IMG/VR virus record: IMGVR_UViG_3300048817_000084
Length of the DNA stretch: 64,000 nt
Strand: one strand, 5' to 3'
From: a virus
Shown: positions 1 to 64,000 of the stretch, in pieces
Numbering within the stretch: position 1 is the first letter of the stretch
How the letters are laid out: the number at the start of each line of letters is the position of its first letter
The notes under the pieces: model-generated
What the model was told of the DNA's origin: nothing
Databases searched by the model: none
What the model saw: only the letters and a program-made list of their open reading frames with translations
Translations under genes and position numbers: made by a program

Positions 1-116
1 CGGTTTGCACCGGCTCTAAGCCGTTAATCGATTTCTAATACGACTGCAGCGCGCTAAGACTTCAACAAGCCGAACAATCTAGGCGATTCAATACGTTTAG
101 GAAGGGAATAGCATCC

Positions 117-875
117 ATGTCACATGTCACTCCACACATCTACCGCGGCTTCAATGTCCGCTTCGACGAGCTTGAGCCGCAGAACGCAATCACTATGAGC
201 AAATCCACCTGGGCAGCCCTTGAACAGCTGGAGAGCGGCTCGGAAGAGCATATTGCCAAGCGCTACCAAGTGAAAGCTAAGTCCAAGTTTGCAAGCCTTG
301 AGCACCACGCGCTCGATTCCACCCACGCGACTGAAGCCGAAGCCAAAGCGCGCGCCCGCACGCTCAAAGATGCCGGCTATGAAACCGAAGTTGTGCCGCC
401 GACTGCAGCCGAAGAGCCGCCGCTGTCATATGCGCGCTACCGGGTGCAGACACGAGTGAATTCATCCGCACCATACGTTTACGATTCCTCGTTCGCCGAA
501 GAGGGCGATGCGCAGGGGCATGCACGCGATCTGGAAAGCAAGGATTTGGACACACAAATCATCGACGGCAATACCGGCAGCGTGGTCCAGAATGTCTATT
601 CCGATGGCACGGCGATTGTGCCGGAAGCAGATGAGACTGCGAATTCATGGTCCCCTGAAGCGAGCCATGCTGGAGGGCTGCCTGAGCATCCCGTGTGGGC
701 ATCGCTCAGGCAGCCTGAGCATCCCGTGATCGCCAACCAGCCGCCTGCACAGAGCACATCTCCGAACCCAGCAGACAATGTCGGCACGGTCGAGCATGGT
801 GGCAGCGTACCAGCTGAAACACCTGATCATGAATGGTTGCGGAAGGAAGCCGAAGCCAAGAAAGCGCATGCGTGA
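117..875 (+). CDS. hypothetical acidic protein (252 aa)
   Basis: Long ATG ORF. First of a run of + genes linked by 4-nt overlaps. No domain recognised. Confidence 0.55.
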   Translation: MSHVTPHIYRGFNVRFDELEPQNAITMSKSTWAALEQLESGSEEHIAKRYQVKAKSKFASLEHHALDSTHATEAEAKARARTLKDAGYETEVVPPTAAEEPPLSYARYRVQTRVNSSAPYVYDSSFAEEGDAQGHARDLESKDLDTQIIDGNTGSVVQNVYSDGTAIVPEADETANSWSPEASHAGGLPEHPVWASLRQPEHPVIANQPPAQSTSPNPADNVGTVEHGGSVPAETPDHEWLRKEAEAKKAHA

Positions 876-1108
876 GTGAAGATCCAGACGCACCCTTGCC
901 CGAAAAGGTGCAGGGCTATATAGATCGCCTGAAGCCTCCCGCCGGGGATAACATTTACGTCTTGGATGCGATCTTGGCGGATATCGAGGCGGAGCCGCGC
1001 GGAAGCACTTGTTTGTCGCTGCAAATGAACGCAATCGGCAATGTGGCCCAGATTCTACTGGAAAAGGCTGTCGCCAAAATGCCCAATCTGTATCGGGAGT
1101 ACCCATGA
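872..1108 (+). CDS. hypothetical protein (78 aa)
   Basis: In-frame GTG at 872 overlaps the upstream TGA (GTGA). The ORF track's ATG at 833 would overlap the previous gene by 43 nt. Confidence 0.45.
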   Translation: MSEDPDAPLPEKVQGYIDRLKPPAGDNIYVLDAILADIEAEPRGSTCLSLQMNAIGNVAQILLEKAVAKMPNLYREYP

Positions 1109-1260
1109 GAACCGTCAATGACGACAAGCTAACCCTTTACAGGCATGAAAGGTTGCCCCTCTGGTTCGTGCGAAACCCGTTCTATTGGGGCGGCGTCCAG
1201 CACGCCCAGTTTGATTCTTTTGAGGATGCGCGCCGCGTGTTATGTGGGAACATCACATGA
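1105..1260 (+). CDS. hypothetical protein (51 aa)
   Basis: ATG at 1105 forms an ATGA overlap with the upstream stop. Translation begins MRTVNDDKLTLYRHERLPLWF. Confidence 0.45.
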   Translation: MRTVNDDKLTLYRHERLPLWFVRNPFYWGGVQHAQFDSFEDARRVLCGNIT

Positions 1261-1397
1261 ATCACCTGGATTGCATAGTCAGCTTTTTCGTTGGGGTAGC
1301 GCTCGGATCGTTCGCGACGGCCCAGATAATTATCCGGGTGGTCGATAAGTGGCGCAAGAAGGGATACGAGATTACCTGGAGGGGGCAGCCATTTTGA
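1257..1397 (+). CDS. small single-pass membrane protein (46 aa)
   Basis: Below the ORF-track size cutoff. ATGA overlap at 1257. Translation MNHLDCIVSFFVGVALGSFATAQIIIRVVDKWRKKGYEITWRGQPF has one hydrophobic helix. Confidence 0.4.
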   Translation: MNHLDCIVSFFVGVALGSFATAQIIIRVVDKWRKKGYEITWRGQPF

Positions 1398-1624
1398 ATC
1401 GCCGTTCGTTCCTCTCCCTGCTCGCCGGATCTGCGGCCGCATCAACCACGGCTTATTTTCTATCACCGATCGGTGGGTGGCATAGCGATGTAATCGTCAA
1501 CCCCTATGATCTGCCCCTCGCATCTCGCCAGCACGCCGCATTGGATAGGGCCGCATTGGATAGGGCCATGCGCGTACTCAATGAGTATTTCGAAGCTACG
1601 AAACACCGTAGTTTTGAAGTATGA
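1394..1624 (+). CDS. small protein with Tat-like signal (NRRSFLSLLAGSAAAS)
   Basis: TTG at 1394 overlaps the upstream TGA (TTGA). The N-terminus has a twin-arginine motif followed by a hydrophobic stretch. Confidence 0.4.
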   Translation: MNRRSFLSLLAGSAAASTTAYFLSPIGGWHSDVIVNPYDLPLASRQHAALDRAALDRAMRVLNEYFEATKHRSFEV

Positions 1625-2097
1625 AGACTAAACCATTTTCCGAATCCGGTGGCCTTTTGCGCAAAGAAAGTCCTCGGGTATGCTCGCGTCCACGAGCTGC
1701 AATCGTAGCTCTTCGCTGGTGGTACTGGCGTTCCCGATTACGACCACTGGTCGACGAGCTTCGCAGCCTTCCATGGCGCATCGCATTGGCCACTGACCTA
1801 CCTGCCGACGCGATAGGGCTTCAAATGCCATTCCCTGAAGGCGTCGAGAAACTAGGTCTGCACGAGCGCTACCAACGTGCTGGCATCTTGGGCATAGAAG
1901 GTCTAGCTCTGGGTAGCCGATGGTGGGGTCCGAGAGACACATCCGTAGCGTTTCAAGCGTTTCGGCTAGGAGCCATGTGCGTTCTGGACAACGAGGATGC
2001 CGCAAAGCATGACGAATTGCAGCAGAACGCGCAAGCGCTGCTGGTAGAGAAGAGAGCGGGGTTGATTCAGTGCAGCGTAGCAGCGTGCGCCAAGTGA
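1621..2097 (+). CDS. hypothetical protein (158 aa); coding strand ambiguous
   Basis: ATGA overlap with the upstream gene. By a hand count, third-position GC favours + in the 3' half. The antisense ORF 1628-2113 (CxxC...CxxxC) scores better in the 5' part. Confidence 0.3.
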   Translation: MKTKPFSESGGLLRKESPRVCSRPRAAIVALRWWYWRSRLRPLVDELRSLPWRIALATDLPADAIGLQMPFPEGVEKLGLHERYQRAGILGIEGLALGSRWWGPRDTSVAFQAFRLGAMCVLDNEDAAKHDELQQNAQALLVEKRAGLIQCSVAACAK

Positions 2098-2398
2098 GTC
2101 GGATCGGCATCAAGGGACATGGGCTTTGGCTTGGGGAAGATGGAGTATGGCGGTTTGAAGATATGGCTACTTACGTCTGTAGTCGCTCAAGTCAAGTTGC
2201 CGTTGGGTTAAAAACTCGAAGTCGTCTTGAGCTGGATGCACCATCTCGCCGGTCTTGGGGCATTGGATTGGTCTCCAGAATGCCAGCACAAATGTCCCGC
2301 TTGGTAATCCAGCTTGGCCAGTGGAGAGTTTTCCGGAATTAGCGCGATTCTGTATTTCAGGCGGCCAAACGCAACCTCGTGATATTTCTTGTTCTCCA

Positions 2399-4636
2399 TT
2401 GAAAACACTCCTATTTGCACTGCTGATTATAGTGGCATCGACCGCGTTCGCTGGAACTGTGACCGGACCCCTACAGGGACCATCCGGTCTGCCGGTCAAG
2501 AATGCAACCCTGACGTTCCAATTGCAACAGAGCGGTCTGCTTGTCGGCACCGGCAACATCGCCCAGCTAACAAGTCAGTGCTATACCAGCACAGATGGCA
2601 CAGTCGTAGGCCTGCCCAACCCTTTGCAATTCCCGACCACAACGACCAGTGTAACCAGCACGCTGCCCAGTGGCATCTACTTTATCGAGTACACGTTTTA
2701 CAATTCTGCTGGCGAGTCATTACCGTCCCCTGAATTCAGAATCCAGACGGTAACCCTGCAATCGATCTTAGTGTCGCCACCCGTATCATTCCCGGCAAAT
2801 GCGACTGGCATCAAGGTTTACATTGGCACAGCAAGCGGTGCAGAGACGCTGCAGGGCACCACTACCAGCGCGACAGCACAATACACGCAATCTGTCCCGC
2901 TGGTTACAGGAGCTAATCCACCAGGGAGCAATACGTCACCATGCACAATCGCATTCAACGACACCATCATTCCGTATCAGGGCTACAACGTCTCATTGAC
3001 CAGCTCAAGCGGCAACGCTTATCCAGGATGGCCGCAAGCATGGCAACTCAACGGCGGGCTTTCTGGCACAGTGAACGTATCGGCGGGGGCCCCGCTATGG
3101 AATGGGACGGTGATCTACCCAATGCCGATCCTTTCGCAGCCCCTGAATCATGGACCGCAGAGTATCTCCGGACCGCTCGACTTTGGTGGGTACAACGTAA
3201 CGAACATGGGCAACACGACCTCGTGCTCGGTGAATGGAACGGTCAACGTTGAGTCGAGCTGCTTCGCCAGCTATCTCGACCTGGGCGCGAAGGTCACCGC
3301 GGCGCTGGCGTCATGCGGCAGTCAGTGTGAACTCTACATTCCGGCCGGCAGCTATTCATACACAACGTCTATTTCGCTGCCCTTGAACATCTTCGGCACC
3401 TACAAGTTGACCGGCTCTCCTGGCACGGTAATCAGCTATACGGGCACAAATGATGCGATTGTTACCCCAATTGGCACCAATGGACCCGGCGATTCGCAAC
3501 TGATCATTGAAGGCTTTCAGGTCAACGGTACAGCGTCGGCAACCAGCGGCATCCATACGTATCCGACCAACCGGATCACAATTCGCAACATGCTGATCCA
3601 GGGATTCGCGGCAGGAGATGGAATCAGGGTTGAGGGCACAAACAGCTCAAACATCTACGACAACCTGATCACGAATAACCTAAACGGGATTCACCTGATC
3701 CCGACCATCTGCAACGCGTCCTACCCTTATACCTGCAGTTCTACCGGATCGGGCCCCAACATCTTCACGCCGAACGCGATGCACATCCACGACAACCAGA
3801 TTGTGGTCAACAGCAACTGGTGCATCTGGAATGACCGCAACAGCAACCCAGGCGGCTTGACCGGATCGCTCAACAACAGCTATCGTGACAACGACTTAGA
3901 GCACTGCGGCACCAGCCCCAACGGCGGATCAATCTACGATATGCATTCGCGGGGCACGATCATCGATGGGAACTACTTCGAAGCTTCACCGCACCAGATC
4001 GTGCTCGGTGAAGCAGGCGCGGGCTCGGCACTGAATACGGCTGGGGCGAACGTGATCAACAACTACTTCACGACTTCGCCACCGATAGCGCCTGCAACCA
4101 AGCAGTATGAAATCGAGCTGCAGAACGTAGTCGATACGCGGATGGAGGGCAACTCAGAGCTTGGCACCGCGGGAATCGGAGGAGCAACAAACTGCTTTAT
4201 CAACTCTCTAGTCGGTGGGGAGACGCGCACGTTTCTGGGGCGCAACGCCATCTTCCAAAACTCGACCGATGGTTCAGGCAATCAGATTTGCTCGGCTGGA
4301 GCGGGCGTGCTGACCTTTCTTGGTGCGGGCTCGACTACACTCAGGGCTTTGGGCTTCCTCGGATATATGGGCGACCAGTTTTTTCAGATCAACACTGCGG
4401 TCACAACTGAATCGGTGGGGATTCAGACCATGACCATTAATGGTTCGTGCCAGCTTGCACGCAGCACAGGCGACAGCGCTGCTATCAATGCAGGCGCAAC
4501 CTCAATTCTGGCTAACACTTCCAAGGTGACGGCCGTATCGGCTGGGGGAATTACGGTGGTCCATCCTTCAGGCACGGCGATGACATACGACATCATCTGC
4601 GAAGACAATCCAACCGGATCTTACGGATTCCCATGA
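2399..4636 (+). CDS. exported parallel beta-helix protein, tailspike/depolymerase-like (745 aa)
   Basis: TTG start gives the signal peptide MKTLLFALLIIVASTAFA/GTV. The N-terminal part resembles a carboxypeptidase-regulatory-like domain. It carries an FTN-GES-type module (YFIEYTFYNSAGESLPS) and beta-helix repeats (NRITIRNMLIQGFAAGDGIRVEGTNSSNIYDNLITNN). Confidence 0.75.
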   Translation: MKTLLFALLIIVASTAFAGTVTGPLQGPSGLPVKNATLTFQLQQSGLLVGTGNIAQLTSQCYTSTDGTVVGLPNPLQFPTTTTSVTSTLPSGIYFIEYTFYNSAGESLPSPEFRIQTVTLQSILVSPPVSFPANATGIKVYIGTASGAETLQGTTTSATAQYTQSVPLVTGANPPGSNTSPCTIAFNDTIIPYQGYNVSLTSSSGNAYPGWPQAWQLNGGLSGTVNVSAGAPLWNGTVIYPMPILSQPLNHGPQSISGPLDFGGYNVTNMGNTTSCSVNGTVNVESSCFASYLDLGAKVTAALASCGSQCELYIPAGSYSYTTSISLPLNIFGTYKLTGSPGTVISYTGTNDAIVTPIGTNGPGDSQLIIEGFQVNGTASATSGIHTYPTNRITIRNMLIQGFAAGDGIRVEGTNSSNIYDNLITNNLNGIHLIPTICNASYPYTCSSTGSGPNIFTPNAMHIHDNQIVVNSNWCIWNDRNSNPGGLTGSLNNSYRDNDLEHCGTSPNGGSIYDMHSRGTIIDGNYFEASPHQIVLGEAGAGSALNTAGANVINNYFTTSPPIAPATKQYEIELQNVVDTRMEGNSELGTAGIGGATNCFINSLVGGETRTFLGRNAIFQNSTDGSGNQICSAGAGVLTFLGAGSTTLRALGFLGYMGDQFFQINTAVTTESVGIQTMTINGSCQLARSTGDSAAINAGATSILANTSKVTAVSAGGITVVHPSGTAMTYDIICEDNPTGSYGFP

Positions 4637-5115
4637 TTACAATCAATAAGAGCGCCACTGCCGACACCAGAACTTGCGACTTCGCGAACACCAGCAAGGA
4701 GACCCTGCTCGAAAGCAGCATCCAGCACATTCACGACGTGCGCGCAGCCTTGGACTTGTTTCGGTTCCTGATCGCCGAGCGGGCAAAATATCACGATCTA
4801 GATAAGATTTCCGACATCGACGGCTTTCACCGCGACTTCCTGACCGGGTTCAAGCAAACCGAGTGGTGGGACGCGCACCGCAAGATCAACCGGCATCACC
4901 TTTTGCAACCAGACGGGGTGCCTAGTGACGTGAACCTGATTGACGTGCTGGACATGATTGCGGATTGCGTGATGGCAGGCATGGCGCGCTCAGGGTCGGT
5001 CTATCCCCTAGACATCCCGACCGAAGTTCTTGTCCGGGCCTTCCAAAACACCGTAGAGTTGCTCAATGCCAACGTGGCAGTAGCCAGCGAGGGAATAGCT
5101 ACCTCGTCAAGGTGA
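4633..5115 (+). CDS. cytoplasmic HD-motif protein, DUF5662-like by eye (160 aa)
   Basis: ATGA overlap with the upstream gene. No signal peptide. Motifs HIHDV...YHDLDKIS...WWDAHRKINRHH. Family assignment is from memory. Confidence 0.55.
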   Translation: MITINKSATADTRTCDFANTSKETLLESSIQHIHDVRAALDLFRFLIAERAKYHDLDKISDIDGFHRDFLTGFKQTEWWDAHRKINRHHLLQPDGVPSDVNLIDVLDMIADCVMAGMARSGSVYPLDIPTEVLVRAFQNTVELLNANVAVASEGIATSSR

Positions 5116-5136
5116 TTCGCTAAGCCCTCCAACATC

Positions 5137-5529
5137 TTGCGCAAACTCCTCCTCGCTCTTCTGGCGATCGCATTGCTGTGCCCAAAAGTGCAGGGACAGT
5201 CTACCTGGGAGTTTGATCACAAGACGTATTCGTTTGATCCTACCGACCTGCATTGTGGCCCGCTGCGGTATGCGGTCATGCAACCAATGTGCGATGGATG
5301 CTTGGGTGATCCGGTGTTCGCCTGCCAATCGGAGCCCGGTCTATCGCTCATCGACGTCGCATTGCAGGAGACAAAGTGGGTTGTGGACTGTCTTGCGGAG
5401 CCGTGCAAGCCACCCGCGAATCAGCCGCCGCCGCAATGGGTAGCCGCGTTTCCGTCACCACCAGAAGAGCTGACATATATTGCCGATCCCGCGACTGCGG
5501 GCGAGCTCGTATACCGGAATCTACACTGA
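5137..5529 (+). CDS. exported Cys-rich small protein (130 aa)
   Basis: TTG start. Signal peptide MRKLLLALLAIALLCPKVQG/QS. Several Cys in the mature part. Shares a 23-nt identical signal-peptide stretch with the gene at 19168. Confidence 0.6.
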   Translation: MRKLLLALLAIALLCPKVQGQSTWEFDHKTYSFDPTDLHCGPLRYAVMQPMCDGCLGDPVFACQSEPGLSLIDVALQETKWVVDCLAEPCKPPANQPPPQWVAAFPSPPEELTYIADPATAGELVYRNLH

Positions 5530-8500
5530 AGAAACTCCTGGGGGTCCTGATCCTTCTGCTTTGCTCTGCACCCATGCAGGGACAGAACGTCGAAGGCCAG
5601 GTCATCGCAAGTCAGTATCAGTACAAGGTCGCAGGCTACGCGCCAAATACCTACTCATGGCCAGGTGGCACCTGCAATGCATCTGGACCGCTGAAGCAGT
5701 TTGCTTTCTGGGCTCCTCCCTCCGGAGCTGCCGCACCTGTAACGATCGTGGACGGCTCCCCGGCGCTGACTGAGACCGTCACGCCCACCGCAGTTCTTGA
5801 CAACAACCAAACCTGCGCTATCTCGATCGCTGCGGTCAATTCCCACCAGGTGCCGTTCTTCATTCAGTCAGGCACGGGCGGCTTGCAGGAAGCGTTAAAC
5901 CAGAACATGACTACGCCAGCCACCAACACTGTGATCTTGAACAGCGCGTGGTACCAGAGCGTGGGTACAGCGAATGCGCAGGCGGTTATCGCGGCGGCAA
6001 AGGGCAGCATAGAGCTTGGCCTGGTCGACGTAACCACGGTGCCGACCAGCTACTACTCGTGGAACGGCACGCAGTACATCGCAGTAGCCGCGGGCGGTGG
6101 GGCAAGCGCACCTGCAACCACGCTGGTCTACAAGGGCACTGGCGGACCGAACGGCATCATCCCTGCAACCCCTGGCGTCGACTATGTAATCCCTTCGGGC
6201 TCGATCACCGGCAACGCAGGCACCGCAACCAATGTTGCATACACCGGTCTGACGGGCCCAGTCACGATATGGAACCAGAACACCACCGGGTTAGCCGCAA
6301 CCGCGAGCGCGTTAGCTGCAGCAGGGACGCCATGCATTATCGGCTATGCTGGCACGGGCGTTGATGTTCATGGCAACTCGCTAAACTGCCAAGCTATTGG
6401 AAGCGGAGGAGGCGGCGGCGGTCCCGGGAGCGCATTGCAACTCGGCGCTTACCTGACCTCCGGCAACACGGTCTCTGGCGCGCCTGGGCTCTATGCATTA
6501 CAGCCAACCACGACACTGCTGCAAGCGAACGCCTTCTTTGCTGCGGCTCCCAGCGGCACGACCACGGCGATTCTTCCTCAGGGCATGGCGCAGCTGCCCT
6601 TTACTAACAATTCAGTGCACACGAAGGACCTCCGCCAGGGCGCGGACTATCTGCAGATTTCGCAATTCGGCGTCGTCTGCGATGGTGGGCAGACGCCCTT
6701 AACTGTATCGCTGACCGCAGGCTCCAATTTGGTAAGCGTGGGTTCGCTGATCGGAGCGGTAACGGATATCGGCAAGACGATGACTTTCACCGTGCAGACT
6801 GGCTACGGGTACCAGTCTCCGCAGTATTCGTGGACGCCCACGATCACGGCCTATACCTACCCCAACTTTTCACTTTCATCGAATGCGCCGTTCAACTTCA
6901 GCGGCTTCGCGCAACTGGGCACCGACAACTCCGCTCCCAACGCCGGCAATCCCGGGGGTGTGTCGAATATCCAGAATGCGATGAATAGCGCAGGCGGATC
7001 GCCACTGAGCATCCCTGTGGGCTGCAGAATGCTGGTCGCCCAGCCAATCGCATGGAACAACGGGCAGTCGCTCATCGGCCAGCAGGCGCAATTTGGCGGG
7101 TTTATTGGCGGCCCGGGGCAGGACATCCTACAGCAGCCGGACGCGTCAGGTCAGGGCAAGGCAACTGCTGCAGGCCTGCGTGTCGAGGATGTTGGCTTCA
7201 CGCTTGATTCGGGCGTTGACCCCACGGGCATAGTTGGTGGACCGTGGACCAGCTACAACGCAGCCGGAACGCCGACCGTCCATACGCCGCTCTATCGCCC
7301 GCTTTACCAGCACACTCCGCTGGCAAATCAACCATGCGCGCCCGGGTGGGTACTGAATTGCACCAACGGTGTGGCCAGCACGGCACAGAACTCCTCGGTC
7401 ATCTGCGTACCCACCGCGCTTGGCCGTGTGCCCGCAGTTGGGCAGACGATTATGTTTCCGTACTTCACCACGATATTCACGGCGACGGTCTCAAGTAACA
7501 CGGGTGCTGGATGCTCGGCAGGGTTCACAGGCACAACGCTTTCGACTGCGCTGCCCAACACATCTGGGTACACGGTCGCGCAGGCAGAATGGTTCACCGG
7601 CACAGCGATACAAAGCACCACAACTACGATCCCGACCACGATCACGTATCCCCTGACTTTGACCCTGACGCTGTCGACCGCGCCGATCCCGGGCTTTGAG
7701 TCGAACTTCGCGCAGCATGGGCACATCAAAGTATGCGGCATCGAAGCCGATTACATGGGGAGCAATTCGTACGGCCCGTACACGGCCATCCTTCGCCGCG
7801 GCCCTGCGACCTCTGCCGGCTGTTCGGGCACCACGGTGATTGCGCCGATGAATCCGTGCCCGGCGAAGAACCTGTTTGGGAGCTCGTCCGATCAGCCGTG
7901 GCCCGTCATCCCATCGATCAACACCAACGACTCGACTCCGTCGGGCGCGAACTGGTTCCCAGGTGAATGCGGCGGTGCAGCAGCGCTGTCGTTCCCCACC
8001 GCCAACGCTCAGACCTTTGCGAACACTGGGCTGACGAACTCTTTCCTCGAGCACCTCTACTTCGGGACGACGCAGATACAGAACACGAATGGCACGCAAG
8101 ACTTCTACTCTGCTTCCAATGCCGTCCCCTACGCCGTGGACATGGGTGGGTTCAACTCGAATGGCGTGATGTTTGGGATCATGCAGGGCGCCGCATCTGC
8201 TGGGCAGCATTATATCGGTCCTGTCGGCCCGACAGGCACGGGAAACCACATCCATGACATGTCATTCCGGGGAGCCTATCCGCTGGCCCTGGTCGACTTC
8301 CAGCAAAGCTTCATCGCCCGCCTGGACAACTACAGCACCGAGATTTCGCCTTATGACGGCACCGCAGTCGGCGCGACGACCTGTCTTTATCAGGGCTACA
8401 CGCTGGATGAGCAGACCGGAAGCCTTGTGACTTTTAATGCGCAGAATCAGACCACTGTGGCCGCCTGCGAACCGGAGAACGGGTCTCACATCGAAGTAAA

Positions 8501-10013
8501 CCCGTACGTGGTGGATGACGGTTTCGGCAACACCTACGACAATGTGGACTTTGAAGATGTGCCCACTTACTGGGGCGGCTCAGGCCACACCATCACGAAT
8601 AGCCAGATGTCTCTGCCCGCACTGAACTATGGGGACAACAACGATCTCGGGGACCTGTCGGGCGGCAACTCGCAATACTTCACGAATGTCTGGAATGTTC
8701 ACCCGCAGTTTTATAACTGGGGAACCAACTCCAAGTGCGAAGTCTATGCGGGTGGTGGCGGCCCTCCGACACACTGCGGGGCTGGCTTCGCTCAGGGCTA
8801 CACGGGCCATTCGAACGAAGCGAGCATCACTGGGAACAACGTCCACCCCTACGAGAACGCGCTTGGCGGGATGATTCACCCGGGCGAGTGGAACACTAAC
8901 TACTCATTCGACTCAGATCCAATGTCGGCGCAGAACGTGCAAGATCCGACCGAGCCATTCTGGGCAAACTATGCAGCCTGCAACCTTGGCGGTGCCGCCC
9001 TTTGCCGTCCCGAGTCATTCGATGGGTTCAACGGCTCTATCTACATCGGACCGCACCAGAGGCTGGTCGACGGCCCTTATGTCGCTTCCATGGACCTCAA
9101 GACCGTAGCGGCCGGCAGCACAGTTACGATTCAGATTTCAGCCTTTGATTCTGGCACTGGACAATGCTCGTCGGCGGGCAGCATTTCCTCGGGAACTTTT
9201 ACGACTACGACAGCATGGCAACCATTCTCGTTTCCGGTGGACTTCACTGGTCGCGCGGGCTGCATCCTGCAAATTCAGTTCTATAACGCGACCACGACAG
9301 ATCAGCTCAGGGTAGGCTACTTCAATTTCGTGCCTGTGCCTGGACAAGTACTGCTACCCACCGCATCACCGACCATTGGCGCATCGTGCTCAGGACCGAA
9401 TGCCATCATCGGCAGCAATTCATCCGGTCCGCTTTCCTGCGTCGGCGGCCTGGTGGTTGCAGGTAGCGGCGGCGGGTCGATGGTCTACCCTGGCGCCGGA
9501 ATACCCAATTCCACCGGCACGGCGTGGGGCACCAGCTACACGACCACAGGCTCAGGCACGGTAGTTCCGCTGCAGACCAGCCCGACCTTGATCACGCCCA
9601 ACATTGGTGCAGCGACCGGAACTTCGGTCACCCTGACCAATGGAACCTTAAGCGGTATCAACGGTCTTGGTACGGCGGTCTATACTCTGGGCGCGACAGC
9701 GCAGGTGGGAACCGGAGCCACTACACCGACAGCCGTAAGCGGAGTAATCAACGATTCACTGTCAGGCACGCTTACCTTCACCACTGGCACCGGGTCTCTG
9801 GCTGCGGGGACAATCCTAACTATCACCCTTCCGGGCACGCGCGTGAATATTCCAACCTGCCCAATAGAGGTTACTGGCGGCACCACGTTCCTGGGTCCGG
9901 AAGATGTGGCATCGAATACCACTGGCCAAGTCGCGTTGACGGTGACCACGGAAGTGGCTCTGGCTGCCTCGACTGCTTACCGCATAAAGTATGGGGTCTG
10001 CGGTGGTACGTAG
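5526..10013 (+). CDS. giant exported fibre-like protein, family member A (about 1495 aa)
   Basis: The family-typical signal peptide LKKLLGVLILLLCSAPMQG/QNVEG only results from CTG at 5526, which overlaps the upstream TGA. It has the shared N-domain (TSGTGGLQEA), fibre motif PGVDYVIP, a Gly run, a long Thr/Gly/Asn-rich body and a shared C-terminal module. The ORF-track ATG at 5376 lies inside the previous gene. Confidence 0.8.
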   Translation: MKKLLGVLILLLCSAPMQGQNVEGQVIASQYQYKVAGYAPNTYSWPGGTCNASGPLKQFAFWAPPSGAAAPVTIVDGSPALTETVTPTAVLDNNQTCAISIAAVNSHQVPFFIQSGTGGLQEALNQNMTTPATNTVILNSAWYQSVGTANAQAVIAAAKGSIELGLVDVTTVPTSYYSWNGTQYIAVAAGGGASAPATTLVYKGTGGPNGIIPATPGVDYVIPSGSITGNAGTATNVAYTGLTGPVTIWNQNTTGLAATASALAAAGTPCIIGYAGTGVDVHGNSLNCQAIGSGGGGGGPGSALQLGAYLTSGNTVSGAPGLYALQPTTTLLQANAFFAAAPSGTTTAILPQGMAQLPFTNNSVHTKDLRQGADYLQISQFGVVCDGGQTPLTVSLTAGSNLVSVGSLIGAVTDIGKTMTFTVQTGYGYQSPQYSWTPTITAYTYPNFSLSSNAPFNFSGFAQLGTDNSAPNAGNPGGVSNIQNAMNSAGGSPLSIPVGCRMLVAQPIAWNNGQSLIGQQAQFGGFIGGPGQDILQQPDASGQGKATAAGLRVEDVGFTLDSGVDPTGIVGGPWTSYNAAGTPTVHTPLYRPLYQHTPLANQPCAPGWVLNCTNGVASTAQNSSVICVPTALGRVPAVGQTIMFPYFTTIFTATVSSNTGAGCSAGFTGTTLSTALPNTSGYTVAQAEWFTGTAIQSTTTTIPTTITYPLTLTLTLSTAPIPGFESNFAQHGHIKVCGIEADYMGSNSYGPYTAILRRGPATSAGCSGTTVIAPMNPCPAKNLFGSSSDQPWPVIPSINTNDSTPSGANWFPGECGGAAALSFPTANAQTFANTGLTNSFLEHLYFGTTQIQNTNGTQDFYSASNAVPYAVDMGGFNSNGVMFGIMQGAASAGQHYIGPVGPTGTGNHIHDMSFRGAYPLALVDFQQSFIARLDNYSTEISPYDGTAVGATTCLYQGYTLDEQTGSLVTFNAQNQTTVAACEPENGSHIEVNPYVVDDGFGNTYDNVDFEDVPTYWGGSGHTITNSQMSLPALNYGDNNDLGDLSGGNSQYFTNVWNVHPQFYNWGTNSKCEVYAGGGGPPTHCGAGFAQGYTGHSNEASITGNNVHPYENALGGMIHPGEWNTNYSFDSDPMSAQNVQDPTEPFWANYAACNLGGAALCRPESFDGFNGSIYIGPHQRLVDGPYVASMDLKTVAAGSTVTIQISAFDSGTGQCSSAGSISSGTFTTTTAWQPFSFPVDFTGRAGCILQIQFYNATTTDQLRVGYFNFVPVPGQVLLPTASPTIGASCSGPNAIIGSNSSGPLSCVGGLVVAGSGGGSMVYPGAGIPNSTGTAWGTSYTTTGSGTVVPLQTSPTLITPNIGAATGTSVTLTNGTLSGINGLGTAVYTLGATAQVGTGATTPTAVSGVINDSLSGTLTFTTGTGSLAAGTILTITLPGTRVNIPTCPIEVTGGTTFLGPEDVASNTTGQVALTVTTEVALAASTAYRIKYGVCGGT

Positions 10014-12750
10014 ACTGCTGTTTCTGCTCATGATGGTCTTTGGATGCGGCGCAGCACATGCCGCTACCTGCCCCATCGCGTCAGGAACGGCATGGTCTTC
10101 AGTGCAATCGACGGTGAGCGCATGCGGCAGTGGGAACCTCGTGACCTTTGCGGCAGGCACATACACCGCAACCTCAACCCTCAACGTTCCCAGCGGCGTA
10201 TCGCTTGCTGGCCCCACCGTGCCCTTGGCTGCTTACACCAACCCCGACGGCTACATTCACCTCGGATACACCCCCACAGCGACCATCCAAGGCAATCTCG
10301 GTCGCACCTGCCTGGTGACGCTGGCGCCGTCCACTGCAACCGAAAGCATTGAATACATGGGATTCAACGGGGAAACTCCGTCTGCGCTGGGCGGGTGCAG
10401 CATCTATGTGCCGGCGAATCAGCAGAACCTGACTATCACGCGCAATTATCTCTATGGCAACCAGACCGGAGGCGCGAGCGGGACCGGCGATCCGCACGAC
10501 ACGCTGATCGATATGGATGGCGTCAACCCCACCAATAACGACCAGAACATCACCATCACCTGGAACCGTGGTGGGGCTTCTGGCAACTGCTCGAACATCA
10601 TGGGCGTGACCGGTGCGCCCTATCAGGGCGGCAACCCCAGCTCATACGGGGGCTATTGCGCTTTTGTGGGCATTCACCCTGGCGCAACCGATCTGGTGAT
10701 ATCTAACAATACGGTCTATTACCAGGAAGAGGGGATTAAGGACTTCCAGAATCCTGCGTACACCAGCACGATCTTCTGCAACAGCTGCACGATGGACTAC
10801 AACGACTTCAGCTACATCCACAGAATAGCGATTGAGTCGCAAATTAATCCGATCAGCGGAGACGAATATCTCGAATACAACAGCTACCACGACGATTACC
10901 TGGCGAGCTACTACTCGATGGCGCTGTCCCTGGCCAATGGAGGGAGCTACCCCACCCATGGCATAGGAAACCTCTATATCGGCAATCAGGCCTCAAGTTG
11001 GCTGGCTATCGCGCATGAGATGTTTGGCTACAACTCTTCGGCAGTGAACGAAATGTTTCAGGGCGTCTGGAGTGTCGCCATCAGCGCGAACTTTTCAGGG
11101 ACGTTCACGGTTACGAATAACACCTTCTGCGGACCTGGCAGCATAGGCCAAGGTAGCTCGGCCACCATGAACTATGTGCCACTGACCAACGGAGCGTCCA
11201 ACAACATTACCTTCAGCGGCAACACCCCAGGCGCGGCCAATTCAATCAATACTAACGGTACGAGCACCTGCTCAGTGACCGCCAGCACCGCGCCAACGAT
11301 ATACCCACCGGCCGGCGCGCAGAGCTTCCCACTTTCCGTGACCCTGTCCAACCCTGGCACGGGCATCAATTCAAATACGAGCATCTGGTATACCACAGAC
11401 GGCTCGACGCCTGTACCTGGAACCGTCCCGGCGCAGTTCTATACCGGACCATTCACTTTGACAGCAGCAGCGACGGTGAAAACGGTTGGCATGTGGGGTG
11501 CAGCGAACCAGCCGACCACCTACCCATCTGGATATGGATTCGCTCCATCGGCCGTGGTGAGCGCAGCTTATACCGGAGGCGGCACACCGACCGCGGCGAC
11601 CCCGGTAATGAGCCCCACGGCACAGTCGTTTACCGGTACGCTGTCGGTTTCGCTGACCGATTCAACACCCAGCTCAACCATTCACTACACCATCAACGGC
11701 ACCACCCCGACGACCGGCTCTCCGGTTTATTCGACTGCCTTATCTCTGACTGCGACCACAACGGTTCAGGCCCTTGCAGTCGCAGCAGGATACCTAACCA
11801 GCGGAATCTCGAGCAACGCATATACGCTCAACACGCCAACCCTGACGGGCGGTTATCTAGGAAACGTGGGCGGCATCAACACGCTTACGGTGGGTGCTCC
11901 GGCTATCCAGTTCACGGCTACAGGAACATATTCCGATTCAGTGGCGCGCCCCCTGCCTGACTCGTTTGGCAACACGGCCGTCTGGACAAGTTCAAATGGC
12001 ACCATCCTGACGGTTGGCAGCACCGGGCTCGTTTCCTGCGCTGCTACCGGCACAGCAAACGTGCAGGCGACCTCATCTCCGACCAGCATCCCTTTCTCGA
12101 TCTGGACGATGCACTGCGGTGCCGCGCCGACTGTTGCGACTCCAGTATTCAGCCCGCCCACCCAGACTTTTACGGGCACGCAGGCGGTCATCATCACCGA
12201 CGCGACTGCGGGCTCGACGATTTATTACACGACCAACGGGACGACGCCTACCACGGGCTCGACGGTCTACACAGGGACCTTCAATGTGACAGCGACGACC
12301 ATGGTAAAAGCTATCGCTGCAGCCACTGGATATGTCAACAGCGCGGTAGGCACCGCAACTTACACGCTGACCACTGCGACGATCTCCCAGGTGTACCTGA
12401 ATGTCCCGGGAAGCAATTTCCTGAACTATGTGACTGTCCCCAACACGGTCCAGTTTGCGGCCACGATTCAGTATTCAGACGGCGTGCAGCTCACTTCAAC
12501 CGTGGTGGGTGTAGCCAATGCGCGTGGGGATGCGATTTCATCGTGGACTACTTCGGCCAGTGGCGTGGGAACCATCTCGACCAGCGGCGTTATGACTGCG
12601 GTAGCTCTCGGCGTCGCTAACCCCAACGTCACGCACATCCAGGCAATTATCAATGGAACTGTGCCAAGTAGTCCGTGGTACGAGTACGTCTCACAATCTG
12701 CCAGCACTAAGACGCAGGGAACTACGACACAAGGCGTGACCATCCAATGA
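9991..12750 (+). CDS. exported beta-helix protein with 3 chitobiase-C-type and 2 Big_2-like Ig domains (919 aa)
   Basis: Signal peptide MGSAVVRRLLFLLMMVFGCGAAHA/ATC. Three repeats of the type SIWYTTDGSTP / TIHYTINGTTPTTGS / TIYYTTNGTTPTTGS. Two Big_2-like segments (VQFTATGTYSDS..., VQFAATIQYSDG...). Confidence 0.8.
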   Translation: MGSAVVRRLLFLLMMVFGCGAAHAATCPIASGTAWSSVQSTVSACGSGNLVTFAAGTYTATSTLNVPSGVSLAGPTVPLAAYTNPDGYIHLGYTPTATIQGNLGRTCLVTLAPSTATESIEYMGFNGETPSALGGCSIYVPANQQNLTITRNYLYGNQTGGASGTGDPHDTLIDMDGVNPTNNDQNITITWNRGGASGNCSNIMGVTGAPYQGGNPSSYGGYCAFVGIHPGATDLVISNNTVYYQEEGIKDFQNPAYTSTIFCNSCTMDYNDFSYIHRIAIESQINPISGDEYLEYNSYHDDYLASYYSMALSLANGGSYPTHGIGNLYIGNQASSWLAIAHEMFGYNSSAVNEMFQGVWSVAISANFSGTFTVTNNTFCGPGSIGQGSSATMNYVPLTNGASNNITFSGNTPGAANSINTNGTSTCSVTASTAPTIYPPAGAQSFPLSVTLSNPGTGINSNTSIWYTTDGSTPVPGTVPAQFYTGPFTLTAAATVKTVGMWGAANQPTTYPSGYGFAPSAVVSAAYTGGGTPTAATPVMSPTAQSFTGTLSVSLTDSTPSSTIHYTINGTTPTTGSPVYSTALSLTATTTVQALAVAAGYLTSGISSNAYTLNTPTLTGGYLGNVGGINTLTVGAPAIQFTATGTYSDSVARPLPDSFGNTAVWTSSNGTILTVGSTGLVSCAATGTANVQATSSPTSIPFSIWTMHCGAAPTVATPVFSPPTQTFTGTQAVIITDATAGSTIYYTTNGTTPTTGSTVYTGTFNVTATTMVKAIAAATGYVNSAVGTATYTLTTATISQVYLNVPGSNFLNYVTVPNTVQFAATIQYSDGVQLTSTVVGVANARGDAISSWTTSASGVGTISTSGVMTAVALGVANPNVTHIQAIINGTVPSSPWYEYVSQSASTKTQGTTTQGVTIQ

Positions 12751-12760
12751 CAGACGTGAG

Positions 12761-13264
12761 GTGCCCATCCGACCCCAGAAGAGTGACGCTTGGACTGTCG
12801 AATCGGTATATGCACACTTTGCCAGACGCTTCAAGGATATAGAGCGTCTGTATGATGCTCGATTCAAGGCAGACACGCTAATCGGGAAGGCCAACCGCCA
12901 AGCTATAGACATCGCGATTAAGGCCGTAGAGCAGACGGCGACTACCGCGAGGCAATATGGCGAAAAGGCGATAGAAAAAGCCGAAACGGCGAACGATAAG
13001 AGGTGGGACGCCGCGAACGAGATAAAGGCCGCGATGAAGGATCAGCAGGCCACGTTCGCCACCAAGGAAGAAATGGACCAAAGATGCGCGAGCAATGCGG
13101 AGAAAATAGCTGAATTAACCGCGTGGCGCGGCCGGATCGAAGGAAGGGATATGGGCAAGGGAGAGGCCACGACCTCCCACCAGGTAAGCGCCAACTTCAT
13201 CGTGACCATAATCATGGCGCTCATTGCAATCGCTGCCGTGATGGTGGCTATCTTGAAGCATTAA
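12761..13264 (+). CDS. tail-anchored coiled-coil membrane protein (167 aa)
   Basis: GTG start. Charged, helical N-terminal part. Single C-terminal TM (FIVTIIMALIAIAAVMVAIL). Confidence 0.55.
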   Translation: MPIRPQKSDAWTVESVYAHFARRFKDIERLYDARFKADTLIGKANRQAIDIAIKAVEQTATTARQYGEKAIEKAETANDKRWDAANEIKAAMKDQQATFATKEEMDQRCASNAEKIAELTAWRGRIEGRDMGKGEATTSHQVSANFIVTIIMALIAIAAVMVAILKH

Positions 13265-13286
13265 AAATCGTCGAACGGGGGAACGA

Positions 13287-13562
13287 TTGCCACTAAACGA
13301 AGAGAAGGTAACCCTCATGATCAAGCATGAAATTGAGATATATGACAAGAAGCAGGACGCCAGGCATAAGGAAAACTCCTCGCGTCTTGAGGTAATCATT
13401 GCTGAGCAGAGGAACGTCGCCAACGTGCTGGCGAGTGCAAGCGGTGAAGCTATCGGCCGGGCTGCCCACAACAGGATCTTTCTGGCGATCGCTGCCGCGG
13501 TAGGTACGGCACTCATGACAGGAATCATCGAGCTGATAAAGCACGCATGGGGAATGCACTAA
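13287..13562 (+). CDS. tail-anchored membrane protein (91 aa; alternative ATG at 13317)
   Basis: Charged N-terminus and a C-terminal TM (IFLAIAAAVGTALMTGIIELI). Purine-rich RBS-like sequence before both candidate starts. Confidence 0.5.
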   Translation: MPLNEEKVTLMIKHEIEIYDKKQDARHKENSSRLEVIIAEQRNVANVLASASGEAIGRAAHNRIFLAIAAAVGTALMTGIIELIKHAWGMH

Positions 13563-13573
13563 ATGGAGAAGCT

Positions 13574-14155
13574 ATGACAAAGGGATCGTTGATTGAATAT
13601 CAGGCGCTCAAGATCGCCACGCTTGAGCAGGAGATTGAGAAGTATCGCATTGCTATAGCAGCCCAGTTATGGGGGAATAGTGGTGGGTGTGTTGCCAACC
13701 TGCGGTGCGTTGCTGGAGAGTTCGGTATCACCAAGGAAATGGCTTGCTCGCCCGTGGTGGAGATTAACAATTACTCGCACACTCACCAAGAGAAGCGGTT
13801 ACGTGAGGAACTGCATCGCCTGGATGAGTTAATGGCGTTGCATAGCCATGTCACGGGTGTCGATTTCAGGTACCAACGTGAGCTGATTAACGAACTAGAA
13901 GCCCTTACCGGGAAGATTGTTTATTACGCTAACTATCCCGTCAGCAATTGGATGGAGTTTCCAGAGCTCCACCCCGATATCAAGCGGCAGATAGCCAAGG
14001 CCGCGGAGTTTTGGATGGACTTGCCTGACTTCATGTACCCGGAAGGATGGAATGGTGGTACCCCTTCCTGTGTTGGCATTACGCATGCACTGGTCCGGCT
14101 CAAAGCAGAAATCGACCGCGCAGCGCAAGAGCATAAGGGCCTGCGGTCGGCATAA
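13574..14155 (+). CDS. hypothetical cytoplasmic protein (193 aa)
   Basis: ATG at 13574 is preceded by GGAG. The track's start at 13547 would overlap the previous gene. Confidence 0.55.
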   Translation: MTKGSLIEYQALKIATLEQEIEKYRIAIAAQLWGNSGGCVANLRCVAGEFGITKEMACSPVVEINNYSHTHQEKRLREELHRLDELMALHSHVTGVDFRYQRELINELEALTGKIVYYANYPVSNWMEFPELHPDIKRQIAKAAEFWMDLPDFMYPEGWNGGTPSCVGITHALVRLKAEIDRAAQEHKGLRSA

Positions 14156-14661
14156 TGGCCAACCAAGACGTCGCCATCAGCTACGCATTGAGCTTTGAGG
14201 ACAGCAAGCTTACCGGCGTGATCACCACCAATGATGACGGCGTAACCAAAACTCGGTATGGGATCGATCAGCGGTTTCACCAGGATTTGGGTGCCAGCGG
14301 GTTCTTCAAGGATATGGGCTCTATCGCCGCCCTGCAGATAGCTAAGGGCGTGTATGCACAAAGCTACTGCCTGCCGCTGTGCATCACGGAAATTTCCAAC
14401 CAGGACATTGCGAACAAGCTGCTGTCGCTCGGGATCAACATTGGCGTAAAGCCGGTGAGTAAATTCCTGCAAGACGCTGTTGGGGTCACGGAAGACGGCG
14501 TAATCGGCGTGCAGACGCTGATGAAGCTTAGTTCTGCGGACTCGCTGCTGGTGCTCACTGATCTGCGCGCTTCGGCGGAACGATTTTACTACGCGGATGT
14601 GGCCGCAAATCCTGATAAGCAGAAGGATCTTAAGGGATGGCTAGCGAGGGCACGAGCATGA
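14155..14661 (+). CDS. GH108-like muramidase with PG_binding_3-like C-terminus (endolysin-type)
   Basis: TAATG overlap. By eye it aligns to the GH108/PG_binding_3 consensus: SFEDSK...TRYGI, LLSLGINIGVKPVSKFLQDAVGVTEDGVIGVQTLMKL, RFYY...LKGWLARA. Confidence 0.7.
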   Translation: MANQDVAISYALSFEDSKLTGVITTNDDGVTKTRYGIDQRFHQDLGASGFFKDMGSIAALQIAKGVYAQSYCLPLCITEISNQDIANKLLSLGINIGVKPVSKFLQDAVGVTEDGVIGVQTLMKLSSADSLLVLTDLRASAERFYYADVAANPDKQKDLKGWLARARA

Positions 14662-14858
14662 AACAACCAACACACGACGAGATTGAACGCGAAGCCTATT
14701 CCGAATGGGAAACGGCCGGCAGACCGGAAGGCTTCGACCCGCAAACCGGCATGGATGTTTCCGTGGCGATATGGCTGCACTCGGAGAGCCTTCTGCGGGA
14801 GTTGATGAATATCCCACTTGGGCCTGAGACGCGGCCGTCTTACGTGGTGATGCCATGA
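14658..14858 (+). CDS. DUF2934-like small protein (66 aa)
   Basis: ATGA overlap. Motif IEREAYSEWETAGRPEGFD resembles the DUF2934 signature AYxxWxxxGRPxG. Confidence 0.45.
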   Translation: MKQPTHDEIEREAYSEWETAGRPEGFDPQTGMDVSVAIWLHSESLLRELMNIPLGPETRPSYVVMP

Positions 14859-14870
14859 GCGCGGAGCTAG

Positions 14871-14963
14871 GTGGGTAAGGTGGACATCATCATCCTGATC
14901 GTCGGAGTGGCGATGGTCATTGGGATTTCCATGCTCAGCAAAAAGGGAGGACGTAACGGATGA
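14871..14963 (+). CDS. 30-aa single-TM peptide
   Basis: Not in the ORF track. GTG start after GGAG. Translation (M)GKVDIIILIVGVAMVIGISMLSKKGGRNG. Its TGA overlaps the next ATG (ATGA). Confidence 0.35.
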   Translation: MGKVDIIILIVGVAMVIGISMLSKKGGRNG

Positions 14964-15244
14964 ATTGGAAACTATGGTTACAGGGGCTACTGGCGGCGTT
15001 CGTTTCCGCGTTTGCATCCGCGGCGTCGGGGGCGATTGCACTCCCGGCGGTCTTTACTTTCGACAAGGCGGGAGTATTGAACATGATCCGCCTGGCAACG
15101 GTCCCGGCGATGATTGCACTGTTCGCCTATCTCAAACAGTATCCGACACCACAGCTCTCGGCGGTCGTGGATCAGCAGGGCAACGTTAAGGTAGTCGGTA
15201 ACCCCGTGGCTGAGGTCACGGTGACGGGAAAAAAAACACTATGA
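14960..15244 (+). CDS. two-TM membrane protein, holin candidate (94 aa)
   Basis: Hydrophobic helices LLAAFVSAFASAASGAIALPAVF and LATVPAMIALFAYL. Sits in the lysis-type cassette. Ends in an A8 tract. Confidence 0.55.
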   Translation: MNWKLWLQGLLAAFVSAFASAASGAIALPAVFTFDKAGVLNMIRLATVPAMIALFAYLKQYPTPQLSAVVDQQGNVKVVGNPVAEVTVTGKKTL

Positions 15245-15681
15245 GCTTCACATCTGTTCTTGGCAAGGTCGGCACAATCTTCAAAGACTTCTTTACGATC
15301 GCACTGCCGGTCGCAAAGGCAGCCGAACCATATATCGACGTAGCGTTTCCTGGCATGGCAACGCTCTACAACCTTACTGTCACCTTGGTGACGAATGCAG
15401 AAGGTGCCGCCGCCGCCGCAGGAGCCCAGGCCGGTAGCGGGGCGCAAAAGCTGGCTCTGGTCTTAGCTTCACTGCAACCGTATGTCGTTCAACAGCAACA
15501 AGCGTTAGGCATATCAAATCCCACGATCGCGCAGACCACCGCGTACATTAACGCCGTCGTCGCGGCATGGAATGCGTATCAAGCGGTGACCGCCGTCCCT
15601 GCGCCCACCCCTGCACCCGTAATCCCGCCGACCGTCACGACTGTGGGCGGGAGCCAAATGACCGTCACGGAGACGAAATGA
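15241..15681 (+). CDS. LL-H-holin-domain-like protein (146 aa)
   Basis: ATGA overlap. The pattern GSGAQKLALVLASLQPYVVQQQQALGISNPTIAQTTAYINAVVAAWNA is reminiscent of Holin_LLH proteins. Its own N-terminus is only weakly hydrophobic. Confidence 0.5.
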   Translation: MSFTSVLGKVGTIFKDFFTIALPVAKAAEPYIDVAFPGMATLYNLTVTLVTNAEGAAAAAGAQAGSGAQKLALVLASLQPYVVQQQQALGISNPTIAQTTAYINAVVAAWNAYQAVTAVPAPTPAPVIPPTVTTVGGSQMTVTETK

Positions 15682-15932
15682 GCAATACGAAAACTATTCA
15701 AATTACCAACTATGCCCCAGACCGGTTCGCAAGGTTTGAATCCACCGTGGCCGCCAAGGGGCTGAAACTCACTGGGTATTCGGGCGAGGCGCACGACTTC
15801 GGGGCGGATGTGAAATACGTTTACGACGCTGCTACAGAGACGCTGACGCTCACCGTTCTGCACGGGCCACACCTGCACAACTTCGACGCCTTTTGCGCCG
15901 AGCTCGAGGTGTTTGTGGAGAGTCAACAGTAG
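15678..15932 (+). CDS. hypothetical protein (84 aa)
   Basis: ATGA overlap at 15678. Translation begins MSNTKTIQITNYAPDRF. Confidence 0.5.
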   Translation: MSNTKTIQITNYAPDRFARFESTVAAKGLKLTGYSGEAHDFGADVKYVYDAATETLTLTVLHGPHLHNFDAFCAELEVFVESQQ

Positions 15933-15946
15933 GCAAGGAGGAAATC

Positions 15947-16126
15947 ATGGGATCGGCCAATTGGATCGCGAAAGCGACCTCGAAGAACAAGGGAAGCTTC
16001 TCTTCTGCTGCGAAAAAAGCCGGAGAGTCAACCGCTGAATATGCAAGCGAGAAGTCTGGCGCAAAAGGCAAGCTCGGCAAGCGCGCTAGATTAGCGCAAA
16101 CGCTGATGTCGATGAGGAAGAAATAA
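15947..16126 (+). CDS. small basic protein (59 aa)
   Basis: ATG preceded by AAGGAGGAAATC. Translation MGSANWIAKATSKNKGSF...GKRARLAQTLMSMRKK. Confidence 0.55.
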   Translation: MGSANWIAKATSKNKGSFSSAAKKAGESTAEYASEKSGAKGKLGKRARLAQTLMSMRKK

Positions 16127-16127
16127 C

Positions 16128-16484
16128 ATGGCCCACACCAGATTGATTAACCTCAACGGCAGCGCGGGCGCTTTTGTCGCTGTGTCCGCAACTCAGGTAA
16201 CCCGGCGCTTCGACATAATTGAAGACGGCAGCGTTACCGCGCAGGGCATACAAATGCAATTCGCGGATGGAAACACGCCACCGTTTACCACCATCAGGAC
16301 GGTTCTACCGCCGGCCCAGCCAGTTACTCTAGGTACCCCCATTCCATGGGGCCATGGCTATGGCCTGGTGATCGGAACGCCGCCGGATAACTCGGGTGGC
16401 TATGCGATCGCGGCCACACTCTTGTGTAATCTTCGCTCAGCGACTGCGACTGCGACCACCGTCGCCGTCACGGAGTACGATTGA
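16128..16484 (+). CDS. hypothetical beta-rich protein (118 aa)
   Basis: ATG one nucleotide after the upstream TAA. Tight coupling to the next gene. Confidence 0.55.
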   Translation: MAHTRLINLNGSAGAFVAVSATQVTRRFDIIEDGSVTAQGIQMQFADGNTPPFTTIRTVLPPAQPVTLGTPIPWGHGYGLVIGTPPDNSGGYAIAATLLCNLRSATATATTVAVTEYD

Positions 16485-17590
16485 TGCGCCGGCTGCTGGT
16501 GGCCCTGATCATGGCTGCTTCGGCAGCCATTTCTATTGCTCAGCAAACTGGTGGCGGAGGTGGGGCTGGGGCTGGTGGTGGCGGAGGAGCACCTACGGGC
16601 GCGGCAGGCGGAGCGCTCAGCGGAACCTATCCTAACCCATCGATCGCGGGGGCAATCAATCCATCCTCCACGGGCGCAACGACACCAGGAACGGGGGCGT
16701 TTACGACGCTTAGTGCAAGCAGCGGAGTATCGTCCACCTCGGATGGCGTGCATGTGGGCGAAGTCAGCATCGTGGGCAATACGACCAACCCCTCCGTTAC
16801 AGCGAACACATTCAATATATTTGGCCCAGCACTTGCAACCTTTACGGCGTATTCATGGCAGGTTCCCTCCGCTGCGCCGAACTATGCGGCATTGGCGTGC
16901 GTCGGTTCCGTGTCCAGCTCAGTGTCACAGATAACTTATTGCCCCCAGGCTGGATCAGGGGCCGCGATACCTACAGGTCCAAATAGCTCTACTTCGGGAG
17001 ACTTGGTTTCGTATACAGGAACCGGCGGCCAGCAGCAAGACAGCGGTATCGCCTCGGCGAATGTTCTCGTGAAGGCTCCGCTTACTTCTTTCAGTCTCTA
17101 CAATCCGGCATCAGAAGCCAGCAACCTCGTCTTGAGCGCAGCAAACGCGGTCAACTGGGTCGCGTTCACGATTCCCGCGCAAGGGATGACCGTAACCCAT
17201 TTCGGATTCAACGTAAACGCTGTGGATGCCACGACTAGTCATCACTATGACATCTGCTTGTGGAATAGCGCGGGAACGATGGTGGCAGATCTGGGAGCCC
17301 ACGCAGGAGGCAGCGGATGGCCAGATACCCAATATGGAAATGACGTGGCTATCGCACAATCCAGTGTAACGCTGCCCGGTGGTACATATTTTGCAGGCTG
17401 GAGCGGGGATGCCACCACCCTCAACCTTAGCGCTCCGAATAATTCCGGAGTTTACTCGCTAGCGCTGTACGGGGTAGGCCCGGCGAATACAACCACCGCC
17501 GGGCAGTGTGGGAACGTGACGGTGCCATCGCCTACCACGAGCAGTAATGATGTAAACACGTATCTCGGATTCACCCTGCTGCTTCACTAA
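16484..17590 (+). CDS. exported Gly-rich fibre-like protein (368 aa)
   Basis: Signal peptide MRRLLVALIMAASAAISIAQQ. Gly run. Motif LSGTYPNPSI is common in tail-fibre proteins. Confidence 0.7.
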   Translation: MRRLLVALIMAASAAISIAQQTGGGGGAGAGGGGGAPTGAAGGALSGTYPNPSIAGAINPSSTGATTPGTGAFTTLSASSGVSSTSDGVHVGEVSIVGNTTNPSVTANTFNIFGPALATFTAYSWQVPSAAPNYAALACVGSVSSSVSQITYCPQAGSGAAIPTGPNSSTSGDLVSYTGTGGQQQDSGIASANVLVKAPLTSFSLYNPASEASNLVLSAANAVNWVAFTIPAQGMTVTHFGFNVNAVDATTSHHYDICLWNSAGTMVADLGAHAGGSGWPDTQYGNDVAIAQSSVTLPGGTYFAGWSGDATTLNLSAPNNSGVYSLALYGVGPANTTTAGQCGNVTVPSPTTSSNDVNTYLGFTLLLH

Positions 17591-17591
17591 G

Positions 17592-19013
17592 ATGAATAAA
17601 CTTATTGTTTTTGTACTGCTTACATTTTCGGTCCAGGCCTGGGCCGCGAGCTATTATCTCTCCGCTACCGGCAGCGACGGGAATAATGGAACGAGCGCAG
17701 GTGCTCCGTGGCTTACGCCGGATCACGCGGTGAATTGCGGAGATACGATCACTGCAGCGGCATCCAGTTCTTATTCTCCTGCTAACTTCCAGACATTCGG
17801 CACGGTGACATGTCCAGCCGGTAACAATGTCGCCTGGCTCATTTGTGCTACTTTCGATGCCTGCAAGATCAGCGGAATGACAAGCTCCCAGAATGCCATG
17901 ACTGTCCAGACAAGCTATTGGGGCGTGCAAGGCTGGGAAGCGGATGGGTCGGCGACCTCTGGACCGTGCTTTTTGATGTACCCGTATGCGAGCTCTATCC
18001 ACCACATTATCTTCGCCAATAACATTGCGAGCGGGTGTGGATTGAACGGTATAGCATCGTCGGAAAACAGTACCTACGGCGTGGATTACATAGCTATTTT
18101 GGGGAACATTACCTACAACGATGCAGGGGGGTCTTCGTATTGCGGCAGCGGGATTAGCATCTACGAGCCGGTGGCGTCGGACACCAAACCAGGAACCCAC
18201 ATCTATATTGCTGGGAACTTCTCCTGGGACAATTTCAACGGAAATCCCTGCAACGTAGGCACCCCTTCTGACGGGGAGGGGGTAATATTCGACACCTGGG
18301 ACGGCGTCCAGACCGGGCTATCAAACTACGGGCAGCAGGGTGTAATTGACAACAATATTCTGATCGCCAACGGTGGCCGGGGAGTCGAGACGTTCAACAA
18401 TTCTAATGGGCCCGGTCCTTTCGCCAAGATATACATTCGCAACAATACGATCTGGGGAAACAACCTTGATACCCGGCCAACCTATGCGGCCTTTGTTTGC
18501 GGCGAGACGCTTATCTACGAAGCATTCAATATCGAATCGTTTCAAAACATAGTCGCGACTTCGGCAACAAATGGGTGCAATGGCGGTACCACTCCGGTAT
18601 ACAGCTTTTCCGTGAGTAGCGGAAATGGCACCGACCACGTGTACCAGGATTACATTTACGCAGTTGGCGGGACAACTCAGGGCATAACCAGCTCGACCGG
18701 GTTCTCGTATGGGCCGAATAATATAGTCGGCACGAGCCCCTCTTTCTCTAGCGCAGTTGCTCCAGGAGTCCCCTCATGCGGTAGCTATGCCAGTGTTCCG
18801 GCTTGCATGGCAACCGTGATCGCCAATTTTATGCCAACAGCCACATTGGCCAAGCCCTACGGATACCAAACGCCGAGCCCCATCAGCAGATACGACCCGC
18901 TCTTTCCGCAGTGGCTGTGCAACGTCAATCTGCCGGCTGGATTAGTCACGCCGGGATGTTTGACGGCCTCGGCCAGTTCAGGCGCTAGTATCAGCGGCAG
19001 CAAGATTCAGTAA
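17592..19013 (+). CDS. exported right-handed beta-helix protein (473 aa)
   Basis: Signal peptide MNKLIVFVLLTFSVQAWA/A. Has the pectate-lyase-fold N-cap motif SYYLSATGSDGNNGTSAGAPW and repeated N/G-rich beta-helix turns. Confidence 0.75.
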   Translation: MNKLIVFVLLTFSVQAWAASYYLSATGSDGNNGTSAGAPWLTPDHAVNCGDTITAAASSSYSPANFQTFGTVTCPAGNNVAWLICATFDACKISGMTSSQNAMTVQTSYWGVQGWEADGSATSGPCFLMYPYASSIHHIIFANNIASGCGLNGIASSENSTYGVDYIAILGNITYNDAGGSSYCGSGISIYEPVASDTKPGTHIYIAGNFSWDNFNGNPCNVGTPSDGEGVIFDTWDGVQTGLSNYGQQGVIDNNILIANGGRGVETFNNSNGPGPFAKIYIRNNTIWGNNLDTRPTYAAFVCGETLIYEAFNIESFQNIVATSATNGCNGGTTPVYSFSVSSGNGTDHVYQDYIYAVGGTTQGITSSTGFSYGPNNIVGTSPSFSSAVAPGVPSCGSYASVPACMATVIANFMPTATLAKPYGYQTPSPISRYDPLFPQWLCNVNLPAGLVTPGCLTASASSGASISGSKIQ

Positions 19014-19063
19014 TTGAGAATCACTCGCTCTAAATCAAGTTTCAGGGGAAAAAAGGAAAACCC

Positions 19064-19171
19064 ATGTTGAAGAAAGCAGTGCTGTTCCTGGCGCTCTGCC
19101 TGACTGCGCTCATTTCTCCGTGGGCAGGCGCGCAGGGCGTAGCTGACCGAACAAAATTAGCGATTCGATGA
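19064..19171 (+). CDS. 35-aa signal-peptide-only ORF (leader ORF or gene remnant)
   Basis: Not in the ORF track. AGGA RBS. Translation MLKKAVLFLALCLTALISPWAGAQGVADRTKLAIR. Its TGA overlaps the ATG of the next gene (ATGA). Confidence 0.35.
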   Translation: MLKKAVLFLALCLTALISPWAGAQGVADRTKLAIR

Positions 19172-22122
19172 AAAAACTCCTCGCTCTTCTGGCGATCGCC
19201 GCTGCGTGCCTGCTCGGACAGGATAGCTATGCCCAAAATGTCGAAGGCCAAATCATTGCTTCGCAGTTCGGCGCATACCAAGTCCCAGGCATCGCCACCG
19301 GATCGCTGCAATTTGAGCCGGCCAGCTGCCAGGTGATTGGTGGTGGCAAGAACTTCAATGCGTTCAGCGTGGGTGTGCCGGTAAAGATTGTTGACTCGAA
19401 CCCCCTGCTGAACGAGATCGATACGCCGTCCTCAGTGCAGATAAACGCCTGCACCATATCGATGGCGACAAGCCATATTCATGCAACGCCGTTCTATGTG
19501 ACATCAGGCACAGGCGGCCTGCAGGAAGCACTGATCAACGGGCTCTCGAAGGCAGGCGGCGCAAATACCGTCATCCTGAACGCTGACTGGTATGCGCAGG
19601 TGCTGCCCGGTAATCCAGCGACTGTGATTGCTGCGGTCAAAGGAAGCACCACGCTGGGCCTAGTGGACGTAACCACGACTCCGTACACGTCTTACACCTG
19701 GAATGGTTCGGCCTACGCGGCAAATGGAACAGGCGGCGCAAACACTCCAGCCACCAGCAACCTGCTGAAGGGCAACGGCGCTGCTAACGGAGTAATTCCA
19801 GCGGTTCCAGGCACAGACTTTCTTGTTCCAGGGGCCCTGCCCGGCACCACAACAGCAACGACTCAAACGACAGGCGACAACACGACCAAGGTGGCGACCG
19901 ACGCGTTCGTGCTGGGCAATTCGGCGACCGCGTCCATCCCAAACACGGTGGCACTCCTCAAGGGTGCTGGGGTTGCTGGTTCGGCGGCAGCAGCTACAGT
20001 AGGTACTGACTACTTTGGTCCGCAGACAGCCACGGCCGCATATCAGACCCCTCTGTCTACGGGAGCAGGAACCACCTTCGCTCCGGGTGGCGTCCCGGTG
20101 TCATTCGGCACAGCGCAAACCCAATACATCCAGCAGCAAGTCACCAACTCGAATTACACCACGCTAAACATCAACTCCCTCAACGATGAAATTTGGGTCG
20201 AGGGATTCACTGGCGGACCATATACGGGAATCGGTCAGACGCAGGTAGCATGGGTGACCGCGACGAACTACCCGCTCTGCCAGAACGTGAGTTACTCGGG
20301 GGGAAACTACGTAGCCATCACCTACCCGAATTCCTCGGTCACTCCGACCAGCAACGTTACGGTATGGTGGCCAAAAGCAACCTCTGACGCCACCACGCAA
20401 GCAGATTGCGCCTTCGCTAGCGCGGCAGGTAAGGCGGCCGCCACTAGCAAGCAGCAGACCTTGCGCGCTGGCTCTGGTAGCTGGAATATGACTGGCTGGA
20501 TTGAGCCCGGCGGCCTCTACTCGGTCAACATCAAAAGCTGCGGCATCTTCTGCGGCACCTGGAATTTCACCGGCACGGCTGCCGTGCCCATGGTGCAGCG
20601 TGCCACAGGTGGAGCGTTTACCTTTCTTGACGTGTCAGACGCCTACTGGGAGCCGAATCAAGTAGCCTCCTCGATCTTCGACCTGGGAGCGCTGAATCAA
20701 AGCCATTTCGACAACATGCAGTGGGACAACCCTGCACCTCTGGGAACGGGGAACTCGGGGAACTTCTTCGCACGTTTCGGTGAATCGGGCGGCGACGGAT
20801 TTCAGGTCTATCCAAACAACATCACCATGGGCACTTCGCCCACAAATCACAATACGGCTACGATCACCGCGAACTTGACCGGCACCACGCTGACATCGTT
20901 CACGCTTGTCAATGGTGGGTCTGGGTACCTACCGGCCGCCGCCAACAACATTCTTTACCTGCAAATCAACGGATACAAAGGGGGTACGTCTTTCCAGCCC
21001 TGCACAGTCATGCCGACATGGTCAGGCAATCCATTCACCGTTGTCTCCGGGGTCATAACCGCCGTAGCGGCCCCGACATCAGGAGGAACAGGTTGCTCGG
21101 GAACCATCGACGTTGCCGCCTACAGCTACTTCCCTGTGCAGTGGGGCATCTACAATAACGCCTCGGACTCGACGCTCAAAGACATCACCATCTATGCCAG
21201 CAGCCCTTACGGCGCCGGGATCTATGACAATGGCGGGGACACGCACCACATCCACATCCATCCCAGCTTTATTACCAACGGAATCGCGACCATCTGCGCG
21301 AACGATACCTATGAAAGCACGGAGCTCGACAACGTTTATAACCAGGGGTTTCAGTTCAACCAGCCGTTTGCGGGCACGGGATGCGCGGTATCTGGAACAC
21401 ATTCTTATGGCGCTACCGCGAAGGGAAACGCGGTCTATTACTTCGCAAGTGCATTAGCTCAGGTCACGATTGGGACCTCTGCCTCTCTTTCCGGAGGGAC
21501 GACCGCGGCTGACTGGCAAGAGTTTGTAACTCAGTCCGGGACGATCGCCGCAACTTCCGACTGGGCAACGAAAGCTCCATCCGGGCTGGTGGTTACTGGA
21601 AACGACCTCTCCGCTGGCGAGGCCATGGGCGACTGGCAGCCGATCATCAACGCGACCACAGCAAATATCGGGACCCTGAATGCTACAACCTTCAACCCGT
21701 CCAGCATCGGCTCGGTGAGCATCACGGCGAATACGCTGGGCACGGCTACCAGCGGAACGAATTACAGCTCTGGGAACATTACCCTCTCGGGCAGTTACTA
21801 CAACTCGACGGCTCACCTTAGCAACTGGGTAATTACCAACCAGATCGGCGCTGGAACCAACCCCGTAACCGCGCTCAACTTTGCCTGCTCCACTGGGTCG
21901 ACGGGTCAATGTCAGGCTAATTTCAGTAACTCCGTTCTTGGCGCGCAAATCATTAAGACGACCGGTTACACGGTAGCTGCTTTGCCCTCCGCATCAACTT
22001 CTGGTGCAGGGGCACAGGTTACGGTCACTGATGCAACCACCTTCACTCCGGGAACTTGCACTGGGGGCGGGTCGGATTACATGATCGCCATTTCGAACGG
22101 GTCGACATGGAGCTGCCATTAA
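19168..22122 (+). CDS. exported fibre-like protein, family member B (984 aa)
   Basis: Signal peptide MKKLLALLAIAAACLLGQDSYA/QNVEG. Shared N-domain. Tail-fibre motifs PGTDFLVP and TGDNTTKVATDAFVLG. Confidence 0.8.
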   Translation: MKKLLALLAIAAACLLGQDSYAQNVEGQIIASQFGAYQVPGIATGSLQFEPASCQVIGGGKNFNAFSVGVPVKIVDSNPLLNEIDTPSSVQINACTISMATSHIHATPFYVTSGTGGLQEALINGLSKAGGANTVILNADWYAQVLPGNPATVIAAVKGSTTLGLVDVTTTPYTSYTWNGSAYAANGTGGANTPATSNLLKGNGAANGVIPAVPGTDFLVPGALPGTTTATTQTTGDNTTKVATDAFVLGNSATASIPNTVALLKGAGVAGSAAAATVGTDYFGPQTATAAYQTPLSTGAGTTFAPGGVPVSFGTAQTQYIQQQVTNSNYTTLNINSLNDEIWVEGFTGGPYTGIGQTQVAWVTATNYPLCQNVSYSGGNYVAITYPNSSVTPTSNVTVWWPKATSDATTQADCAFASAAGKAAATSKQQTLRAGSGSWNMTGWIEPGGLYSVNIKSCGIFCGTWNFTGTAAVPMVQRATGGAFTFLDVSDAYWEPNQVASSIFDLGALNQSHFDNMQWDNPAPLGTGNSGNFFARFGESGGDGFQVYPNNITMGTSPTNHNTATITANLTGTTLTSFTLVNGGSGYLPAAANNILYLQINGYKGGTSFQPCTVMPTWSGNPFTVVSGVITAVAAPTSGGTGCSGTIDVAAYSYFPVQWGIYNNASDSTLKDITIYASSPYGAGIYDNGGDTHHIHIHPSFITNGIATICANDTYESTELDNVYNQGFQFNQPFAGTGCAVSGTHSYGATAKGNAVYYFASALAQVTIGTSASLSGGTTAADWQEFVTQSGTIAATSDWATKAPSGLVVTGNDLSAGEAMGDWQPIINATTANIGTLNATTFNPSSIGSVSITANTLGTATSGTNYSSGNITLSGSYYNSTAHLSNWVITNQIGAGTNPVTALNFACSTGSTGQCQANFSNSVLGAQIIKTTGYTVAALPSASTSGAGAQVTVTDATTFTPGTCTGGGSDYMIAISNGSTWSCH

Positions 22123-22138
22123 AAGCCTTCTGGCGTTC

Positions 22139-24784
22139 GTGATCTTCCTGCTGTGCTGCACGCATGTGCAGGCACAGAACGTGGAAGGCCAGATCATCGC
22201 TTCGCAATACGGCGAGTTCAAGGTTGCCAGCCAGAGCACAGGCGCTTTCCAATTCCCGCCCGCTACATGCCAGGTGAGCGGTGGAAACAAGAACTTTGAT
22301 GCCTTCAGTGTCGGCACTGCAGTAAAGATCGTTGATTCAAATCCCGCGCTGACAGAAGTAGCCACCCCAAGCAGCGTATACATCGGGCAGTGCGTCATCA
22401 ACATGGCCACGACTTACACGCACGTGCCGCCGTTCTATCTGACCTCCGGAACAGGCGGCCTGCAAGAGGCAATCACAGCAAACCAGCAAGGTATTGCAGG
22501 GCCAAACAGCGTCATTCTCAACGCGGAATGGTACGCACTGATTCAGCCGCGAAACGCCGCAACGGTCATCGCTTCCGTACATGGCAACACCAGCATGCCA
22601 CTGGTCGACATCACGACTACCCCGTACACGTGGTATCAGTGGGGCGGCTCGGCCTATGCTGCAGTGACTATCAGCGGCAGTGGATTGCCCCTATCCGGCG
22701 GGACGATGTACGGAACTTTGTTTGCGCCGAACATCAACGGCGAAGTCTATCCAGCTTCGTGCGGCCTCTCGCCTGCGCCTTCATGGTGCTCGGGAACGAC
22801 TGCGGATGCGTGGATTCGCGCGGCATGTACACAGCTACCTGCGGCTGGTGGGACGATCAACCTGCTTGGATTGACGGGAACCATCGCAGCGAGTGTCCCA
22901 TGCAGCACGCCGACAAAGCAGGTAATCACGCTCCAAGACCCAACTTCCACGTTGACCATCACCGAATCAGACGGGGGAATCGTCTTCCCGCTGGACAACG
23001 GGAGCATGCTTCTTGGGCCAGGAGCGGGGCAATGCACCAATGCTGGCGGGATTCATCTGGCAAGCGGTGCAAGCGTGACAGCCATCGTTGGGCCAGCGCA
23101 CACCGATGGGACGCAGGAGAATTTCACCGCCAATGGGCTTTGCATCTACGGAGCCGCCGGTGCGACAGTATCGAAAGGCTTGATTTACGCCAGCCACACG
23201 TATGCTAATACCTCATTTGATGGCAATACCATCAGCGTGTGCAACACGGCTTGCATGATGATTCTAGACAGCGGATCAATTCAGATCACCAATAACTGGC
23301 TGAACGTCTCTGATGGAGTGGACTCTATCACCGGAACCCCTCTGATCATTCAGGGAACAGGTGGAGGTGGGTGCAACGTGGGTCCAATCTGGGTAACCGG
23401 GGACCAGATCGAGCACGCTCTCGGAGGCAGTCCAGAGATTGTCATCGAAGGAGACGGAACCGGGTCGCCTCTTGCCTGCGATATCCACATTAAGGATGTG
23501 GGAATAGAGCGACAACATGGTGGTGGGACACCATCATCGATTGGGATAAGCATTGCTGATTGCAAGAATTGTAGCGTTGACAGTATTGTGTCGACGGGTG
23601 TAACGGGCGGTTCGGCGATGGTGCAGATTGCGTCGAACAGCTCCGGCAGTGTGGCCAACGTAAGCCTGACCAACATCAGCAACATCTTCGGCTCCTATGC
23701 CAACACGGTCAATGACACGTCGGCTGGAGTTGAGTTATCGTTTCTCGCTCAGCCACTTGTCGCCACCTATTACTCTAACCCGGGTTATGTTCAACCCCCG
23801 GCACTTCCCGGAACCACGCTCCAATCAGTGGGCAGCGATGTGATGAGTGGCTTAGGTAATTTCTCCACCGGGAGCAGCACAATCGGAACCGACTTTTACG
23901 TTACCGGATGCTTCGGTTCTATTACCTGCACCCTCACGCGCACCAACTCGTCGCCACCACCCGGCTACACATACTCGCAAGAAGTCGACATTACCGCGAA
24001 CTCTGATACTGGCGTCGGGTTTAATGGTTTGCAGTATGGTTCAGCAGTTAGCTTCACGGCGGGGCAGACTTACATCGCCAGCTTCTGGGGTAAGGGAGAT
24101 GGCACGTTCACTGGGTTGCCGACATTTGTTCTGCAAGATACGTCGATCCCGGCCTACTATTGCACCAACATATCACCCACAGCGTTTACGACAACGTGGA
24201 CGCTCTACTCGTTCACTTGCACGCCGACTACATCCGGCAGCGCTTACCTGGCCGTGGCTGCACGCACTCCGATCGGGGCGACGGGAGCCTTTTGGTTTGG
24301 CGGCTTCGTTGTCGCTCCAGTAGCTCCGCTCACTCCCGGAAATCTCCTGAGTTCCATTTCCCCTTACGGGGTTGGTCCAGCCACCACCGGCCAGCAGGCC
24401 ATCACCATCAACAGTACGCCCTGCGAGTTGGGGGGAAGCTGCAGCGTAACGAGTAGCGGCGCATCACCTTACACGATTACCGCTTCCGGTACACCAGTCA
24501 TCAATCTGGCGAACGGCCCACTGCAAACGATAACCCTAACCTCCGCCGCTACGGCAACCGTGACAGGTATCGCGGCCGGAAGTCGCTTGGCTATGCAGAT
24601 ATGTGAAGGGTCCACGGTCTACGCATGGACTTGGGCCGCCGCAATCCATGGGGGAATTTGCGTAGGCCCATCGTGCTCTCCATATCCATCGCAGGCAAAT
24701 ACCTGCTCGATGCAAACATTCAATTCGTATACCGGGACGACGCTGGTGCCGGAGAACATAGGAGTCGTAAATGTCTCTCCGTAG
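22139..24784 (+). CDS. exported beta-helix protein, family member C (881 aa from GTG; possibly starts at ATT 22118)
   Basis: Shared N-domain (QNVEGQIIASQYGEF...TSGTGGLQEA). Beta-helix-like middle part. The GTG start gives a truncated signal peptide. In-frame ATT at 22118 restores (I)KSLLAFVIFLLCCTHVQA/QNVEG. Confidence 0.8.
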   Translation: MIFLLCCTHVQAQNVEGQIIASQYGEFKVASQSTGAFQFPPATCQVSGGNKNFDAFSVGTAVKIVDSNPALTEVATPSSVYIGQCVINMATTYTHVPPFYLTSGTGGLQEAITANQQGIAGPNSVILNAEWYALIQPRNAATVIASVHGNTSMPLVDITTTPYTWYQWGGSAYAAVTISGSGLPLSGGTMYGTLFAPNINGEVYPASCGLSPAPSWCSGTTADAWIRAACTQLPAAGGTINLLGLTGTIAASVPCSTPTKQVITLQDPTSTLTITESDGGIVFPLDNGSMLLGPGAGQCTNAGGIHLASGASVTAIVGPAHTDGTQENFTANGLCIYGAAGATVSKGLIYASHTYANTSFDGNTISVCNTACMMILDSGSIQITNNWLNVSDGVDSITGTPLIIQGTGGGGCNVGPIWVTGDQIEHALGGSPEIVIEGDGTGSPLACDIHIKDVGIERQHGGGTPSSIGISIADCKNCSVDSIVSTGVTGGSAMVQIASNSSGSVANVSLTNISNIFGSYANTVNDTSAGVELSFLAQPLVATYYSNPGYVQPPALPGTTLQSVGSDVMSGLGNFSTGSSTIGTDFYVTGCFGSITCTLTRTNSSPPPGYTYSQEVDITANSDTGVGFNGLQYGSAVSFTAGQTYIASFWGKGDGTFTGLPTFVLQDTSIPAYYCTNISPTAFTTTWTLYSFTCTPTTSGSAYLAVAARTPIGATGAFWFGGFVVAPVAPLTPGNLLSSISPYGVGPATTGQQAITINSTPCELGGSCSVTSSGASPYTITASGTPVINLANGPLQTITLTSAATATVTGIAAGSRLAMQICEGSTVYAWTWAAAIHGGICVGPSCSPYPSQANTCSMQTFNSYTGTTLVPENIGVVNVSP

Positions 24785-26714
24785 CTTAGCGCTATTCGTA
24801 TTCCTGGCATCTGGTATGGCTCTCGCGCAGGGCACTGGAGGTAACGGCGTGCCGGGTCAGTCAATCGGCACTGGTAATTACACCCTTGGCAGTACCCCGC
24901 TCGTTTCTGGAACCCCCACCACGACCATCGCAGGACTTGCGCAGTTGCAAAACGTATTCTACTTATCCTCCGCTTCCGAGATTGGAGCGCAGTGCAACTC
25001 GGCAGTCACTGCTCTCGGTTCGACTGGGGGCGTAATCCAGCTACCCAACTCCACCTCGCTGACGATGACCACGGCCTGCACAAACATCCCCCCGCAGATA
25101 TCGATTACTGGATATGGCAAGAACGCCACCATCATCACTTGCACGGTAGCGGGTGACTGTTTTCAATTCACCATGAACCCTACGACCGTCGGTTCGATCG
25201 CATCGGGGGTTTCAAGTTTTGAAATCGACGGCAGCGGGGCCAGTAATCAAGTTCTTATGCACTTCAACGGCGCGAGCGGCTACACGCTTCACGATCTACA
25301 ATTTGAGCCCTATGGCGGGTCCGGTAATGCGGCTACCTGTCTCGAATTTGATAACTCCGCAACGGGTCTCTTTACGGAAAGAAACCGATCCTACAGCGTA
25401 AATCTTGAGCGGCAATGCACGACCGGTGTGCTTTTCAATCAGAACTCAGGAGACAGCAGTTACTCTTTCGGCTACAACAACTTCGAGTTTCAGCTAGCCG
25501 CGGAGGGATCGAATTATGGAATTGTGTTCAACGGCAACGGGATACTCTACGGCGGCTCGCTGACTGTCTACTGCAACCACATCGGCCCTGGCGGTGGATG
25601 CGTGCAGTTCAACAACGCCTTTAATGCTAACGGTATAAGTGGAGCACCGGGAGAAAGATTATTTATCACAGCAGAGGAAGATGGCTCGGGCGCTGGCACG
25701 GTCCTGGCGGCCACCGGGACAAATAGCCTGAATTTCGACGGGATCATATTTAATGGTTCGTCCTCGGCTACGGCACTAGCGACGAACACATCCGTGGCAG
25801 GAGGCGCGACCCTTTATATCTCCAACCAGTACGGGGTTCAAGGATCAAACGGCACAGCACAATCCGGGGTTGCTGTAGATACCAACTACAATACCGTGGC
25901 TGGTGCCACACCGAGGTCTTTCCTGTGTCCAAACATAGGCGATGGGGCATGGTGCGAGACTTTAGTAGGTACAGGCACCGGTACGGGCAATGCTGCCACG
26001 CTGCAATTTTTCAATGAGGGCAACAATAACTCCGGCAGCCGCGGCATTTTGGGCATGCCCGGAAACTCTGCGATTGAATGGGACAACGCTGGAAACGCTT
26101 ATGTGACGGGCGGGAACCTCATTCTGGGGAACACGACCTACGCTACAATCCAGATGGTTGGCCCCCATACCTGGTATGACGAAATCAGCTCGACCGGGCA
26201 ATACATTCTGTTCGATGTTACAAGCAACACAACGCCGTTTTATATCACAACGGCGGGCTCCCCCTACAACAACGCTTTTGCGGTTGGTGCTAACTCGATA
26301 TTTGGGTGGAGTTCTCAGGCTCAATATGCCAATAACGCCGCCGCTGACACCGCCTTCTCGCGTTCGGCTGCAAACGTAGTTGCTTGCGGCGACGGCACGC
26401 AAGGGGACTTCTCTTGCCGCTTAAAGTTGGCCGCGATAACTCTGGCGGGCGGTACGTCGCCAACGATCACGGGATGCGGTACGATATCGGCGCAAGCGGG
26501 CGGTGCTACGGCAGGAACCTTTACTACCTCTTTAGCCGGAACCTGCACGGCGGTAATCCCATTACCCACTGTAGCTCACGGCTATATCTGCAATGTGATG
26601 GATCAAACGTCTCACACGGTACTTCCGCAAAGTGCCAATAGTACGGCAAGCTGCACTGTTACAGGCACAACTGCGGCAAGCGATGTTCTGGTATTCTCGG
26701 CGCTTGGCTGGTAG
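24771..26714 (+). CDS. exported beta-helix protein (647 aa)
   Basis: Signal peptide MSLRSLALFVFLASGMALA/QG. Tailspike-like N-cap (GGVIQLPNSTSLTMTTAC...ISITGYGKNATIITC). C-terminal module shared with members A and D. Confidence 0.75.
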   Translation: MSLRSLALFVFLASGMALAQGTGGNGVPGQSIGTGNYTLGSTPLVSGTPTTTIAGLAQLQNVFYLSSASEIGAQCNSAVTALGSTGGVIQLPNSTSLTMTTACTNIPPQISITGYGKNATIITCTVAGDCFQFTMNPTTVGSIASGVSSFEIDGSGASNQVLMHFNGASGYTLHDLQFEPYGGSGNAATCLEFDNSATGLFTERNRSYSVNLERQCTTGVLFNQNSGDSSYSFGYNNFEFQLAAEGSNYGIVFNGNGILYGGSLTVYCNHIGPGGGCVQFNNAFNANGISGAPGERLFITAEEDGSGAGTVLAATGTNSLNFDGIIFNGSSSATALATNTSVAGGATLYISNQYGVQGSNGTAQSGVAVDTNYNTVAGATPRSFLCPNIGDGAWCETLVGTGTGTGNAATLQFFNEGNNNSGSRGILGMPGNSAIEWDNAGNAYVTGGNLILGNTTYATIQMVGPHTWYDEISSTGQYILFDVTSNTTPFYITTAGSPYNNAFAVGANSIFGWSSQAQYANNAAADTAFSRSAANVVACGDGTQGDFSCRLKLAAITLAGGTSPTITGCGTISAQAGGATAGTFTTSLAGTCTAVIPLPTVAHGYICNVMDQTSHTVLPQSANSTASCTVTGTTAASDVLVFSALGW

Positions 26715-26900
26715 CTAGTAGCGCGGCCCTTTCCTTCGGGAAACCCAATACGTAATCAGTCCGACGATGCCTGCTGAGACGGCGATAAAAAACGCGAGCC
26801 CAAGAGCCCCGGGTAGAGACTCAATCAGCAAATGCCAGACGAAGCGTAAGAAGTTCACCGCACCACTATAGCAAATCCAAGAGTTCAGGAGAAAACACAT
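26715..26900 (-). CDS. small two-TM membrane protein on the opposite strand (61 aa)
   Basis: Fills the only + strand coding gap in the array exactly. Translation MCFLLNSWICYSGAVNFLRFVWHLLIESLPGALGLAFFIAVSAGIVGLITYWVSRRKGPRY. Third-position GC is about 60% by a hand count. Confidence 0.4.
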   Translation of the reverse strand: MCFLLNSWICYSGAVNFLRFVWHLLIESLPGALGLAFFIAVSAGIVGLITYWVSRRKGPRY

Positions 26901-27786
26901 GGTTCGCAAAAAGATAGTTGTTGCCCTTCTGTGCCTGTCGGCAACCGGCTTTGCACAGACAATTACCAAGGCAGGTATAGCCACTCAGTTCAACCAGTGG
27001 CGCGCGCCCGGGACCACCAACCTCATCGCTGGAGCCAATGCCCTGGTGCCGATTGCCTCATGCGCAATCTCGGCAGGAGGGGTGAACACTTATGCCCTTG
27101 CGGCATCGACGCCGATAAAAATCAACGACCCCGGCAATCCGGCGATTGACGAAATTATCACGCCTACCGTGGTTGTGCAGGGGGGTGCATGCACAGCGAC
27201 CTTCACCACCAGCAATGCCCACCCGGCGCCGTGGTACATCACCAGCGGAACGTTCGGACTGCAGGACGCAATTAATGCGGTCGTGGCGACTGGGGTTATG
27301 AATGTGGTGCAGCTTGATGCTGCGTGGTTCAATAGCGGCGGCACGGCGACGACCATCTACGGCGCCGCTGGAAGCCCATACGTATCGATTGTGGCGTCAA
27401 ACCTCACGCCCTACCCAACCTATCGATGGAATGGAACTCACTATATTCCTACCTACTCTCTGCTTGGGAGCATCGGCACGGTTCCGGCAATTGCAGCAGG
27501 TGCGGCGGCCGGCAGTTCCCCAACTGTTCTAACTGCGGCTGGATCTTCCGGCAACATTATCACCGCGGACGTGACCACGGGGACAGCGACGACGACTGGC
27601 ACGCTATTTACGGAGACAGTTGGGACCGCTCCAGCCTCAGGAAACATGGACTGCACCGTCCAGAGCGTCGGCGCCAACGTTCCACCTGCATTCACGGTAT
27701 CAATCACTGGAGGTGTTGCGACTATTGCCGTGGCCGCTGCTCCGGTGGTGTCGACGGCATACATCTTCGCACTGGCGTGCAACTAG
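26899..27786 (+). CDS. exported minimal family member D (295 aa)
   Basis: Signal peptide MVRKKIVVALLCLSATGFA/Q. Divergent shared N-domain (WYITSGTFGLQDAIN, YRWNGTHYIP) joined directly to the shared C-terminal module. Confidence 0.7.
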   Translation: MVRKKIVVALLCLSATGFAQTITKAGIATQFNQWRAPGTTNLIAGANALVPIASCAISAGGVNTYALAASTPIKINDPGNPAIDEIITPTVVVQGGACTATFTTSNAHPAPWYITSGTFGLQDAINAVVATGVMNVVQLDAAWFNSGGTATTIYGAAGSPYVSIVASNLTPYPTYRWNGTHYIPTYSLLGSIGTVPAIAAGAAAGSSPTVLTAAGSSGNIITADVTTGTATTTGTLFTETVGTAPASGNMDCTVQSVGANVPPAFTVSITGGVATIAVAAAPVVSTAYIFALACN

Positions 27787-28221
27787 ATGTGGAGGCTTCC
27801 ATGGATACCCCGATTCCTGTACGAGGACCTGAAGGCGGAAATCTCCGACCTGAAGCGCGAGCGGCAGATTTTATACGACCGTCTAGCAACTCTGGGGCTG
27901 GGTGGTCCGCTCTTCACCTTGCCGAGCTCGCAAGATTCATCACCAATTACGGAACCAGAGGAGGAATCAATTAGCGAAGAGGAGCAGGAGCAAATATATA
28001 TGGCATCCCTGCGACCCTCGAAGCGCGCGCACTATCTCGAATGGAAGATGAATCGCGATCGCAATAGGGTCAATCGGGGCCCAAGTGTGGCACATATCAC
28101 GCCCGAGCCGGTTGCCAAAGTAACCGCTGCACTTGAGCAAGCCGAGCAGGCAGGGAAGAGCTCGGCTGGCGCTGAATTCGTAAAGTCTACCCTCGCCGTA
28201 TTTAGAAAGAAACAGGCTTAG
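27787..28221 (+). CDS. hypothetical acidic protein (144 aa)
   Basis: ATG directly after the upstream TAG. Coiled-coil-like N-terminus and an acidic stretch. Confidence 0.5.
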   Translation: MWRLPWIPRFLYEDLKAEISDLKRERQILYDRLATLGLGGPLFTLPSSQDSSPITEPEEESISEEEQEQIYMASLRPSKRAHYLEWKMNRDRNRVNRGPSVAHITPEPVAKVTAALEQAEQAGKSSAGAEFVKSTLAVFRKKQA

Positions 28222-28222
28222 A

Positions 28223-30856
28223 TTGGCCACAACGCCCACCCTCGACATGCAACAGCAATCGCAGGTGATCCCACCGCAAGAGCAGCCATCCCAGGAGCAC
28301 ACAAGCTCCGCGCCGATGGTTGGCGACGCGCAAGATCCCCAGAATAGCGGTGGCATCACCGAGGATGACCAGCGGGCACTCATTGCGCTCGTAAGAAAAT
28401 ATCGTGACCAGTGGTCCGCGAACCGCGTGTTCCTGCGTCAGCGCTGCGTTCGTAACCTGGAGTTCTTCAAGGGCAATCAATACATATCTTTCGAGCCAGG
28501 AAGCACGCAGTTCGTGGGCGGAGGCGATTGGTTCGGTTCTGGCATCGGGAACGGCACGCATGAGCAGAACGCGGACGACACCGATATTTATAAAAAGTGC
28601 AAGAACTTCTTTCAAATGTTGTGCGTTGGGTTCATTGCTGCGCTTTGTCCGCAGGTGCCCAAGTCAAAGTGGATGCCGGTGAACGCGGAGGAGCTTGCTG
28701 ACGTAGCCACAGCCAAAGCCGCACAAATCCTCATCGACATAGTTGAGCGCGACAACAAAGAGGCGTCGCTACTCAAAGGGCAGTTGCTCTATATGTGGAA
28801 CTGCGGTGCTGCCTTCCGCCATACACGCTATATCGTGAGCGCAGAGCGGGTTGGAACCAAGAAAGAGCCAATCTACAACTCGACTGAGACCGAGATCATG
28901 CCCGCGCGCATGCACTGTTACAGCTGCGGCGCAGACAACCCGGCCGGGACGCAACAGTGCGCTAACTGCGGAAAGCGCATGCTTGATGACAGCTTTTATC
29001 CCCCCGTGACCGGGCCGGTTACGCAACAGGTCGGGACTGAAGAGGTTCCGCAGGGCGCAGTCGTTCAGAATTTGTATAGCCCGCTCGAAATAGATGCTGA
29101 CCCTGGCGCTAGCAGCTTGCTCGACACGCCAATCCTCAACCTGGAGGTCGAGATTCATATTGCGGCACTACGCGCGGCCTATCCGACCATGTACAAGGAG
29201 ATCCAGGCGTCCGCGTCCAGCGTGCTCTCTTCCAACGGCTCCATCGATCGGCTTGCAAGGCAGCAAATCTATTCACAAACCAGCGGCCAGATGGACATTC
29301 TCTCCAACATGAAGCCTACGCTTTCGCGGACATGGATTCAGCCGTGGGCATTCGATCTTGAGGATGATCAGGAATTCGGCGTGCGGATGAGAGCAGCCTT
29401 CCCTAGTGGTTGCCTGCTGATCAACACTGGGGAAACGTTCCTTACTGCCAAAGAGGCTGACCTCAACAAAGAGTGGACCTGGGCTGGTACGCACGAGAAC
29501 TTCAAAATGTTCCCTCCCGCGCCTGGGGACGTAGTTGTCCCATTTCAGGAGGACTACAACGACCTGTCCAATATCTTGCAGGAGGGTATCGACCGCTGCG
29601 TTTCCGGGATCATCCTGGGCAACGATGACTTGATTGGCGGAAATGCGATGCAGGGCAAGCGGCTGCTTCCGGGAATCATCAACGGAGTCAAGCTGAAACG
29701 GACCGGTGCGCCGGGTTCCATGAAGCTGGAAGACGCTCTATGGCAGTTTGAAATTGAACTCAAGATTCAAGAGGCGATGGCCTACTGCAAAGAGCAGATG
29801 ATGGACGCCCAGATGTATGCCATGGTGCCTCCCCAGGTATACGGCGGTCAGGGCGACCCCTCGATTGAGACAGCGGCCGGCCAAAAGCAGCAACTGGGTA
29901 CAGCCATGGGAGTGCTCAACATCTACTGGGAGAATCTGAAAGATGAGCACGCGGCGGCAGATGAACGTGCTGTAGCATGTGCGGCCGACAATCTCACCGA
30001 TGACCTCCAGGACGTAATCGAAGAAAAGGACGGCTACCAGAATCAGTATGTGCGCCTGGATGATCTGCAGGGCAGCGTTCATGCCTATGCGGACACAGAT
30101 CAAGGCTTGCCTGTATCGGCTTCTGAGCTACGCCAGCGCTGGATGGACCTGATTACCGCGGCAGAAAACAACCCAGTGGCTGCAGCGATCTTTGACGACC
30201 CTGCAAACCAAGAACAGGCAGCGGACGCGATGGGTGTATCGGGCATGGTGGTACCCGGTGCGGCGATGCGGACCAAGGTGCTGATGGTCATTAAGAAACT
30301 GCTGCAGGCCGAACCTATGCCGGTCATTGATCCGCAGACTGGTCAACCTGCAGTCGATCCACAGTCTGGCCAGCCGAAGCTGCAGCCATCGATCATGCCG
30401 ACCAAGGGTATCGATGACAACCCAGACGCGGTAAAGGTTGGGAAGCAGACCATCTGGCAGTATTGCCAGGATAAGCCGCAGATTGCCGATGACAAGCCGC
30501 AGGGATTCCAGAACATCTTGCTCTACCTGTTCGCTTTGATAGCCATGGGGGCTGCATACGATGTGCAGGATGCTCAGGCAGCAGGAGCGGCTGAAGGAAC
30601 AAAACAGGGAGCAGCGATGCAAGCCGCGGCCCCGCCGCCGAAACCGCCGCCGCAGTTGTCGCCACAAGAGCAGAACATGCTCTCTCTGGTTCGCCAGGAC
30701 GGTGCCGAAGCCATGGCAGCCCAACTCAAGATCGCTGAGACAGGCAAGCTCGGTCAGGGAGAAAGCCTGCAAGCCCAGACAGCTGCGGCTAATTCACTGA
30801 TACAGCTTGCGGCCAAGGTCGAACAGATCGCCGCAGATAAGACTTCTATTCAATAA
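28223..30856 (+). CDS. portal-like protein with inserted zinc ribbon (877 aa)
   Basis: Called from its size and its position directly before the scaffold-like and capsid-like genes. The call is positional, not motif-verified. Contains CYSCGADNPAGTQQCANCG. Confidence 0.55.
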   Translation: MATTPTLDMQQQSQVIPPQEQPSQEHTSSAPMVGDAQDPQNSGGITEDDQRALIALVRKYRDQWSANRVFLRQRCVRNLEFFKGNQYISFEPGSTQFVGGGDWFGSGIGNGTHEQNADDTDIYKKCKNFFQMLCVGFIAALCPQVPKSKWMPVNAEELADVATAKAAQILIDIVERDNKEASLLKGQLLYMWNCGAAFRHTRYIVSAERVGTKKEPIYNSTETEIMPARMHCYSCGADNPAGTQQCANCGKRMLDDSFYPPVTGPVTQQVGTEEVPQGAVVQNLYSPLEIDADPGASSLLDTPILNLEVEIHIAALRAAYPTMYKEIQASASSVLSSNGSIDRLARQQIYSQTSGQMDILSNMKPTLSRTWIQPWAFDLEDDQEFGVRMRAAFPSGCLLINTGETFLTAKEADLNKEWTWAGTHENFKMFPPAPGDVVVPFQEDYNDLSNILQEGIDRCVSGIILGNDDLIGGNAMQGKRLLPGIINGVKLKRTGAPGSMKLEDALWQFEIELKIQEAMAYCKEQMMDAQMYAMVPPQVYGGQGDPSIETAAGQKQQLGTAMGVLNIYWENLKDEHAAADERAVACAADNLTDDLQDVIEEKDGYQNQYVRLDDLQGSVHAYADTDQGLPVSASELRQRWMDLITAAENNPVAAAIFDDPANQEQAADAMGVSGMVVPGAAMRTKVLMVIKKLLQAEPMPVIDPQTGQPAVDPQSGQPKLQPSIMPTKGIDDNPDAVKVGKQTIWQYCQDKPQIADDKPQGFQNILLYLFALIAMGAAYDVQDAQAAGAAEGTKQGAAMQAAAPPPKPPPQLSPQEQNMLSLVRQDGAEAMAAQLKIAETGKLGQGESLQAQTAAANSLIQLAAKVEQIAADKTSIQ

Positions 30857-30865
30857 GAGGACCAC

Positions 30866-32461
30866 ATGCCAGCAGAAACAGTAGCAGCACCCGCCCCAGC
30901 GGTGGCAAGCACTTCCGCGCCCGCAGCTAGCCCAGCACCTGCCGCAGCACCGTCTAGCGCCCCTGCAGCCTCTCCAGCCCCAGCAGCAGCGCCTGCTGCA
31001 GCACAGCCAACCTTCGGCCGCAACTCTGGCGTAACCAGCCATGTTGATCCAGGCCAGTTCCGCAACACGAACGAATACACACAGGCCGTGCTGGCTGAGC
31101 AGCTGGCGGCTGGAGCTGCGGTTCAAGATGCGCCTGCCCCGGTTGAGGAAGCGGTTGCAGTGGCTGAGCCGGTTGTATCAGATACCCCGGTCGAAGTCCC
31201 TGCACCCGACGCCGTTGCGGAAGAAAAGCCGGCAGAGACCGCAGAGCCGGACTTTGATCTTGAGCCTGAGACCATCGTCACCCCGGAAGCCCTGCAGCAG
31301 ATGATTACGGAGAACGCAGACTTCGCCAAACTGCTGCAGGACGACCCCAAGCTAAATGGGCGCCTGCACAAGACGGCGCGCGAAGCCGCGGAACTCAAGC
31401 CATACCGGGAAATCTTCCCTGACCTCGAATCGGCGAAATCTGCGGTAGGAGCTGCAGCAGAATGGAACGATGTGCGCGAAACCTTCATGGGCTCGACCAC
31501 CAGAGAAGGAACGCTCAAGACTCTGGCGCGCTTGACTGAGTTGTCTTACGAGCGCGACGATACCGGCAACGTTCTCTATAAGGACGACCAGCCGGTCATC
31601 GGGGAGGATCTGCACGGCTTCCTCGATAATGTTTGGGCGATTGAGATGGAGGACCGAAAATCTGACATCCAGAAGCGTCTCGATGCAAATCAATACCACG
31701 TTGGGGTAAAGACCGACGAGGAAAGGGACGCCGCTATCCGGCTGGATCAGGGACGGCTAGCCCTGATTGACGATCTTCTGGGGCAAGTGGTCGAAGCACC
31801 TGAAACGCAGGACATGACACCTGCACAGCAGCGTCGACAGCAGGAGCAGGACGCCCGCGATAAAGAGTGGCAGCAAAAACAGCAGGGCGAAAAGGTTGGC
31901 GAGCGGCAGAAGTTCGAAACCACCATGCAGACCGCAGCCCAGGACCGGCTGAATGGCGAAATCGCCAAGATCATGGCCAGCGTCGAGAAGCAGGGCGGCG
32001 TCGTCAGCCCCTATCTGAAGAACATCTTGCCTAAAGCCATCGCCTCGAAGGTGATTGGGAAGATTCTTGCCAACCCGACATTACAGGCTCAGATGCATAA
32101 CCTCCAACGGCTTCCTATGGGCGATGACGCACGCACCCGCAGAGTGGCTGCCATTGATCGCGCTTACCAGACGTATCTGGGAGGCGTTGCCCGCGAAGAG
32201 TTGAGGGAAGCGGGAGTGCAGATCGCCAACGCCTCCGCAGCTAAGCGCGCCAAGATCGACGGGCAGATTGACAACACCCGCAAGACCGAGCCCACCAGAG
32301 GTTCAACGGGAGCGGTGACTGCTGGGAGAACACCCATGACCGCCGATGCTGCCTACGAAACTGCCAAAGGGGAGTGGATCAAAGCTAACCCCGGCAGACG
32401 TTTCGACAAGAGCGCAGAAGGCAATATCTTGCAGCGTGTCGTCAATTTGCAGTTGCAGTAA
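30866..32461 (+). CDS. scaffold-like protein (531 aa)
   Basis: AGAGGA RBS. Ala/Pro-rich low-complexity N-terminus, then an acidic helical body. Lies between the portal-like and capsid-like genes. Confidence 0.45.
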   Translation: MPAETVAAPAPAVASTSAPAASPAPAAAPSSAPAASPAPAAAPAAAQPTFGRNSGVTSHVDPGQFRNTNEYTQAVLAEQLAAGAAVQDAPAPVEEAVAVAEPVVSDTPVEVPAPDAVAEEKPAETAEPDFDLEPETIVTPEALQQMITENADFAKLLQDDPKLNGRLHKTAREAAELKPYREIFPDLESAKSAVGAAAEWNDVRETFMGSTTREGTLKTLARLTELSYERDDTGNVLYKDDQPVIGEDLHGFLDNVWAIEMEDRKSDIQKRLDANQYHVGVKTDEERDAAIRLDQGRLALIDDLLGQVVEAPETQDMTPAQQRRQQEQDARDKEWQQKQQGEKVGERQKFETTMQTAAQDRLNGEIAKIMASVEKQGGVVSPYLKNILPKAIASKVIGKILANPTLQAQMHNLQRLPMGDDARTRRVAAIDRAYQTYLGGVAREELREAGVQIANASAAKRAKIDGQIDNTRKTEPTRGSTGAVTAGRTPMTADAAYETAKGEWIKANPGRRFDKSAEGNILQRVVNLQLQ

Positions 32462-32786
32462 GAAGGTTGCAGCGGGCCCAAATCTTCTGAGCTACGGGCC
32501 CCCGCGTGGCGGACCCGGTGGTTCTGCTAGTCCCACGACCTCCCAGCGCGATTATCTGGGCGCTCTTAAAGCAGATAGGCAGCCTGCCAGCCCGGCACGA
32601 CCGCTGCAAGACAAGTTTATCAGTTCCGCGCTAATTCGACTCGCTCAGAAGAGGTAACGCCGCCACCTCCCGGCGATAGAGCACCTGAGTCAAGTAAGCG
32701 CCTTCGCAGAAACATGCCGTCCCGGCTAAGTGCCTGGATGCGACCCAACATCTAACCCGCGCCCCATGTGGCGCTGAGGACCCATT

Positions 32787-34064
32787 ATGGCCGCAGTCAC
32801 TGGACAGGCAGCAACCACACAGCAGCTGCAGCTTGAGGCTCTGAATAAGACCATCAAGCTGCTTTTAGAAAAAGACGATACGCTCGACAACCGCATTTCC
32901 GAGCGTGGCGACATCACCCCGGTTTCCCTGCGCAGCTTCCGCGTGCGCTTTCAGACCGGATTCCCTGGCAACGTCGCGCTACTGAATCTCGATGGCGGCA
33001 TCCTTCCCTCGGGCGGATTCAGCACCTGGGATCAAGGCACGATCACCCCGCTGGCTACCGTTATTCCAGTGGAATATTCCAAGCTGACCGACATCATCGG
33101 TGAAGGTGGCCCAAAGGTTGTTTCCGAAAACCCGGTGACCAAAACCTTAGCCGATGTTGCAGTTCAGATGAGAAAGAACCGCGATCAATTCCTGCAGCAA
33201 GCCGGTGATGGAAAAATCGGTCAGGTGGACGCCACCTATGCTGGCGGCGGTGCAAATCCAATCATCCTAACCTCCACGCCTTGGGGGGCTCGGTTGATTT
33301 CGCAGAACCAGCAAGTGCAGGTCATGACCAATGCTTATGTTCTGCGAGGCATCTGCTATGTGACCAACTGCAACAACAAGCTCGGCTCAACTCAGTCGAT
33401 CACGGTGGATGTGGTACCTTCGGGCACGGTAGCTGGTGACTTCATCATGGTCGCCGCGGTTGCTGCCACCACCCCGGTATTCATCTACGGACTTCCTTAT
33501 TTCCACAACACCGCCACCACGGGCACGTTCCTGGGCATTAACCGTACGCAGAATTACGTAGTTGCGAACGGTGTAGCTGCAGGGGGTGCTCCCATATCGC
33601 TACCGATGTTGCGTGCCGCAATGAATCGCGTCAAGCAGTCACTCGGATCTGGTGCAGTCAAAACGCAGGTATGGCATACCCACATGGCGCAAGTACAGGC
33701 CTATGAAGAGATGGGCTTTGCCAAGCAGTTCATCCCGCTGCAGGGTGGGAAGGCGGGCTCACTCGACATGCTCTTCGATGGTAAGTACACGATTGCCGGC
33801 AGAGAGGTAATCGAAAACGTTCACGCAGACACAACCCGCTGGGATTTCATGGAATTCGATTCCTGGGGCAAGGTCACTTGGGGCAGCGCACCGTTCTGGT
33901 TCAAGAACCGGTCAGGACAGTGGGTATTCCAGCTCTATGACCCGTCTTCCGGCAACCCCACCACCAATGAGGCATGCTGGTACGTCGACTGCCGTCAATA
34001 TTACGTGGATAATCCATTAGCAATCAGCTCTGTTACCGGGTTGAAACTTCCCACCTACAACTAA
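32787..34064 (+). CDS. major capsid-like protein (425 aa)
   Basis: GAGGA RBS. Preceded by a 326-nt spacer and followed by a hairpin plus T-run. Position matches T7 gene 10. Not motif-verified. Confidence 0.55.
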   Translation: MAAVTGQAATTQQLQLEALNKTIKLLLEKDDTLDNRISERGDITPVSLRSFRVRFQTGFPGNVALLNLDGGILPSGGFSTWDQGTITPLATVIPVEYSKLTDIIGEGGPKVVSENPVTKTLADVAVQMRKNRDQFLQQAGDGKIGQVDATYAGGGANPIILTSTPWGARLISQNQQVQVMTNAYVLRGICYVTNCNNKLGSTQSITVDVVPSGTVAGDFIMVAAVAATTPVFIYGLPYFHNTATTGTFLGINRTQNYVVANGVAAGGAPISLPMLRAAMNRVKQSLGSGAVKTQVWHTHMAQVQAYEEMGFAKQFIPLQGGKAGSLDMLFDGKYTIAGREVIENVHADTTRWDFMEFDSWGKVTWGSAPFWFKNRSGQWVFQLYDPSSGNPTTNEACWYVDCRQYYVDNPLAISSVTGLKLPTYN

Positions 34065-34078
34065 CTACTAACCACGCA

Positions 34079-34111
34079 GGGGCTGGGAGCGATCCTGGCC
34101 CCCTCGTTTTT
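34079..34111 (+). terminator. candidate intrinsic terminator after the capsid-like gene
   Basis: GGGGC(tg)GGA-gcga-TCC(tg)GCCCC hairpin followed by CTCGTTTTT. Confidence 0.45.
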
Positions 34112-34121
34112 GGAGCAAAGA

Positions 34122-34826
34122 ATGCACGTAGTACCGCGTGAAACTCAGCGATTCCTGAAGAGATACGGCGGGGTCAATCCCTATAACCAGCCAAAATGGC
34201 GGCTTATCGTATCCGAGGAGTGTCTTGTCAAGGAAGCTGGCGTCTGGACAGACTGGGCCGAAGGCCTTTCTACCAAGGAGAAGGGCGGACTGAATTTCGC
34301 CCCGATTGAGGGCCAGCCGGGCGTAGTTTACGAGCGCTTCCGAAACAAGCCTATTCGCGTGGTTACAGAGGTGCGCGAGACGCAAAAGTATCCCCAGGCG
34401 GAAGGCTGGATTCTTGAGTGCTGGCGTCCTGCTTCTAGTTATGGCACGCCAGAAGACTGGTACTCCTACGTGGCATCCGACGGGATTACTCCCATGCTTG
34501 GGCCATACCCTGAATGCGGTGATTATGAGATGCAATTTGGGCCGTGGGAAAAGCTACCGACCACAGACATACTGCAGACTCTAATTTCCCGGCATTCGAG
34601 CAGCATAGCCAACCGCACAGGCACCCCATTTTCCCGTGCAGTCGAGTATCTCCAGCGTGCTGAATACGCAGCACAACGGAAAGAGGAAAAGCTCAAAGAA
34701 GAGTATGCGGCCCAGTTTCGCGATGTGCTTAGCCCCATGAAAAGCACCAGCTTGGAAGCTTCGCGGTGGCGGCAGGAATTAGCCGCGCGCACTGGAAACG
34801 AAAATCAACATATCGGTGTTCTATGA
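34122..34826 (+). CDS. hypothetical virion-module protein (234 aa)
   Basis: ATG at 34122 preceded by GGAG. The track's TTG at 34110 lies inside the terminator T-run. Confidence 0.55.
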   Translation: MHVVPRETQRFLKRYGGVNPYNQPKWRLIVSEECLVKEAGVWTDWAEGLSTKEKGGLNFAPIEGQPGVVYERFRNKPIRVVTEVRETQKYPQAEGWILECWRPASSYGTPEDWYSYVASDGITPMLGPYPECGDYEMQFGPWEKLPTTDILQTLISRHSSSIANRTGTPFSRAVEYLQRAEYAAQRKEEKLKEEYAAQFRDVLSPMKSTSLEASRWRQELAARTGNENQHIGVL

Positions 34827-35053
34827 CGACCGGCCCTAGCCAATGGATCGCAGAGATGAAACGCAAACGCGAAGTGCTCAAACTTCGCAGGGAGGCGCTT
34901 GCTCTGGCGAGGACGATTATCGAACAAGACCCTAGGACTGAGGGAATGAGCGCATACGAGATTGAGTGCGCCGCGTGCGATCTATGCGATAGGCAGGTTA
35001 ACGAACTCAAGTTCCAGCAGGAAAACGACAAAGGAGAAACATCATGGCAGTAA
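34823..35053 (+). CDS. hypothetical protein (76 aa)
   Basis: ATGA overlap at 34823. Helical and charged. Confidence 0.45.
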   Translation: MTTGPSQWIAEMKRKREVLKLRREALALARTIIEQDPRTEGMSAYEIECAACDLCDRQVNELKFQQENDKGETSWQ

Positions 35054-36015
35054 ACGAACTTACTCCACTACAGGCCCAGCAGCGGGAAAACATGCACGTG
35101 CTCTTTCCTCAGAGCGACGGGCGACGGGTAGCCAAAGACCCCGGGACGCGCCATACCAACTCGATGCGCGCAACGCTTGAGAAGCAAATTAAGCAGACCG
35201 GCTCCGATCGCCCTGTAACGTTGCTCAACCTCAACCCAATTGCGCTAAAGATCAATGGTGGCATGTTCCATCCGGAAGAGATACCTGCCTGCCCGCTGGA
35301 TCAGCCATATGTGGTTTACGTGTTTGGCCAAACAAGATGGGGGCACAAAGACAAGGGCGTCGGTCTGGACAACGTGCATCAGATCGACCCATTCCCGGAA
35401 ATTCCAAAAAGGCTAGCCGGCGAGTACATGCGTGAATACCAGCAGGAGAAGGATGGGTTTGGCGGCGTGCTCTGCTATGTAGGCGACCACCACCCATCGA
35501 CCATAAAGAAGGGCGAGATGGTCATGGTGCCTGTGGTCACCTACGTCGACGGGGATCTGGTCATGGACGAGGAGGAAAGAGACTTCCATCAATTGCTGGG
35601 GATAGTACGCACCAAGCGTAACCAGTCGCTCATGCGCGACATTCAAGAGGCTGTCAGCTGGCACGAGAACCCGGAGCAGGCCAAGAACGTCAACGATTCC
35701 CACCGCGATAAGGCAAGGATGGCGAAGCGGGAAGGATTGATCCCCGAGCTTCCACGCTTTTGTATGCATGAGAACCTATTGACGGAAAAGCAGCCGGACC
35801 CGTGCCCAGTCTGCGTGGCGATTCCGAAAGCCGGTGCCATCCTGTGCACCAACTGTAACCACGTTTTCAATCCGCTCGAGGCTTACCGCAATACAAAGAT
35901 CGCATACGGTGCCGTCGAGATGGACCGCATGACAGAGCTGGAATGGAAGATTGCAGACCAGTTAAAAGCGCAGAGGGATCATATCCGTGCGGGTCGCGGG
36001 GTTAAGGGCCAGTGA
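35044..36015 (+). CDS. hypothetical virion-module protein with CxxC-x11-CxxC (323 aa)
   Basis: Long ORF with a 10-nt overlap upstream. Motif PCPVCVAIPKAGAILCTNCNH. Confidence 0.55.
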   Translation: MAVNELTPLQAQQRENMHVLFPQSDGRRVAKDPGTRHTNSMRATLEKQIKQTGSDRPVTLLNLNPIALKINGGMFHPEEIPACPLDQPYVVYVFGQTRWGHKDKGVGLDNVHQIDPFPEIPKRLAGEYMREYQQEKDGFGGVLCYVGDHHPSTIKKGEMVMVPVVTYVDGDLVMDEEERDFHQLLGIVRTKRNQSLMRDIQEAVSWHENPEQAKNVNDSHRDKARMAKREGLIPELPRFCMHENLLTEKQPDPCPVCVAIPKAGAILCTNCNHVFNPLEAYRNTKIAYGAVEMDRMTELEWKIADQLKAQRDHIRAGRGVKGQ

Positions 36016-36716
36016 GCAGTTACACGGTCGGGCGGGTCAAGGGACGCGTACGGTCATTAGTGGACGATCCGCGCGCATCTTGGTGCACGGATGATTTTCT
36101 CATCCCGCTCGTCCAGGACTTGTACGAGGACTCCAGTTCCCAGCTTGTCTCCACGCAGAGCAGCTGGGACATCGGAGTGGTAGAGGTTCCCGGCATTCAG
36201 CCTGGTACACCCAACCTCTCAGCCCAGCAGGTAGCCGGCGGCATGCTCGCACAGCTTACCGACCAACCGTTGCGGATTGATTGGAAGCCGGCCGGACAGG
36301 CCGCGGCGTACTACCTGCTGATACCCAATTACGAGGTGCTGCCTGACATCCAGCCCGCGCAATACATGCTGGGCTGGGAGTATCGCAGCGATGTCATCTG
36401 GCTTACCCCGTGCACGATTGAGGTGGATCTGCGCATTCGCGGGGAATTTGATCCGCCCGACCTCAACGAAGACGCCAGCGTGCTTACGTCGCACCCGCGC
36501 ATCGGGCTAGCAGTCTCTTATGGGGTTGGATCACTGATCGGAGTAATCCGTGGAAACAAAGGATGGGAGACCAGCTACAACGCGAAGTATGAAGAAATTA
36601 TGGACGACATCATGACCGAGTTAGTCAGGTCAGAGCAGGGACAGATTAGGCGAATAGGCAGGCAATCAGGTCGCGGCGGTCGTGGTAGGGGCTTAAGCAT
36701 TCCAACAGCAAGTTAA
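36012..36716 (+). CDS. structural protein, adaptor/tubular-A-like by position (234 aa)
   Basis: GTGA overlap. Lies upstream of the large nozzle-like protein. Function is inferred from position only. Confidence 0.5.
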   Translation: MSSYTVGRVKGRVRSLVDDPRASWCTDDFLIPLVQDLYEDSSSQLVSTQSSWDIGVVEVPGIQPGTPNLSAQQVAGGMLAQLTDQPLRIDWKPAGQAAAYYLLIPNYEVLPDIQPAQYMLGWEYRSDVIWLTPCTIEVDLRIRGEFDPPDLNEDASVLTSHPRIGLAVSYGVGSLIGVIRGNKGWETSYNAKYEEIMDDIMTELVRSEQGQIRRIGRQSGRGGRGRGLSIPTAS

Positions 36717-36728
36717 AGGAGAAATAAA

Positions 36729-37103
36729 ATGGCATCAGTAGTGTCCTATATCAGCTACGAACATGCACCCGGAGGGTCGAAGGATTTTATCTTTAACTAC
36801 TCCATCACCGTCTCTGGAACCTACACCACAGCCTCAACCGGTGAGTCCATCGACTTGACAAAGGCGCTCAACCCGAACGGGATTGAACTGGATGACTTCC
36901 TTCCGGCCGCAGGCTTGGATGAGAAGTTCGTTGACATCCTAATTGCCAACGTCCAGGGTTATGGCGTCGGGGTGTCTGCGTACAGTGCTGGATTGTTCAA
37001 CTTGTTCTTCTACAGCGCTCCTGCCACCGAGTTGACTACGCAAACCTACCCAACAGCTATTTCTGGCGGCCAGGTGAACATTGCAGTCAGACACCGTGGC
37101 TGA
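36729..37103 (+). CDS. hypothetical structural protein (124 aa)
   Basis: AAGGAG RBS before the ATG. Beta-rich. Confidence 0.55.
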   Translation: MASVVSYISYEHAPGGSKDFIFNYSITVSGTYTTASTGESIDLTKALNPNGIELDDFLPAAGLDEKFVDILIANVQGYGVGVSAYSAGLFNLFFYSAPATELTTQTYPTAISGGQVNIAVRHRG

Positions 37104-37109
37104 TACAAT
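37081..37109 (+). promoter_or_regulatory. candidate sigma70-type promoter (TTGCAG-17-TGaTACAAT)
   Basis: The -35-like TTGCAG at 37081 is followed by a 17-nt spacer ending in TG, then TACAAT at 37104. It lies just upstream of the nozzle-like gene. Confidence 0.25.
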
Positions 37110-37180
37110 ATAGGGGCGTGCGTCACCTGCGAGAGAACCAGAACGCGAGAATACATGCGAAAGAAAAGAGCTAACGGCGC

Positions 37181-40100
37181 TTGAATTTTAGTGGAATGAC
37201 TCCGGCTCCGATCGCTCGATTCGGCGGCTACGTGGGCTCGGAAGATCCGACCGTGCTCCCGCTTGGCATAGCCGCGGTGGCGAAGAATGTTCGTTTCCAG
37301 CTTACCAGCGTGTTCACCCGGTATGGGCTGCAGACTGCGATGACCTCGCAAAATGCCGTCCCGATCAGTGGACTCGCATCGCTCATTTATACCCCGGAAA
37401 ATCCAGGCGAGACGCTGTTTCAGGTCCCGATGGTGTTCGATACTTCGGGGTTTTTGCTGGTCGAGCAGCCGGCTGGGAGTGGGAAGCTGATACGCGTGCA
37501 GGGACCTCTCGTCACGCAACCGGTGAATGCACACGCGATCGTGACAGAGGCCTACAACAGAGCTTTCGTGGCGTTCAGCAATTTGAAGACGCCGGTAGCT
37601 CCGATCAATGTTTACTCTCTGACGGATCGGTATTTAAGCCCTTATGGCCAGAAGCCGCTCGGAGGATCTTGGCTAGCTTCGACAGCATACGTGGTTGGGG
37701 AGTATGTTCAGCCCACAGTGGCGGGCGGTAACGGGCATCTATACCGATGCTCAGTTGCTGGCACCACTCAAGGCGGAGAGCCAACATGGCCCTTGCCTGA
37801 AGGCGGTACTGTTCAAGATGGTACTGCGAGTTGGACAGAATCAACCCCCGTACTCGTCAACAGATTACCATCACCCAACACGCCCAGCATCACACGCGAC
37901 AGCGGAGGAGGTACCTTTGCAGCGGGGCGAGACGTTTACCTACAAATTACGTTCACCAATTCCCAAGGTGAATCGATCGCGAGTGGTCCAGCGATCTTGG
38001 TGGCGACGGCGTCAAATGACGCGGTTCAAGTGGCAATCCCAACTCTGGCAAGCCTCGCTGGCTGGATTCGAGGACTCACCGCACCCTATGTGCCCACGGG
38101 ATGCAATCTGTATGAAGCAGACGTTGCCACGGGAGGAGCTGCACCATCCAGCGGAAGCTTTGCGCTCGTGGGAAGCTATGCGCTAGGGGCAATGGCTACA
38201 GTAACGGCAACGGCCAGTGGTGCAGCGCCATCCACAGCAAACACGGCGAGGGTGACCCCTGGAGGTCTGGCATCGCCGCCTGCACCAACCGCAGAACGAG
38301 CTTCCGGCGCAGGAGCCTTTCCTGCTGGTCGTGATGTTTATCTGGTAGCAACATTCACCAATTCTACCGGAGAAACGCTACCATCCGTAGCAGGATCTTT
38401 GCTGGACACCGTACTTAATGATGCAGTGCAAGTTCCTATACCGTCTACACTGTATCAAGTAACAGGAGTGAAGCTTTATGAGTGCGACGTTGCCACCGGA
38501 TCACCATCTCCAGCGACAAGTAGCTACGCTCTTGTCGGAACTTACCAACCCCTCAGTACCGCGACGATATCGGCCTCTGCTAGCGGTCCTCCCCCGCCAA
38601 CAAGTAACACGAGCGGATCTGCTGGAAATATTGCACCAGACTCTGCGGACGTAAGCGATACTGGGGTTCAGGGGTATCGGTATGCATCAATTGCTTTCAC
38701 TAACAGAAACGGCAATCTCAGCGGAACTGTCCCTGCATTCACGTCCATATTCGTTGATGTGCCAGGGTACGAGATTTACATGGCCAACATTCCGATTGGT
38801 CCCAATAACGTCATCAACCGTACGATTGGTCTCACCGTGGCCGACGGCACGAACGTGGGGCCTTTCTTCTACATCCCATCGGCTACGGTAAGCGCCAACA
38901 TCCCGATGACTGCAACGGTCATCCCAGACAACACAACCACGACAGCATTCTTCAATTTCACCGACGAGTTTCTTGAAGGCGAAACCAGCACAGACATGAC
39001 GGACCGGCTGCGCTGCATCCTGCCGCCGCCTGCTGTGGACGTATACTACTCGCCAAGCATTGATAGAATCGTACTTACAGGAGTTGGCGGCTATGGATCG
39101 GGACACTACATATCTCTTTCGGCTGATTCAGAGTCATACTACGGAGACACTAGCCCTATCCAAGTTGCTAACGGAAATGGACAACTCTGTATTTGCGCAC
39201 GCGAGTTTCAAGGTACAGTGTACAGCCTTAAAGAACGCTCTGGATTCACTATATCTCCAACTGCAACAGATCCCAGTACTTGGCAAGTCAATCAGCGTTG
39301 GGAAGGTGTTGGACCCTGCGGACCGCGGGCAGTCTGTGTAACCAACGACTTCCTGTTCTTTGTGCATCGCTCTGGTGCCTACGCATATAGCGCGGGTGCT
39401 CCTGCACCGCAAAGACTTTCCGACGAAATGCCGGACATTCCCGGCGGCCTGTGGTCCACGATCAACTGGGATGTGCAGCAGACCATTTGGGCCTGCGCGG
39501 ACGAAGAGAAGAAAGAGCTGCGCATCGGCGTACCTGTCAATGGTTCGCTGACCCCGAACCTGACCTTGACGCTGAATTACTCCGAAGGCTTGCAGGGCCC
39601 CATCAAGTTCACCGCGATGGATGGAAACGAGAAGTATGTGCCCGGCGGCCGCAAGTGGTCAATAGATGACATCGCCGGAAACTGTGCGGTCAAGGTAGAA
39701 CGTGCATTGCCGACACTTGCATCCCCCTTTGGCACCATGCGGCAGTCGCAGGTACTGATTGGCTCATCTTCGCCTGATGGAACTGTGCAAGCCGTGACGA
39801 TGGGGGTGTACCGAGATGGACAGCAAGGCATTGACTCGCGGTACAGAACTGCATGCCCGCCAACGCCAGGGATCAGCCAGCTTGGCGGCGTCAGCATTAA
39901 CGCTACAGGTGCCGGTGCGATGACTGTATCTGTGATGGTCGGCGGCCTATTCACCACGTCCCCGGGCATGGGCAACCAAGGCGCTCTCCCGACTGGAGAA
40001 GTCAAGATGCCAGATCATCACCTAACCCCAGAGCAGTGGAGCGCGTATGATGCTGGAGCTCGTGGAGTAAGCGACGAATGGTTCAGCATCGAATTCAGCA

Positions 40101-40192
40101 ACAATAAAACGCCCGACTCGTATTTCGGCGTAAAAGGCGCAGTGCTCTTCACCAGACCGCTATTCTCTGGACGTGCGGGGTCGGGCAGATAG
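37181..40192 (+). CDS. large tail (nozzle / tubular-B-like) protein with tandem FTN-GES modules (1003 aa; alternative ATG at 37196)
   Basis: Size and position match T7 gp12. Contains the motif HLYRCSVAGTTQGGEPTWP and two clear ~120-aa tandem repeats plus a third degenerate copy. Confidence 0.65.
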   Translation: MNFSGMTPAPIARFGGYVGSEDPTVLPLGIAAVAKNVRFQLTSVFTRYGLQTAMTSQNAVPISGLASLIYTPENPGETLFQVPMVFDTSGFLLVEQPAGSGKLIRVQGPLVTQPVNAHAIVTEAYNRAFVAFSNLKTPVAPINVYSLTDRYLSPYGQKPLGGSWLASTAYVVGEYVQPTVAGGNGHLYRCSVAGTTQGGEPTWPLPEGGTVQDGTASWTESTPVLVNRLPSPNTPSITRDSGGGTFAAGRDVYLQITFTNSQGESIASGPAILVATASNDAVQVAIPTLASLAGWIRGLTAPYVPTGCNLYEADVATGGAAPSSGSFALVGSYALGAMATVTATASGAAPSTANTARVTPGGLASPPAPTAERASGAGAFPAGRDVYLVATFTNSTGETLPSVAGSLLDTVLNDAVQVPIPSTLYQVTGVKLYECDVATGSPSPATSSYALVGTYQPLSTATISASASGPPPPTSNTSGSAGNIAPDSADVSDTGVQGYRYASIAFTNRNGNLSGTVPAFTSIFVDVPGYEIYMANIPIGPNNVINRTIGLTVADGTNVGPFFYIPSATVSANIPMTATVIPDNTTTTAFFNFTDEFLEGETSTDMTDRLRCILPPPAVDVYYSPSIDRIVLTGVGGYGSGHYISLSADSESYYGDTSPIQVANGNGQLCICAREFQGTVYSLKERSGFTISPTATDPSTWQVNQRWEGVGPCGPRAVCVTNDFLFFVHRSGAYAYSAGAPAPQRLSDEMPDIPGGLWSTINWDVQQTIWACADEEKKELRIGVPVNGSLTPNLTLTLNYSEGLQGPIKFTAMDGNEKYVPGGRKWSIDDIAGNCAVKVERALPTLASPFGTMRQSQVLIGSSSPDGTVQAVTMGVYRDGQQGIDSRYRTACPPTPGISQLGGVSINATGAGAMTVSVMVGGLFTTSPGMGNQGALPTGEVKMPDHHLTPEQWSAYDAGARGVSDEWFSIEFSNNKTPDSYFGVKGAVLFTRPLFSGRAGSGR

Positions 40193-41292
40193 TGGCGCTC
40201 GCATTGAATGGTGGCCAGATCAACGCGGCGGCAGGTAGCAATCAGGCCCTGCGTGAAACACTGCAAGCGATTGCCAACGAGTTTCAGTCTCAGTATGCCC
40301 AGACCGGCAGCGGACCGATTCAGAAGGTCGATGCGACTCCGGCAAAGAATCTTGGGCCGCCCGGACAATGCGCCCTGTCTGTAACTGGGGCCAACGGGAC
40401 GTTTACCGTCAACATCACTCTGCCACAGCAAGCATCTGGTTCGGCCAAGCCAGCCAACCCAACCAGCGCGCCGATCTATCAGGAGGTTTCTAGCTCTCCA
40501 GTCTCTAACTTCACCACCGGGCTGGTGGTCTATCCGATCACCGTAGCGTCATCAATGAGCTTTGACAACCCCGGCGCTACATTGTTTTGGAGGCTGCGGA
40601 GCACTTACGACCAGAGGACCTATACCTCGTACACCTATCAGCAGGGTGGGGCAGTTGCAGCGGGGCTGGACACATCGGCGGCGCATAATCCCAACCTGCT
40701 TTTGAATCAGTCAAATTTCGCCCGGATCGATTCAATTGGGGCAGGAGCTACGGCGACTATCCGCATATATGGAAGCGGCGGAGTCGGCACTTCATGGACT
40801 TCGATTCTCGGAGAAAACAGCAAGGTTATACCTGCGGGTACGCTGCTAAATGTCACATACGGCAGCACGGTTTATGTGGCATGGGACGGATCGCGCTATC
40901 AGATGAAATCCGATCTCACGCAGACCTTTGCCGATACTTGGCTCCCCGTGGGATCAACATCTGTAATTTCCAATGGCGCTGGCCTCGTGCTTCCGCTGAT
41001 CACCCCAGTCAGTACCAGCGGTCACATCATCGGGTATGACATCACAAATGGTGGGAACGATATCACTGGAACTCTTTCCTTCGCGATCGTCGACACCGGG
41101 GGCGGCACGGGCGCTACGGTTGGCCCGGCAACTATTTCGGCTGGCGTTCTTACCGCACTCGGAGCTGGCAACCCAGGAGCAAGTTATTCGGGAGCCACGA
41201 CCGTCACGGCGAGCGGCGGGATTAGTGGTGGCGTGGCTGGAGGGGGAGGCCCCACCGGTAACAACAACGGACGGCTCTACACAACCTCATGA
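40192..41292 (+). CDS. hypothetical virion protein (366 aa)
   Basis: GTG start overlapping the upstream TAG. Gly/Thr-rich C-terminus. No signal peptide. Confidence 0.55.
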   Translation: MALALNGGQINAAAGSNQALRETLQAIANEFQSQYAQTGSGPIQKVDATPAKNLGPPGQCALSVTGANGTFTVNITLPQQASGSAKPANPTSAPIYQEVSSSPVSNFTTGLVVYPITVASSMSFDNPGATLFWRLRSTYDQRTYTSYTYQQGGAVAAGLDTSAAHNPNLLLNQSNFARIDSIGAGATATIRIYGSGGVGTSWTSILGENSKVIPAGTLLNVTYGSTVYVAWDGSRYQMKSDLTQTFADTWLPVGSTSVISNGAGLVLPLITPVSTSGHIIGYDITNGGNDITGTLSFAIVDTGGGTGATVGPATISAGVLTALGAGNPGASYSGATTVTASGGISGGVAGGGGPTGNNNGRLYTTS

Positions 41293-41552
41293 GCTACCAA
41301 CTTCACCAGCAATATCTAGACCTGGCGAGCGGCTTTCATGTGATCGAGCTGCGTGACGAACGCGGCCACAAGCACCTGCTGCAGATCGCGGTAGGGCATG
41401 ACGCCTGCCCCGCATGCGGGGCCGTGCATCCGAAAACGAACCTTGGCGAACTGGACCCAACCGCAGCCATTGTCACGCACAACGAAGCGCTGAATACGTC
41501 GCAGCAGAACATGCTCGAATATGCCAAGAAGCACGGGCTTGTCGTGAAGTGA
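41289..41552 (+). CDS. hypothetical protein (87 aa)
   Basis: ATGA overlap. Contains a CPACG motif. Confidence 0.5.
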   Translation: MSYQLHQQYLDLASGFHVIELRDERGHKHLLQIAVGHDACPACGAVHPKTNLGELDPTAAIVTHNEALNTSQQNMLEYAKKHGLVVK

Positions 41553-41571
41553 TGTTCCACATGGAACATAA

Positions 41572-41985
41572 GTGAGGCTTTCATTTAGGACCGCCGTCCC
41601 GGAAGACCTACCAGCGATTCAGCAGTTACATCAAGATCAGCAGCAAGCACAGGGCACCTCATACGAGTTGCCTTTTTTGTTTGCGCGCAACATCCCGATT
41701 GCTCTTGTCGGCGTGGACGATGTCGGCGTAATTCGGCAGTGCTTTTACTGTGAGGCCGTCTGCGAACTCCGCTTTGTTGGATGTGATCCCCGCGCGACGG
41801 CTTTATCTCAGCGCGAGAGTGACGGGCTTTGTTACGTATTAAAGCTTATGGGCTATCGGTGGCTAGAAACCTACGTTCCGCGAAAGTTGAAAAAGATGAT
41901 TCAGAAACCGCTTCGACGTGCCGGATTTACCTGCGTTGATCAGGAGTTGGCGCACTTTACGCGCGATTTAAGGGAGAAACCATGA
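41572..41985 (+). CDS. possible GNAT-like acetyltransferase (137 aa)
   Basis: GTG start. Size, the N-terminal IRTAVPEDLPAI-type opening and the C-terminal RRAGF motif resemble GNATs. The acetyl-CoA motif is not clearly seen. Confidence 0.35.
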   Translation: MRLSFRTAVPEDLPAIQQLHQDQQQAQGTSYELPFLFARNIPIALVGVDDVGVIRQCFYCEAVCELRFVGCDPRATALSQRESDGLCYVLKLMGYRWLETYVPRKLKKMIQKPLRRAGFTCVDQELAHFTRDLREKP

Positions 41986-42560
41986 GCCGTGGGCAGGAAT
42001 CCAGCGTTGTCAACACCGCTTCGAGCCAGAATGCAACCAACTTTGGCAACGCTCAGTCTGCATACGGCAACACGCAGAGCGACATCGGGAACTATCAGAA
42101 CCAGCTGAACAAGTTTGTCTCCGGTAATCCGTACACGGCCGGTGGTGAATATTCGAGTACCATTAATCCCCAGCTGGCCAACGCCTCCGACGCCGGCGCC
42201 AACTCGCTCGCGGGCTCGCTTCAAAGCCAGGCTAAACGGACCGGGATGAACAGCGCAGCCAATGCGGCCACCGCAGCGAGTGGGGCGCAGGCGGACACTC
42301 GTGACCTATCCAGTGCTCTTGCCAGTTCCAACCAGAATCGCATCAGCAGCGAAGCCGGGTACAACCAGACCGCGCTTGGTGCTACATCCACGCCGATCAG
42401 TGCTGAATCTGGCTTATATGGAACTGCGGGCGGCCAAGCGAGTAGTGCGCTGGGAACACAGCAGTCTGCATCCACGCAACCAGGATTCTGGGATACCTTA
42501 GGCAACTCGTTCGCAGGCGCCTTGGGTCAGGCTAAGGGTGGTTCTGGAGGGCAGGGATAA
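41982..42560 (+). CDS. internal virion/ejection-like protein (192 aa)
   Basis: ATGA overlap. Low-complexity composition rich in Ser, Asn, Ala, Gly and Gln. Position matches T7 gp14. Confidence 0.5.
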   Translation: MSRGQESSVVNTASSQNATNFGNAQSAYGNTQSDIGNYQNQLNKFVSGNPYTAGGEYSSTINPQLANASDAGANSLAGSLQSQAKRTGMNSAANAATAASGAQADTRDLSSALASSNQNRISSEAGYNQTALGATSTPISAESGLYGTAGGQASSALGTQQSASTQPGFWDTLGNSFAGALGQAKGGSGGQG

Positions 42561-44513
42561 ATGGGCGGCTACAGCATTACAGACCCGACATACCAGGCAC
42601 TGAGCTCGAGCGACGACGACCCCAGAGCTATGCTTGCCAAGATCATGAGCCCATCGAGTGCAGCACAATTGGTCGGCCCGCCACCCGACAGCCCGCCCGC
42701 GCATCAGCCAGGTGTGTCGACGCCATTGACCGGAACCCTTGCTGCAGCCCCATCGCAGGCGGTCGCCAAAAACATGGACACCGCATCCGGCCGGCAAGCG
42801 TACAACACCCCGCAGCAGTCACCCATTGGAGGCCTTGCTACGGGCGTGTCTAACCCCCCAAATGGCGGCGACGTCAACAGCATCGTAAACCCGGTGCAGC
42901 CTGCGCCAATAGCGGCGCGCACCGCAGTTCAGCCTGCAAACACTGGTCGCTTCGGTGTTCAGCAGGTTCAACCTGCAGTTAGTCCGACCAACATGGGTCT
43001 GCCGCCCGCCGTGACGCCAGCCCCATATCAACCTGGCGTGCCTTTAGCTGCCCAGCAAGCGCAGCGGTTGCGGTCGTATAGCTCCGGGCCCGGTCCAGCA
43101 ATGTACGCCGCTTCTCAGTCGCCAGTAAGCACCGATCCGCGAAACCCTGACCCAAGCGCTTCTCTGCGGCCTGCTGGTAGTAGTGTTGCAGGACCTCAGC
43201 CCGTTTCACCTGCAGCGCCTACTCAGGTGCAGGGACCCTCTGCGCTGGATACCGCCCAAAGCAGGTTGGCGCAACTCACTAATTCCGGTAGCGGCGTGAG
43301 TCAGATTCAGAACCCATTCTTGCGAGGTTTGGCGCGGACGGCTGATGTCGCTGGTTCCATCCTTGCCCCAGGTGTTGCGGCCGCAATTCCAGGCACCACG
43401 CTTCACAATCAGCAGCTGATCGGACGCCAGCAGCAGATTGTCGGCAATGACCAGGCGCAACAGACGGTTGCGGCGCAACAGCAGGATATTCAGCAGCAAA
43501 CCGCCCAGCGCGCAGCGACGGCAGCCAAAGAGACCGCTATGGCTGGGGCGGACACCCCGCGGCCGGTAACCGCGCAGGAGGCCGTGCAGGCTGGGACCCC
43601 AGGTCTCGAAGGCAGCATTATGCGGCCCAGCGACATCGGTAGGCTCAACCAGCGTACGGTCCAAAACCAAGGCCAGATAGACAAGCAGGATGATCCGGAT
43701 TCGGTAGCCGCAAAGAATGCGCAATCGCTCGCGGATGTACGCCAGACGCAGCAGGTACTCAACAAGGCGAAGGCAGACGCCGCGAATGCAGATCCCAGCA
43801 CGCCCGCTGGCAGAATGGTCATAGCTAAACTTCGCGCGGCAGAGGACGGCCACTCTGCCGCCATGGTCCGCGCTCAGGCGCAGATGATCAATGCCCAGGC
43901 GGGAGCATTTGGCACGGTCAACGGGCAGGCGCTGCCGGGAGCGATGCTCACCGATCAGGGTCAGCCGGTCGGTTCCCACTTCCAATCAAACGTCAGGCCT
44001 ACCGGGGCAGAGCGCGGGAAGGGCGATCTGGCAACAAGCGCTAGGAAAGAAATCGGCACTATGCAGGCGATCGCCGAGAAGCATCCGGAATACTTTGGTC
44101 CCGGATATGGGCAGAGTCAGCAATTCCAGAAATGGATAGGTTCTCAAGATCCTGATGCCCAACGGTTCGCTACTGCTAAAGCGATCGCCGGCGAGCACGC
44201 TGCGGCGATGTTCGGGTCACACTCAAAAGAAGTCATCCAGCAAATTGACTCGGCACTTGGCTCGTTCCGCGATAACCCCGCCGCGGCTAAGGCAGCCATG
44301 GGTGAAGTGCTGGGCGCTACTGGTGTATTCGCCAAGGCCGGAACAATGAAAACCGTGGGTAGCAATGTGGCGGCCCAAGCGGTGCCTCAGAGAGATCCGA
44401 CCATGCTTTACGCGCGCGACCCAGGCGGTAAGCTGCACGCTTCCCCGAAAGAGGGCGCTAAACCTCTGCCGGCCGGCTGGAAGTATGATGTGCAGCCCGC
44501 AGGAGGCAAGTAG
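42561..44513 (+). CDS. internal virion/ejection-like protein (650 aa)
   Basis: Begins directly after the upstream TAA. Pro/Ala/Gln-rich. Position matches T7 gp15. Confidence 0.55.
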   Translation: MGGYSITDPTYQALSSSDDDPRAMLAKIMSPSSAAQLVGPPPDSPPAHQPGVSTPLTGTLAAAPSQAVAKNMDTASGRQAYNTPQQSPIGGLATGVSNPPNGGDVNSIVNPVQPAPIAARTAVQPANTGRFGVQQVQPAVSPTNMGLPPAVTPAPYQPGVPLAAQQAQRLRSYSSGPGPAMYAASQSPVSTDPRNPDPSASLRPAGSSVAGPQPVSPAAPTQVQGPSALDTAQSRLAQLTNSGSGVSQIQNPFLRGLARTADVAGSILAPGVAAAIPGTTLHNQQLIGRQQQIVGNDQAQQTVAAQQQDIQQQTAQRAATAAKETAMAGADTPRPVTAQEAVQAGTPGLEGSIMRPSDIGRLNQRTVQNQGQIDKQDDPDSVAAKNAQSLADVRQTQQVLNKAKADAANADPSTPAGRMVIAKLRAAEDGHSAAMVRAQAQMINAQAGAFGTVNGQALPGAMLTDQGQPVGSHFQSNVRPTGAERGKGDLATSARKEIGTMQAIAEKHPEYFGPGYGQSQQFQKWIGSQDPDAQRFATAKAIAGEHAAAMFGSHSKEVIQQIDSALGSFRDNPAAAKAAMGEVLGATGVFAKAGTMKTVGSNVAAQAVPQRDPTMLYARDPGGKLHASPKEGAKPLPAGWKYDVQPAGGK

Positions 44514-46228
44514 TGGGAGGCTGGGGCGTACCGGTCGACGAGCAAAGCACTGCGGCACCCGCGGCATGGGGCACGCCCGTTGACGAGGACTCAGGGACCG
44601 TACAGCCCGCCATACCGCAACCAGCTAGCCCGGTCCAGAGTCCTCCAAACATGGGAATGATGGACTATGCCAAGATGGGCTGGAATGCACTCACCCAACC
44701 GGAAGCGACAGGCACGCGACCGGGCGTAATCGGACAGGCCGCGACAGCCATCCACAATGTCGGCGGCCGTGCCCTGAATGTTGTCGGGCAGGCGATACCG
44801 CAAGCGGCACAAGCGCTATCTGATGCCGGACAGCACCCACTCGATACCCTGATGAAAACCACCCCCATGGGGATGGCATCAGATGCCGCCAATGCTGTGG
44901 CCAGCCGGGTAGGAGAATTTCAGAACACGGCAAAGATGGATCTCCCCTTGGCAGCTGAGAACGTCGCTGGGGATGCGCTGGGAGCGTATGCGGGCAGCAA
45001 GCTCGTGGAAGCGGCCAAGCCGGCCGTGGCGGCTGCCGGTGATGTCGCAGGGAGGGCCAAGCAGTTCATCCGCCCCGCAACCTCAGAGGGTGTGGTCCCC
45101 GCACCGCAACAGGCGGCTGCGGGCTTGGCAAAGGCTATCAATCCCCCTGGTGGAATCCCAGAAGGGCTTGAGGATTCGCTGGCCAACCAGACGCCCGGGA
45201 TCAAGGATTACGCGGCGCGCACCAGCAACCCACTCAACACCCGCTGGGAACTAGCCAAAGCAGCCCTCGGTCACGCCCAAGAACTGAACGACTTCTACGA
45301 CCAGCATGTACTTGGTCCCAGCGCTGACCGGCCAGTCTCAATTGAGGGCACCGGATATCAAGGGGAGAGCAACGGCAACGGCAAGGCGACCCTTGGCCAG
45401 ATCGATGACCGGCTGAGCGCAATCAACAAGCTGACCAAGCCAGCCTACAACAACATCAATTCCGGGGCCACCATGACTGCGCTGGAGCGGATGGGATTGG
45501 ACAACGAGGCGGGCGCGCTGCGGTCGACCCTATACAACGAGCTGGCCAATGACACCGGTATGACGCCGGATGCCGTTAAAAAGCTGCGTACGGACTATGG
45601 CCAATCCTATGACATAGCCAGCAAGACGGACGCGGCACGCAGGCGGGTAGGCGTGGGGGGTCCCATCCCGCTGACCAAGGAAGGCCTGATTCAAAGCGTG
45701 CTCGAGAACGTGGTTGGCGGCCGGGATGCTATTGCAGACCGCGGCGTGCAGAGCGCATTGCAGCAGTTCAAGCCCGCCATGTCGCCGATTGCTGATATGC
45801 GGCAGAACGTCACCGGGTTTCGTATCCAAGCGGCAAATACCGCAGCGGCCAACCAAGCGGCAGCACAGCAGGAGGTTGCGCATGGCGTGGGACTTGGACA
45901 AGATGCGCAGGCAGCAGCCGCTCAGCGCGGACAGCAGGCTTCGGGAATCAGGGGGCAAAATAACGCCCAAGCTCTCTCTGCTGCGCAGCAGGAGGTTCTA
46001 CACGCCCATGATCTACAGACGACCGCACAGGATGCCGCCGCACAGCGCGCAGGACAGGCGTCAACGGCGCGCGCAGGGGCGGTTCAGGCGGGCGGGCAAT
46101 TCACGCAAACCACAGAACCGACCGCTGGGACGTTCAGCTCGCCAAATGTACCCAAGGGGCTGACCAGGTACAGCGGCGGCAAAGCCTACGCTCTAGACCC
46201 AAAGAGCGGCTGGTGGGTTCCGCAGTAG
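44513..46228 (+). CDS. internal virion/ejection-like protein (571 aa)
   Basis: GTG start overlapping the upstream TAG. Ala/Gln-rich with repeated AAQQEV / AAAQRGQ motifs. Confidence 0.55.
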   Translation: MGGWGVPVDEQSTAAPAAWGTPVDEDSGTVQPAIPQPASPVQSPPNMGMMDYAKMGWNALTQPEATGTRPGVIGQAATAIHNVGGRALNVVGQAIPQAAQALSDAGQHPLDTLMKTTPMGMASDAANAVASRVGEFQNTAKMDLPLAAENVAGDALGAYAGSKLVEAAKPAVAAAGDVAGRAKQFIRPATSEGVVPAPQQAAAGLAKAINPPGGIPEGLEDSLANQTPGIKDYAARTSNPLNTRWELAKAALGHAQELNDFYDQHVLGPSADRPVSIEGTGYQGESNGNGKATLGQIDDRLSAINKLTKPAYNNINSGATMTALERMGLDNEAGALRSTLYNELANDTGMTPDAVKKLRTDYGQSYDIASKTDAARRRVGVGGPIPLTKEGLIQSVLENVVGGRDAIADRGVQSALQQFKPAMSPIADMRQNVTGFRIQAANTAAANQAAAQQEVAHGVGLGQDAQAAAAQRGQQASGIRGQNNAQALSAAQQEVLHAHDLQTTAQDAAAQRAGQASTARAGAVQAGGQFTQTTEPTAGTFSSPNVPKGLTRYSGGKAYALDPKSGWWVPQ

Positions 46229-46229
46229 G

Positions 46230-46385
46230 CTATTGAGGGAAGAAAACCTTGTCCATCAGGCCGAGCGCGGCAAATACGCCCACGACGCACAGCAGACCAG
46301 CGATTGCGCCCAAGACGATCTGACCGGTGGCGAACAGCAGAACCGTCACCAGGGCGAGGGCTGCGATGCAGAACAGCGCAAACAT
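46230..46385 (-). CDS. 51-aa two-TM membrane peptide
   Basis: Not in the ORF track. Translation MFALFCIAALALVTVLLFATGQIVLGAIAGLLCVVGVFAALGLMDKVFFPQ. Its ATG shares one nucleotide with the upstream TAA (TAATG). Confidence 0.45.
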   Translation of the reverse strand: MFALFCIAALALVTVLLFATGQIVLGAIAGLLCVVGVFAALGLMDKVFFPQ

Positions 46386-46582
46386 TACTGAACTTCAATC
46401 GTCGCTGGGCACGTACTCCCCGCGAAAGTGCTCCAAAAGGTTCGGCCATACACTCGGTACTCGCATGCGACTCCGGGCGCATAGGTCGGGGTGGGCGAGT
46501 AGTGAGACCTTCCTGTCCATTGAGCAGTGGCGGCATAGGCTACGGCAGGCAAGAGAAGTACAAGAATCGCAATGGCTTTCAT
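46385..46582 (-). CDS. small exported protein (65 aa)
   Basis: Signal peptide MKAIAILVLLLPAVAYA/AT. Cys-containing mature part. Coupled to the 51-aa membrane peptide downstream. Confidence 0.5.
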   Translation of the reverse strand: MKAIAILVLLLPAVAYAATAQWTGRSHYSPTPTYAPGVACEYRVYGRTFWSTFAGSTCPATIEVQ

Positions 46583-46613
46583 GGCCACAAGTGTACACCT
46601 GGAAAGGTAAAAG

Positions 46614-47138
46614 ATGGGAACATCCAAAGTAACTCCCCCGGCCGGACTGCACCCAGATTCGCTGCCGCCTGATTATGACGGCTGGGACAAAGAGCCCACC
46701 GTCCCGGATCATCCGCTCGGAAGCATTCGGGCGATCGACTATGACACCGGCCTGCCCATAGTAAAGCGAAAGGCGGAACAAAGTGGAATATCTAACGCAC
46801 AAGGAACAGGAAACGACACTTCAGGAAATAATGCGCAAGCTAGCGGAGTATTGGGAAAAGGTGTATCCGAAGCCAAGCCAGCCGCAACCCCTGAAGCCGG
46901 GAAGCCAACCCAGCCCAAAGCCGAGGAAAAGCCGGGCAAAACCCAAGAGCTAACCAAGGGCAGCCCAGTAACCCTACCTGACGGCACCAAGGGTAAGGTG
47001 ATGCACATGGTGCAAAACATGGGCACGGTGCGGGTAAGAACTGATGACGGCCGCAATCTGACTGTACGGCAATCTGCACTGAAGGTTGCGCCTCACGTCA
47101 TGGTCGTAGCACATGCAAGGAAGTTACCAGAGAGGTAG
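46614..47138 (+). CDS. hypothetical protein (174 aa)
   Basis: ATG with an upstream GGAAAGG. Low-complexity middle part and a beta-rich C-terminus. Confidence 0.5.
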   Translation: MGTSKVTPPAGLHPDSLPPDYDGWDKEPTVPDHPLGSIRAIDYDTGLPIVKRKAEQSGISNAQGTGNDTSGNNAQASGVLGKGVSEAKPAATPEAGKPTQPKAEEKPGKTQELTKGSPVTLPDGTKGKVMHMVQNMGTVRVRTDDGRNLTVRQSALKVAPHVMVVAHARKLPER

Positions 47139-47389
47139 GTGATGCCCAATGCCAGAGACACAATTCCAAGGTCTGATCCGCCGCCCGCCGATGGCCCTAA
47201 GCGGGAACGGCTGAGGTAGCAGGGCTGTTGATGCCTAGAGACGGCGAAGCGGATGCTTTTCGATTTCTTCGGTAGTAGCCTTGAGAAAATTGGCAGCTTA
47301 CAACCCTTCCACGCCGCCGCTGCAAATAAAGTATACGGTCACCGGAGCAAACCAGTTCTAAAAACTCTCTAATAAAAGGGGCACCACGA

Positions 47390-47827
47390 ATGAAACACAT
47401 ACTCAAGCCAGAAGACATGGAAATGGCTCAGCTGTTCAACGAAGGGCTGAGCTATCGCAAGATGGCTGTAAAATTCGGCCTTGCCCTAAGGACCATTGAA
47501 CGTAGAAGCAAGTGGCCGGAGATGATCGAATACAGAGCAAAGCTCTCTGCCGCCCAGGACAAAGCGATCGAGTCGCGCATGCAGAAGGAGGCCAAGCAAG
47601 CAGTGGCGAAGTTGCCAATCATCTTCAGGTTTGAGGATGCGGCCGAGCGGTTTCTTAAGCTTGCTGACCACTCGACCAGCGAGCTCTGCAGGCTGCAGGC
47701 TACGCGAGCGCTGATGGAACTATATGGGGTTGCCAAGGCTCCCTTGGGTGGCCAGGTCGATGATTTGCAGAACAGCACAACCCGACCCGACGTTTACCAG
47801 GCCGAGTGGATGCGGAAACCGCAGTAA
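47390..47827 (+). CDS. terS: terminase small subunit-like HTH protein
   Basis: HTH (GLSYRKMAVKFGLALRTIERR). Lies immediately upstream of terL with no spacer. Confidence 0.6.
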   Translation: MKHILKPEDMEMAQLFNEGLSYRKMAVKFGLALRTIERRSKWPEMIEYRAKLSAAQDKAIESRMQKEAKQAVAKLPIIFRFEDAAERFLKLADHSTSELCRLQATRALMELYGVAKAPLGGQVDDLQNSTTRPDVYQAEWMRKPQ

Positions 47828-49435
47828 ATGAGCGAAAGATACAGGTGGCATCCTGAAACTGACGCCCAGAAGGCGGCATTAGATTCTCCGGCGGAGCTGC
47901 TGTTTTTCGGGGGATCTGCGGGGAGCCTGAAGACTGAAACAATTTTGATGGATGCGTGTCAGGAGATAAGCAACCCTAACCTGAACGCCATGATCTTTCG
48001 CTCATCTTACGTTGAGATGAAGGACATTATCCGAAAGTGCCGCCGCCTCTACACGCCCCTGGGCGGAAAATACAACGGTTCTACATATACTTGGACATTC
48101 CCGCGTTTCCCAGGAGAGTCTCCGCCCACAGGCGCGGCAATCAGGTTCGGCTATATGGGAAGTGACGATGACGTGTGGAAGCTGCTTGGGCTAGAACTGA
48201 CCTTCATCGCCTTCGATGAATCCACTCGACACACTGAATTCCAGGTACGCAATGCGATCAGCCGTTTACGAGCCACAGATCCGACCATTAGAAAACGAGT
48301 GCGACTGGCCTCTAATCCGGGGGGCGTTGGTGCAGATTGGCACATGAAGCTATTTCTACATAATTACTGCCCAGTCCATCAGCCGGAGAAGTCATGCGTT
48401 CCGGGCAAGCTTTACTATGACCGCAAGTGGCCTTCGGATGGCGTGAAGATCCCGCTATCGGTCGCCTTTATTCCAGGGAAACTCTCCGACCATAAACTGC
48501 TCGGAGATGACTACATAAAAAATCTCAACCAGATGTCCTCCGCCTATGCGGAAGCCATGGCCAAAGGATGCTGGGATACCCTCGAGGGCGCATACTTTCC
48601 TTTCCTCAACCGAGACATGATTCGCAGGATTGAAGAGTGCGATATTCAGCCATGGCATAGTCACTTTTTGGCGATCGACTACGGAATGGGCCAATCTTAT
48701 GCAGCGGCCGGCCTATTTGTTCGGAGTCCTCCGGAACTCGCCAAGACCATAAGTATTACCGGACTCAAGACGGAGGTAATCCAAGCACCTTGGCCCAATG
48801 GAAGAATCCGGCAAATAGGGGAGATTTGCGTCCCCATGACCCCGGTAGACGATTTCATCCGTATGGTGATCGAAGGCTTCATTGTTCCCCATGGCGATGA
48901 GCGGCAGCGCTCCATAGTAGCCATATTTTTGGACCCGGCAAATTTTAACCCGTCGTATGATCTTCGCCAAGGAACCGGAGGCCACGCCGTATCTGACCAG
49001 ATGGACAGGGTGCTCGACCCGCTCGGCATGTCATGCCAAAGAGCCTCCAATAACCGCCCCGGAGGATGGCAGCTACTCTCAAGAATGCTCAGGGATGGCG
49101 AATTCGAATTAACGAACTACAGCATGCAAACGTTCGATGCCCTGCGCACACGAATGATTGACAAAGAAAAGTATCTGGATATTTTCAAGGAAAAGGGAAA
49201 GCCAGAAGATGACCTCTCGGACATGGTTAGATATGGGGTCTATTCGTGGATTCACCCTGCAGACAAGCCGCGCGAGCTGGTGCTGAAGGAGGCCATTGAG
49301 GGCTTTGACAGAACCACGCGCGAGGGGATGACAAGCTCAGCGATACGCTATCAGGAGGCCGCTGACAAATTCGATCAGGGCGAGGAGCCCTTGCGGTTAG
49401 GCGGCAGACGGCTTGGAATGGGGAGAAGGCGCTAA
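47828..49435 (+). CDS. terL: terminase large subunit
   Basis: Deviant Walker A (FFGGSAGSLKTE), Walker B (LTFIAFDEST) and coupling motif ASNPGG. The C-terminal part fits a nuclease-domain region. Confidence 0.85.
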   Translation: MSERYRWHPETDAQKAALDSPAELLFFGGSAGSLKTETILMDACQEISNPNLNAMIFRSSYVEMKDIIRKCRRLYTPLGGKYNGSTYTWTFPRFPGESPPTGAAIRFGYMGSDDDVWKLLGLELTFIAFDESTRHTEFQVRNAISRLRATDPTIRKRVRLASNPGGVGADWHMKLFLHNYCPVHQPEKSCVPGKLYYDRKWPSDGVKIPLSVAFIPGKLSDHKLLGDDYIKNLNQMSSAYAEAMAKGCWDTLEGAYFPFLNRDMIRRIEECDIQPWHSHFLAIDYGMGQSYAAAGLFVRSPPELAKTISITGLKTEVIQAPWPNGRIRQIGEICVPMTPVDDFIRMVIEGFIVPHGDERQRSIVAIFLDPANFNPSYDLRQGTGGHAVSDQMDRVLDPLGMSCQRASNNRPGGWQLLSRMLRDGEFELTNYSMQTFDALRTRMIDKEKYLDIFKEKGKPEDDLSDMVRYGVYSWIHPADKPRELVLKEAIEGFDRTTREGMTSSAIRYQEAADKFDQGEEPLRLGGRRLGMGRRR

Positions 49436-49453
49436 CCAACTCCCCGATTCGGT

Positions 49454-49624
49454 TTATGCAGCTTTTGTTTTGGCCCAGCGTGCTTTCTGTGCAGCAGCGA
49501 TGCGCTTGCGGCCGGCAGGGGATATGCTGTAGCGGCGTGGTTTCTCTGCAGTGAGTATACTTCTGGCCTTCTGCAGGTTGGTGATTTCGGTTTCGAGTGA
49601 ATGAATGATTTGCTGTGTGTCCAT
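49454..49624 (-). CDS. small basic coiled-coil protein (56 aa)
   Basis: Not in the ORF track. AAGGA RBS. Translation MDTQQIIHSLETEITNLQKARSIL...SPAGRKRIAAAQKARWAKTKAA. Confidence 0.45.
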   Translation of the reverse strand: MDTQQIIHSLETEITNLQKARSILTAEKPRRYSISPAGRKRIAAAQKARWAKTKAA

Positions 49625-49636
49625 GGTAGTTCCTTT

Positions 49637-50059
49637 CTATTTCAGTGGTGCGGCTAAAAAGCTGTCCTTCGTGCCGTTCTCATTCATGTAATCGAGTGCC
49701 CGGCTAAGTAGTGCGGCCATCGCGTTGTGAAAATCTACTGACTTTTCGAGAAGGTAGAGTTCGTTTGCCGCAGTATCTTGTGGCAGTTTGGCAATGCAGT
49801 CGCCTAGATTTCGCATGCGATCAGCGATTTGCTGGTTAGTGAACCGTGCTTTCATCTGCTCAAGCGTGACACGGTCCGAGAGCAACCGCGAGCACTTGCT
49901 GGCCGTGGGCCCACTTGCCGCCAGACTTACGGCTATTGGTCTGCGCGGTTCGGACTGTCCCGATTGGGCAACTGCTGATACCAGTGTCAGCGCAAGCAAC
50001 GCTGTAAGGGTATACGTAGAACATCTTGGTAGTGCCGTCGGAAAGGTCGATTTTGGCAT
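49637..50059 (-). CDS. exported hypothetical protein (140 aa)
   Basis: ATG at 50059 preceded by GAGGTGA. Signal-like TLTALLALTLVSAVAQ. Confidence 0.55.
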   Translation of the reverse strand: MPKSTFPTALPRCSTYTLTALLALTLVSAVAQSGQSEPRRPIAVSLAASGPTASKCSRLLSDRVTLEQMKARFTNQQIADRMRNLGDCIAKLPQDTAANELYLLEKSVDFHNAMAALLSRALDYMNENGTKDSFLAAPLK

Positions 50060-50128
50060 GGCGATCACCTCACTTTTCGCTTTTAGATTGCGCCGTTTCA
50101 TCTCCTGCCCCCAGCCATACGGCGCGAT

Positions 50129-50335
50129 CTAGCTGCGGGGATCAAATGGAGCCTCGGTTGAAGGGATAGCAGCGGGTGAGGTCTTCAGGGCTATACTCAA
50201 TTCCGGCCTTGATTGGACCTGTGTCTGTTCCGGGGATCGTTCCTCTAGGACATATACCGCGGAGAGGAACAGTGCCAGAAACAGCGGTATCAGTGCTAGC
50301 TTTTCTTTTAGGCTCCACGTTTTTAGTGATTGCAT
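50129..50335 (-). CDS. membrane-anchored small protein (68 aa)
   Basis: Strong GGAGGTG RBS. N-terminal TM LALIPLFLALFLSAVYVL. Confidence 0.55.
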   Translation of the reverse strand: MQSLKTWSLKEKLALIPLFLALFLSAVYVLEERSPEQTQVQSRPELSIALKTSPAAIPSTEAPFDPRS

Positions 50336-50475
50336 TTTTGTTCACCTCCTCTCGGTACCGATTAAGTGTTTATACTGCTCATAAATCTCCCTAGCCGCTC
50401 TTTCTCGGCCCTCGTTCGTATTGAAGGGGTGAAAGAATCCATACCAAAACGCGAACCATCTCATGCGAAACGGCA

Positions 50476-51138
50476 TCACTTCTCGCCTCCCACTTTAGGC
50501 ATCACGGCTTCAACAGCAGCGCTCATGGTTGCGGCACCTAATGCGTTCGGCAAAACACCATTTGAAGTCCAGGCTAGCGGCACGAGAGCAGAAGCCAGAT
50601 CAACGAAGGCGTCTTCGCCCCACGTGCCGAAGGTATAGAACAGGTCAAGGTTATCGTCAAAGACGGCTTCCCCTCCCTGCAGCGCGGGATCAGCATCGTA
50701 CAGGGCTATTCCCGCTCCTATATCCAGGGTAATCGGCAGATCGCACAGGACCACCTTGGCGCCGGCAGTGTGAGCGAGTGCAATCATCTGCTGCAGGTTG
50801 CCGCAAGTGTTGATTCCTCCCGGGTCGCAATATGGACTCCAGCCGGGATCGATGTCGTAAGTGCCGACGAGGATTACCACGACATCGGGATGCCCAGCTA
50901 AGGCAGCAGGGAACCGGGCTAGAACGCTTGTCGAGGTCTCAGCCGTGACGCCCGGGGGTGACCCGAAGTTGAACCATAGCGGGTTATCCTGCTGAGAGAT
51001 CCAGGCAGTCAGTATAGGGTCGCCAACAAAGGCGACGACAGGATCGTGCTCCAGATCCTTGGATACCAGCTTGGGGCTGACCTGCATGCTGGAGCAACCG
51101 GTAGCGAAGATGAGAGCCAAAGGCAGAAAGTGCTTCAT
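50476..51138 (-). CDS. lipoprotein with SGNH-hydrolase-like fold but substituted catalytic residues
   Basis: AAGGAG RBS. Lipobox-like LIFATGC. The SGNH blocks are recognisable but read GDP (for GDS), GTYD (for GxND) and NGVLPN (for DGVHPN). Confidence 0.6.
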   Translation of the reverse strand: MKHFLPLALIFATGCSSMQVSPKLVSKDLEHDPVVAFVGDPILTAWISQQDNPLWFNFGSPPGVTAETSTSVLARFPAALAGHPDVVVILVGTYDIDPGWSPYCDPGGINTCGNLQQMIALAHTAGAKVVLCDLPITLDIGAGIALYDADPALQGGEAVFDDNLDLFYTFGTWGEDAFVDLASALVPLAWTSNGVLPNALGAATMSAAVEAVMPKVGGEK

Positions 51139-51148
51139 GGTTTGCTCC

Positions 51149-52894
51149 TTAGGCGAGCGCGAACACTAAAACCTGATCGTCATACGTCCCGACTAGAACC
51201 TTGCCGTTGCTCACCACTGGCGGGCAGTACTTGTTGTGCGAGTAGTTAATGCCCCAAGCGGCAGAATCCCAGAGCAGCTTGATTACACCGTTCGCAAAAG
51301 CCTCAGCATTGTAAACGAGAAATCGGCCGCCGCCGATTCCTGACCCGGCGTCGCCTAGAGGGATACACGCGAAAAGCAGCGGTGTGCCCGTCTTCGAGCC
51401 GTTGCTGGAGATGCACATAAAGCCGCCCGGATCGCCCGGCTGATTGGCGGAGGCTGTTTCGTTACCCTGAGCCAGAAACGTGAGCTGCCCAGCCGACGAT
51501 AGCGACCAAGCCCGGAGCTGGGAGTTGCTGGCCCACACGAACACGATCACTGTTCCATCTGCTCTTTGATACGAGACTGGAGTCGAATGCATTTCGTGCG
51601 CATTGCCCTGGTACTGAAAGTCCAAGTTGCTTGAATCTTGCGGTGCGGCGTTGACACCGTTGCCCGGATAGTATCCCAGCCAAAGAGGTGCCGATCGAAG
51701 CTTGCCATAGTTGGCGGGCGCATTGATGAAACTCGCGAGCGTTGTCTCGCCCAGGTTCCGCGTGTTCGAGACAAATCCGATGCTGTCTTTTCCTGCAGCT
51801 ACGATGCTGTTGTACTGCGGTACAAGCAATAGCCCGGAAGAGCCCACATCTGCGTCATACCAGCCCTCGTCCTCCTGCTCTGGCGTTTCCACGCGGCCTT
51901 TATCGGTAAATGGCGACCATCGATCAACAATTGCCAGTGAGGCTGGAGAATGCGTGTATTGCAGCTTGATAATGCTCTCTCCAAAGTTCTGTATGCCATC
52001 GAACCCGCCGTTTCCGGTGGAAGCGTAGATGTACCCAGCAGCATCCGCGATCATCGATGCGCCGCTATTCCAGATGCCCGCGCCTTGCCCGGCAGACGTG
52101 GCTAGCGCAGCCGTGACCGTGTTCGTTGCCACATCGAAGGCGATGACCCAGCCAGTGGCGCCCGCGGAGAATTCATTGACCGTGCTTGCTGGAATGAAGA
52201 CGGTTTTCACGCCTCCAACGTTCGTCATCAGCAGTGAGCCGCGCTGCTTGCGCAACATGCTGGAGTATGTCTCCCCATTCGATTTGAGTGCGGACAGAGG
52301 CACTGGATTGCAGACCCAACTCCCATCTCCGAGGTTAAGTACGTAGACAAAATGCGCAGCCTTGGCTTGCGAGCCGTCGACAGAGGACCACGCCACCAGA
52401 TAAATACGCTTGGTGTCCATGTCGATGACAGGCGTCGAGAGTATGCCCCAAAACTCGTTTATGTTGTAGGAATCAATCGCGCTTGATCCTCTGACTGGCG
52501 TGGCTATCTTCACTTCCCAGATCAGGTCGAACGTTTGCGTGGTGGGATCGAAGCTGTTGGGGTCGAATGCCCAGACGGTATTATTCATGGAGCAGAGAAT
52601 TACGAGATCCCGCGTAAGGCCATCCCCGCACGCCACACTCGGAACGATGAGCGGCTGCGCCTCGCAGCCTCGCAAATCGCCTTGCATGCCCATGCGGCCG
52701 ATAAGCTTGATCCCCTGCGCGGCGACGTTCGCCTGCGTCAACGTAGTCTCTAAAAGATTGCAGCCAGAATTGCTGTTGTCGAAACCCCGTTTCAATACCG
52801 GGATCATCGTCCCGCTCACCGTCTGTGCGCGTGCAGGCAGCGCTGTGGCGGCGAGGGAGAGGGCCGAGAGCTTGGCAAATTCGCGTCGGTTCAT
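51149..52894 (-). CDS. Tat-exported beta-propeller (PQQ/BamB-like repeat) protein
   Basis: ATG at 52894 forms an ATGA overlap upstream. Tat signal MNRREFAKLSALSLAATALPARA/Q. Repeated strand motifs (VWAFD, YLVAWS, WVIAFD, YIYAST). Confidence 0.65.
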   Translation of the reverse strand: MNRREFAKLSALSLAATALPARAQTVSGTMIPVLKRGFDNSNSGCNLLETTLTQANVAAQGIKLIGRMGMQGDLRGCEAQPLIVPSVACGDGLTRDLVILCSMNNTVWAFDPNSFDPTTQTFDLIWEVKIATPVRGSSAIDSYNINEFWGILSTPVIDMDTKRIYLVAWSSVDGSQAKAAHFVYVLNLGDGSWVCNPVPLSALKSNGETYSSMLRKQRGSLLMTNVGGVKTVFIPASTVNEFSAGATGWVIAFDVATNTVTAALATSAGQGAGIWNSGASMIADAAGYIYASTGNGGFDGIQNFGESIIKLQYTHSPASLAIVDRWSPFTDKGRVETPEQEDEGWYDADVGSSGLLLVPQYNSIVAAGKDSIGFVSNTRNLGETTLASFINAPANYGKLRSAPLWLGYYPGNGVNAAPQDSSNLDFQYQGNAHEMHSTPVSYQRADGTVIVFVWASNSQLRAWSLSSAGQLTFLAQGNETASANQPGDPGGFMCISSNGSKTGTPLLFACIPLGDAGSGIGGGRFLVYNAEAFANGVIKLLWDSAAWGINYSHNKYCPPVVSNGKVLVGTYDDQVLVFALA

Positions 52895-53163
52895 TTGCAC
52901 TCACCACTTCCAAACATCGAGCCGCCGGTTGCCAGAACATCCTTCCACTCCTCTTCTGTCCATACGGTGGCATGCTTAAGCATTTCTATCGCCGCGCCGT
53001 ATCGGTCAGCTGCATAGACTTCGATCGGCGGTATCGTGCAGTCGTTCTGCGTCTCAGTATGGGCGAGTCCTGTGATATAGAACTTCTTAGGCTCTGTACC
53101 GGCACCGCACATAGCGGCTGGCAGAAGCGTAAACACGGCAGCGATAAAGCTTGCTCTGGTCAT
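52891..53163 (-). CDS. small exported or anchored protein (90 aa)
   Basis: ATGA overlaps on both sides. Hydrophobic N-terminus FIAAVFTLLPAAMCG. Confidence 0.5.
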   Translation of the reverse strand: MTRASFIAAVFTLLPAAMCGAGTEPKKFYITGLAHTETQNDCTIPPIEVYAADRYGAAIEMLKHATVWTEEEWKDVLATGGSMFGSGECK

Positions 53164-53945
53164 TGGTCCCCCTCCACCTTCTTGATGGCCTCATCTGCTA
53201 TAGTCCAGGCTGATAGCCAGTTGTCGGACTTCTTGATGGCAGTCAGTGCGGCCTCAAGAAATGCGATTTCTTCGATCGCAAACCTGCCACCCTCCCACCT
53301 CTCGTAAGTCTTCTGCCAACGTGCAGGTATCTTCGGTGCTTCAGTCTGCGTCATTCTTATCCCCCTTGGGGATGCGTCCCCAAATACGGTGTAATCGGTG
53401 ATGTTCTCCAGTGGAGCTTGCGTCAGTCCAAGGAGATTAGCGATGTGCTCCCGCAGCTGGCTTATGGTGGCCTGCAGCAGCTCGTCACCTGCACAGTAGG
53501 CATCGATCTTCCCTGACATCACGCGGGCTGCTGCAATAGCCTCGTCGCGCTCTCTGGTTAGAGTGCTGATGGTGGCCGCCTGTTGATACCAGTCTTTTTG
53601 CTTGGCGAGTAACATATCTGCATTATGGTCTCGCTCTTCCCGCAATTGGCTTATGGTGGCCTGCAGCTGGGCAACCTGCGCCTCAAGCTCTTCCCGCTCT
53701 TGGCGTAGCTGGGCCTCTAGCTCGGCTATGCGTGCCTCGGCTGACCCGATTTCCTCAATCAAACCTCGGCTAGTGTGGCCCGCAGGGTAAAGATAGGTGT
53801 AGTCCATCAGGTGTCTGGCGGGAACATCCGGTTGTTCAGTTGCGAGTTCAGGAAAGCCATTGTTTATCGCGTCCATGTTGTATCTCACCTCCGGCGCAGG
53901 CTTCCGGGCATCATCCACTGCGGTTGTTTTGGCCGGCTCAGTCAT
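53160..53945 (-). CDS. coiled-coil protein (261 aa), QLQATISQLRE repeat family
   Basis: Long ORF. Contains LQATISQLRE twice and TISTLTRERDEAIAA. Shares DNA repeats with the next two genes. Confidence 0.6.
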   Translation of the reverse strand: MTEPAKTTAVDDARKPAPEVRYNMDAINNGFPELATEQPDVPARHLMDYTYLYPAGHTSRGLIEEIGSAEARIAELEAQLRQEREELEAQVAQLQATISQLREERDHNADMLLAKQKDWYQQAATISTLTRERDEAIAAARVMSGKIDAYCAGDELLQATISQLREHIANLLGLTQAPLENITDYTVFGDASPRGIRMTQTEAPKIPARWQKTYERWEGGRFAIEEIAFLEAALTAIKKSDNWLSAWTIADEAIKKVEGDQ

Positions 53946-54184
53946 TTCTTCTCCTTTGGTGCGGGACAGGTGGCCAAAGCTGCGATCTCATCAAGTGCTG
54001 AATAATGCTTACCGTCCTTGTAGCCCACAGCCGGACGTTCAATAGCTATAGCGCGGATCTGGCCCACGGTGGTCTGTAGCTGGGCAACCTGTGCCTGAAG
54101 ACCCTCAACGTAGTCGTCACGGCAAATGACGCAATACCAGCTTTCTTCGCCATGCGTGCAGCTATCCTTGATTTCGTCGCTCAT
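53942..54184 (-). CDS. small protein with CxxC and QVAQLQTT motif (80 aa)
   Basis: ATGA overlaps. Shares a 24-nt perfect repeat with the gene at 54181. Confidence 0.5.
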   Translation of the reverse strand: MSDEIKDSCTHGEESWYCVICRDDYVEGLQAQVAQLQTTVGQIRAIAIERPAVGYKDGKHYSALDEIAALATCPAPKEKK

Positions 54185-54315
54185 GGCTTCTCCTGGGGCA
54201 GGTTCGCCGCGTGATTGTGCGGAAAGCAGGTCTTAGACATCTCGCCGAGTGCTGCAATAGCCTCATCCCGCTCCCGGGTCAAGGTGCTGATGGTGGTCTG
54301 TAGCTGGGCAACCTG
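54068..54315. repeat. 24-nt perfect repeat pair in two adjacent coiled-coil genes
   Basis: ggtggtctgtagctgggcaacctg occurs at 54068-54091 and 54292-54315. Confidence 0.9.
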
Positions 54316-54588
54316 CGGTATTGACATAGCCTGAAGGTGCATGTCTTCCCGCAGTTGGAGGATGGTCTCGTTGGCGGTGCGTAGCTGGGATTCGGCTGCA
54401 CTATAATTAAGCATTTCCAGGTGGACCCTGTAGGCATCATCTAGCACGATCCACGGCACATCGCATAGTGGAAAACTGTACTGCGGTTGCCAAATACCGT
54501 TACGCGCAAGCCAGCCGCGCTTAATCAACTCAGCGTGGCGTTGCTCCATCTCTGCCTTACCTGTCCCGGCTTGCTGTGGATCACTCAT
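54181..54588 (-). CDS. coiled-coil protein (135 aa), same repeat family
   Basis: Contains QVAQLQTTISTLTRERDEAIAA. ATGA overlap downstream. Confidence 0.55.
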   Translation of the reverse strand: MSDPQQAGTGKAEMEQRHAELIKRGWLARNGIWQPQYSFPLCDVPWIVLDDAYRVHLEMLNYSAAESQLRTANETILQLREDMHLQAMSIPQVAQLQTTISTLTRERDEAIAALGEMSKTCFPHNHAANLPQEKP

Positions 54589-54757
54589 GGCCGACCGCCT
54601 TTTCTGTAACAGGAAGTTCCGGGTTCAGTAATTGGAGTGCCCGATCCATCGATTCATAGGTGGCATGGACTTCCCTTGTTGCGGGTTCGGAATCCAAAGA
54701 AACCTTGAGTCTGGCCCATGCAGCCTTCAATTCGTGGACCTGTTTCGGATCAATCAT
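54581..54757 (-). CDS. hypothetical protein (58 aa; alternative start at 54793)
   Basis: Internal ATG chosen to limit overlap with the 42-aa ORF upstream. Translation begins MIDPKQVHELKAAWARLK. Confidence 0.45.
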   Translation of the reverse strand: MIDPKQVHELKAAWARLKVSLDSEPATREVHATYESMDRALQLLNPELPVTEKAVGHE

Positions 54758-54878
54758 GATATCCCCCAACGTGGGTCGCGGTGCCCGCTCCATATTCGTG
54801 CAGGTACCTCCATCGCTCTGGGCACGGTATACCTCCCGGTATCTCTGCCTTACCTGTCCCGGCTTGCATATCGCTCAT
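54750..54878 (-). CDS. 42-aa ORF with a duplicated 5' end (possible remnant)
   Basis: Not in the ORF track. TAATG coupling. Its first codons (MSDMQAGTGKAE) duplicate those of the gene at 54181-54588 through a 27-nt perfect repeat. Confidence 0.3.
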   Translation of the reverse strand: MSDMQAGTGKAEIPGGIPCPERWRYLHEYGAGTATHVGGYHD

Positions 54879-55075
54879 TACGCCTCCCGCAACTGCACTA
54901 CTGCCTCGTACCAGAAGAACTCCGGACCAGGATCAAGCGCACCCGGGCTCCATTTTGATTCTTCCACCCACTGCTCATGCAGGTAATACGCTGCCACCGC
55001 AATGACGTGATGCGGGCAGAGCCACTCGCCTCCGCCCGATCCTATTTGCTGCCAGGTGCAGTCCTTGTGGCTCAC
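54878..55075 (-). CDS. small protein (65 aa), weakly DUF2934-like
   Basis: ATGA overlap upstream. Motif AAYYLHEQW...FFWYEA. Confidence 0.45.
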   Translation of the reverse strand: MSHKDCTWQQIGSGGGEWLCPHHVIAVAAYYLHEQWVEESKWSPGALDPGPEFFWYEAVVQLREA

Positions 55076-55293
55076 GGGGTGACCGGTTCTGCTGGAAAGG
55101 GTTGGTTGAGAAAGCCCATCAGCTCATCGACGAAATCCTCCGCCTGATACCAAATATCTTGGGCAGCGGTTTCGCCGGCTGGCTCGCCTAGGCTTTGCCA
55201 CAGGTAATAGGCATTGACAGAGATGTATTCTTGCCTCTCTGCAAGCGTAGTGGTGGTGGGGATTCCTGCAGGGGTGGGGACGATGGTGCTCAT
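55072..55293 (-). CDS. DUF2934-like small protein (73 aa)
   Basis: Motif NAYYLWQSLGEPAGETAAQDIWYQAE matches the DUF2934 pattern AYxxWxxxGxPxG...W..AE. Confidence 0.5.
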   Translation of the reverse strand: MSTIVPTPAGIPTTTTLAERQEYISVNAYYLWQSLGEPAGETAAQDIWYQAEDFVDELMGFLNQPFPAEPVTP

Positions 55294-55320
55294 GGGCGGT
55301 TCTCCTTCTGGCGTTTAGGG

Positions 55321-56634
55321 TTAGAGGTAAACTCCGTAAACGAGCGAGTTGCACCCATTTACGTTGCGAGGGATGGTGACGGCGATGCAGCCCCAGTAGT
55401 CGGTCCACTTGTCGGCGCTGTATCCTGCGTTGCCTGTAAATTCATGGAGTCTGGTGTTTCGCGGATAGCGGGTTTGCACGGTGACTGTTTGTTCCGAGAA
55501 CTGATTATTATTGAAAAAGCAGACGCAGCCTGGCGCAGATCCATAGCCTAGCCGCTCGCATACGAATGTCTGGTAGTCGGCGTTGCGGGTGACAAATCCG
55601 CCCTGCGCAAGGTTCTTCCAACGCCAGAGCCCATTGTTGATACCTGCCTTCATGCCATAGCAGTTGGGGTCGGTCGACCAATCACGGTAGTAAATCTGAG
55701 GCTCGCCGGGAAAAGAGCACATAATGTCGTAGCCGAGATGCTTATTCCAGATTGTCTGCTCGCCTTCGGTCGTGTCGGTGTCGTGGTCTTCAATGAACGT
55801 AACCGCCTTCATTGAATCCTGCATGCAGTAGCCAATGTCTGACAGTTGGCCCATCCACACCTGGGAGTTGTTGTTGCAGATAGTTCCCACATTGAACTTG
55901 AACATGAAGTCGAGCACCGACATGCGCCTACCCATCCAGTAGTTCACGAATCCGGCGAGGGCATAAGGATTGCCGTCGAAATACTCACCGTTAAAGAAGG
56001 CGTTTGGATACTCCTTGCGGATTGCGTCGATGAAGGCTTTCAGGAAATCTGCGTTCAAATCCTTGCACTCGTCAATGATGAAATCATCGAACCCCAACAC
56101 CTTCATTTGGTTGAGGTGGGCGGCGATGGCTCCGTTCCACATGTACCGATTCGGCTGGTCATAAGCACACAGGTCACCATCAGGCCAGCCGCCAGAAGGA
56201 TCAGGTACTGAGTCAGGAGCCACGTTACCGGGATAGGTTGTCTGACCGGCGACTCTCGCAAAGCACGCAGGAGTCTTAGGGAATATCGCAGACTTGTATT
56301 CCTGATTGGGCCAGCCGCCCATCTGGTGAAGAACCGTGCTACCCATAGCGCGCATGCCTTGCGCATGGACAGCATTAACGGCAGCGATACATTGTGCTTC
56401 CGATCCGAAGGCTGTTCCATCGAAAATATAATCCTCTTTTTTGTCGAACCCGCCGGAATCTTCGCCCGCAGCACCCAGCGTAGCCGGAGCGAAGAGCACC
56501 CTATCGATGCCAGCCGCCTTATATTCTGCAGCATCGGCGGCGATTCTTTGGTAGGCCGAGTTCTTGGGCCAGCCAACCACTTCAGACGCATTAGCGGCAT
56601 CCCAAAGCATCCAGTTCGTGTCCAAAATGGGCAT
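55321..56634 (-). CDS. GH13 (alpha-amylase family)-like protein without signal peptide (437 aa)
   Basis: Start chosen just after the upstream stop. Regions resemble GH13 II (GFDDFIIDECKD), III (NGEYFDG) and IV (TFIEDHDT). The N-terminal TIM-barrel part is like liquefying amylases (AAGIDRVLFAP..GGFDKKEDY..FGSEAQCIAAVNAVHAQGMRAMGSTVLHQMGG). Confidence 0.6.
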   Translation of the reverse strand: MPILDTNWMLWDAANASEVVGWPKNSAYQRIAADAAEYKAAGIDRVLFAPATLGAAGEDSGGFDKKEDYIFDGTAFGSEAQCIAAVNAVHAQGMRAMGSTVLHQMGGWPNQEYKSAIFPKTPACFARVAGQTTYPGNVAPDSVPDPSGGWPDGDLCAYDQPNRYMWNGAIAAHLNQMKVLGFDDFIIDECKDLNADFLKAFIDAIRKEYPNAFFNGEYFDGNPYALAGFVNYWMGRRMSVLDFMFKFNVGTICNNNSQVWMGQLSDIGYCMQDSMKAVTFIEDHDTDTTEGEQTIWNKHLGYDIMCSFPGEPQIYYRDWSTDPNCYGMKAGINNGLWRWKNLAQGGFVTRNADYQTFVCERLGYGSAPGCVCFFNNNQFSEQTVTVQTRYPRNTRLHEFTGNAGYSADKWTDYWGCIAVTIPRNVNGCNSLVYGVYL

Positions 56635-56638
56635 CGTT

Positions 56639-57013
56639 TTAAAGCTCCTCGATTTGGATTCCATGCAGCAACAGTAAAAGCTTTTTCTTGAGTCTGTACA
56701 CCGGGTTCTTGGCATACCCTTTCGCATCGCAGACATGCGGGCAGCCTTGCGCGTCGTAATACACGAAATCGGCTACGTAGCGAATCGGCCGAATCTTTCC
56801 TTGTCCCGCAACCAGCGTGTAGCTGACTTGCTCTTGTAGGTCCATAATCTTGCCGCATGCAGCGAGTGCGGCCAAACTGGCGGCCACATCCCGCTCATGC
56901 TTGCTGGCATACTTCCCGGCACGCTCAGCGCCATACTTGTTCGCCGGCGCAACCGCTGTACCCTCGACGTGAGCCGTCCAAGCAGCGCGTTCCTGTTTAC
57001 TTTCCCTACGCAT
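56639..57013 (-). CDS. DUF1064-like (phage nuclease-like) protein
   Basis: The pattern KYGAER..YASKHERDVAASLAAL..GKIMDLQEQV..IRYVADFVYYD..DAKGY...YRLKKKLL matches the DUF1064 layout as I recall it. Confidence 0.6.
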   Translation of the reverse strand: MRRESKQERAAWTAHVEGTAVAPANKYGAERAGKYASKHERDVAASLAALAACGKIMDLQEQVSYTLVAGQGKIRPIRYVADFVYYDAQGCPHVCDAKGYAKNPVYRLKKKLLLLLHGIQIEEL

Positions 57014-57185
57014 TCAGCGCCTTATTGTCTCGTCTTACCTTAGTGGCTAGCTTGGATTGATTCACCATGACAGCCAAGGCTTCATCGTTAAGATTGAGCG
57101 CAAGCAGCCTATAGACGGCACTCAGGGATATGCCCCAGCGCTCAGCTAGGTAGATCGGCGAGGTGGGGGAACGATGGCGGCTCAT
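57006..57185 (-). CDS. small HTH DNA-binding protein (59 aa)
   Basis: Not in the ORF track. ATGA overlap upstream. HTH IYLAERWGISLSAVYRLL. Confidence 0.45.
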   Translation of the reverse strand: MSRHRSPTSPIYLAERWGISLSAVYRLLALNLNDEALAVMVNQSKLATKVRRDNKALNA

Positions 57186-57883
57186 GCTTTACTCCGCTTA
57201 TACCCATTCGCTAGTTTCAGGCTTGCCAGCTGTACGCAAGCATCCCAGCCCGGAGAATCATCTATCTCGAAGGGGACAAATACCTCTTTAGCTTTTGGAT
57301 GCACATGGAGTACGGCCTTGCCAAGGATTCTGTAGGACACAGGAACAGCGGCCGGCACGGTATCCCAGAATTCTACGTCTGTCCCGGTGGCCGTCTTATA
57401 TGATTCCAGCTGCATTCTCCACCTCATGTGTGTTTGCTTCTTGGCCATGCCAGAGTTAGGGTAAGAAGTCTTCGCGTCTAACACGTAAAGCCCTTTACCG
57501 GGAATGTAGCCCCTCAGGTCCAAATGGCAGCCGATATACATGTCCAAATGCTCGTAGACAATCGGATGTTCAAATGGCGGTATCGGGATGAACCCACTCT
57601 CTTCCTTCCATTTCAGGTAGCGGTCGAAGCAAGGCTTGATCTCTCCGTCCACGTCTTCAATGTCAAGGTCGCCTTCCTCGTAGTAGTGAACTGCTTTGTG
57701 GAGTTGGGTTCCTCTCCATCTAGCGTGTTCTAGGTTCACCAGCGGCACTCCATCATAATCACTGAGTCCGGCCAAAGAGATCACATCGCTTGTTGAAAGG
57801 CAATAAGACCCGGGTACATGGTAAAGATGGTTTTCTTGATCGAAAGTAAATTCAATATCCCCAGATCGATAGACGGTAATCAT
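57182..57883 (-). CDS. PD-(D/E)XK exonuclease (YqaJ/Cas4-like)
   Basis: Motifs HLYHV...STSDV, HLDLRGYIPGKGLYVLDAKT (D...D-x-K). Lies next to the Erf-like annealase. Confidence 0.6.
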   Translation of the reverse strand: MITVYRSGDIEFTFDQENHLYHVPGSYCLSTSDVISLAGLSDYDGVPLVNLEHARWRGTQLHKAVHYYEEGDLDIEDVDGEIKPCFDRYLKWKEESGFIPIPPFEHPIVYEHLDMYIGCHLDLRGYIPGKGLYVLDAKTSYPNSGMAKKQTHMRWRMQLESYKTATGTDVEFWDTVPAAVPVSYRILGKAVLHVHPKAKEVFVPFEIDDSPGWDACVQLASLKLANGYKRSKA

Positions 57884-57917
57884 GAGTGCCTCGCAAATTC
57901 CCTATGGACCCTCTCTT

Positions 57918-58670
57918 TCATTGCCCGGCAGCCCACTCGCAAGCCTTTTCGTACTCTTTTACCGGCACATCCTCGCACCGCTCGACCCCGATGGAGCCAA
58001 GATAGTTATTGAGTTCTTCCTTGGTCCTGCCTGCATCCATGCAAATGGCATATAGCCTTTTGCCGCGTGGAATTCCAACCGTACTCCCTGAAACAAACTT
58101 CGATACTGGCTTTTGCGCAGGGACTGCGGCTGGTCGCATAACAACCGGCATACCATCCTCGTCAAAGATCGGCTCTCCGCCTGCCGTGATGCCAACCTGA
58201 GCCTTCTCGCTCTTGCGCTGAATATCTTTGCCTGAGCCGTTCGCGTGATTCTCGGACGCGTCATTCTCTGGGTCCAGCTCGTCGGGAATTAGCCCGTTCA
58301 TGCGGAGCGAGTATTTGAGGGCACCCGTCATCGCCTTATATGGTGCCTTGTCCCCTGAATCCATGCCCCAGCCAAGGCCTTTGCGGGTAACCGATTCTCC
58401 TGTGGCCGTATCGGTAAACGTGACGGAAATCTTCATTTCCACAAAGTTGAGCGATCCGCCGGAAAGGGTCGGCTGAGTCCACCGCTCAGATGATTCCACG
58501 TCGTAGCCGAAGGCAATCTCTGATTCAATGAGAGCCTTTCGTACTTCGCGGGCGACATCTGTAGCCTTGACATAGGCGTAATTCTGCTTTTCATTCTTGC
58601 CGCGCTTCTCAACTGCATCCACGGCTTTCATAACGGCTAAGAGCTTCTTGTGTAGCGCTGTTTGGTTCAT
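57918..58670 (-). CDS. erf: Erf-family single-strand annealing protein
   Basis: N-terminus LHKKLLAVMKAVDAVEKRGKNEKQNYAYVKATDVAREVRKALIESEI is typical of ERF proteins. Confidence 0.65.
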   Translation of the reverse strand: MNQTALHKKLLAVMKAVDAVEKRGKNEKQNYAYVKATDVAREVRKALIESEIAFGYDVESSERWTQPTLSGGSLNFVEMKISVTFTDTATGESVTRKGLGWGMDSGDKAPYKAMTGALKYSLRMNGLIPDELDPENDASENHANGSGKDIQRKSEKAQVGITAGGEPIFDEDGMPVVMRPAAVPAQKPVSKFVSGSTVGIPRGKRLYAICMDAGRTKEELNNYLGSIGVERCEDVPVKEYEKACEWAAGQ

Positions 58671-59173
58671 TGGGTTACCTCCAGTTTGCTAGGACACGGC
58701 TTGCCATTCTTGCCTTCTGTATGTTCGCGGGTATGACATCGATGACATAAATTGCGGACATTGGACAAAATATCTTGCCCGCCGGCGCCACGGCTCTTTA
58801 CATGCGCCATGTCTGCCTTGCGTGGATGCTCTTCCGGCGCATTGAGCCAGGTAATCGTTGCACAGATCACGCAGCGACCACCGTCTCTGAGATAGCAAGC
58901 TATACGTAGGGCTTCCATGGCTTTCCCTTTCACCCGCACCACCTGATCCTTAGGAAACGAGTTCATAGCGGTCATATCCTCGTCATCATACGAATCTTCG
59001 TCTGGATCGCAGCCAAAGCAGCCCTCCTCGACCTCTTGGCTGTCCCATCCGTACCAAGTGTCTTCACCGGCGCAGCCACAAATACAACCCATGGCTTCCG
59101 GGCTATCCCATCCGTACCAAGTGTCTTCACCGTCGCAATCACAAGCCATTCCGCAATCTGGACACTCATGCAT
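58667..59173 (-). CDS. HNH endonuclease with Cys-rich duplicated N-terminus
   Basis: HNH core AHVKSRGAGGQDILSNVRNLCHRCHTREH. The N-terminus has GEDTWYGWDS twice. Confidence 0.7.
   Translation of the reverse strand: MHECPDCGMACDCDGEDTWYGWDSPEAMGCICGCAGEDTWYGWDSQEVEEGCFGCDPDEDSYDDEDMTAMNSFPKDQVVRVKGKAMEALRIACYLRDGGRCVICATITWLNAPEEHPRKADMAHVKSRGAGGQDILSNVRNLCHRCHTREHTEGKNGKPCPSKLEVTQ
59043..59132. repeat. 27-nt perfect direct repeat, 63-nt period, inside the HNH gene
   Basis: tcccatccgtaccaagtgtcttcaccg occurs at 59043-59069 and 59106-59132. Confidence 0.9.
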
Positions 59174-59294
59174 ACTGCACCTCCACTACCCAGCGGACCC
59201 GAACCCAAGCCTGATATCGCCTGCCACCAGCGCTCTGCCGTGGTCAAGCCCGCTGCTACTCAATCCCGCGCAACCCCCGTTGCGAGAGAAGTCA

Positions 59295-59486
59295 CTAAAC
59301 GTGTACGCAAAACTCCACCACGGCATAGATAAACAAGCCCAGCGCGGTATAGAACACCAGCACCGAGCGAACCATGCTGACGAAGGTGGGATCTGCTTGC
59401 AGCTTGGGTTCAGGCACAATGCGCACTCCTCCGCGGAATTGTGGGTTAGTCCATGGGGTGTTCATGTTGCCGCACCATCCGCCCAT
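59295..59486 (-). CDS. small C-terminally anchored membrane protein (63 aa; alternative start at 59465)
   Basis: Internal ATG of ORF 59295-59627. TM VRSVLVFYTALGLFIYAVVEF. Confidence 0.35.
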   Translation of the reverse strand: MGGWCGNMNTPWTNPQFRGGVRIVPEPKLQADPTFVSMVRSVLVFYTALGLFIYAVVEFCVHV

Positions 59487-59550
59487 GCTGCATGAATAAC
59501 TCTGGCTGCCATGCCCAGCCACCACGCGCTCAGTATTGCGGTTGCGTAGA

Positions 59551-59730
59551 TCAATTGATTTCCCTCCGTTTTTTCGCAATGAAATCGGCCGGAGTGTTGC
59601 ATCCGTAAGCCAGGCGCAGGTCTGCAATCAAACGGTCGTGACGCTCGCGCTCGCATTTTTGGCAGTCGCATGAGAACAGCGCATCTACTAAGCGGTCGAG
59701 GTAGTCGAGGTAGAGCTCGGAGTCATTCAT
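59551..59730 (-). CDS. hypothetical 59-aa protein
   Basis: Not in the ORF track. Translation MNDSELYLDYLDRLVDALFSCDCQKCERERHDRLIADLRLAYGCNTPADFIAKKRREIN. More protein-like than the overlapping 69-aa track ORF. Confidence 0.4.
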   Translation of the reverse strand: MNDSELYLDYLDRLVDALFSCDCQKCERERHDRLIADLRLAYGCNTPADFIAKKRREIN

Positions 59731-59731
59731 T

Positions 59732-59905
59732 TCATGCTGTCCTCTCTAGTCCCACTACCTGCCAGCCGTGCCATCTAACCTGTACAGACTCAAGCACCTC
59801 AGCTGCTGTTACGTATGCAGGCGCCTTAGCGGATAGCTCAACAATGACATGTGGGATGCCGTGCGTGCTGCGGACTCGCCGCAATGTAAGGTGGAAGCGA
59901 TTCAT
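59732..59905 (-). CDS. hypothetical 57-aa protein
   Basis: Not in the ORF track. ATGA overlap with the gene at 59902-60228. Its stop lies 1 nt before the next ATG. Confidence 0.4.
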   Translation of the reverse strand: MNRFHLTLRRVRSTHGIPHVIVELSAKAPAYVTAAEVLESVQVRWHGWQVVGLERTA

Positions 59906-60228
59906 GCGACTATCCTCTTTGCCGCTTCACTATCAGCAACAATCTGGTGTAGGTGAAAGCAGTTCTCGTGGATGTTCACGTACTCGGAGGTTGGCGGGAG
60001 AATCATCGCCATCGTTACGTCATGCGGCAACAGATCGTAGCGCGCGGCTTTGATTTCATCCCAGGTTGGATAGCGGAAAGGGTGGCTAATCGACAAGTGC
60101 CAAGACTTAGGCCATGGATCGCCAAGCACCGGCTCCTGGCCAACAAACACCTTGCAGTCACCCCACTTGTACGCGTCACAATGGGGAACTGGGCATGGAA
60201 ATTGCTTCCACCGTACGCGCGTCCTCAT
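59902..60228 (-). CDS. conserved-looking phage protein (108 aa)
   Basis: ATGA overlaps. The motif WHLSISHPFRYPTWDEIKAARYDLLP resembles a recurrent phage small-protein motif. Confidence 0.55.
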   Translation of the reverse strand: MRTRVRWKQFPCPVPHCDAYKWGDCKVFVGQEPVLGDPWPKSWHLSISHPFRYPTWDEIKAARYDLLPHDVTMAMILPPTSEYVNIHENCFHLHQIVADSEAAKRIVA

Positions 60229-60656
60229 TGCGGCCTCCGTGGTGCCCTGATCACGCGCAGGTTGCTAATCTCGGTGCTGCGTGGCTCGCCGTCTACGTGG
60301 TCGATGCAGTGACGCAACCCGCAATCGATAGCCACATGAAATAGCTCATAGCACGTCAGACACATGCCGTTAATCGTGCCCGGTGTGGCATCCCAGCAGA
60401 CATCGCAAGTACGTGGCGGGATAGGTTCTGCTACAGGTACCTCGACCGGCTTAAGCGCCTTCTCTGCTGCAAGGATGGCTTCTGCCCAGGCCTTAGCTTC
60501 TGCACGCATTGCCTGGCCTACCGGGGCGCAGCATGTAGTGGAAGGCTCAGCCACCGCTTTGTATTCCTTGCGGGCTAGCGGTAGGAGTAGCTTCAGGGCT
60601 AGCTTCAGGTTCTCGCGTTCGATCGACCAGCGAAGTTGTTGCTCAAGGGCTGTCAT
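60225..60656 (-). CDS. hypothetical Cys-rich protein (143 aa)
   Basis: ATGA overlaps. C-terminal CDVCWD...CLTCYELFHVAIDCGLRHC. Confidence 0.55.
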   Translation of the reverse strand: MTALEQQLRWSIERENLKLALKLLLPLARKEYKAVAEPSTTCCAPVGQAMRAEAKAWAEAILAAEKALKPVEVPVAEPIPPRTCDVCWDATPGTINGMCLTCYELFHVAIDCGLRHCIDHVDGEPRSTEISNLRVIRAPRRPQ

Positions 60657-60898
60657 GCTGTCTCCTTCTCGAATGCGCGGGCGTACTCACGGCGGAGCGG
60701 ACCTTCTGGAAGCGATTGCCATGGATTACCGGGCTTGATTCCTTCGAGGCACTTCTTATGCACTGGAAGATCCTTCTCGAAGCCATCGATACCAATCAGC
60801 GGAACCATTTTCCCGAGTAATATTTCCATGCAGAAAGACTCGCCGCATAGAACGCACTCACCTAGCGAGCCACCTATTCCGGGATAGTTGAGCCTCAT
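60653..60898 (-). CDS. hypothetical protein (81 aa)
   Basis: ATGA overlap at 60898. Contains CVLCGESFC. Confidence 0.45.
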   Translation of the reverse strand: MRLNYPGIGGSLGECVLCGESFCMEILLGKMVPLIGIDGFEKDLPVHKKCLEGIKPGNPWQSLPEGPLRREYARAFEKETA

Positions 60899-61122
60899 GC
60901 TGCACCTCCGTGCCTCTGTGCCTGTAACCATCTATGTCTGGCCTGAACCCAGCGGCTGCGTCTGGAATCGTGATTGAAATCTATTCCGGCCGACCCCCCT
61001 AACCTGCAATCAGCCGGAATTGAGTCCCCTTTCGGAGGACATGGTGAGAGAGCTAACGATTTCTGTGCATCAGTGAAGACGGCTAGCTCTGCAATGAGGG
61101 CGGTTACTGTGAAGGAAGTCAT
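60895..61122 (-). CDS. hypothetical protein (75 aa)
   Basis: ATGA overlaps at both ends. The sequence is not very protein-like. Confidence 0.3.
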   Translation of the reverse strand: MTSFTVTALIAELAVFTDAQKSLALSPCPPKGDSIPADCRLGGSAGIDFNHDSRRSRWVQARHRWLQAQRHGGAA

Positions 61123-61259
61123 AGAGCACCGACCATAGCGATGAGCCGATGAGCTCCACTGCCGAGCAACGACCAGTTGTAGTAGCAGCCAGGAAACGCA
61201 GCGTTCTGCCAAACGATCAGCAGGGCGGACCAGAGTAGGGTGATGGCTAGGGTTTTCAT
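61119..61259 (-). CDS. 46-aa hydrophobic peptide
   Basis: Not in the ORF track. ATGA overlaps at both ends. Translation MKTLAITLLWSALLIVWQNAAFPGCYYNWSLLGSGAHRLIAMVGAL. Confidence 0.35.
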   Translation of the reverse strand: MKTLAITLLWSALLIVWQNAAFPGCYYNWSLLGSGAHRLIAMVGAL

Positions 61260-61504
61260 GCTGCCACCTCCCTAGCGAGGCGCGCCTTCAGTCGCCTGTT
61301 TTGGATTGCGAGCTTATTAATCTTTGTTCTCTGCTCTTCGATCGTCAGGCGGAATCGAGCATTCTGTTCCTGCACGCCACACCAAGAACGGTTTAGGGAT
61401 TCAAGCGTGACGGCGATCCGCTGCAGGGAGCCTGCATTAATAAGCTCGATCGACTGGGTATACCCGGCATCCCAATCTTTAACGCTTGCTTCTCGAAAGT
61501 TCAT
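61256..61504 (-). CDS. coiled-coil protein (82 aa)
   Basis: ATGA overlaps. Heptad-like C-terminus. Confidence 0.5.
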   Translation of the reverse strand: MNFREASVKDWDAGYTQSIELINAGSLQRIAVTLESLNRSWCGVQEQNARFRLTIEEQRTKINKLAIQNRRLKARLAREVAA

Positions 61505-61737
61505 GCTGCACCCGGATCAAAAGTCTCTTGGCAGCCGGTAATGGCAAGGGTTTTCATTTCGCCGCCGCCGAGCGCTGTGGCAGCAAACGAACGTTGCATC
61601 CCTTCCGGGTAGGTGTGATCGCGGATAATAGTCAGCGTGGCTTCCAACTCTTTCACGCGGGCTCGCTCGGCAATCAGGTCATCGGCGATGCGATTGGCTG
61701 TGACGCTTAAGCTATCAATGGCTTCGTCCAGGCTCAT
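61501..61737 (-). CDS. hypothetical protein (78 aa), mosaic family
   Basis: ATGA overlap at 61737. Begins MSLDEA and ends ITGCQETFDPGAA. Confidence 0.45.
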   Translation of the reverse strand: MSLDEAIDSLSVTANRIADDLIAERARVKELEATLTIIRDHTYPEGMQRSFAATALGGGEMKTLAITGCQETFDPGAA

Positions 61738-62008
61738 AGCGCACCGCCGTTGTACGTAATAGCGCGAGATACGCGGTCGCATTTCTCTTGCAGTTCCTGC
61801 AGCTCGAAGTTCCGACGCGTCTCATCTGCCCATTCGATTGAGCCGTTTAGGATGCGCGCGAGCTGCTCTTCTGTGCAATCAAAGCTCGCGGGATTCCCTT
61901 TGTACTCAAACAGGGACCGAGCCATCTTTGCTCCAAGAGAGGTCCCCCTAACTGGGGCAACAGGGAAGAACTCGCCATTAACGCCATAGAGGCTCATAGC
62001 GCACCGCC
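61730..62008. repeat. 19-nt perfect repeat pair spanning two gene junctions
   Basis: aggctcatagcgcaccgcc occurs at 61730-61748 and 61990-62008. Each copy contains an ATGA stop/start overlap. Confidence 0.9.
61734..61997 (-). CDS. hypothetical protein (87 aa), mosaic family
   Basis: Begins MSLYGV and ends NGGAL. The junction sequence is duplicated. Confidence 0.5.
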   Translation of the reverse strand: MSLYGVNGEFFPVAPVRGTSLGAKMARSLFEYKGNPASFDCTEEQLARILNGSIEWADETRRNFELQELQEKCDRVSRAITYNGGAL

Positions 62009-62278
62009 CGGATCAAAAGTCTCTTGGCAGCCATCCACTGTCTTCTCGGTCAAAACGCCTACCTTGTAGCCCAAGTAACGTTCGTAGATGCAGGTGACCT
62101 TGCCGGTTGTGTTCGCGAGCTGCTGCGCCCTTGCTCTCAGCTTGTCGTATGCCAGGTCTTGCCAGGGGGCGTTGGGGATCTCAACTGTTGCATTAGGGGT
62201 TGAAGTTCCAATGAGACTATTACAACCAGTTTCTCTGGAACCAGTTCTGACGATCGTGTTGGTTTTTGCAGTTTGCAT
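61994..62278 (-). CDS. hypothetical protein (94 aa), mosaic family
   Basis: Ends DGCQETFDPGGAL. Shares a 26-nt perfect repeat with the gene at 61501. Confidence 0.5.
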   Translation of the reverse strand: MQTAKTNTIVRTGSRETGCNSLIGTSTPNATVEIPNAPWQDLAYDKLRARAQQLANTTGKVTCIYERYLGYKVGVLTEKTVDGCQETFDPGGAL

Positions 62279-62300
62279 TGCAATCTCACTTTTGGTGCGG

Positions 62301-62513
62301 TTAGCTGGCTTTGCGGAACTTGATGTCGGTGGTTATTTCGCGGACGAAACCGAACGCCAGGGCAACGCTTTCGCTGATACCGATGTTGCCCAAGCGTACG
62401 TCGGAGAGAACCGAAGAGCTGATGCCTTTAAGGCGAGATACTGCGCGAAGAGAGGATCGGCTGATCTCTTTTTCGATCTCAGCAACCACGTCTTCTTTTG
62501 TGTAAGTTTTCAT
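62301..62513 (-). CDS. HTH protein, Xis/Cro-like by position (70 aa)
   Basis: Internal ATG at 62513. HTH SLRAVSRLKGISSSVLSDV. Lies directly downstream of the integrase. Confidence 0.5.
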   Translation of the reverse strand: MKTYTKEDVVAEIEKEISRSSLRAVSRLKGISSSVLSDVRLGNIGISESVALAFGFVREITTDIKFRKAS

Positions 62514-63594
62514 CACGAACACTACCGTACGCGTTGCGGACGGACACGTCAAGTGCTATTTCAGAAATCTTTTCAACAGGCTTTTTCTCGTGAATGCGGG
62601 GCACATCGAGCGCTTCCAGCGCGGCCAGCTTGGTGTCATACTGCTGAATACTGTATCTGTCCTGCATGGCTTGCGAGATGTGCCCAGCGATCTCTTTTGA
62701 TACCTGCGGATGCACGGCAGGGTTACTGAGCAGCTTCGTGATGGCCTGCACGCGGCAATCATACACGCGGAACTTGGGCAGGCCAGCCTCGGTGCGGATG
62801 CGGTTGAATGCCGTGGTAATGGCCAGCATGGGCTCGTCGAATAGCCACGGACCCTGTGGCACCCGTGGCCTGTGGGGCAAGATGAATTCGCTTTCATGCT
62901 CGCCACCCAAGTCTTCCCAGCGATCGAGTATCCAGCACATAGAGTCATAGGCCGCTTGGTTCATGGGGATGGTGCGGTCACGGTAGTCGTTCTTCGCGCC
63001 ATCCCTGACGAGGACGCACTTGCGCCGCATGTCAACATCCCGTCGCCTGACGTGCCGCAGCTCGCCAAAGCCCATCGTGGTGCTCAGCATGATCAACATG
63101 CAATGGCCGGCCAGGCGCCACTTGGGCTTAGAGAAAGCGACCTCTCGCAGGATGCGCTCTTCCTCGGCACTGATGCTGTGGCCGCCGCGTCTCTTGGGCA
63201 CACGCATAGGCCGGTAGAGATCCGCAAGCGGCTTCCAACATCGAGCTTCTTTCAAGATCATTTGCAAGACGCCAACCTCGCCATTGAGCAGGTAAGGCCC
63301 AGCAACCTTGGCGCGCACCGCCTGGTAGGCGCGGATATGCCCGATGTGGATGTCTTTGATCAGAACACTACCCAGGTTGGCCGTGAGCAGCTTAATGCAG
63401 GCTTTGTAGTTTCTGATGGTGTTGGGTTTGATGTATCGCTGATGTTGCTCAAGCCACAATTCCGCGGCTCGAGGAAAAGGCAGAGAGAACAGCACAACTT
63501 CATCCATTGCAGCAGCACGCTCTCGCTCAACCTTCGCCGGGTCGAGCAGGCGTGAATGAGTCTGTGAAGGAGCGTCGCCAAATGTATTCGTCAT
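62479..63594 (-). CDS. int: tyrosine recombinase / integrase
   Basis: Core-binding-like N-terminal half. Catalytic-domain pattern GELRHVRRRDV ... YDCRVQAITKLL ... IAGHIS ... DRYS (R, R, H, Y). Start chosen at MTNTFGD. Confidence 0.8.
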   Translation of the reverse strand: MTNTFGDAPSQTHSRLLDPAKVERERAAAMDEVVLFSLPFPRAAELWLEQHQRYIKPNTIRNYKACIKLLTANLGSVLIKDIHIGHIRAYQAVRAKVAGPYLLNGEVGVLQMILKEARCWKPLADLYRPMRVPKRRGGHSISAEEERILREVAFSKPKWRLAGHCMLIMLSTTMGFGELRHVRRRDVDMRRKCVLVRDGAKNDYRDRTIPMNQAAYDSMCWILDRWEDLGGEHESEFILPHRPRVPQGPWLFDEPMLAITTAFNRIRTEAGLPKFRVYDCRVQAITKLLSNPAVHPQVSKEIAGHISQAMQDRYSIQQYDTKLAALEALDVPRIHEKKPVEKISEIALDVSVRNAYGSVRDENLHKRRRGC

Positions 63595-63735
63595 CGTGGG
63601 CCCAGTCAATTCGGCCGTTCTCTTTGTTGCGGATCGGCAACGAAATGACTGTACTCGCCGGGCTTTATAGGTACATTGTCCTGTTGGAAACACTGAGGTA
63701 ATCAGCCGGGTAACCGTTTCGTATGAGAAACGCGA

Positions 63736-63909
63736 TTATTTGGCGGTGCAGGTGGGGATATGGGTACGCAGGGCACGAGCGCCAAAGGGCTTGGCACATT
63801 TAGGGCAAGGCCGCAGTTTGGGTTTCCGGCCAGCGCCCGCTCCAGACCTGGCGATCGAACGGGCGATGGCGGATTTCGAGATGTGCTGGTGGCAGCGAGG
63901 ACAATTCAT
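63736..63909 (-). CDS. 57-aa zinc-ribbon protein
   Basis: Not in the ORF track. Translation MNCPRCHQH...RPCPKCAKPF... Confidence 0.4.
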   Translation of the reverse strand: MNCPRCHQHISKSAIARSIARSGAGAGRKPKLRPCPKCAKPFGARALRTHIPTCTAK

Positions 63910-63912
63910 GGA

Positions 63913-64000
63913 TTAGCGCGATGCGATATAGGCATCGACGCTGGAGCGCACGCCAGGTTCGCGCTTCATGCATTCGCACTCAAATTCTGCGCGCGCAGTC
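63913..64000 (-). CDS. 3' end of a gene that continues beyond the window
   Basis: Open frame from the window edge to TAA at 63913-63915 (...TARAEFECECMKREPGVRSSVDAYIASR). Confidence 0.3.
   Translation of the reverse strand, partial: TARAEFECECMKREPGVRSSVDAYIASR

Follow-up and report, generated by a model that had tools for sequence, protein, structure and literature searches.

The textbook view has tailed-phage particles assembling entirely within the cytoplasm, and no tailed phage is known to load exported proteins onto its virions. No description of exported tailed-phage fibres, or of an exported glycan-active battery, was found in the literature searched. Partial analogues of the proteins described here are nevertheless known. 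The Bdellovibrio MAT fibres resemble them in having a signal peptide, a conserved N-domain without a PDB homologue, and a variable fibre and tip, and are proposed to be anchored at the cell surface. WceF and AlgG, enzymes of exopolysaccharide (EPS) clusters, are also close partial analogues. The statement of the first-pass annotation that no described system matches either of its readings was nearly right. In addition, the cultured lytic podovirus Tunturi_2 carries the signal-peptide trait, which is present in its genome but was unreported before.

We analysed a 64,000-nucleotide stretch of viral DNA (IMG/VR record IMGVR_UViG_3300048817_000084), hereafter the window. It contains a phage element that is temperate, as had been proposed: it has an integrase, and Mb-scale Acidobacteriaceae contigs carry integrated relatives. 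Its podovirus-like layout is collinear with those of Tunturi_2 and Tunturi_3, both podoviruses verified by electron microscopy, and the 571-aa ejection-like protein shares 31% identity with Tunturi_2 gp38. An array of 25 kb, about one third of the genome, lies between phage genes and has the lysis cassette inside it.

2399..4636, +, 745-aa signal-peptide protein; TTG start; mature N-terminus GTVTGPLQGPSG; 14 Cys
4633..5115, +, 160-aa DUF5662-like protein inside the array, no signal peptide
5137..5529, +, 130-aa small signal-peptide protein; TTG start; 6 Cys
5526..10013, +, 1495-aa fibre-like protein with signal peptide, shared N-domain and long variable region; CTG start overlapping the upstream TGA stop; 26 Cys
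9991..12750, +, 919-aa signal-peptide protein with three CHB_HEX_C/Fn3_assoc and one Big_2 domain (Pfam); 12 Cys
12761..15681, +, lysis cassette within the array
12761-13264 and 13287-13562, +, two lysis-cassette proteins with a C-terminal TM segment
13547-14155 and 15241-15681, +, other lysis-cassette genes
14155-14661, +, endolysin (GH108 and PG_binding_3), no signal peptide
14960-15244, +, holin candidate with two TM segments
16128..16484, +, 118-aa conserved protein, no signal peptide, directly upstream of the second block; in 46 of 71 related loci
16484..17590, +, 368-aa signal-peptide protein; Gly-rich N-module with LSGTYPNPSI; 4 Cys
17592..19013, +, 473-aa signal-peptide protein, right-handed beta-helix glycan enzyme (lyase- or epimerase-like); 14 Cys
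19168..22122, +, 984-aa fibre-like protein with signal peptide, shared N-domain and variable region; 14 Cys
22118..24784, +, protein of about 888 aa with signal peptide, shared N-domain and variable region; start at ATT 22118 (overlapping the upstream TAA) or GTG 22139; 24 Cys
24771..26714, +, 647-aa signal-peptide protein with Gly-rich N-module; 16 Cys
26899..27786, +, 295-aa stand-alone protein with signal peptide, shared N-domain and conserved beta-sandwich C-domain
27787..28221, +, 144-aa conserved protein without signal peptide, flanked by the 295-aa N-domain gene and the portal gene; in 45 loci
28223..49435, +, virion and packaging module without signal peptides: portal-like (877 aa), scaffold-like, capsid-like (425 aa), tail (1003 aa) and 366-aa proteins, putative acetyltransferase (position only), ejection-like proteins (650 and 571 aa), terS-like protein and TerL; roles other than TerL assigned by gene order and size only
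47828-49435, +, TerL (phrog_979 match, 1e-37)
62479..63693, -, tyrosine integrase (Pfam Phage_integrase and SAM-like N-domain), a marker of temperate lifestyle

From the ejection-like proteins to terS/terL (46229-47390), no fibre-like gene is present, in agreement with the first-pass annotation.

All ten plus-strand genes previously proposed to encode signal peptides exist as open reading frames, and canonical signal peptides were confirmed on them, with the start of the gene at 22139 corrected. Signal peptides were judged by a hydrophobicity heuristic, not by SignalP. In each N-terminus a positive n-region precedes a hydrophobic core that begins at residue 4-9 (Kyte-Doolittle mean of the best 10 residues, 2.4-3.5), followed by a small-x-small motif for cleavage; the predicted sites are AFA/G, VQG/Q, MQG/Q, AHA/A, SIA/Q, AWA/A, SYA/Q, VQA/Q, ALA/Q, and GFA/Q. 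By the same scoring, the region 27787-49435 encodes 17 head, tail, and packaging proteins, none with a signal peptide. Among the other plus-strand reading frames scored, these 17 included, only one reached 2.0 (37181-40192, 2.39); it was rejected, as its hydrophobic stretch runs from residue 25 and the N-terminus ahead is negatively charged. A stricter home-made rule found seven of the ten genes; it missed a short overlapped gene and two that begin at non-canonical codons, and its sole other match in the window is a minus-strand lipoprotein. The full signal peptide of the gene at 22139 (IKSLLAFVIFLLCCTHVQA/QNVEG) is obtained only with the ATT start, which, like the CTG at 5526, overlaps the upstream stop codon. 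One public call for the 5526 gene (P0373) begins at an internal ATG within the signal peptide.

Among relatives of the shared N-domain, 111 of 120 carry a signal peptide, while nine are borderline or come from calls truncated at the 5' end. The same applies to 126 of 140 representatives with at most 50% mutual identity, where the rest are mostly mis-started or borderline calls. IMG/VR relatives at 30-34% identity retain the signal peptide, which is conserved as a property and not as a sequence. Because the sequence drifts while the n-h-c organization and small-x-small motif are kept, selection appears to act on recognition by Sec and signal peptidase, not on a specific protein contact. These data support genuine signal peptides, kept by selection, at the N-termini.

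The mature ten proteins contain 14, 6, 26, 12, 4, 14, 14, 24, 16, and 4 cysteines in gene order. All counts are even, which by parity alone is expected about once in 1000 (our own arithmetic). Signal-peptide proteins of related loci showed 49 even and 7 odd counts, versus 106 and 103 for proteins without a signal peptide (binomial p = 7e-9), and family representatives showed 102 and 10. Even cysteine counts together with signal peptides make export and disulfide folding look real, and export of the array proteins is very likely. The earlier suggestion of receptor-binding proteins with very unusual N-termini understated the case, because the even counts suggest that folding is oxidative and takes place outside the cytoplasm.

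It is very improbable that the hydrophobic segments are unused for export, being captured-gene leftovers or uncleaved helices for trimerisation or tail embedding, with virions assembled in the cytoplasm as usual and disulfides formed after release. Such a scheme would keep the conventional assembly route; at least one gene was taken from the host along with its signal peptide, and the virions of phage Milano are rich in disulfides without export signals (PMC10811340). However, the n-h-c and small-x-small pattern is kept over more than 1000 clusters, down to 30% identity, despite free drift. Two genes keep the full signal peptide at the cost of a CTG or ATT start, and cysteine parity sets the signal-peptide proteins apart from the other virion proteins of the same phage.

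Synteny of the array in related prophages was confirmed: the same arrangement recurs at at least 66 genome loci, in viral contigs of about 70 kb, and in one cultured lytic phage genome. The shared N-domain was likewise found at at least 66 genome loci, all except one labelled Acidobacteriaceae. In essentially every locus examined its genes are linked to a phage, and no homologue outside phage contexts was found among these loci. A portal homologue lies within 10 kb of the N-domain gene in 45 of 71 related loci, and the endolysin is kept in 55 of 71. A host island of secreted proteins beside a prophage, or mis-called starts, is an extremely improbable source of the pattern. One gene does have host homologues in EPS clusters, and several starts are non-ATG; however, the array is flanked by phage genes and holds the lysis cassette, its arrangement recurs, and independent public gene calls give the same N-termini. 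Coincidental adjacency is already contradicted by the synteny data.

Four paralogues in the window carry the shared N-domain. The stand-alone 295-aa protein was matched in all 71 related loci searched, near the portal gene, and its two conserved cysteine pairs (C55/C98 and C252/C294) are invariant or almost so. Its AF2 model (pLDDT 91), including the N-domain, gave no PDB fold match and no known virion-anchor fold. N-domain proteins form 1064 clusters at 50% identity and reach 2196 aa. Among the representatives listed, the domain starts at or before residue 57 in all but one, and it precedes variable regions, an architecture typical of receptor-binding proteins. The C-terminal part of 19168-22122 has only 14 homologues: 12 have a signal peptide, and the other two are a fragment and P0133 (997 aa), which shows none.

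Instead, the N-domain could tie exported fibres to an envelope component of the cell that makes them, following the proposal for the Bdellovibrio fibres; an infected or lysogenic cell would then bear phage adhesins or enzymes that serve to exclude superinfection, to adhere, or to remodel the matrix. The architectures are the same, the N-domain lacks a PDB homologue in both, and several paralogues have one N-domain in common. We nonetheless regard this as improbable. Start and stop codons overlap throughout the array, indicating translational coupling with the late lysis and virion operon; promoter- or terminator-like sites are not in excess in the array, and no independent signals were seen. 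The earlier ideas of superinfection exclusion or EPS remodelling in the lysogen fit this coupling poorly. Furthermore, a host-envelope anchor should not vary between phage lineages having C-terminal domains in common, and the N-domain homologues found are confined to phage contexts.

The mature parts are supported as fibre-, depolymerase-, or Ig-like, with some revision of the first assignments. The Ig-type domains proposed earlier correspond to the CHB_HEX_C and Big_2 matches in 9991-12750, which has homologues in 49 related loci, most with a signal peptide. A parallel beta-helix was confirmed in 17592-19013 only. A weak repeat match indicates one in 2399-4636, the remainder of which is probably beta-helix; this protein has homologues with signal-peptide-bearing N-termini in 25 related loci, and a weak Ig/FN3-like segment in common with the tail protein 37181-40192. 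The motifs PGVDYVIP, TGDNTTKVATDAFVLG, and LSGTYPNPSI are all present, but as possible tail-fibre markers they gave no match in PHROG, Pfam, or tblastn against GenBank phages. The Q(Q)TGG..NGVPG type of N-module in 16484-17590 recurs behind signal peptides in relatives, and 22118..24784 has a weak CBM_4_9 match in its variable region.

Host EPS clusters encode a secreted beta-helix enzyme, and 17592-19013 is, judged from its homologues, a captured copy of it. Three full-length homologues (53-58% identity) sit in Wzx/Wzy EPS clusters, and the phage protein aligns end to end with the host enzymes and has no anchor module. Its AF2 model (pLDDT 92.2) matched PL6/PL9 lyases, AlgG/AlgE epimerases, and tailspikes in Foldseek. 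Scoring of 8000 candidates gave 861 homologues at E <= 0.001; among the matches listed, 97 of 120 passed the hydrophobicity screen, many failures being 5'-truncated or longer multi-domain forms, and 103 of 120 had even cysteine counts. It is the only array gene found with homologues away from prophages, and these point to the origin of that gene, not to coincidental adjacency.

Alternatively, all ten proteins could be a free exported glycan-degrading battery acting in the periplasm, on the cell surface, or in the matrix and never in the virion, a reading favoured by the host homologues of this enzyme and by its fold match to lyases and periplasmic epimerases such as AlgG. The battery would cut host exopolysaccharide, capsule, or LPS late, letting progeny escape matrix and debris (receptor-destroying), while an unrecognised tail protein, e.g. 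the 366-aa or 1003-aa protein, would bind the receptor. CHB_HEX_C and Big_2 domains, also present in the array, are typical of secreted bacterial proteins. The evidence for export and disulfides applies equally, the array adjoins the lysis cassette in both the window phage and Tunturi_2, and cytoplasmic virion assembly would be kept without any departure. Soluble enzymes in lysates could also account for the inhibition zones without plaques that Tunturi stocks gave in spot tests on other strains (PMC11924767). We consider this, the main rival reading, possible but on the whole unlikely. It leaves the window phage, Tunturi_2, and possibly an SU10-like contig without a recognisable fibre or spike, gives 25 kb to accessory enzymes, and explains neither the match to the 295-aa protein, next to the portal gene, in all 71 related loci nor why N-modules are particular to each phage lineage while C-terminal parts pass between lineages.

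Two signal-peptide proteins also occur in an unrelated SU10-like phage contig, within its structural module and adjoining the adaptor gene. They have in common a 165-aa N-module (42% identity, E = 3e-38) unlike that of the window, and their C-terminal parts are homologous to window proteins; residues 56-457 of 24771-26714 are 46% identical to one such protein. Lineage-specific N-modules with exchanged C-terminal parts are what virion docking predicts. In Tunturi_2, signal peptides are found on gp12, gp13 ('tail fiber protein'), gp14 ('pectin lyase'), gp16, and gp17 ('virion structural protein'), with no obvious common N-module. No large fibre-like protein without a signal peptide was seen in Tunturi_2, and gp34 (124 aa) is its sole further product with a tail-fibre annotation.

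We lean towards array proteins that are exported first, some then being loaded onto virions. Tentatively, the array may comprise receptor-binding and depolymerase proteins matured in the periplasm, the fibre-like ones joining particles after the holin opens the inner membrane. The precursors would be translated late, as the coupled operon suggests, exported by Sec, cleaved by signal peptidase I, and folded oxidatively with all cysteines paired, consistent with parity and the conserved pairs. Members without an anchor module, such as the 473-aa enzyme, may act as free enzymes, presumably on the host's own exopolysaccharide. On fibre-like members, the lineage-specific N-module directly behind the signal peptide could dock to fibre-less podovirus particles only once cytoplasm and periplasm mix, shortly before lysis or in its course; this step is speculative. 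Docking is suggested because no other receptor-binding protein is recognisable in the phage and because the endolysin has no signal peptide; such endolysins usually need a large-hole holin. That signal peptides occur on exactly the ten fibre- or enzyme-like proteins, whereas virion and packaging proteins have none, also favours the reading as a whole. Against it, at least part of the array is probably never virion-bound, as the 473-aa enzyme suggests, and one docking site would be contested by four paralogues that share an N-domain, a pattern that also fits the Bdellovibrio fibres. The N-domain model without a known virion-anchor fold, the Tunturi_2 proteins without an obvious common N-module, and the Milano virions with disulfides but no export signals also weigh against it. 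The 366-aa protein and the 1003-aa tail protein, which lack signal peptides, are candidate receptor binders.

A widespread phage family of the soil bacteria Acidobacteriaceae, and one cultured phage of another lineage, appear to produce all their tail-fibre and sugar-cutting proteins with export signals and paired cysteines, at odds with the textbook rule for tailed-phage assembly.

From about 2.3 kb to 49.4 kb, the + strand of the window is a single run of tightly packed, frequently overlapping genes. The predicted features are as follows.

Features of the phage genome in the window.
2399-12750, + strand: first block of large proteins
12761-15681, + strand: lysis cassette, including two proteins with C-terminal transmembrane (TM) segments
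14155-14661, + strand: endolysin with GH108 and PG_binding_3 domains and no signal peptide
14960-15244, + strand: holin candidate with two TM segments
16128-27786, + strand: second block of large proteins
After the second block, + strand: 877-aa portal-like, scaffold-like and capsid-like proteins and the 1003-aa tail protein
Further on, + strand: putative acetyltransferase (by position), two low-complexity ejection-like proteins, terS-like protein and TerL
49.6-63.7 kb, − strand: secreted and lipoprotein accessory genes, ERF, HNH, DUF1064 and tyrosine integrase
Among these accessory genes, − strand: 154-aa protein with a signal peptide
50476-51138, − strand: GDSL/SGNH esterase lipoprotein
51149-52900, − strand: 583-aa protein with a Tat-like RREF motif

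PHROGs and Pfam searches of the virion module gave confident names only to TerL (phrog_979, 1e-37) and the endolysin. The other PHROG matches were few, weak or partial, and none was to a T7-type protein. PDB sequence searches with the 1003-aa tail protein, the portal and a 984-aa fibre found no relatives, and tblastn searches of GenBank phages with the portal, the 295-aa protein (26899-27786) and a motif-rich fibre segment found no match. Membership in the T7-like Autographiviridae was rejected, as there were no T7-type homologues and the gene order was merely loosely similar. The window phage is a very divergent temperate phage. Its label as podovirus-like in the first-pass annotation agrees with a layout of large tail protein, acetyltransferase and ejection-like proteins that is common to the window and to Tunturi_2 and Tunturi_3, two phages of one Tunturiibacter psychrotolerans strain. 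No att repeats were found between positions 1-2400 and 63.5-64 kb, indicating that the prophage ends lie outside the window, and no tRNA genes were found in the window.

Several further genes were noted in this genome. Zinc-ribbon-like CxxC...CxxC insertions are present in the portal-like protein (28223-30856, aa 229-257) and in a 323-aa protein of the head/tail region (35044-36015, aa 251-278), with weak Pfam DZR matches. Pfam gave no match for the small ORF at 41572-41985, which lies between the tail protein gene and those of the ejection-like proteins; its position is that of genes annotated as acetyltransferase in Tunturi_2 (gp35) and Tunturi_3 (gp22), and it is a conserved virion-module gene. 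Among the early/recombination genes, the 471-aa product of 55321-56736 (− strand) contains 17 cysteines and has no match in Pfam. The three accessory genes with export signals at 49637-52900 (− strand) converge on the end of terL and could have further functions in modifying the envelope or exopolysaccharide (EPS), e.g. deacetylation.

Ten + strand genes in the two blocks of large proteins, starting at 2399, 5137, 5526, 9991, 16484, 17592, 19168, 22139 (or 22118), 24771 and 26899, had been proposed to encode signal peptides. Heuristic scoring bore this out. All ten carry a basic n-region, a strongly hydrophobic core and a small-x-small site, and the tripartite N-terminus of Sec/signal peptidase I substrates (uncharged h-region; small residues at −3 and −1) was found in 10/10. 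Among the other scored + strand ORFs, including all 17 head, tail and packaging proteins, the N-terminal hydrophobicity maximum exceeded 2.0 only in the 1003-aa tail protein (37181-40192), which was rejected as a signal-peptide protein because its hydrophobic stretch begins at residue 25, behind a negatively charged N-terminus. A stricter rule recovered seven of the ten, and its sole other match in the window was a minus-strand lipoprotein. By inspection, the array proteins have no lipobox and no PEP-CTERM sorting signal at their C-termini, and both of these readings were discarded. Two small proteins encoded inside the array have no signal peptide, a 160-aa DUF5662-like protein (4633-5115) and a 118-aa protein (16128-16484; kept in 46 loci); both might serve the neighbouring gene products as cytoplasmic chaperones or assembly factors.

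Two array genes appear to have unusual start codons. The start of 5526 is CTG and overlaps the upstream stop (CAC-TGA/CTG-AAG), and the most likely start of the 22139 gene is ATT at 22118, which also overlaps the upstream stop (CAT-TAA/ATT-AAA). Each of these starts retains a full signal peptide of the MKK/MKS type, and public gene callers choose a downstream GTG or ATG within the signal peptide for both genes. The overlap of near-cognate starts with stop codons suggests termination-reinitiation coupling through which the signal peptide stays complete.

The proteins of 5526, 19168, 22118 and 26899 have in common a domain of about 190 aa (N-domain) that immediately follows the signal peptide. 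A profile of this domain collected 149 proteins, and a signal peptide was present in 111 of the 120 listed, the other nine being 5′-truncated calls or borderline. The signal-peptide sequences vary freely among these relatives. An exhaustive HMM search extended the family to at least 1064 clusters at 50% identity. The N-domain begins at most 57 residues into the protein, except in one listed representative where it is internal, and the variable regions that follow it extend these proteins to as much as 2196 aa. Signal peptides were found in 126 of 140 new representatives; most of the others were mis-started or borderline calls, and they include a gene of the window itself, whose call begins at an ATG within the signal peptide. 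IMG/VR relatives at only 30-34% identity retain the signal peptide. This conservation indicates that the signal peptides are selected, not accidental.

The mature cysteine counts of the ten array proteins are 14, 6, 26, 12, 4, 14, 14, 24, 16 and 4, every one of which is even, and the virion proteins of the same phage are cysteine-poor with mixed parity. Among non-redundant ORFs of related loci, signal-peptide proteins had 49 even and 7 odd counts compared with 106 and 103 for the rest (binomial p = 7e-9), and representatives of the N-domain family had 102 even and 10 odd. Conserved cysteines form two pairs in the 295-aa stand-alone N-domain protein (C55/C98 and C252/C294) and number 12-14 in the family of the 473-aa protein encoded by 17592-19013. 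This parity points to oxidative folding outside the cytoplasm and lends indirect support to export and cleavage, with the caveat that phage Milano has virion disulfides without export signals (PMC10811340). We consider it quite improbable that the signal peptides are non-functional, given their retention among divergent relatives and the cysteine pattern of the proteins that carry them.

The array might also have adjoined phage genes by coincidence or artefact. We scanned one genome per species and obtained 66 loci, all but one of which were labelled Acidobacteriaceae; the exception was a 24-kb contig of a Verrucomicrobia-labelled MAG. Many of the loci lie on contigs of 0.3-2.5 Mb, indicating integrated prophages. 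A portal homologue was present within 10 kb in 45/71 loci and the endolysin in 55, and the others were mostly neighbouring blocks of the same prophages. The order of the 295-aa N-domain protein, a 144-aa protein and the portal is conserved across loci. The window itself is 100% identical over 20.9 kb to contigs of other assemblies, one of which is 71,337 bp. This conserved linkage shows that the array is part of the phage and not an adjacent island, and chance adjacency or artefact is very hard to credit. An autonomous moron or lysogenic-conversion unit was likewise rejected, since the starts and stops of the array overlap or abut the lysis and virion genes and a promoter/terminator scan gave no excess over shuffled sequences.

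PHROGs, Pfam and NCBIfam identified almost nothing in the ten proteins besides CHB_HEX_C, Fn3_assoc and Big_2. The domain content given in the first-pass annotation was recovered in part: Pfam confirmed the chitobiase-C-type/Fn3_assoc and Big_2 domains in 9991-12750, and an AlphaFold model confirmed the beta-helix for 17592-19013. The three motifs proposed there as tail-fibre markers are present in array proteins and gave no PHROG or Pfam match. AF2 modelled 17592-19013 as a right-handed beta-helix (pLDDT 92), and Foldseek matched this model to PL6/PL9 lyases and the epimerases AlgE and AlgG, with phage tailspikes including CBA120 TSP3 and Det7 lower down. A beta-helix or fibre fold together with glycan-related domains is thus represented by this model and by the Ig and CHB_HEX_C domains of 9991-12750. 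The model of the 295-aa protein had no match in the PDB at E < 1e-3 in Foldseek and only weak matches in BFVD, to uncharacterised or collagen-repeat phage proteins. The array contains a shared, lineage-specific N-module without similarity to known tail anchors. A weak Ig/FN3-like segment of 2399-4636 (window 2660-2850) resembles repeats of the 1003-aa tail protein, itself without a signal peptide (37900-38500; 30% over 141 aa, pairwise E = 0.002).

The 473-aa beta-helix protein has many relatives. Among the candidates scored, 861 matched at E ≤ 0.001; the majority are about 475 aa long, and the majority begin with a signal peptide. Three full-length homologues (53-58% identity) lie within host Wzx/Wzy EPS clusters of Acidobacteriaceae, next to genes for Wzz, an initiating transferase, a flippase, a Wzy polymerase and glycosyltransferases.

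Secreted beta-helix proteins of about 475 aa with 14 cysteines in Acidobacteriaceae EPS clusters.
L077, 10001-11428
L080, 10001-11431
L081, 10001-11449

In L077 and L080, the beta-helix gene adjoins small PP-binding/thioesterase genes. This secreted protein seems to belong to the core of such EPS clusters and is as yet uncharacterised. The homologues in host clusters indicate that the phage captured a host EPS-processing enzyme, signal peptide included. By context, 17592-19013 is not itself an EPS-cluster enzyme, as the gene lies in a phage; its homologues are, and it is a captured relative. Exported beta-helix enzymes of EPS biosynthesis clusters are known from alginate (AlgG and AlgL). The captured enzyme recalls AlgG and Pantoea WceF, a host-encoded, exported tailspike-like enzyme of an EPS cluster with a Tat signal (PMC7949094). 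Unlike WceF, 17592-19013 is phage-carried, has a Sec-type signal and lies beside nine more exported proteins.

As 17592-19013 has no anchor module, it is most likely a free enzyme. All array proteins might similarly form a free exported battery that never joins virions. We regard this as the main rival reading, less likely than the combined model proposed below; a free enzyme would not need lineage-specific N-modules.

The trait was also found in other phages. L073, a 105-kb phage contig whose portal is of the SU10/P22 type and whose adaptor is of the SU10 type, encodes two signal-peptide proteins (16 and 18 cysteines) within its structural module. A 165-aa N-module of their own is common to the two (42% identity, E = 3e-38), and in their C-terminal parts they show homology to proteins of the window (46% over 417 aa to 24771-26714). 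The two genes flank a 250-aa protein without a signal peptide at L073 10001-16431 (GC 54%), just upstream of the adaptor gene.

Tunturi_2 (PP885685) is a cultured lytic podovirus isolated on Tunturiibacter psychrotolerans (PMC11924767). Signal peptides were found on its gp12, gp13 (annotated as tail fiber protein), gp14 (pectin lyase), gp16 and gp17 (virion structural protein), whose genes (9802-22744) are flanked by a tail gene and the lysis cassette. Neither the paper that describes the phage nor its supplementary tables mention signal peptides (PMC11924767). Counted after residue 25, the cysteines number 20, 10 and 20 in gp12-14, 1 in gp16 and 33 in gp17; four of the five signal-peptide proteins were counted as even. 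No fibre-like protein without a signal peptide was seen in Tunturi_2, save the 124-aa gp34, also annotated as a tail fibre protein. As in the window, the signal-peptide block lies by the lysis cassette, and a big tail protein, acetyltransferase and ejection-like proteins lie downstream; gp38 is 31% identical to the 571-aa ejection-like protein of the window (44513-46228). Unlike the window phage, Tunturi_2 is lytic and of another lineage, with a portal that is not detectably similar, no N-domain family and no obvious common N-module among its signal-peptide proteins. Tunturi_2 and Tunturi_3 share a host strain, yet Tunturi_3 lacks the trait, as does the siphovirus Tunturi_4. Exported fibres are thus not a host requirement, and the trait is a property of particular phages. 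The accession of Tunturi_1 is PP887698, not PP885684.

We propose a combined model that takes in the observed gene arrangement, signal-peptide and cysteine patterns, modular architecture, phage linkage and host origin of one enzyme: the proteins would be exported, and the fibre-like ones would later join virions. We give it nearly an even chance. Judging from the sequence patterns, array proteins would be exported by Sec, cleaved, and disulfide-bonded in the periplasm. More speculatively, the fibre-like members would dock on pre-assembled fibre-less particles after the holin opens the inner membrane. The virion would then be completed outside the cytoplasm by Sec-exported, oxidatively folded receptor-binding proteins, a new assembly route that we advance tentatively, as somewhat short of an even chance. 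Such extracytoplasmic finishing appears to be used by several Acidobacteriaceae podovirus lineages, including Tunturi_2.

Docking is favoured for three reasons. No tailed phage can do without a receptor-binding protein, and in the window and in Tunturi_2 signal peptides are present on all the large candidates of fibre or spike type. The N-modules are lineage-specific while the C-terminal parts cross lineages, as predicted if each protein docks to the tail of its own lineage. Finally, an endolysin without a signal peptide by the usual rule implies a large-hole holin, which would mix particles and periplasmic proteins. On the other hand, docking would be without precedent, the N-domain resembles no known anchor, and four paralogues would compete for one site.

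The array architecture also equally resembles surface-anchored fibres, the mosaic adhesive trimer (MAT) fibres of Bdellovibrio bacteriovorus, which have a signal peptide, a conserved beta-rich N-domain common to paralogues and without a structural homologue in the PDB, and a variable phage-fibre-like shaft and tip (PMC10769870). This organization of signal peptide, shared N-domain and variable fibre recurs in the array. MATs, however, are chromosomal predator genes displayed on the predator's own surface (PMC10769870), whereas the array is in a phage late operon. The Pfam scan of the array proteins found no Peptidase_S74 chaperone domain, which many MAT members have, and the N-domain profile search gave no Bdellovibrio-labelled match. 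A host-envelope anchor would not need lineage-specific N-modules, and MAT-like surface display is improbable.

Among the nearest known systems are the virion tailspike and fibre depolymerases of podoviruses, such as P22 gp9, CBA120 TSP1-4 and those of multi-depolymerase Klebsiella phages like PhiK64-1. As in these, a single genome encodes multiple large beta-helix or fibre proteins in the late structural region by the lysis genes, with a conserved N-module ahead of variable, horizontally exchanged C-terminal parts. Known tailspikes and fibres, however, lack signal peptides, contain few cysteines, and are both synthesized and attached in the cytoplasm. All array members carry a cleavable-type signal peptide, which sets them apart from proteins synthesized for the cytoplasm, and an even, often high cysteine count, and their N-module matches no known anchor fold. 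Sec-exported phage proteins of the lysis and exclusion machinery include the spanins. Others are the signal-peptide endolysins of fOg44 and the J5a clade (PMC8878798) and the T4 antiholin RI (PMC8385771). Like these, the array genes are predicted to encode late products that cross the inner membrane before lysis via a cleavable signal peptide, but the known examples are small lysis regulators or effectors and not large modular proteins of the receptor-binding type. We found no literature on tail fibres or spikes with signal peptides in tailed phages; the nearest cases were signal-peptide endolysins, spanins, T4 RI, WceF and MAT fibres. The separate parts belong to known kinds, namely receptor-binding proteins of the depolymerase type, EPS enzymes that are exported, and fibres resembling MATs. 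What is new is their combination, a phage's whole fibre and enzyme set as predicted Sec-exported, disulfide-bonded proteins, across more than 1000 protein clusters.

Tailed-phage assembly is taken as wholly cytoplasmic, and annotation pipelines, host-range predictors and prophage cargo calls presume fibres and spikes without export signals. At least 1064 clusters (50% identity) from phages of Acidobacteriaceae, a dominant soil family whose phage biology is almost unexplored, break this rule consistently and under selection. Tunturi_1 or Tunturi_2 on T. psychrotolerans X5P2 offers a cultured test system, with Tunturi_3, a phage of that strain without the trait, as a natural control, and the relation of the phage enzyme to those of host EPS clusters points to a likely substrate. 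If the proteins are on virions, they would define a new maturation step that is periplasmic, oxidative and post-holin, and a route to acid- and protease-hardened receptor-binding proteins. If they are not, they would be the first large Sec-exported phage depolymerase battery, aimed at the host's own exopolysaccharide, with a bearing on soil matrix turnover and phage release.

Follow-up and report, generated by a model that had tools for sequence, protein, structure and literature searches.

Four fibre-like proteins share an N-terminal domain

The cytoplasm is generally taken to be where tail fibres and tailspikes are synthesized and attached. Phage origin has even been argued from a missing signal peptide (PMC6199706). 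Where, then, do the proteins of the present locus act? The stretch of viral DNA that we analyzed (64,000 nucleotides, IMG/VR record IMGVR_UViG_3300048817_000084; hereafter, the window) encodes four large fibre- or spike-like proteins, A to D, all on the + strand. Each of them begins with a signal-peptide-like leader followed by a common domain of ~165 aa, which we call the handle; the leaderless head and tail genes of the same window stand in contrast. The leader was passed over lightly in the first reading of this DNA, yet it matters most: no family member does without it, and paired cysteines go with it.

An earlier note had proposed that the four N-termini are homologous and that the parts behind them are unrelated. 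The N-terminal similarity is significant for all pairs, by alignment as well as BLASTP: B and C are closest (E = 7e-61, 60% identity), followed by A/B (2e-43), A/C (1e-37), B/D (6e-28), A/D (3e-20), and C/D (5e-19), with the D handle the most divergent of the four. The MAFFT alignment of the N-termini has 35 invariant columns and a mean column identity of 58-62%. Profile hmmsearch boundaries agree with those first proposed to within one codon, and all-against-all BLAST of the window proteins gave no fifth copy. Beyond the N-terminal ~200 residues, pairwise BLASTP among A to D gave no HSP at E < 0.1, in line with unrelated downstream parts. Two details needed revision. D, described as having almost nothing behind the domain, carries a 109-aa C-terminal beta-sandwich in a high-confidence model, and the DNA-level similarity of B and C, called clear, is real but modest (64% identity in the domain vs 49% in a body control). 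The features of A to D are as follows, with a slash at the predicted cleavage site:

5526..5582, + strand: A signal peptide (LKKLLGVLILLLCSAPMQG/Q), start codon uncertain
5583..6086, + strand: A handle, ~165 aa (hmmsearch E 2.7e-75, alignments)
6087..10013, + strand: A body, ~1300 aa (comparison with relatives)
19168..19233, + strand: B signal peptide (MKKLLALLAIAAACLLGQDSYA/Q), from the leader pattern
19234..19725, + strand: B handle (hmmsearch E 3.1e-84)
19726..22122, + strand: B body, 798 aa, with a fibre-repeat linker at its start
22118..22174, + strand: C signal peptide (MKSLLAFVIFLLCCTHVQA/Q), probable ATT start at 22118, overlapping the B stop
22175..22666, + strand: C handle (hmmsearch E 4.5e-83)
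22667..24784, + strand: C body of 705 aa with 24 Cys and a weak CBM_4_9 match
26899..26955, + strand: D signal peptide (MVRKKIVVALLCLSATGFA/Q), from the leader pattern
26956..27456, + strand: D handle (hmmsearch E 5.4e-71; AF2 model, pLDDT 88)
27457..27786, + strand: D C-terminal 109-aa beta-sandwich (AF2 model, relatives)

The candidate starts of the A leader are CTG 5526, which overlaps the upstream stop (cTGA), and an in-frame ATG at 5436. C probably starts at the ATT rather than at GTG 22139, the first canonical start.

The handle is an undescribed domain, mostly of one phage lineage

The ~165-aa handle is a domain not described before, with no name in any library. Searches of A to D against Pfam (E <= 0.1), a check proposed in the earlier note, and against NCBIfam and PHROGs gave no match to it; the T7 gp17-type N-terminal domain, Phage_T7_tail, was likewise not matched in Pfam by A to D at E <= 0.1. 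A profile search of PDB sequences with the handle found nothing. Its AF2 model is a compact mixed alpha/beta globule, for which Foldseek (pLDDT-88 model against the PDB) returned nothing credible (best E 0.04, TM <= 0.23), and there is no similarity, in sequence or fold, to solved tail-fibre or tailspike anchors, including the P22 head-binding domain. Against BFVD, the only matches were RcapNL gp25, which resembles some part of D and has no signal peptide, and uncharacterized proteins from uncultured phages (E 2e-6). The invariant polar and aromatic residues of the handle (D74, H103, T113, Q117, E118, D165, Y174, and W176 in P0117 numbering) are compatible with a putative ligand site; C52, C93, and G115 are invariant too.

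Clustered at 50% identity, the family has at least 578 clusters and comes, almost without exception, from one lineage of temperate phages of soil Acidobacteriaceae with genomes of ~60-70 kb and two to four handle genes each. The context is phage in 99 of 111 handle loci; thus, the family is overwhelmingly phage-borne. No match to B or C was found by blastn and tblastn against 50,697 isolated phage genomes. The handle is always N-terminal and occurs nowhere else in a protein.

Leaders and paired cysteines across the family

Signal peptides were called with our own ad hoc rule, which asks for a basic n-region and then a hydrophobic stretch of 10-15 residues, not with SignalP. A leader directly precedes the handle in all 136 full-length matches from the 111 loci and in 125 of 132 N-complete cluster representatives. 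Leader sequences are not conserved despite this constant presence; the N-terminal residues of the mature handle are conserved. The leaders have the n- and h-regions and small -1/-3 residues of Sec/signal peptidase I substrates and in general no twin-arginine or lipobox motif. Among 93 cleavage sites, position -1 is A, G, or S in 92%, position -3 is A, V, L, S, G, or T, and position +1 is Gln in 85. A lipoprotein assignment was rejected: Cys is enriched at leader positions -7 and -6, yet a strict lipobox is found in only 3 of the 93.

The handle has two invariant Cys (exactly two Cys in 117/127). Cys counts are even in 115 of 127 mature proteins (p = 3e-22) and in 83 of 96 bodies of at least 300 aa (p = 1e-13). 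Within the window, with leader boundaries set by eye, the count is even in 10/10 signal-peptide proteins vs 8/15 Cys-containing leaderless ones. The exported set contains 1-2.6% K+R and 37-45% S/T/G/N, the exception being a 130-aa protein (6.2% and 15%).

Phage proteins that combine a common N-terminus with a fibre- or spike-like body would be expected beforehand to be ordinary cytoplasm-assembled fibres, in which case the hydrophobic N-terminus would be, for example, a buried tail plug or an annotation artefact, and nothing would be exported. We consider this highly improbable for A to D, given a full n/h/c leader with a signal peptidase I site in ~95% of members despite sequence drift, the Cys parity, and a handle never seen without a leader. 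Receptor-binding proteins of all characterized tailed phages are leaderless and made in the cytoplasm, and A to D, with their leaders, depart from this pattern. Because the handle always stands behind a secretion signal, the fibre look-alikes are probably exported, and we infer from their sequences that export and disulfide bonding of A to D are real. It is very likely indeed that these proteins form a modular, exported family built on a constant N-terminal handle.

Bodies are exchanged at the handle/body junction

Exchange of bodies takes place at the handle/body junction itself. The handle closest to that of B (L001, 74% identity) precedes an unrelated body, and a body 70% identical to that of B stands after a handle that is only 63% identical (L069); the last 61 aa of the B body are also common to a chromosomal protein, L031 (62%). 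Among 30 C-type proteins, the body has been replaced in the window C alone. The other 29 have a conserved ~707-aa body, unrelated to that of the window C, with a mean pairwise identity of ~68% (about 65-95%), comparable to the portal-like protein. The C-type body is a core gene and is not conserved in the manner of a hypervariable receptor binder. The A body is ~30% identical to the A-type bodies of relatives across ~70% of its length. Altogether, a conserved N-terminus with exchangeable C-termini is found among these related phages. The analogy to multi-tailspike phages drawn earlier holds for the constant module and the swapping and is not supported for the anchor, which shows no similarity.

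Recognizable bodies appear to be pectate-lyase-like beta-helices. Among 48 diverse members, Pfam PF12708 and PF13229 were matched in three and two, respectively, and K1-lyase_C was matched once; precomputed PF12708 annotation occurs on C-type fragments. A to D of the window have no Pfam match apart from the sub-threshold CBM_4_9 in C. The repeat motifs behind the handle of A to C resemble what we take to be phage tail-fibre repeats. The C-terminal beta-sandwich of D is 65% identical in one relative, and a D-like family of ~293 aa is abundant in metagenomes. A relationship between this domain and the A C-terminus was considered and dropped (local alignment z = 2 vs shuffles, not significant).

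Chromosomal orthologues

Five of 65 genomic handle loci are chromosomal and not in phages. L043, L046, L050, and L053 are syntenic across four species, flanked by genes for G6PD, SDR, DinB, acyltransferase, and GT1, and L031 lies within a GT4/DegT/ATP-grasp cluster. In the four syntenic loci, dN/dS of the handle is 0.06-0.12, the same as in the body, indicating purifying selection. Fibre modules have demonstrably moved between phages and polysaccharide loci on Acidobacteriaceae chromosomes. The obligate leader, paired Cys, and chromosomal orthologues agree with a role outside the cytoplasm no less than with anchoring to virions. The chromosomal copies do not prove a non-virion role, since WceF of Pantoea stewartii, a cellular, exported, trimeric tailspike-fold enzyme, retains a phage-type head-binding N-domain (PMC7949094).

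A block of probable exported proteins in the late region

The genes around A to D include the following:

2399..4636, + strand: 745-aa beta-helix protein with signal peptide, TTG start at 2399
5137..5529, + strand: 130-aa signal-peptide protein with 6 Cys in its mature part; its stop overlaps the A leader
9991..12750, + strand: 919-aa signal-peptide protein with Big_2, CHB_HEX_C_1, and Fn3_assoc domains
14155..15244, + strand: endolysin (phrog_315) and holin-like membrane protein, amid exported-protein genes
16128..16484, + strand: conserved 118-aa jelly-roll protein without signal peptide
16481..19013, + strand: two signal-peptide proteins, one of 369 aa (Gly-rich, with an AAGGALSGTYPNP repeat) and one of 473 aa
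24771..26714, + strand: 647-aa signal-peptide protein between C and D
27787..34064, + strand: 144-aa, 877-aa portal-like, 531-aa scaffold-like, and 425-aa capsid-like proteins without signal peptides (roles assigned solely from position and size)
47828..49435, + strand: large terminase, which identifies a tailed phage

The window block encodes ten different, probably exported, proteins and takes up about one third of the genome, within the late structural region. Besides A to D, six exported fibre-like proteins of the block have no handle, and neighboring signal-peptide proteins carry accessory domains of the secreted-glycanase kind. The 745-aa protein has a conserved N-terminal module of its own, which is encoded just upstream of the handle genes in relatives as well, the most divergent ones included. 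Genes 3' of D (27787..34064) abut or nearly abut: the D stop codon abuts the 144-aa gene, and a single base separates that gene from the portal-like gene. A promoter and terminator scan of 12-31 kb gave nothing above shuffled expectation.

The order 118-aa gene, C-type gene, 144-aa gene, portal-like gene is conserved, with the 118-aa gene directly upstream of the C-type handle gene in relatives. The 118-aa neighbor was considered as an export chaperone or docking protein: its AF2 model (pLDDT 89) is an eight-strand jelly roll with only weak matches, is not SecB-like, and says little about either role. In the relatives examined, some of them distant (26-42% identity in the portal-like protein), the checked fibre-like ORFs upstream of the portal-like gene all have a signal peptide or anchor, and no classical leaderless fibre was found there. 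The C-type position of L135 and L144 is occupied by a protein with an 80-aa cytoplasmic part and a membrane span.

The virion's own receptor binder could be a 366-aa protein without signal peptide, which adjoins a 1003-aa tail-region protein and has no relatives found in viral contigs. The T7-like gene order suggests a podovirus; the 1003-aa and 877-aa portal-like proteins have no PDB sequence match, so this idea rests on sizes and order.

Site of action of the handle proteins

Our best explanation of the whole, to which we give somewhat less than even odds, is an exported, disulfide-stabilized handle family that acts in or on the cell envelope and not as cytoplasm-assembled tail fibres. A to D would be expressed with the lysis and head genes, as suggested by same-strand packing and overlapping or abutting genes. 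The sequences strongly suggest that the precursors pass via Sec and that signal peptidase I then removes the leader, so that the mature protein starts with Gln; in the periplasm, one disulfide would form in the handle and paired disulfides in the bodies, as the Cys statistics imply. The handle would supply a common attachment or assembly function to every protein and, this function being the same in each, the bodies would be freely exchangeable by recombination at the junction. We tentatively suggest that the handle tethers the proteins to some conserved part of the envelope, most probably a glycan, and that the bodies would cut or bind surface polysaccharide, with possible uses in progeny escape, receptor destruction on the producing cell, or lysogen surface remodeling. 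No envelope partner, ligand, or outer-membrane route was identified. Docking of the handle to the virion (tail, adaptor, or nozzle) is doubtful.

Several features count against an envelope role. A conserved N-terminus with a variable C-terminus typifies receptor-binding proteins mounted on virions, the bodies contain apparent tailspike-type beta-helices and tail-fibre-type repeats, and the block of this overwhelmingly phage-borne family lies in the late structural region. A to D may instead be receptor-binding fibres or spikes with the handle as a tail-docking domain, exported through Sec, matured in the periplasm, and mounted at lysis or in the lysate, so that fibre-less particles are completed once holin and endolysin merge the compartments. 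We see this as a serious possibility, near-equal to envelope action and unprecedented if right. The architecture and body swapping are those of multi-spike phages, the genes stand beside the lysis genes in a conserved order, and the relatives examined have no leaderless fibre upstream of the portal-like gene. P22 tailspikes and T4 and T7 fibres attach last, and spontaneously in vitro; late attachment is therefore physically possible. Sec routing would then perhaps be an adaptation for acid-stable, disulfide-locked fibres. To our knowledge, however, no tailed-phage virion protein passes through Sec, and a full-text literature search turned up no Sec-exported virion protein or tail fibre and no account of the present phages. 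Chromosomal handles are under purifying selection without an adjacent phage, the C-type body is conserved as much as the portal-like protein, and the handle has no fold match among solved fibre anchors. Ten different exported proteins are many for a short tail, and the membrane-spanning protein at the C-type position of L135 and L144 also speaks against virion mounting.

A further reading, which we find unlikely, is that the handle is an export or folding device and not a tether. As the first part out of SecYEG, it would nucleate chain register and N-to-C folding of a trimeric or beta-helical body, or it would be a signal for crossing the outer membrane, as in two-partner secretion (TPS). Its strict position directly after the cleavage site, the conserved mature N-terminal residues, and an equal need for it in phage and chromosomal copies agree with such a role, as does D, which is handle and little else and hard to explain as an enzyme. 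Against it, the six other exported fibre-like proteins of the block do without the handle, no TpsB/Omp85- or usher-type gene is found in the window or the chromosomal loci, and Pfam gave no match in either to two-partner secretion components (Haemagg_act; POTRA plus beta-barrel TpsB). The modeled globule is also not a beta-helix cap.

Returning to envelope action and periplasmic maturation, the implications differ. An abundant soil-phage lineage has obligate secretion signals and paired Cys on every fibre-like protein, which would mean either two-compartment assembly of a tailed phage or a third of the genome spent on a secreted set of tailspike-like enzymes. Either outcome would alter the annotation of such genes. 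The prediction of host range is also concerned, as is the part of viral "auxiliary" glycanases in the carbon turnover of peat and soil.

Comparison with known modular systems

Like the anchors of multi-spike phages (T7 gp17 N-domain, P22 tailspike head-binding domain, K1-5/SP6 adaptor system, T4 gp10-like domains of CBA120 and G7C), the handle is a constant N-terminal module of 100-200 residues with unrelated, recombining fibre or beta-helix bodies, several paralogues per genome, and a recombination break at the module boundary. It resembles none of these anchors in sequence or fold, and it differs from them in its place after a cleavable Sec leader, its two invariant Cys, its chromosomal copies, and an attachment to virions that is hypothetical. 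WceF (PMC7949094), an exported enzyme encoded in a polysaccharide biosynthesis cluster, parallels the chromosomal copies (L031 and L043/L046/L050/L053). WceF differs in having a Tat leader and a P22-like N-domain and in being a cellular one-off, whereas phage copies of the handle genes are themselves Sec-led and the N-domain fold is different.

The TPS domain of FHA, HMW1, ShlA, and CdiA is likewise a conserved domain right after the signal peptide of long fibrous or beta-helical proteins with variable distal parts. The handle, however, is 165 aa vs ~250 aa and has another predicted fold, no Haemagg_act match, and no TpsB gene nearby. It also differs from the carbohydrate-binding modules (CBMs) of glycanases: it matches no CBM family, is almost confined to one phage lineage, and its binding is putative. 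With CBM glycanases it nonetheless shares the pattern of a constant, non-catalytic module on exported proteins with differing bodies, as well as invariant aromatic and polar residues.

A common N-terminal domain in four phage proteins

An earlier note had proposed that four genes (A to D) are paralogues with a common N-terminal domain of ~165 aa, here called the handle. Formal alignment and pairwise BLASTP confirm this: 35 columns are invariant over the first ~190 residues of A-D, and all pairs are significantly similar, from 5e-19 (C/D) to 7e-61 (B/C). Outside the N-terminal region, no pair matches at E < 0.1, and there is no fifth handle among the window proteins. A profile search reproduced the proposed domain coordinates and motif to within one codon, and B and C are indeed alike at the DNA level in the domain (64% identity vs 49% in a body control, the body being the part C-terminal to the handle).

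Handle genes of the window
A: about 5526-10013, + strand, ~1495 aa
B: 19168-22122, + strand, 984 aa
C: 22139-24784 (from first canonical start), + strand, 881 aa
D: 26899-27786, + strand, 295 aa

The leaders (predicted Sec-type signal peptides) of A and C seemingly lack a canonical start (5526-5529; 22118-22122). For A, CTG 5526 overlaps the upstream stop (cTGA), with ATG 5436 as an alternative; for C, ATT 22118 overlaps the stop of B (ATTAA), and GTG 22139, the first canonical start, would truncate the n-region. These overlapping non-canonical starts suggest termination-reinitiation coupling.

An AF2 model of mature D, made with 54 homologues (pLDDT 88, pTM 0.80), consists of a compact mixed alpha/beta handle and a small C-terminal beta-sandwich. 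Foldseek found no credible match to this model in the PDB (best E 0.04), and in BFVD it matched only uncharacterised proteins of uncultured phages. Thus, the handle is a new family by sequence, without counterpart among solved structures.

A profile of the four domains matched 116 proteins in a 5.8-billion-sequence set, all unannotated and many of them fragments, and 578 cluster representatives (50% identity) at E <= 1e-3 (381 at E <= 1e-10). The handle starts at about residue 13-60 in every representative, in proteins of up to 2196 aa. We located it at 65 genomic loci, nearly all in Acidobacteriaceae MAGs, and at 46 more on IMG/VR contigs, several of 57-69 kb. Homologues of this phage's other genes are present at 99 of the 111 loci, including the 877-aa "portal-like" protein (named for its position and size; 68 loci), a 118-aa protein (63) and the endolysin (63). 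Individual phages have between two and four handle genes, often arranged A, B, C.

Exchange of bodies

The claim that the shared domain carries swappable bodies is upheld. The handle nearest to that of B (L001, 74% identity) has an unrelated body, and the body of B recurs at 70% identity in L069, whose handle is 63% identical. In 29 other phages, the proteins corresponding to C (C-type) have in common a ~707-aa body, which is on average about 68% identical between pairs (from roughly 65% to 95%), a level similar to that of the portal-like protein; only C of the window differs, with a replaced body of the same length. The position of C-type genes is fixed: they follow the 118-aa gene and precede the 144-aa gene, after which comes the portal-like gene. 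C-terminal tips are also common to otherwise different proteins. Together, the B recombinants, the body change in C and the shared tips show a constant handle with swappable bodies. The few bodies that are recognisable appear to be pectate-lyase-like beta-helices.

A 745-aa beta-helix protein (2399-4636, TTG start at 2399, leader MKTLLFALLIIVASTAFA with predicted cleavage before GT) belongs to a second family of these phages in which a constant module is joined to a variable body. Its N-terminal ~270 aa form a conserved module distinct from the handle; even the most divergent viral contigs (L085-L104) have this module, at a distance of 1-2 kb upstream from the handle genes.

Signal peptides and predicted disulfides

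All 136 full-length handles at the loci directly follow a basic n-region and a hydrophobic core of 10-15 residues, even at 30-40% handle identity, and 125 of 132 N-complete representatives carry a leader. The leader sequences themselves vary, with no sequence conservation. Among 93 well-projected cases, the cleavage site has A/G/S at -1 in 92%, A/V/L/S/G/T at -3 and Gln at +1 in 85, and a strict lipobox occurs in three. Cys is enriched at -7 (24%) and -6 (18%) in these 93, mostly in LLC stretches that do not form a lipobox.

The handle contains two invariant Cys (exactly two in 117/127). Cys number is even in 115/127 predicted mature proteins (p = 3e-22) and in 83/96 bodies of >= 300 aa (p = 1e-13). 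Ten window proteins between 2399 and 27786 have Sec-type leaders, in order the 745-aa and 130-aa proteins, A, the 919-, 369- and 473-aa proteins, B, C, the 647-aa protein and D. By our own count, mature Cys number is even in all ten, vs 8/15 Cys-containing leaderless proteins; K+R make up only 1-2.6% in nine. No head or tail-region protein of the window, from 28223 on, has a leader. From the leader pattern, cleavage-site statistics and Cys parity, we infer that the handle proteins are truly exported and disulfide-bonded. That the leader is non-functional seems very improbable.

More distant phages were reached by alignment of the portal-like protein (26-42% identity), and each fibre-like ORF checked upstream of its gene again has a signal peptide; export of the fibre-like set, as predicted from these sequences, is therefore a trait of the whole lineage. 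In two loci of a divergent sub-lineage, the gene at the C-type position has the following layout:

L135, 6784-9588, and L144, 5841-9302: conserved cytoplasmic N-terminal part of ~80 aa that contains CxTHPxH; membrane span; ARA↓QG site; fibre-like body of ~830 aa

Chromosomal copies

Five of the 65 genomic loci (L043, L046, L050, L053 and L031, all in Acidobacteriaceae MAGs) lie in ordinary chromosomal neighbourhoods, where proteins of 1174-2034 aa adjoin glycosyltransferase, acyltransferase and DegT genes. The first four are syntenic in four species (flanked by G6PD, short-chain dehydrogenase, DinB, acyltransferase and GT1 glycosyltransferase), with a handle dN/dS of 0.06-0.12 and a similar value for the body. 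L031 is part of a polysaccharide cluster with GT4, DegT and ATP-grasp genes, and two further proteins with leaders are encoded behind it. The chromosomal bodies are mosaics of phage bodies, and two of these genomes also contain the prophage. These copies resemble a precedent, Pantoea WceF: this enzyme, encoded in an EPS cluster, is exported, has the tailspike fold and still carries an N-terminal domain of the P22 type (PMC7949094).

The repeat AAGGALSG(S/T)YPNP occurs in the exported 369-aa protein (16481-17590) and many times in the L043-L053 bodies.

Possible roles of the handle proteins

Altogether, the handle is very probably a new extracytoplasmic domain on Sec-exported, disulfide-bonded, modular fibre/depolymerase proteins. 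We tentatively favour an exported set that acts on the envelope, where the handle would serve as a tether to some conserved component. Points in favour are what a signal peptide conventionally means, selection on the chromosomal orthologues, the core-gene behaviour of the C-type protein and the invariant polar and aromatic residues of the handle. In addition, the leaderless 366-aa protein is a candidate receptor binder of the virion itself. It is also possible, if somewhat doubtful, that the proteins are fibres of the virion, maturing in the periplasm and docking when the cell lyses. This is consistent with their receptor-binding protein architecture, repeat motifs that look fibre-type, genes embedded in the late region and an overwhelmingly phage distribution; moreover, none of the relatives examined has a leaderless fibre at the corresponding positions. 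We regard envelope tether and virion fibre as nearly equal; a handle that serves as a folding or secretion nucleus is improbable and, like a non-functional leader, less likely than either.

The proposed analogy to the N-terminal anchors of multi-spike phages holds for the workings of the system, but the handle resembles none of the known anchors and carries a predicted secretion signal. TPS domains are alike in position only. Modular handle-plus-body families are a known type, and the predicted export step seems unprecedented. Literature searches found no earlier account of Sec-exported tail fibres or of these phages, and one paper explicitly treats the absence of signal peptides as typical of phage proteins (PMC6199706).

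Genomic context

The window belongs to a temperate tailed phage. At the DNA and protein level, blastn and tblastn searches with B and C gave no match among 50,697 isolated phage genomes. Beyond the following genes, nearly all lack a match in Pfam, PHROGs, NCBIfam and PDB sequence searches.

14155-14661: endolysin
47828-49435: large terminase
minus strand: ERF recombinase and integrase
50476-51138, - strand: GDSL-type lipase/acylhydrolase on the early side, lipoprotein-like leader (MKHFLPLALIFATG before C)

From 28223, the + strand order (877-aa, 531-aa, 425-aa ... 1003-aa, 366-aa ... 650-aa, 571-aa, small terminase-like, terminase) resembles a T7-type arrangement, judged by size and order only. 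The portal-like protein (28223-30856) has a small Cys-rich insertion, with a weak double-zinc-ribbon match at residues 231-250; its invariant C232, C235 and C249 are kept down to 26% identity.

The 118-aa protein (16128-16484) has no leader and a predicted eight-strand jelly roll. Its conservation matches that of the portal-like protein (60-85% identity, at least 110 relatives), and in most relatives its gene immediately precedes the C-type gene. The exact window protein occurs on 22 contigs, the longest of 71,338 bp, so the complete phage genome is probably ~70 kb and recurs in several samples.
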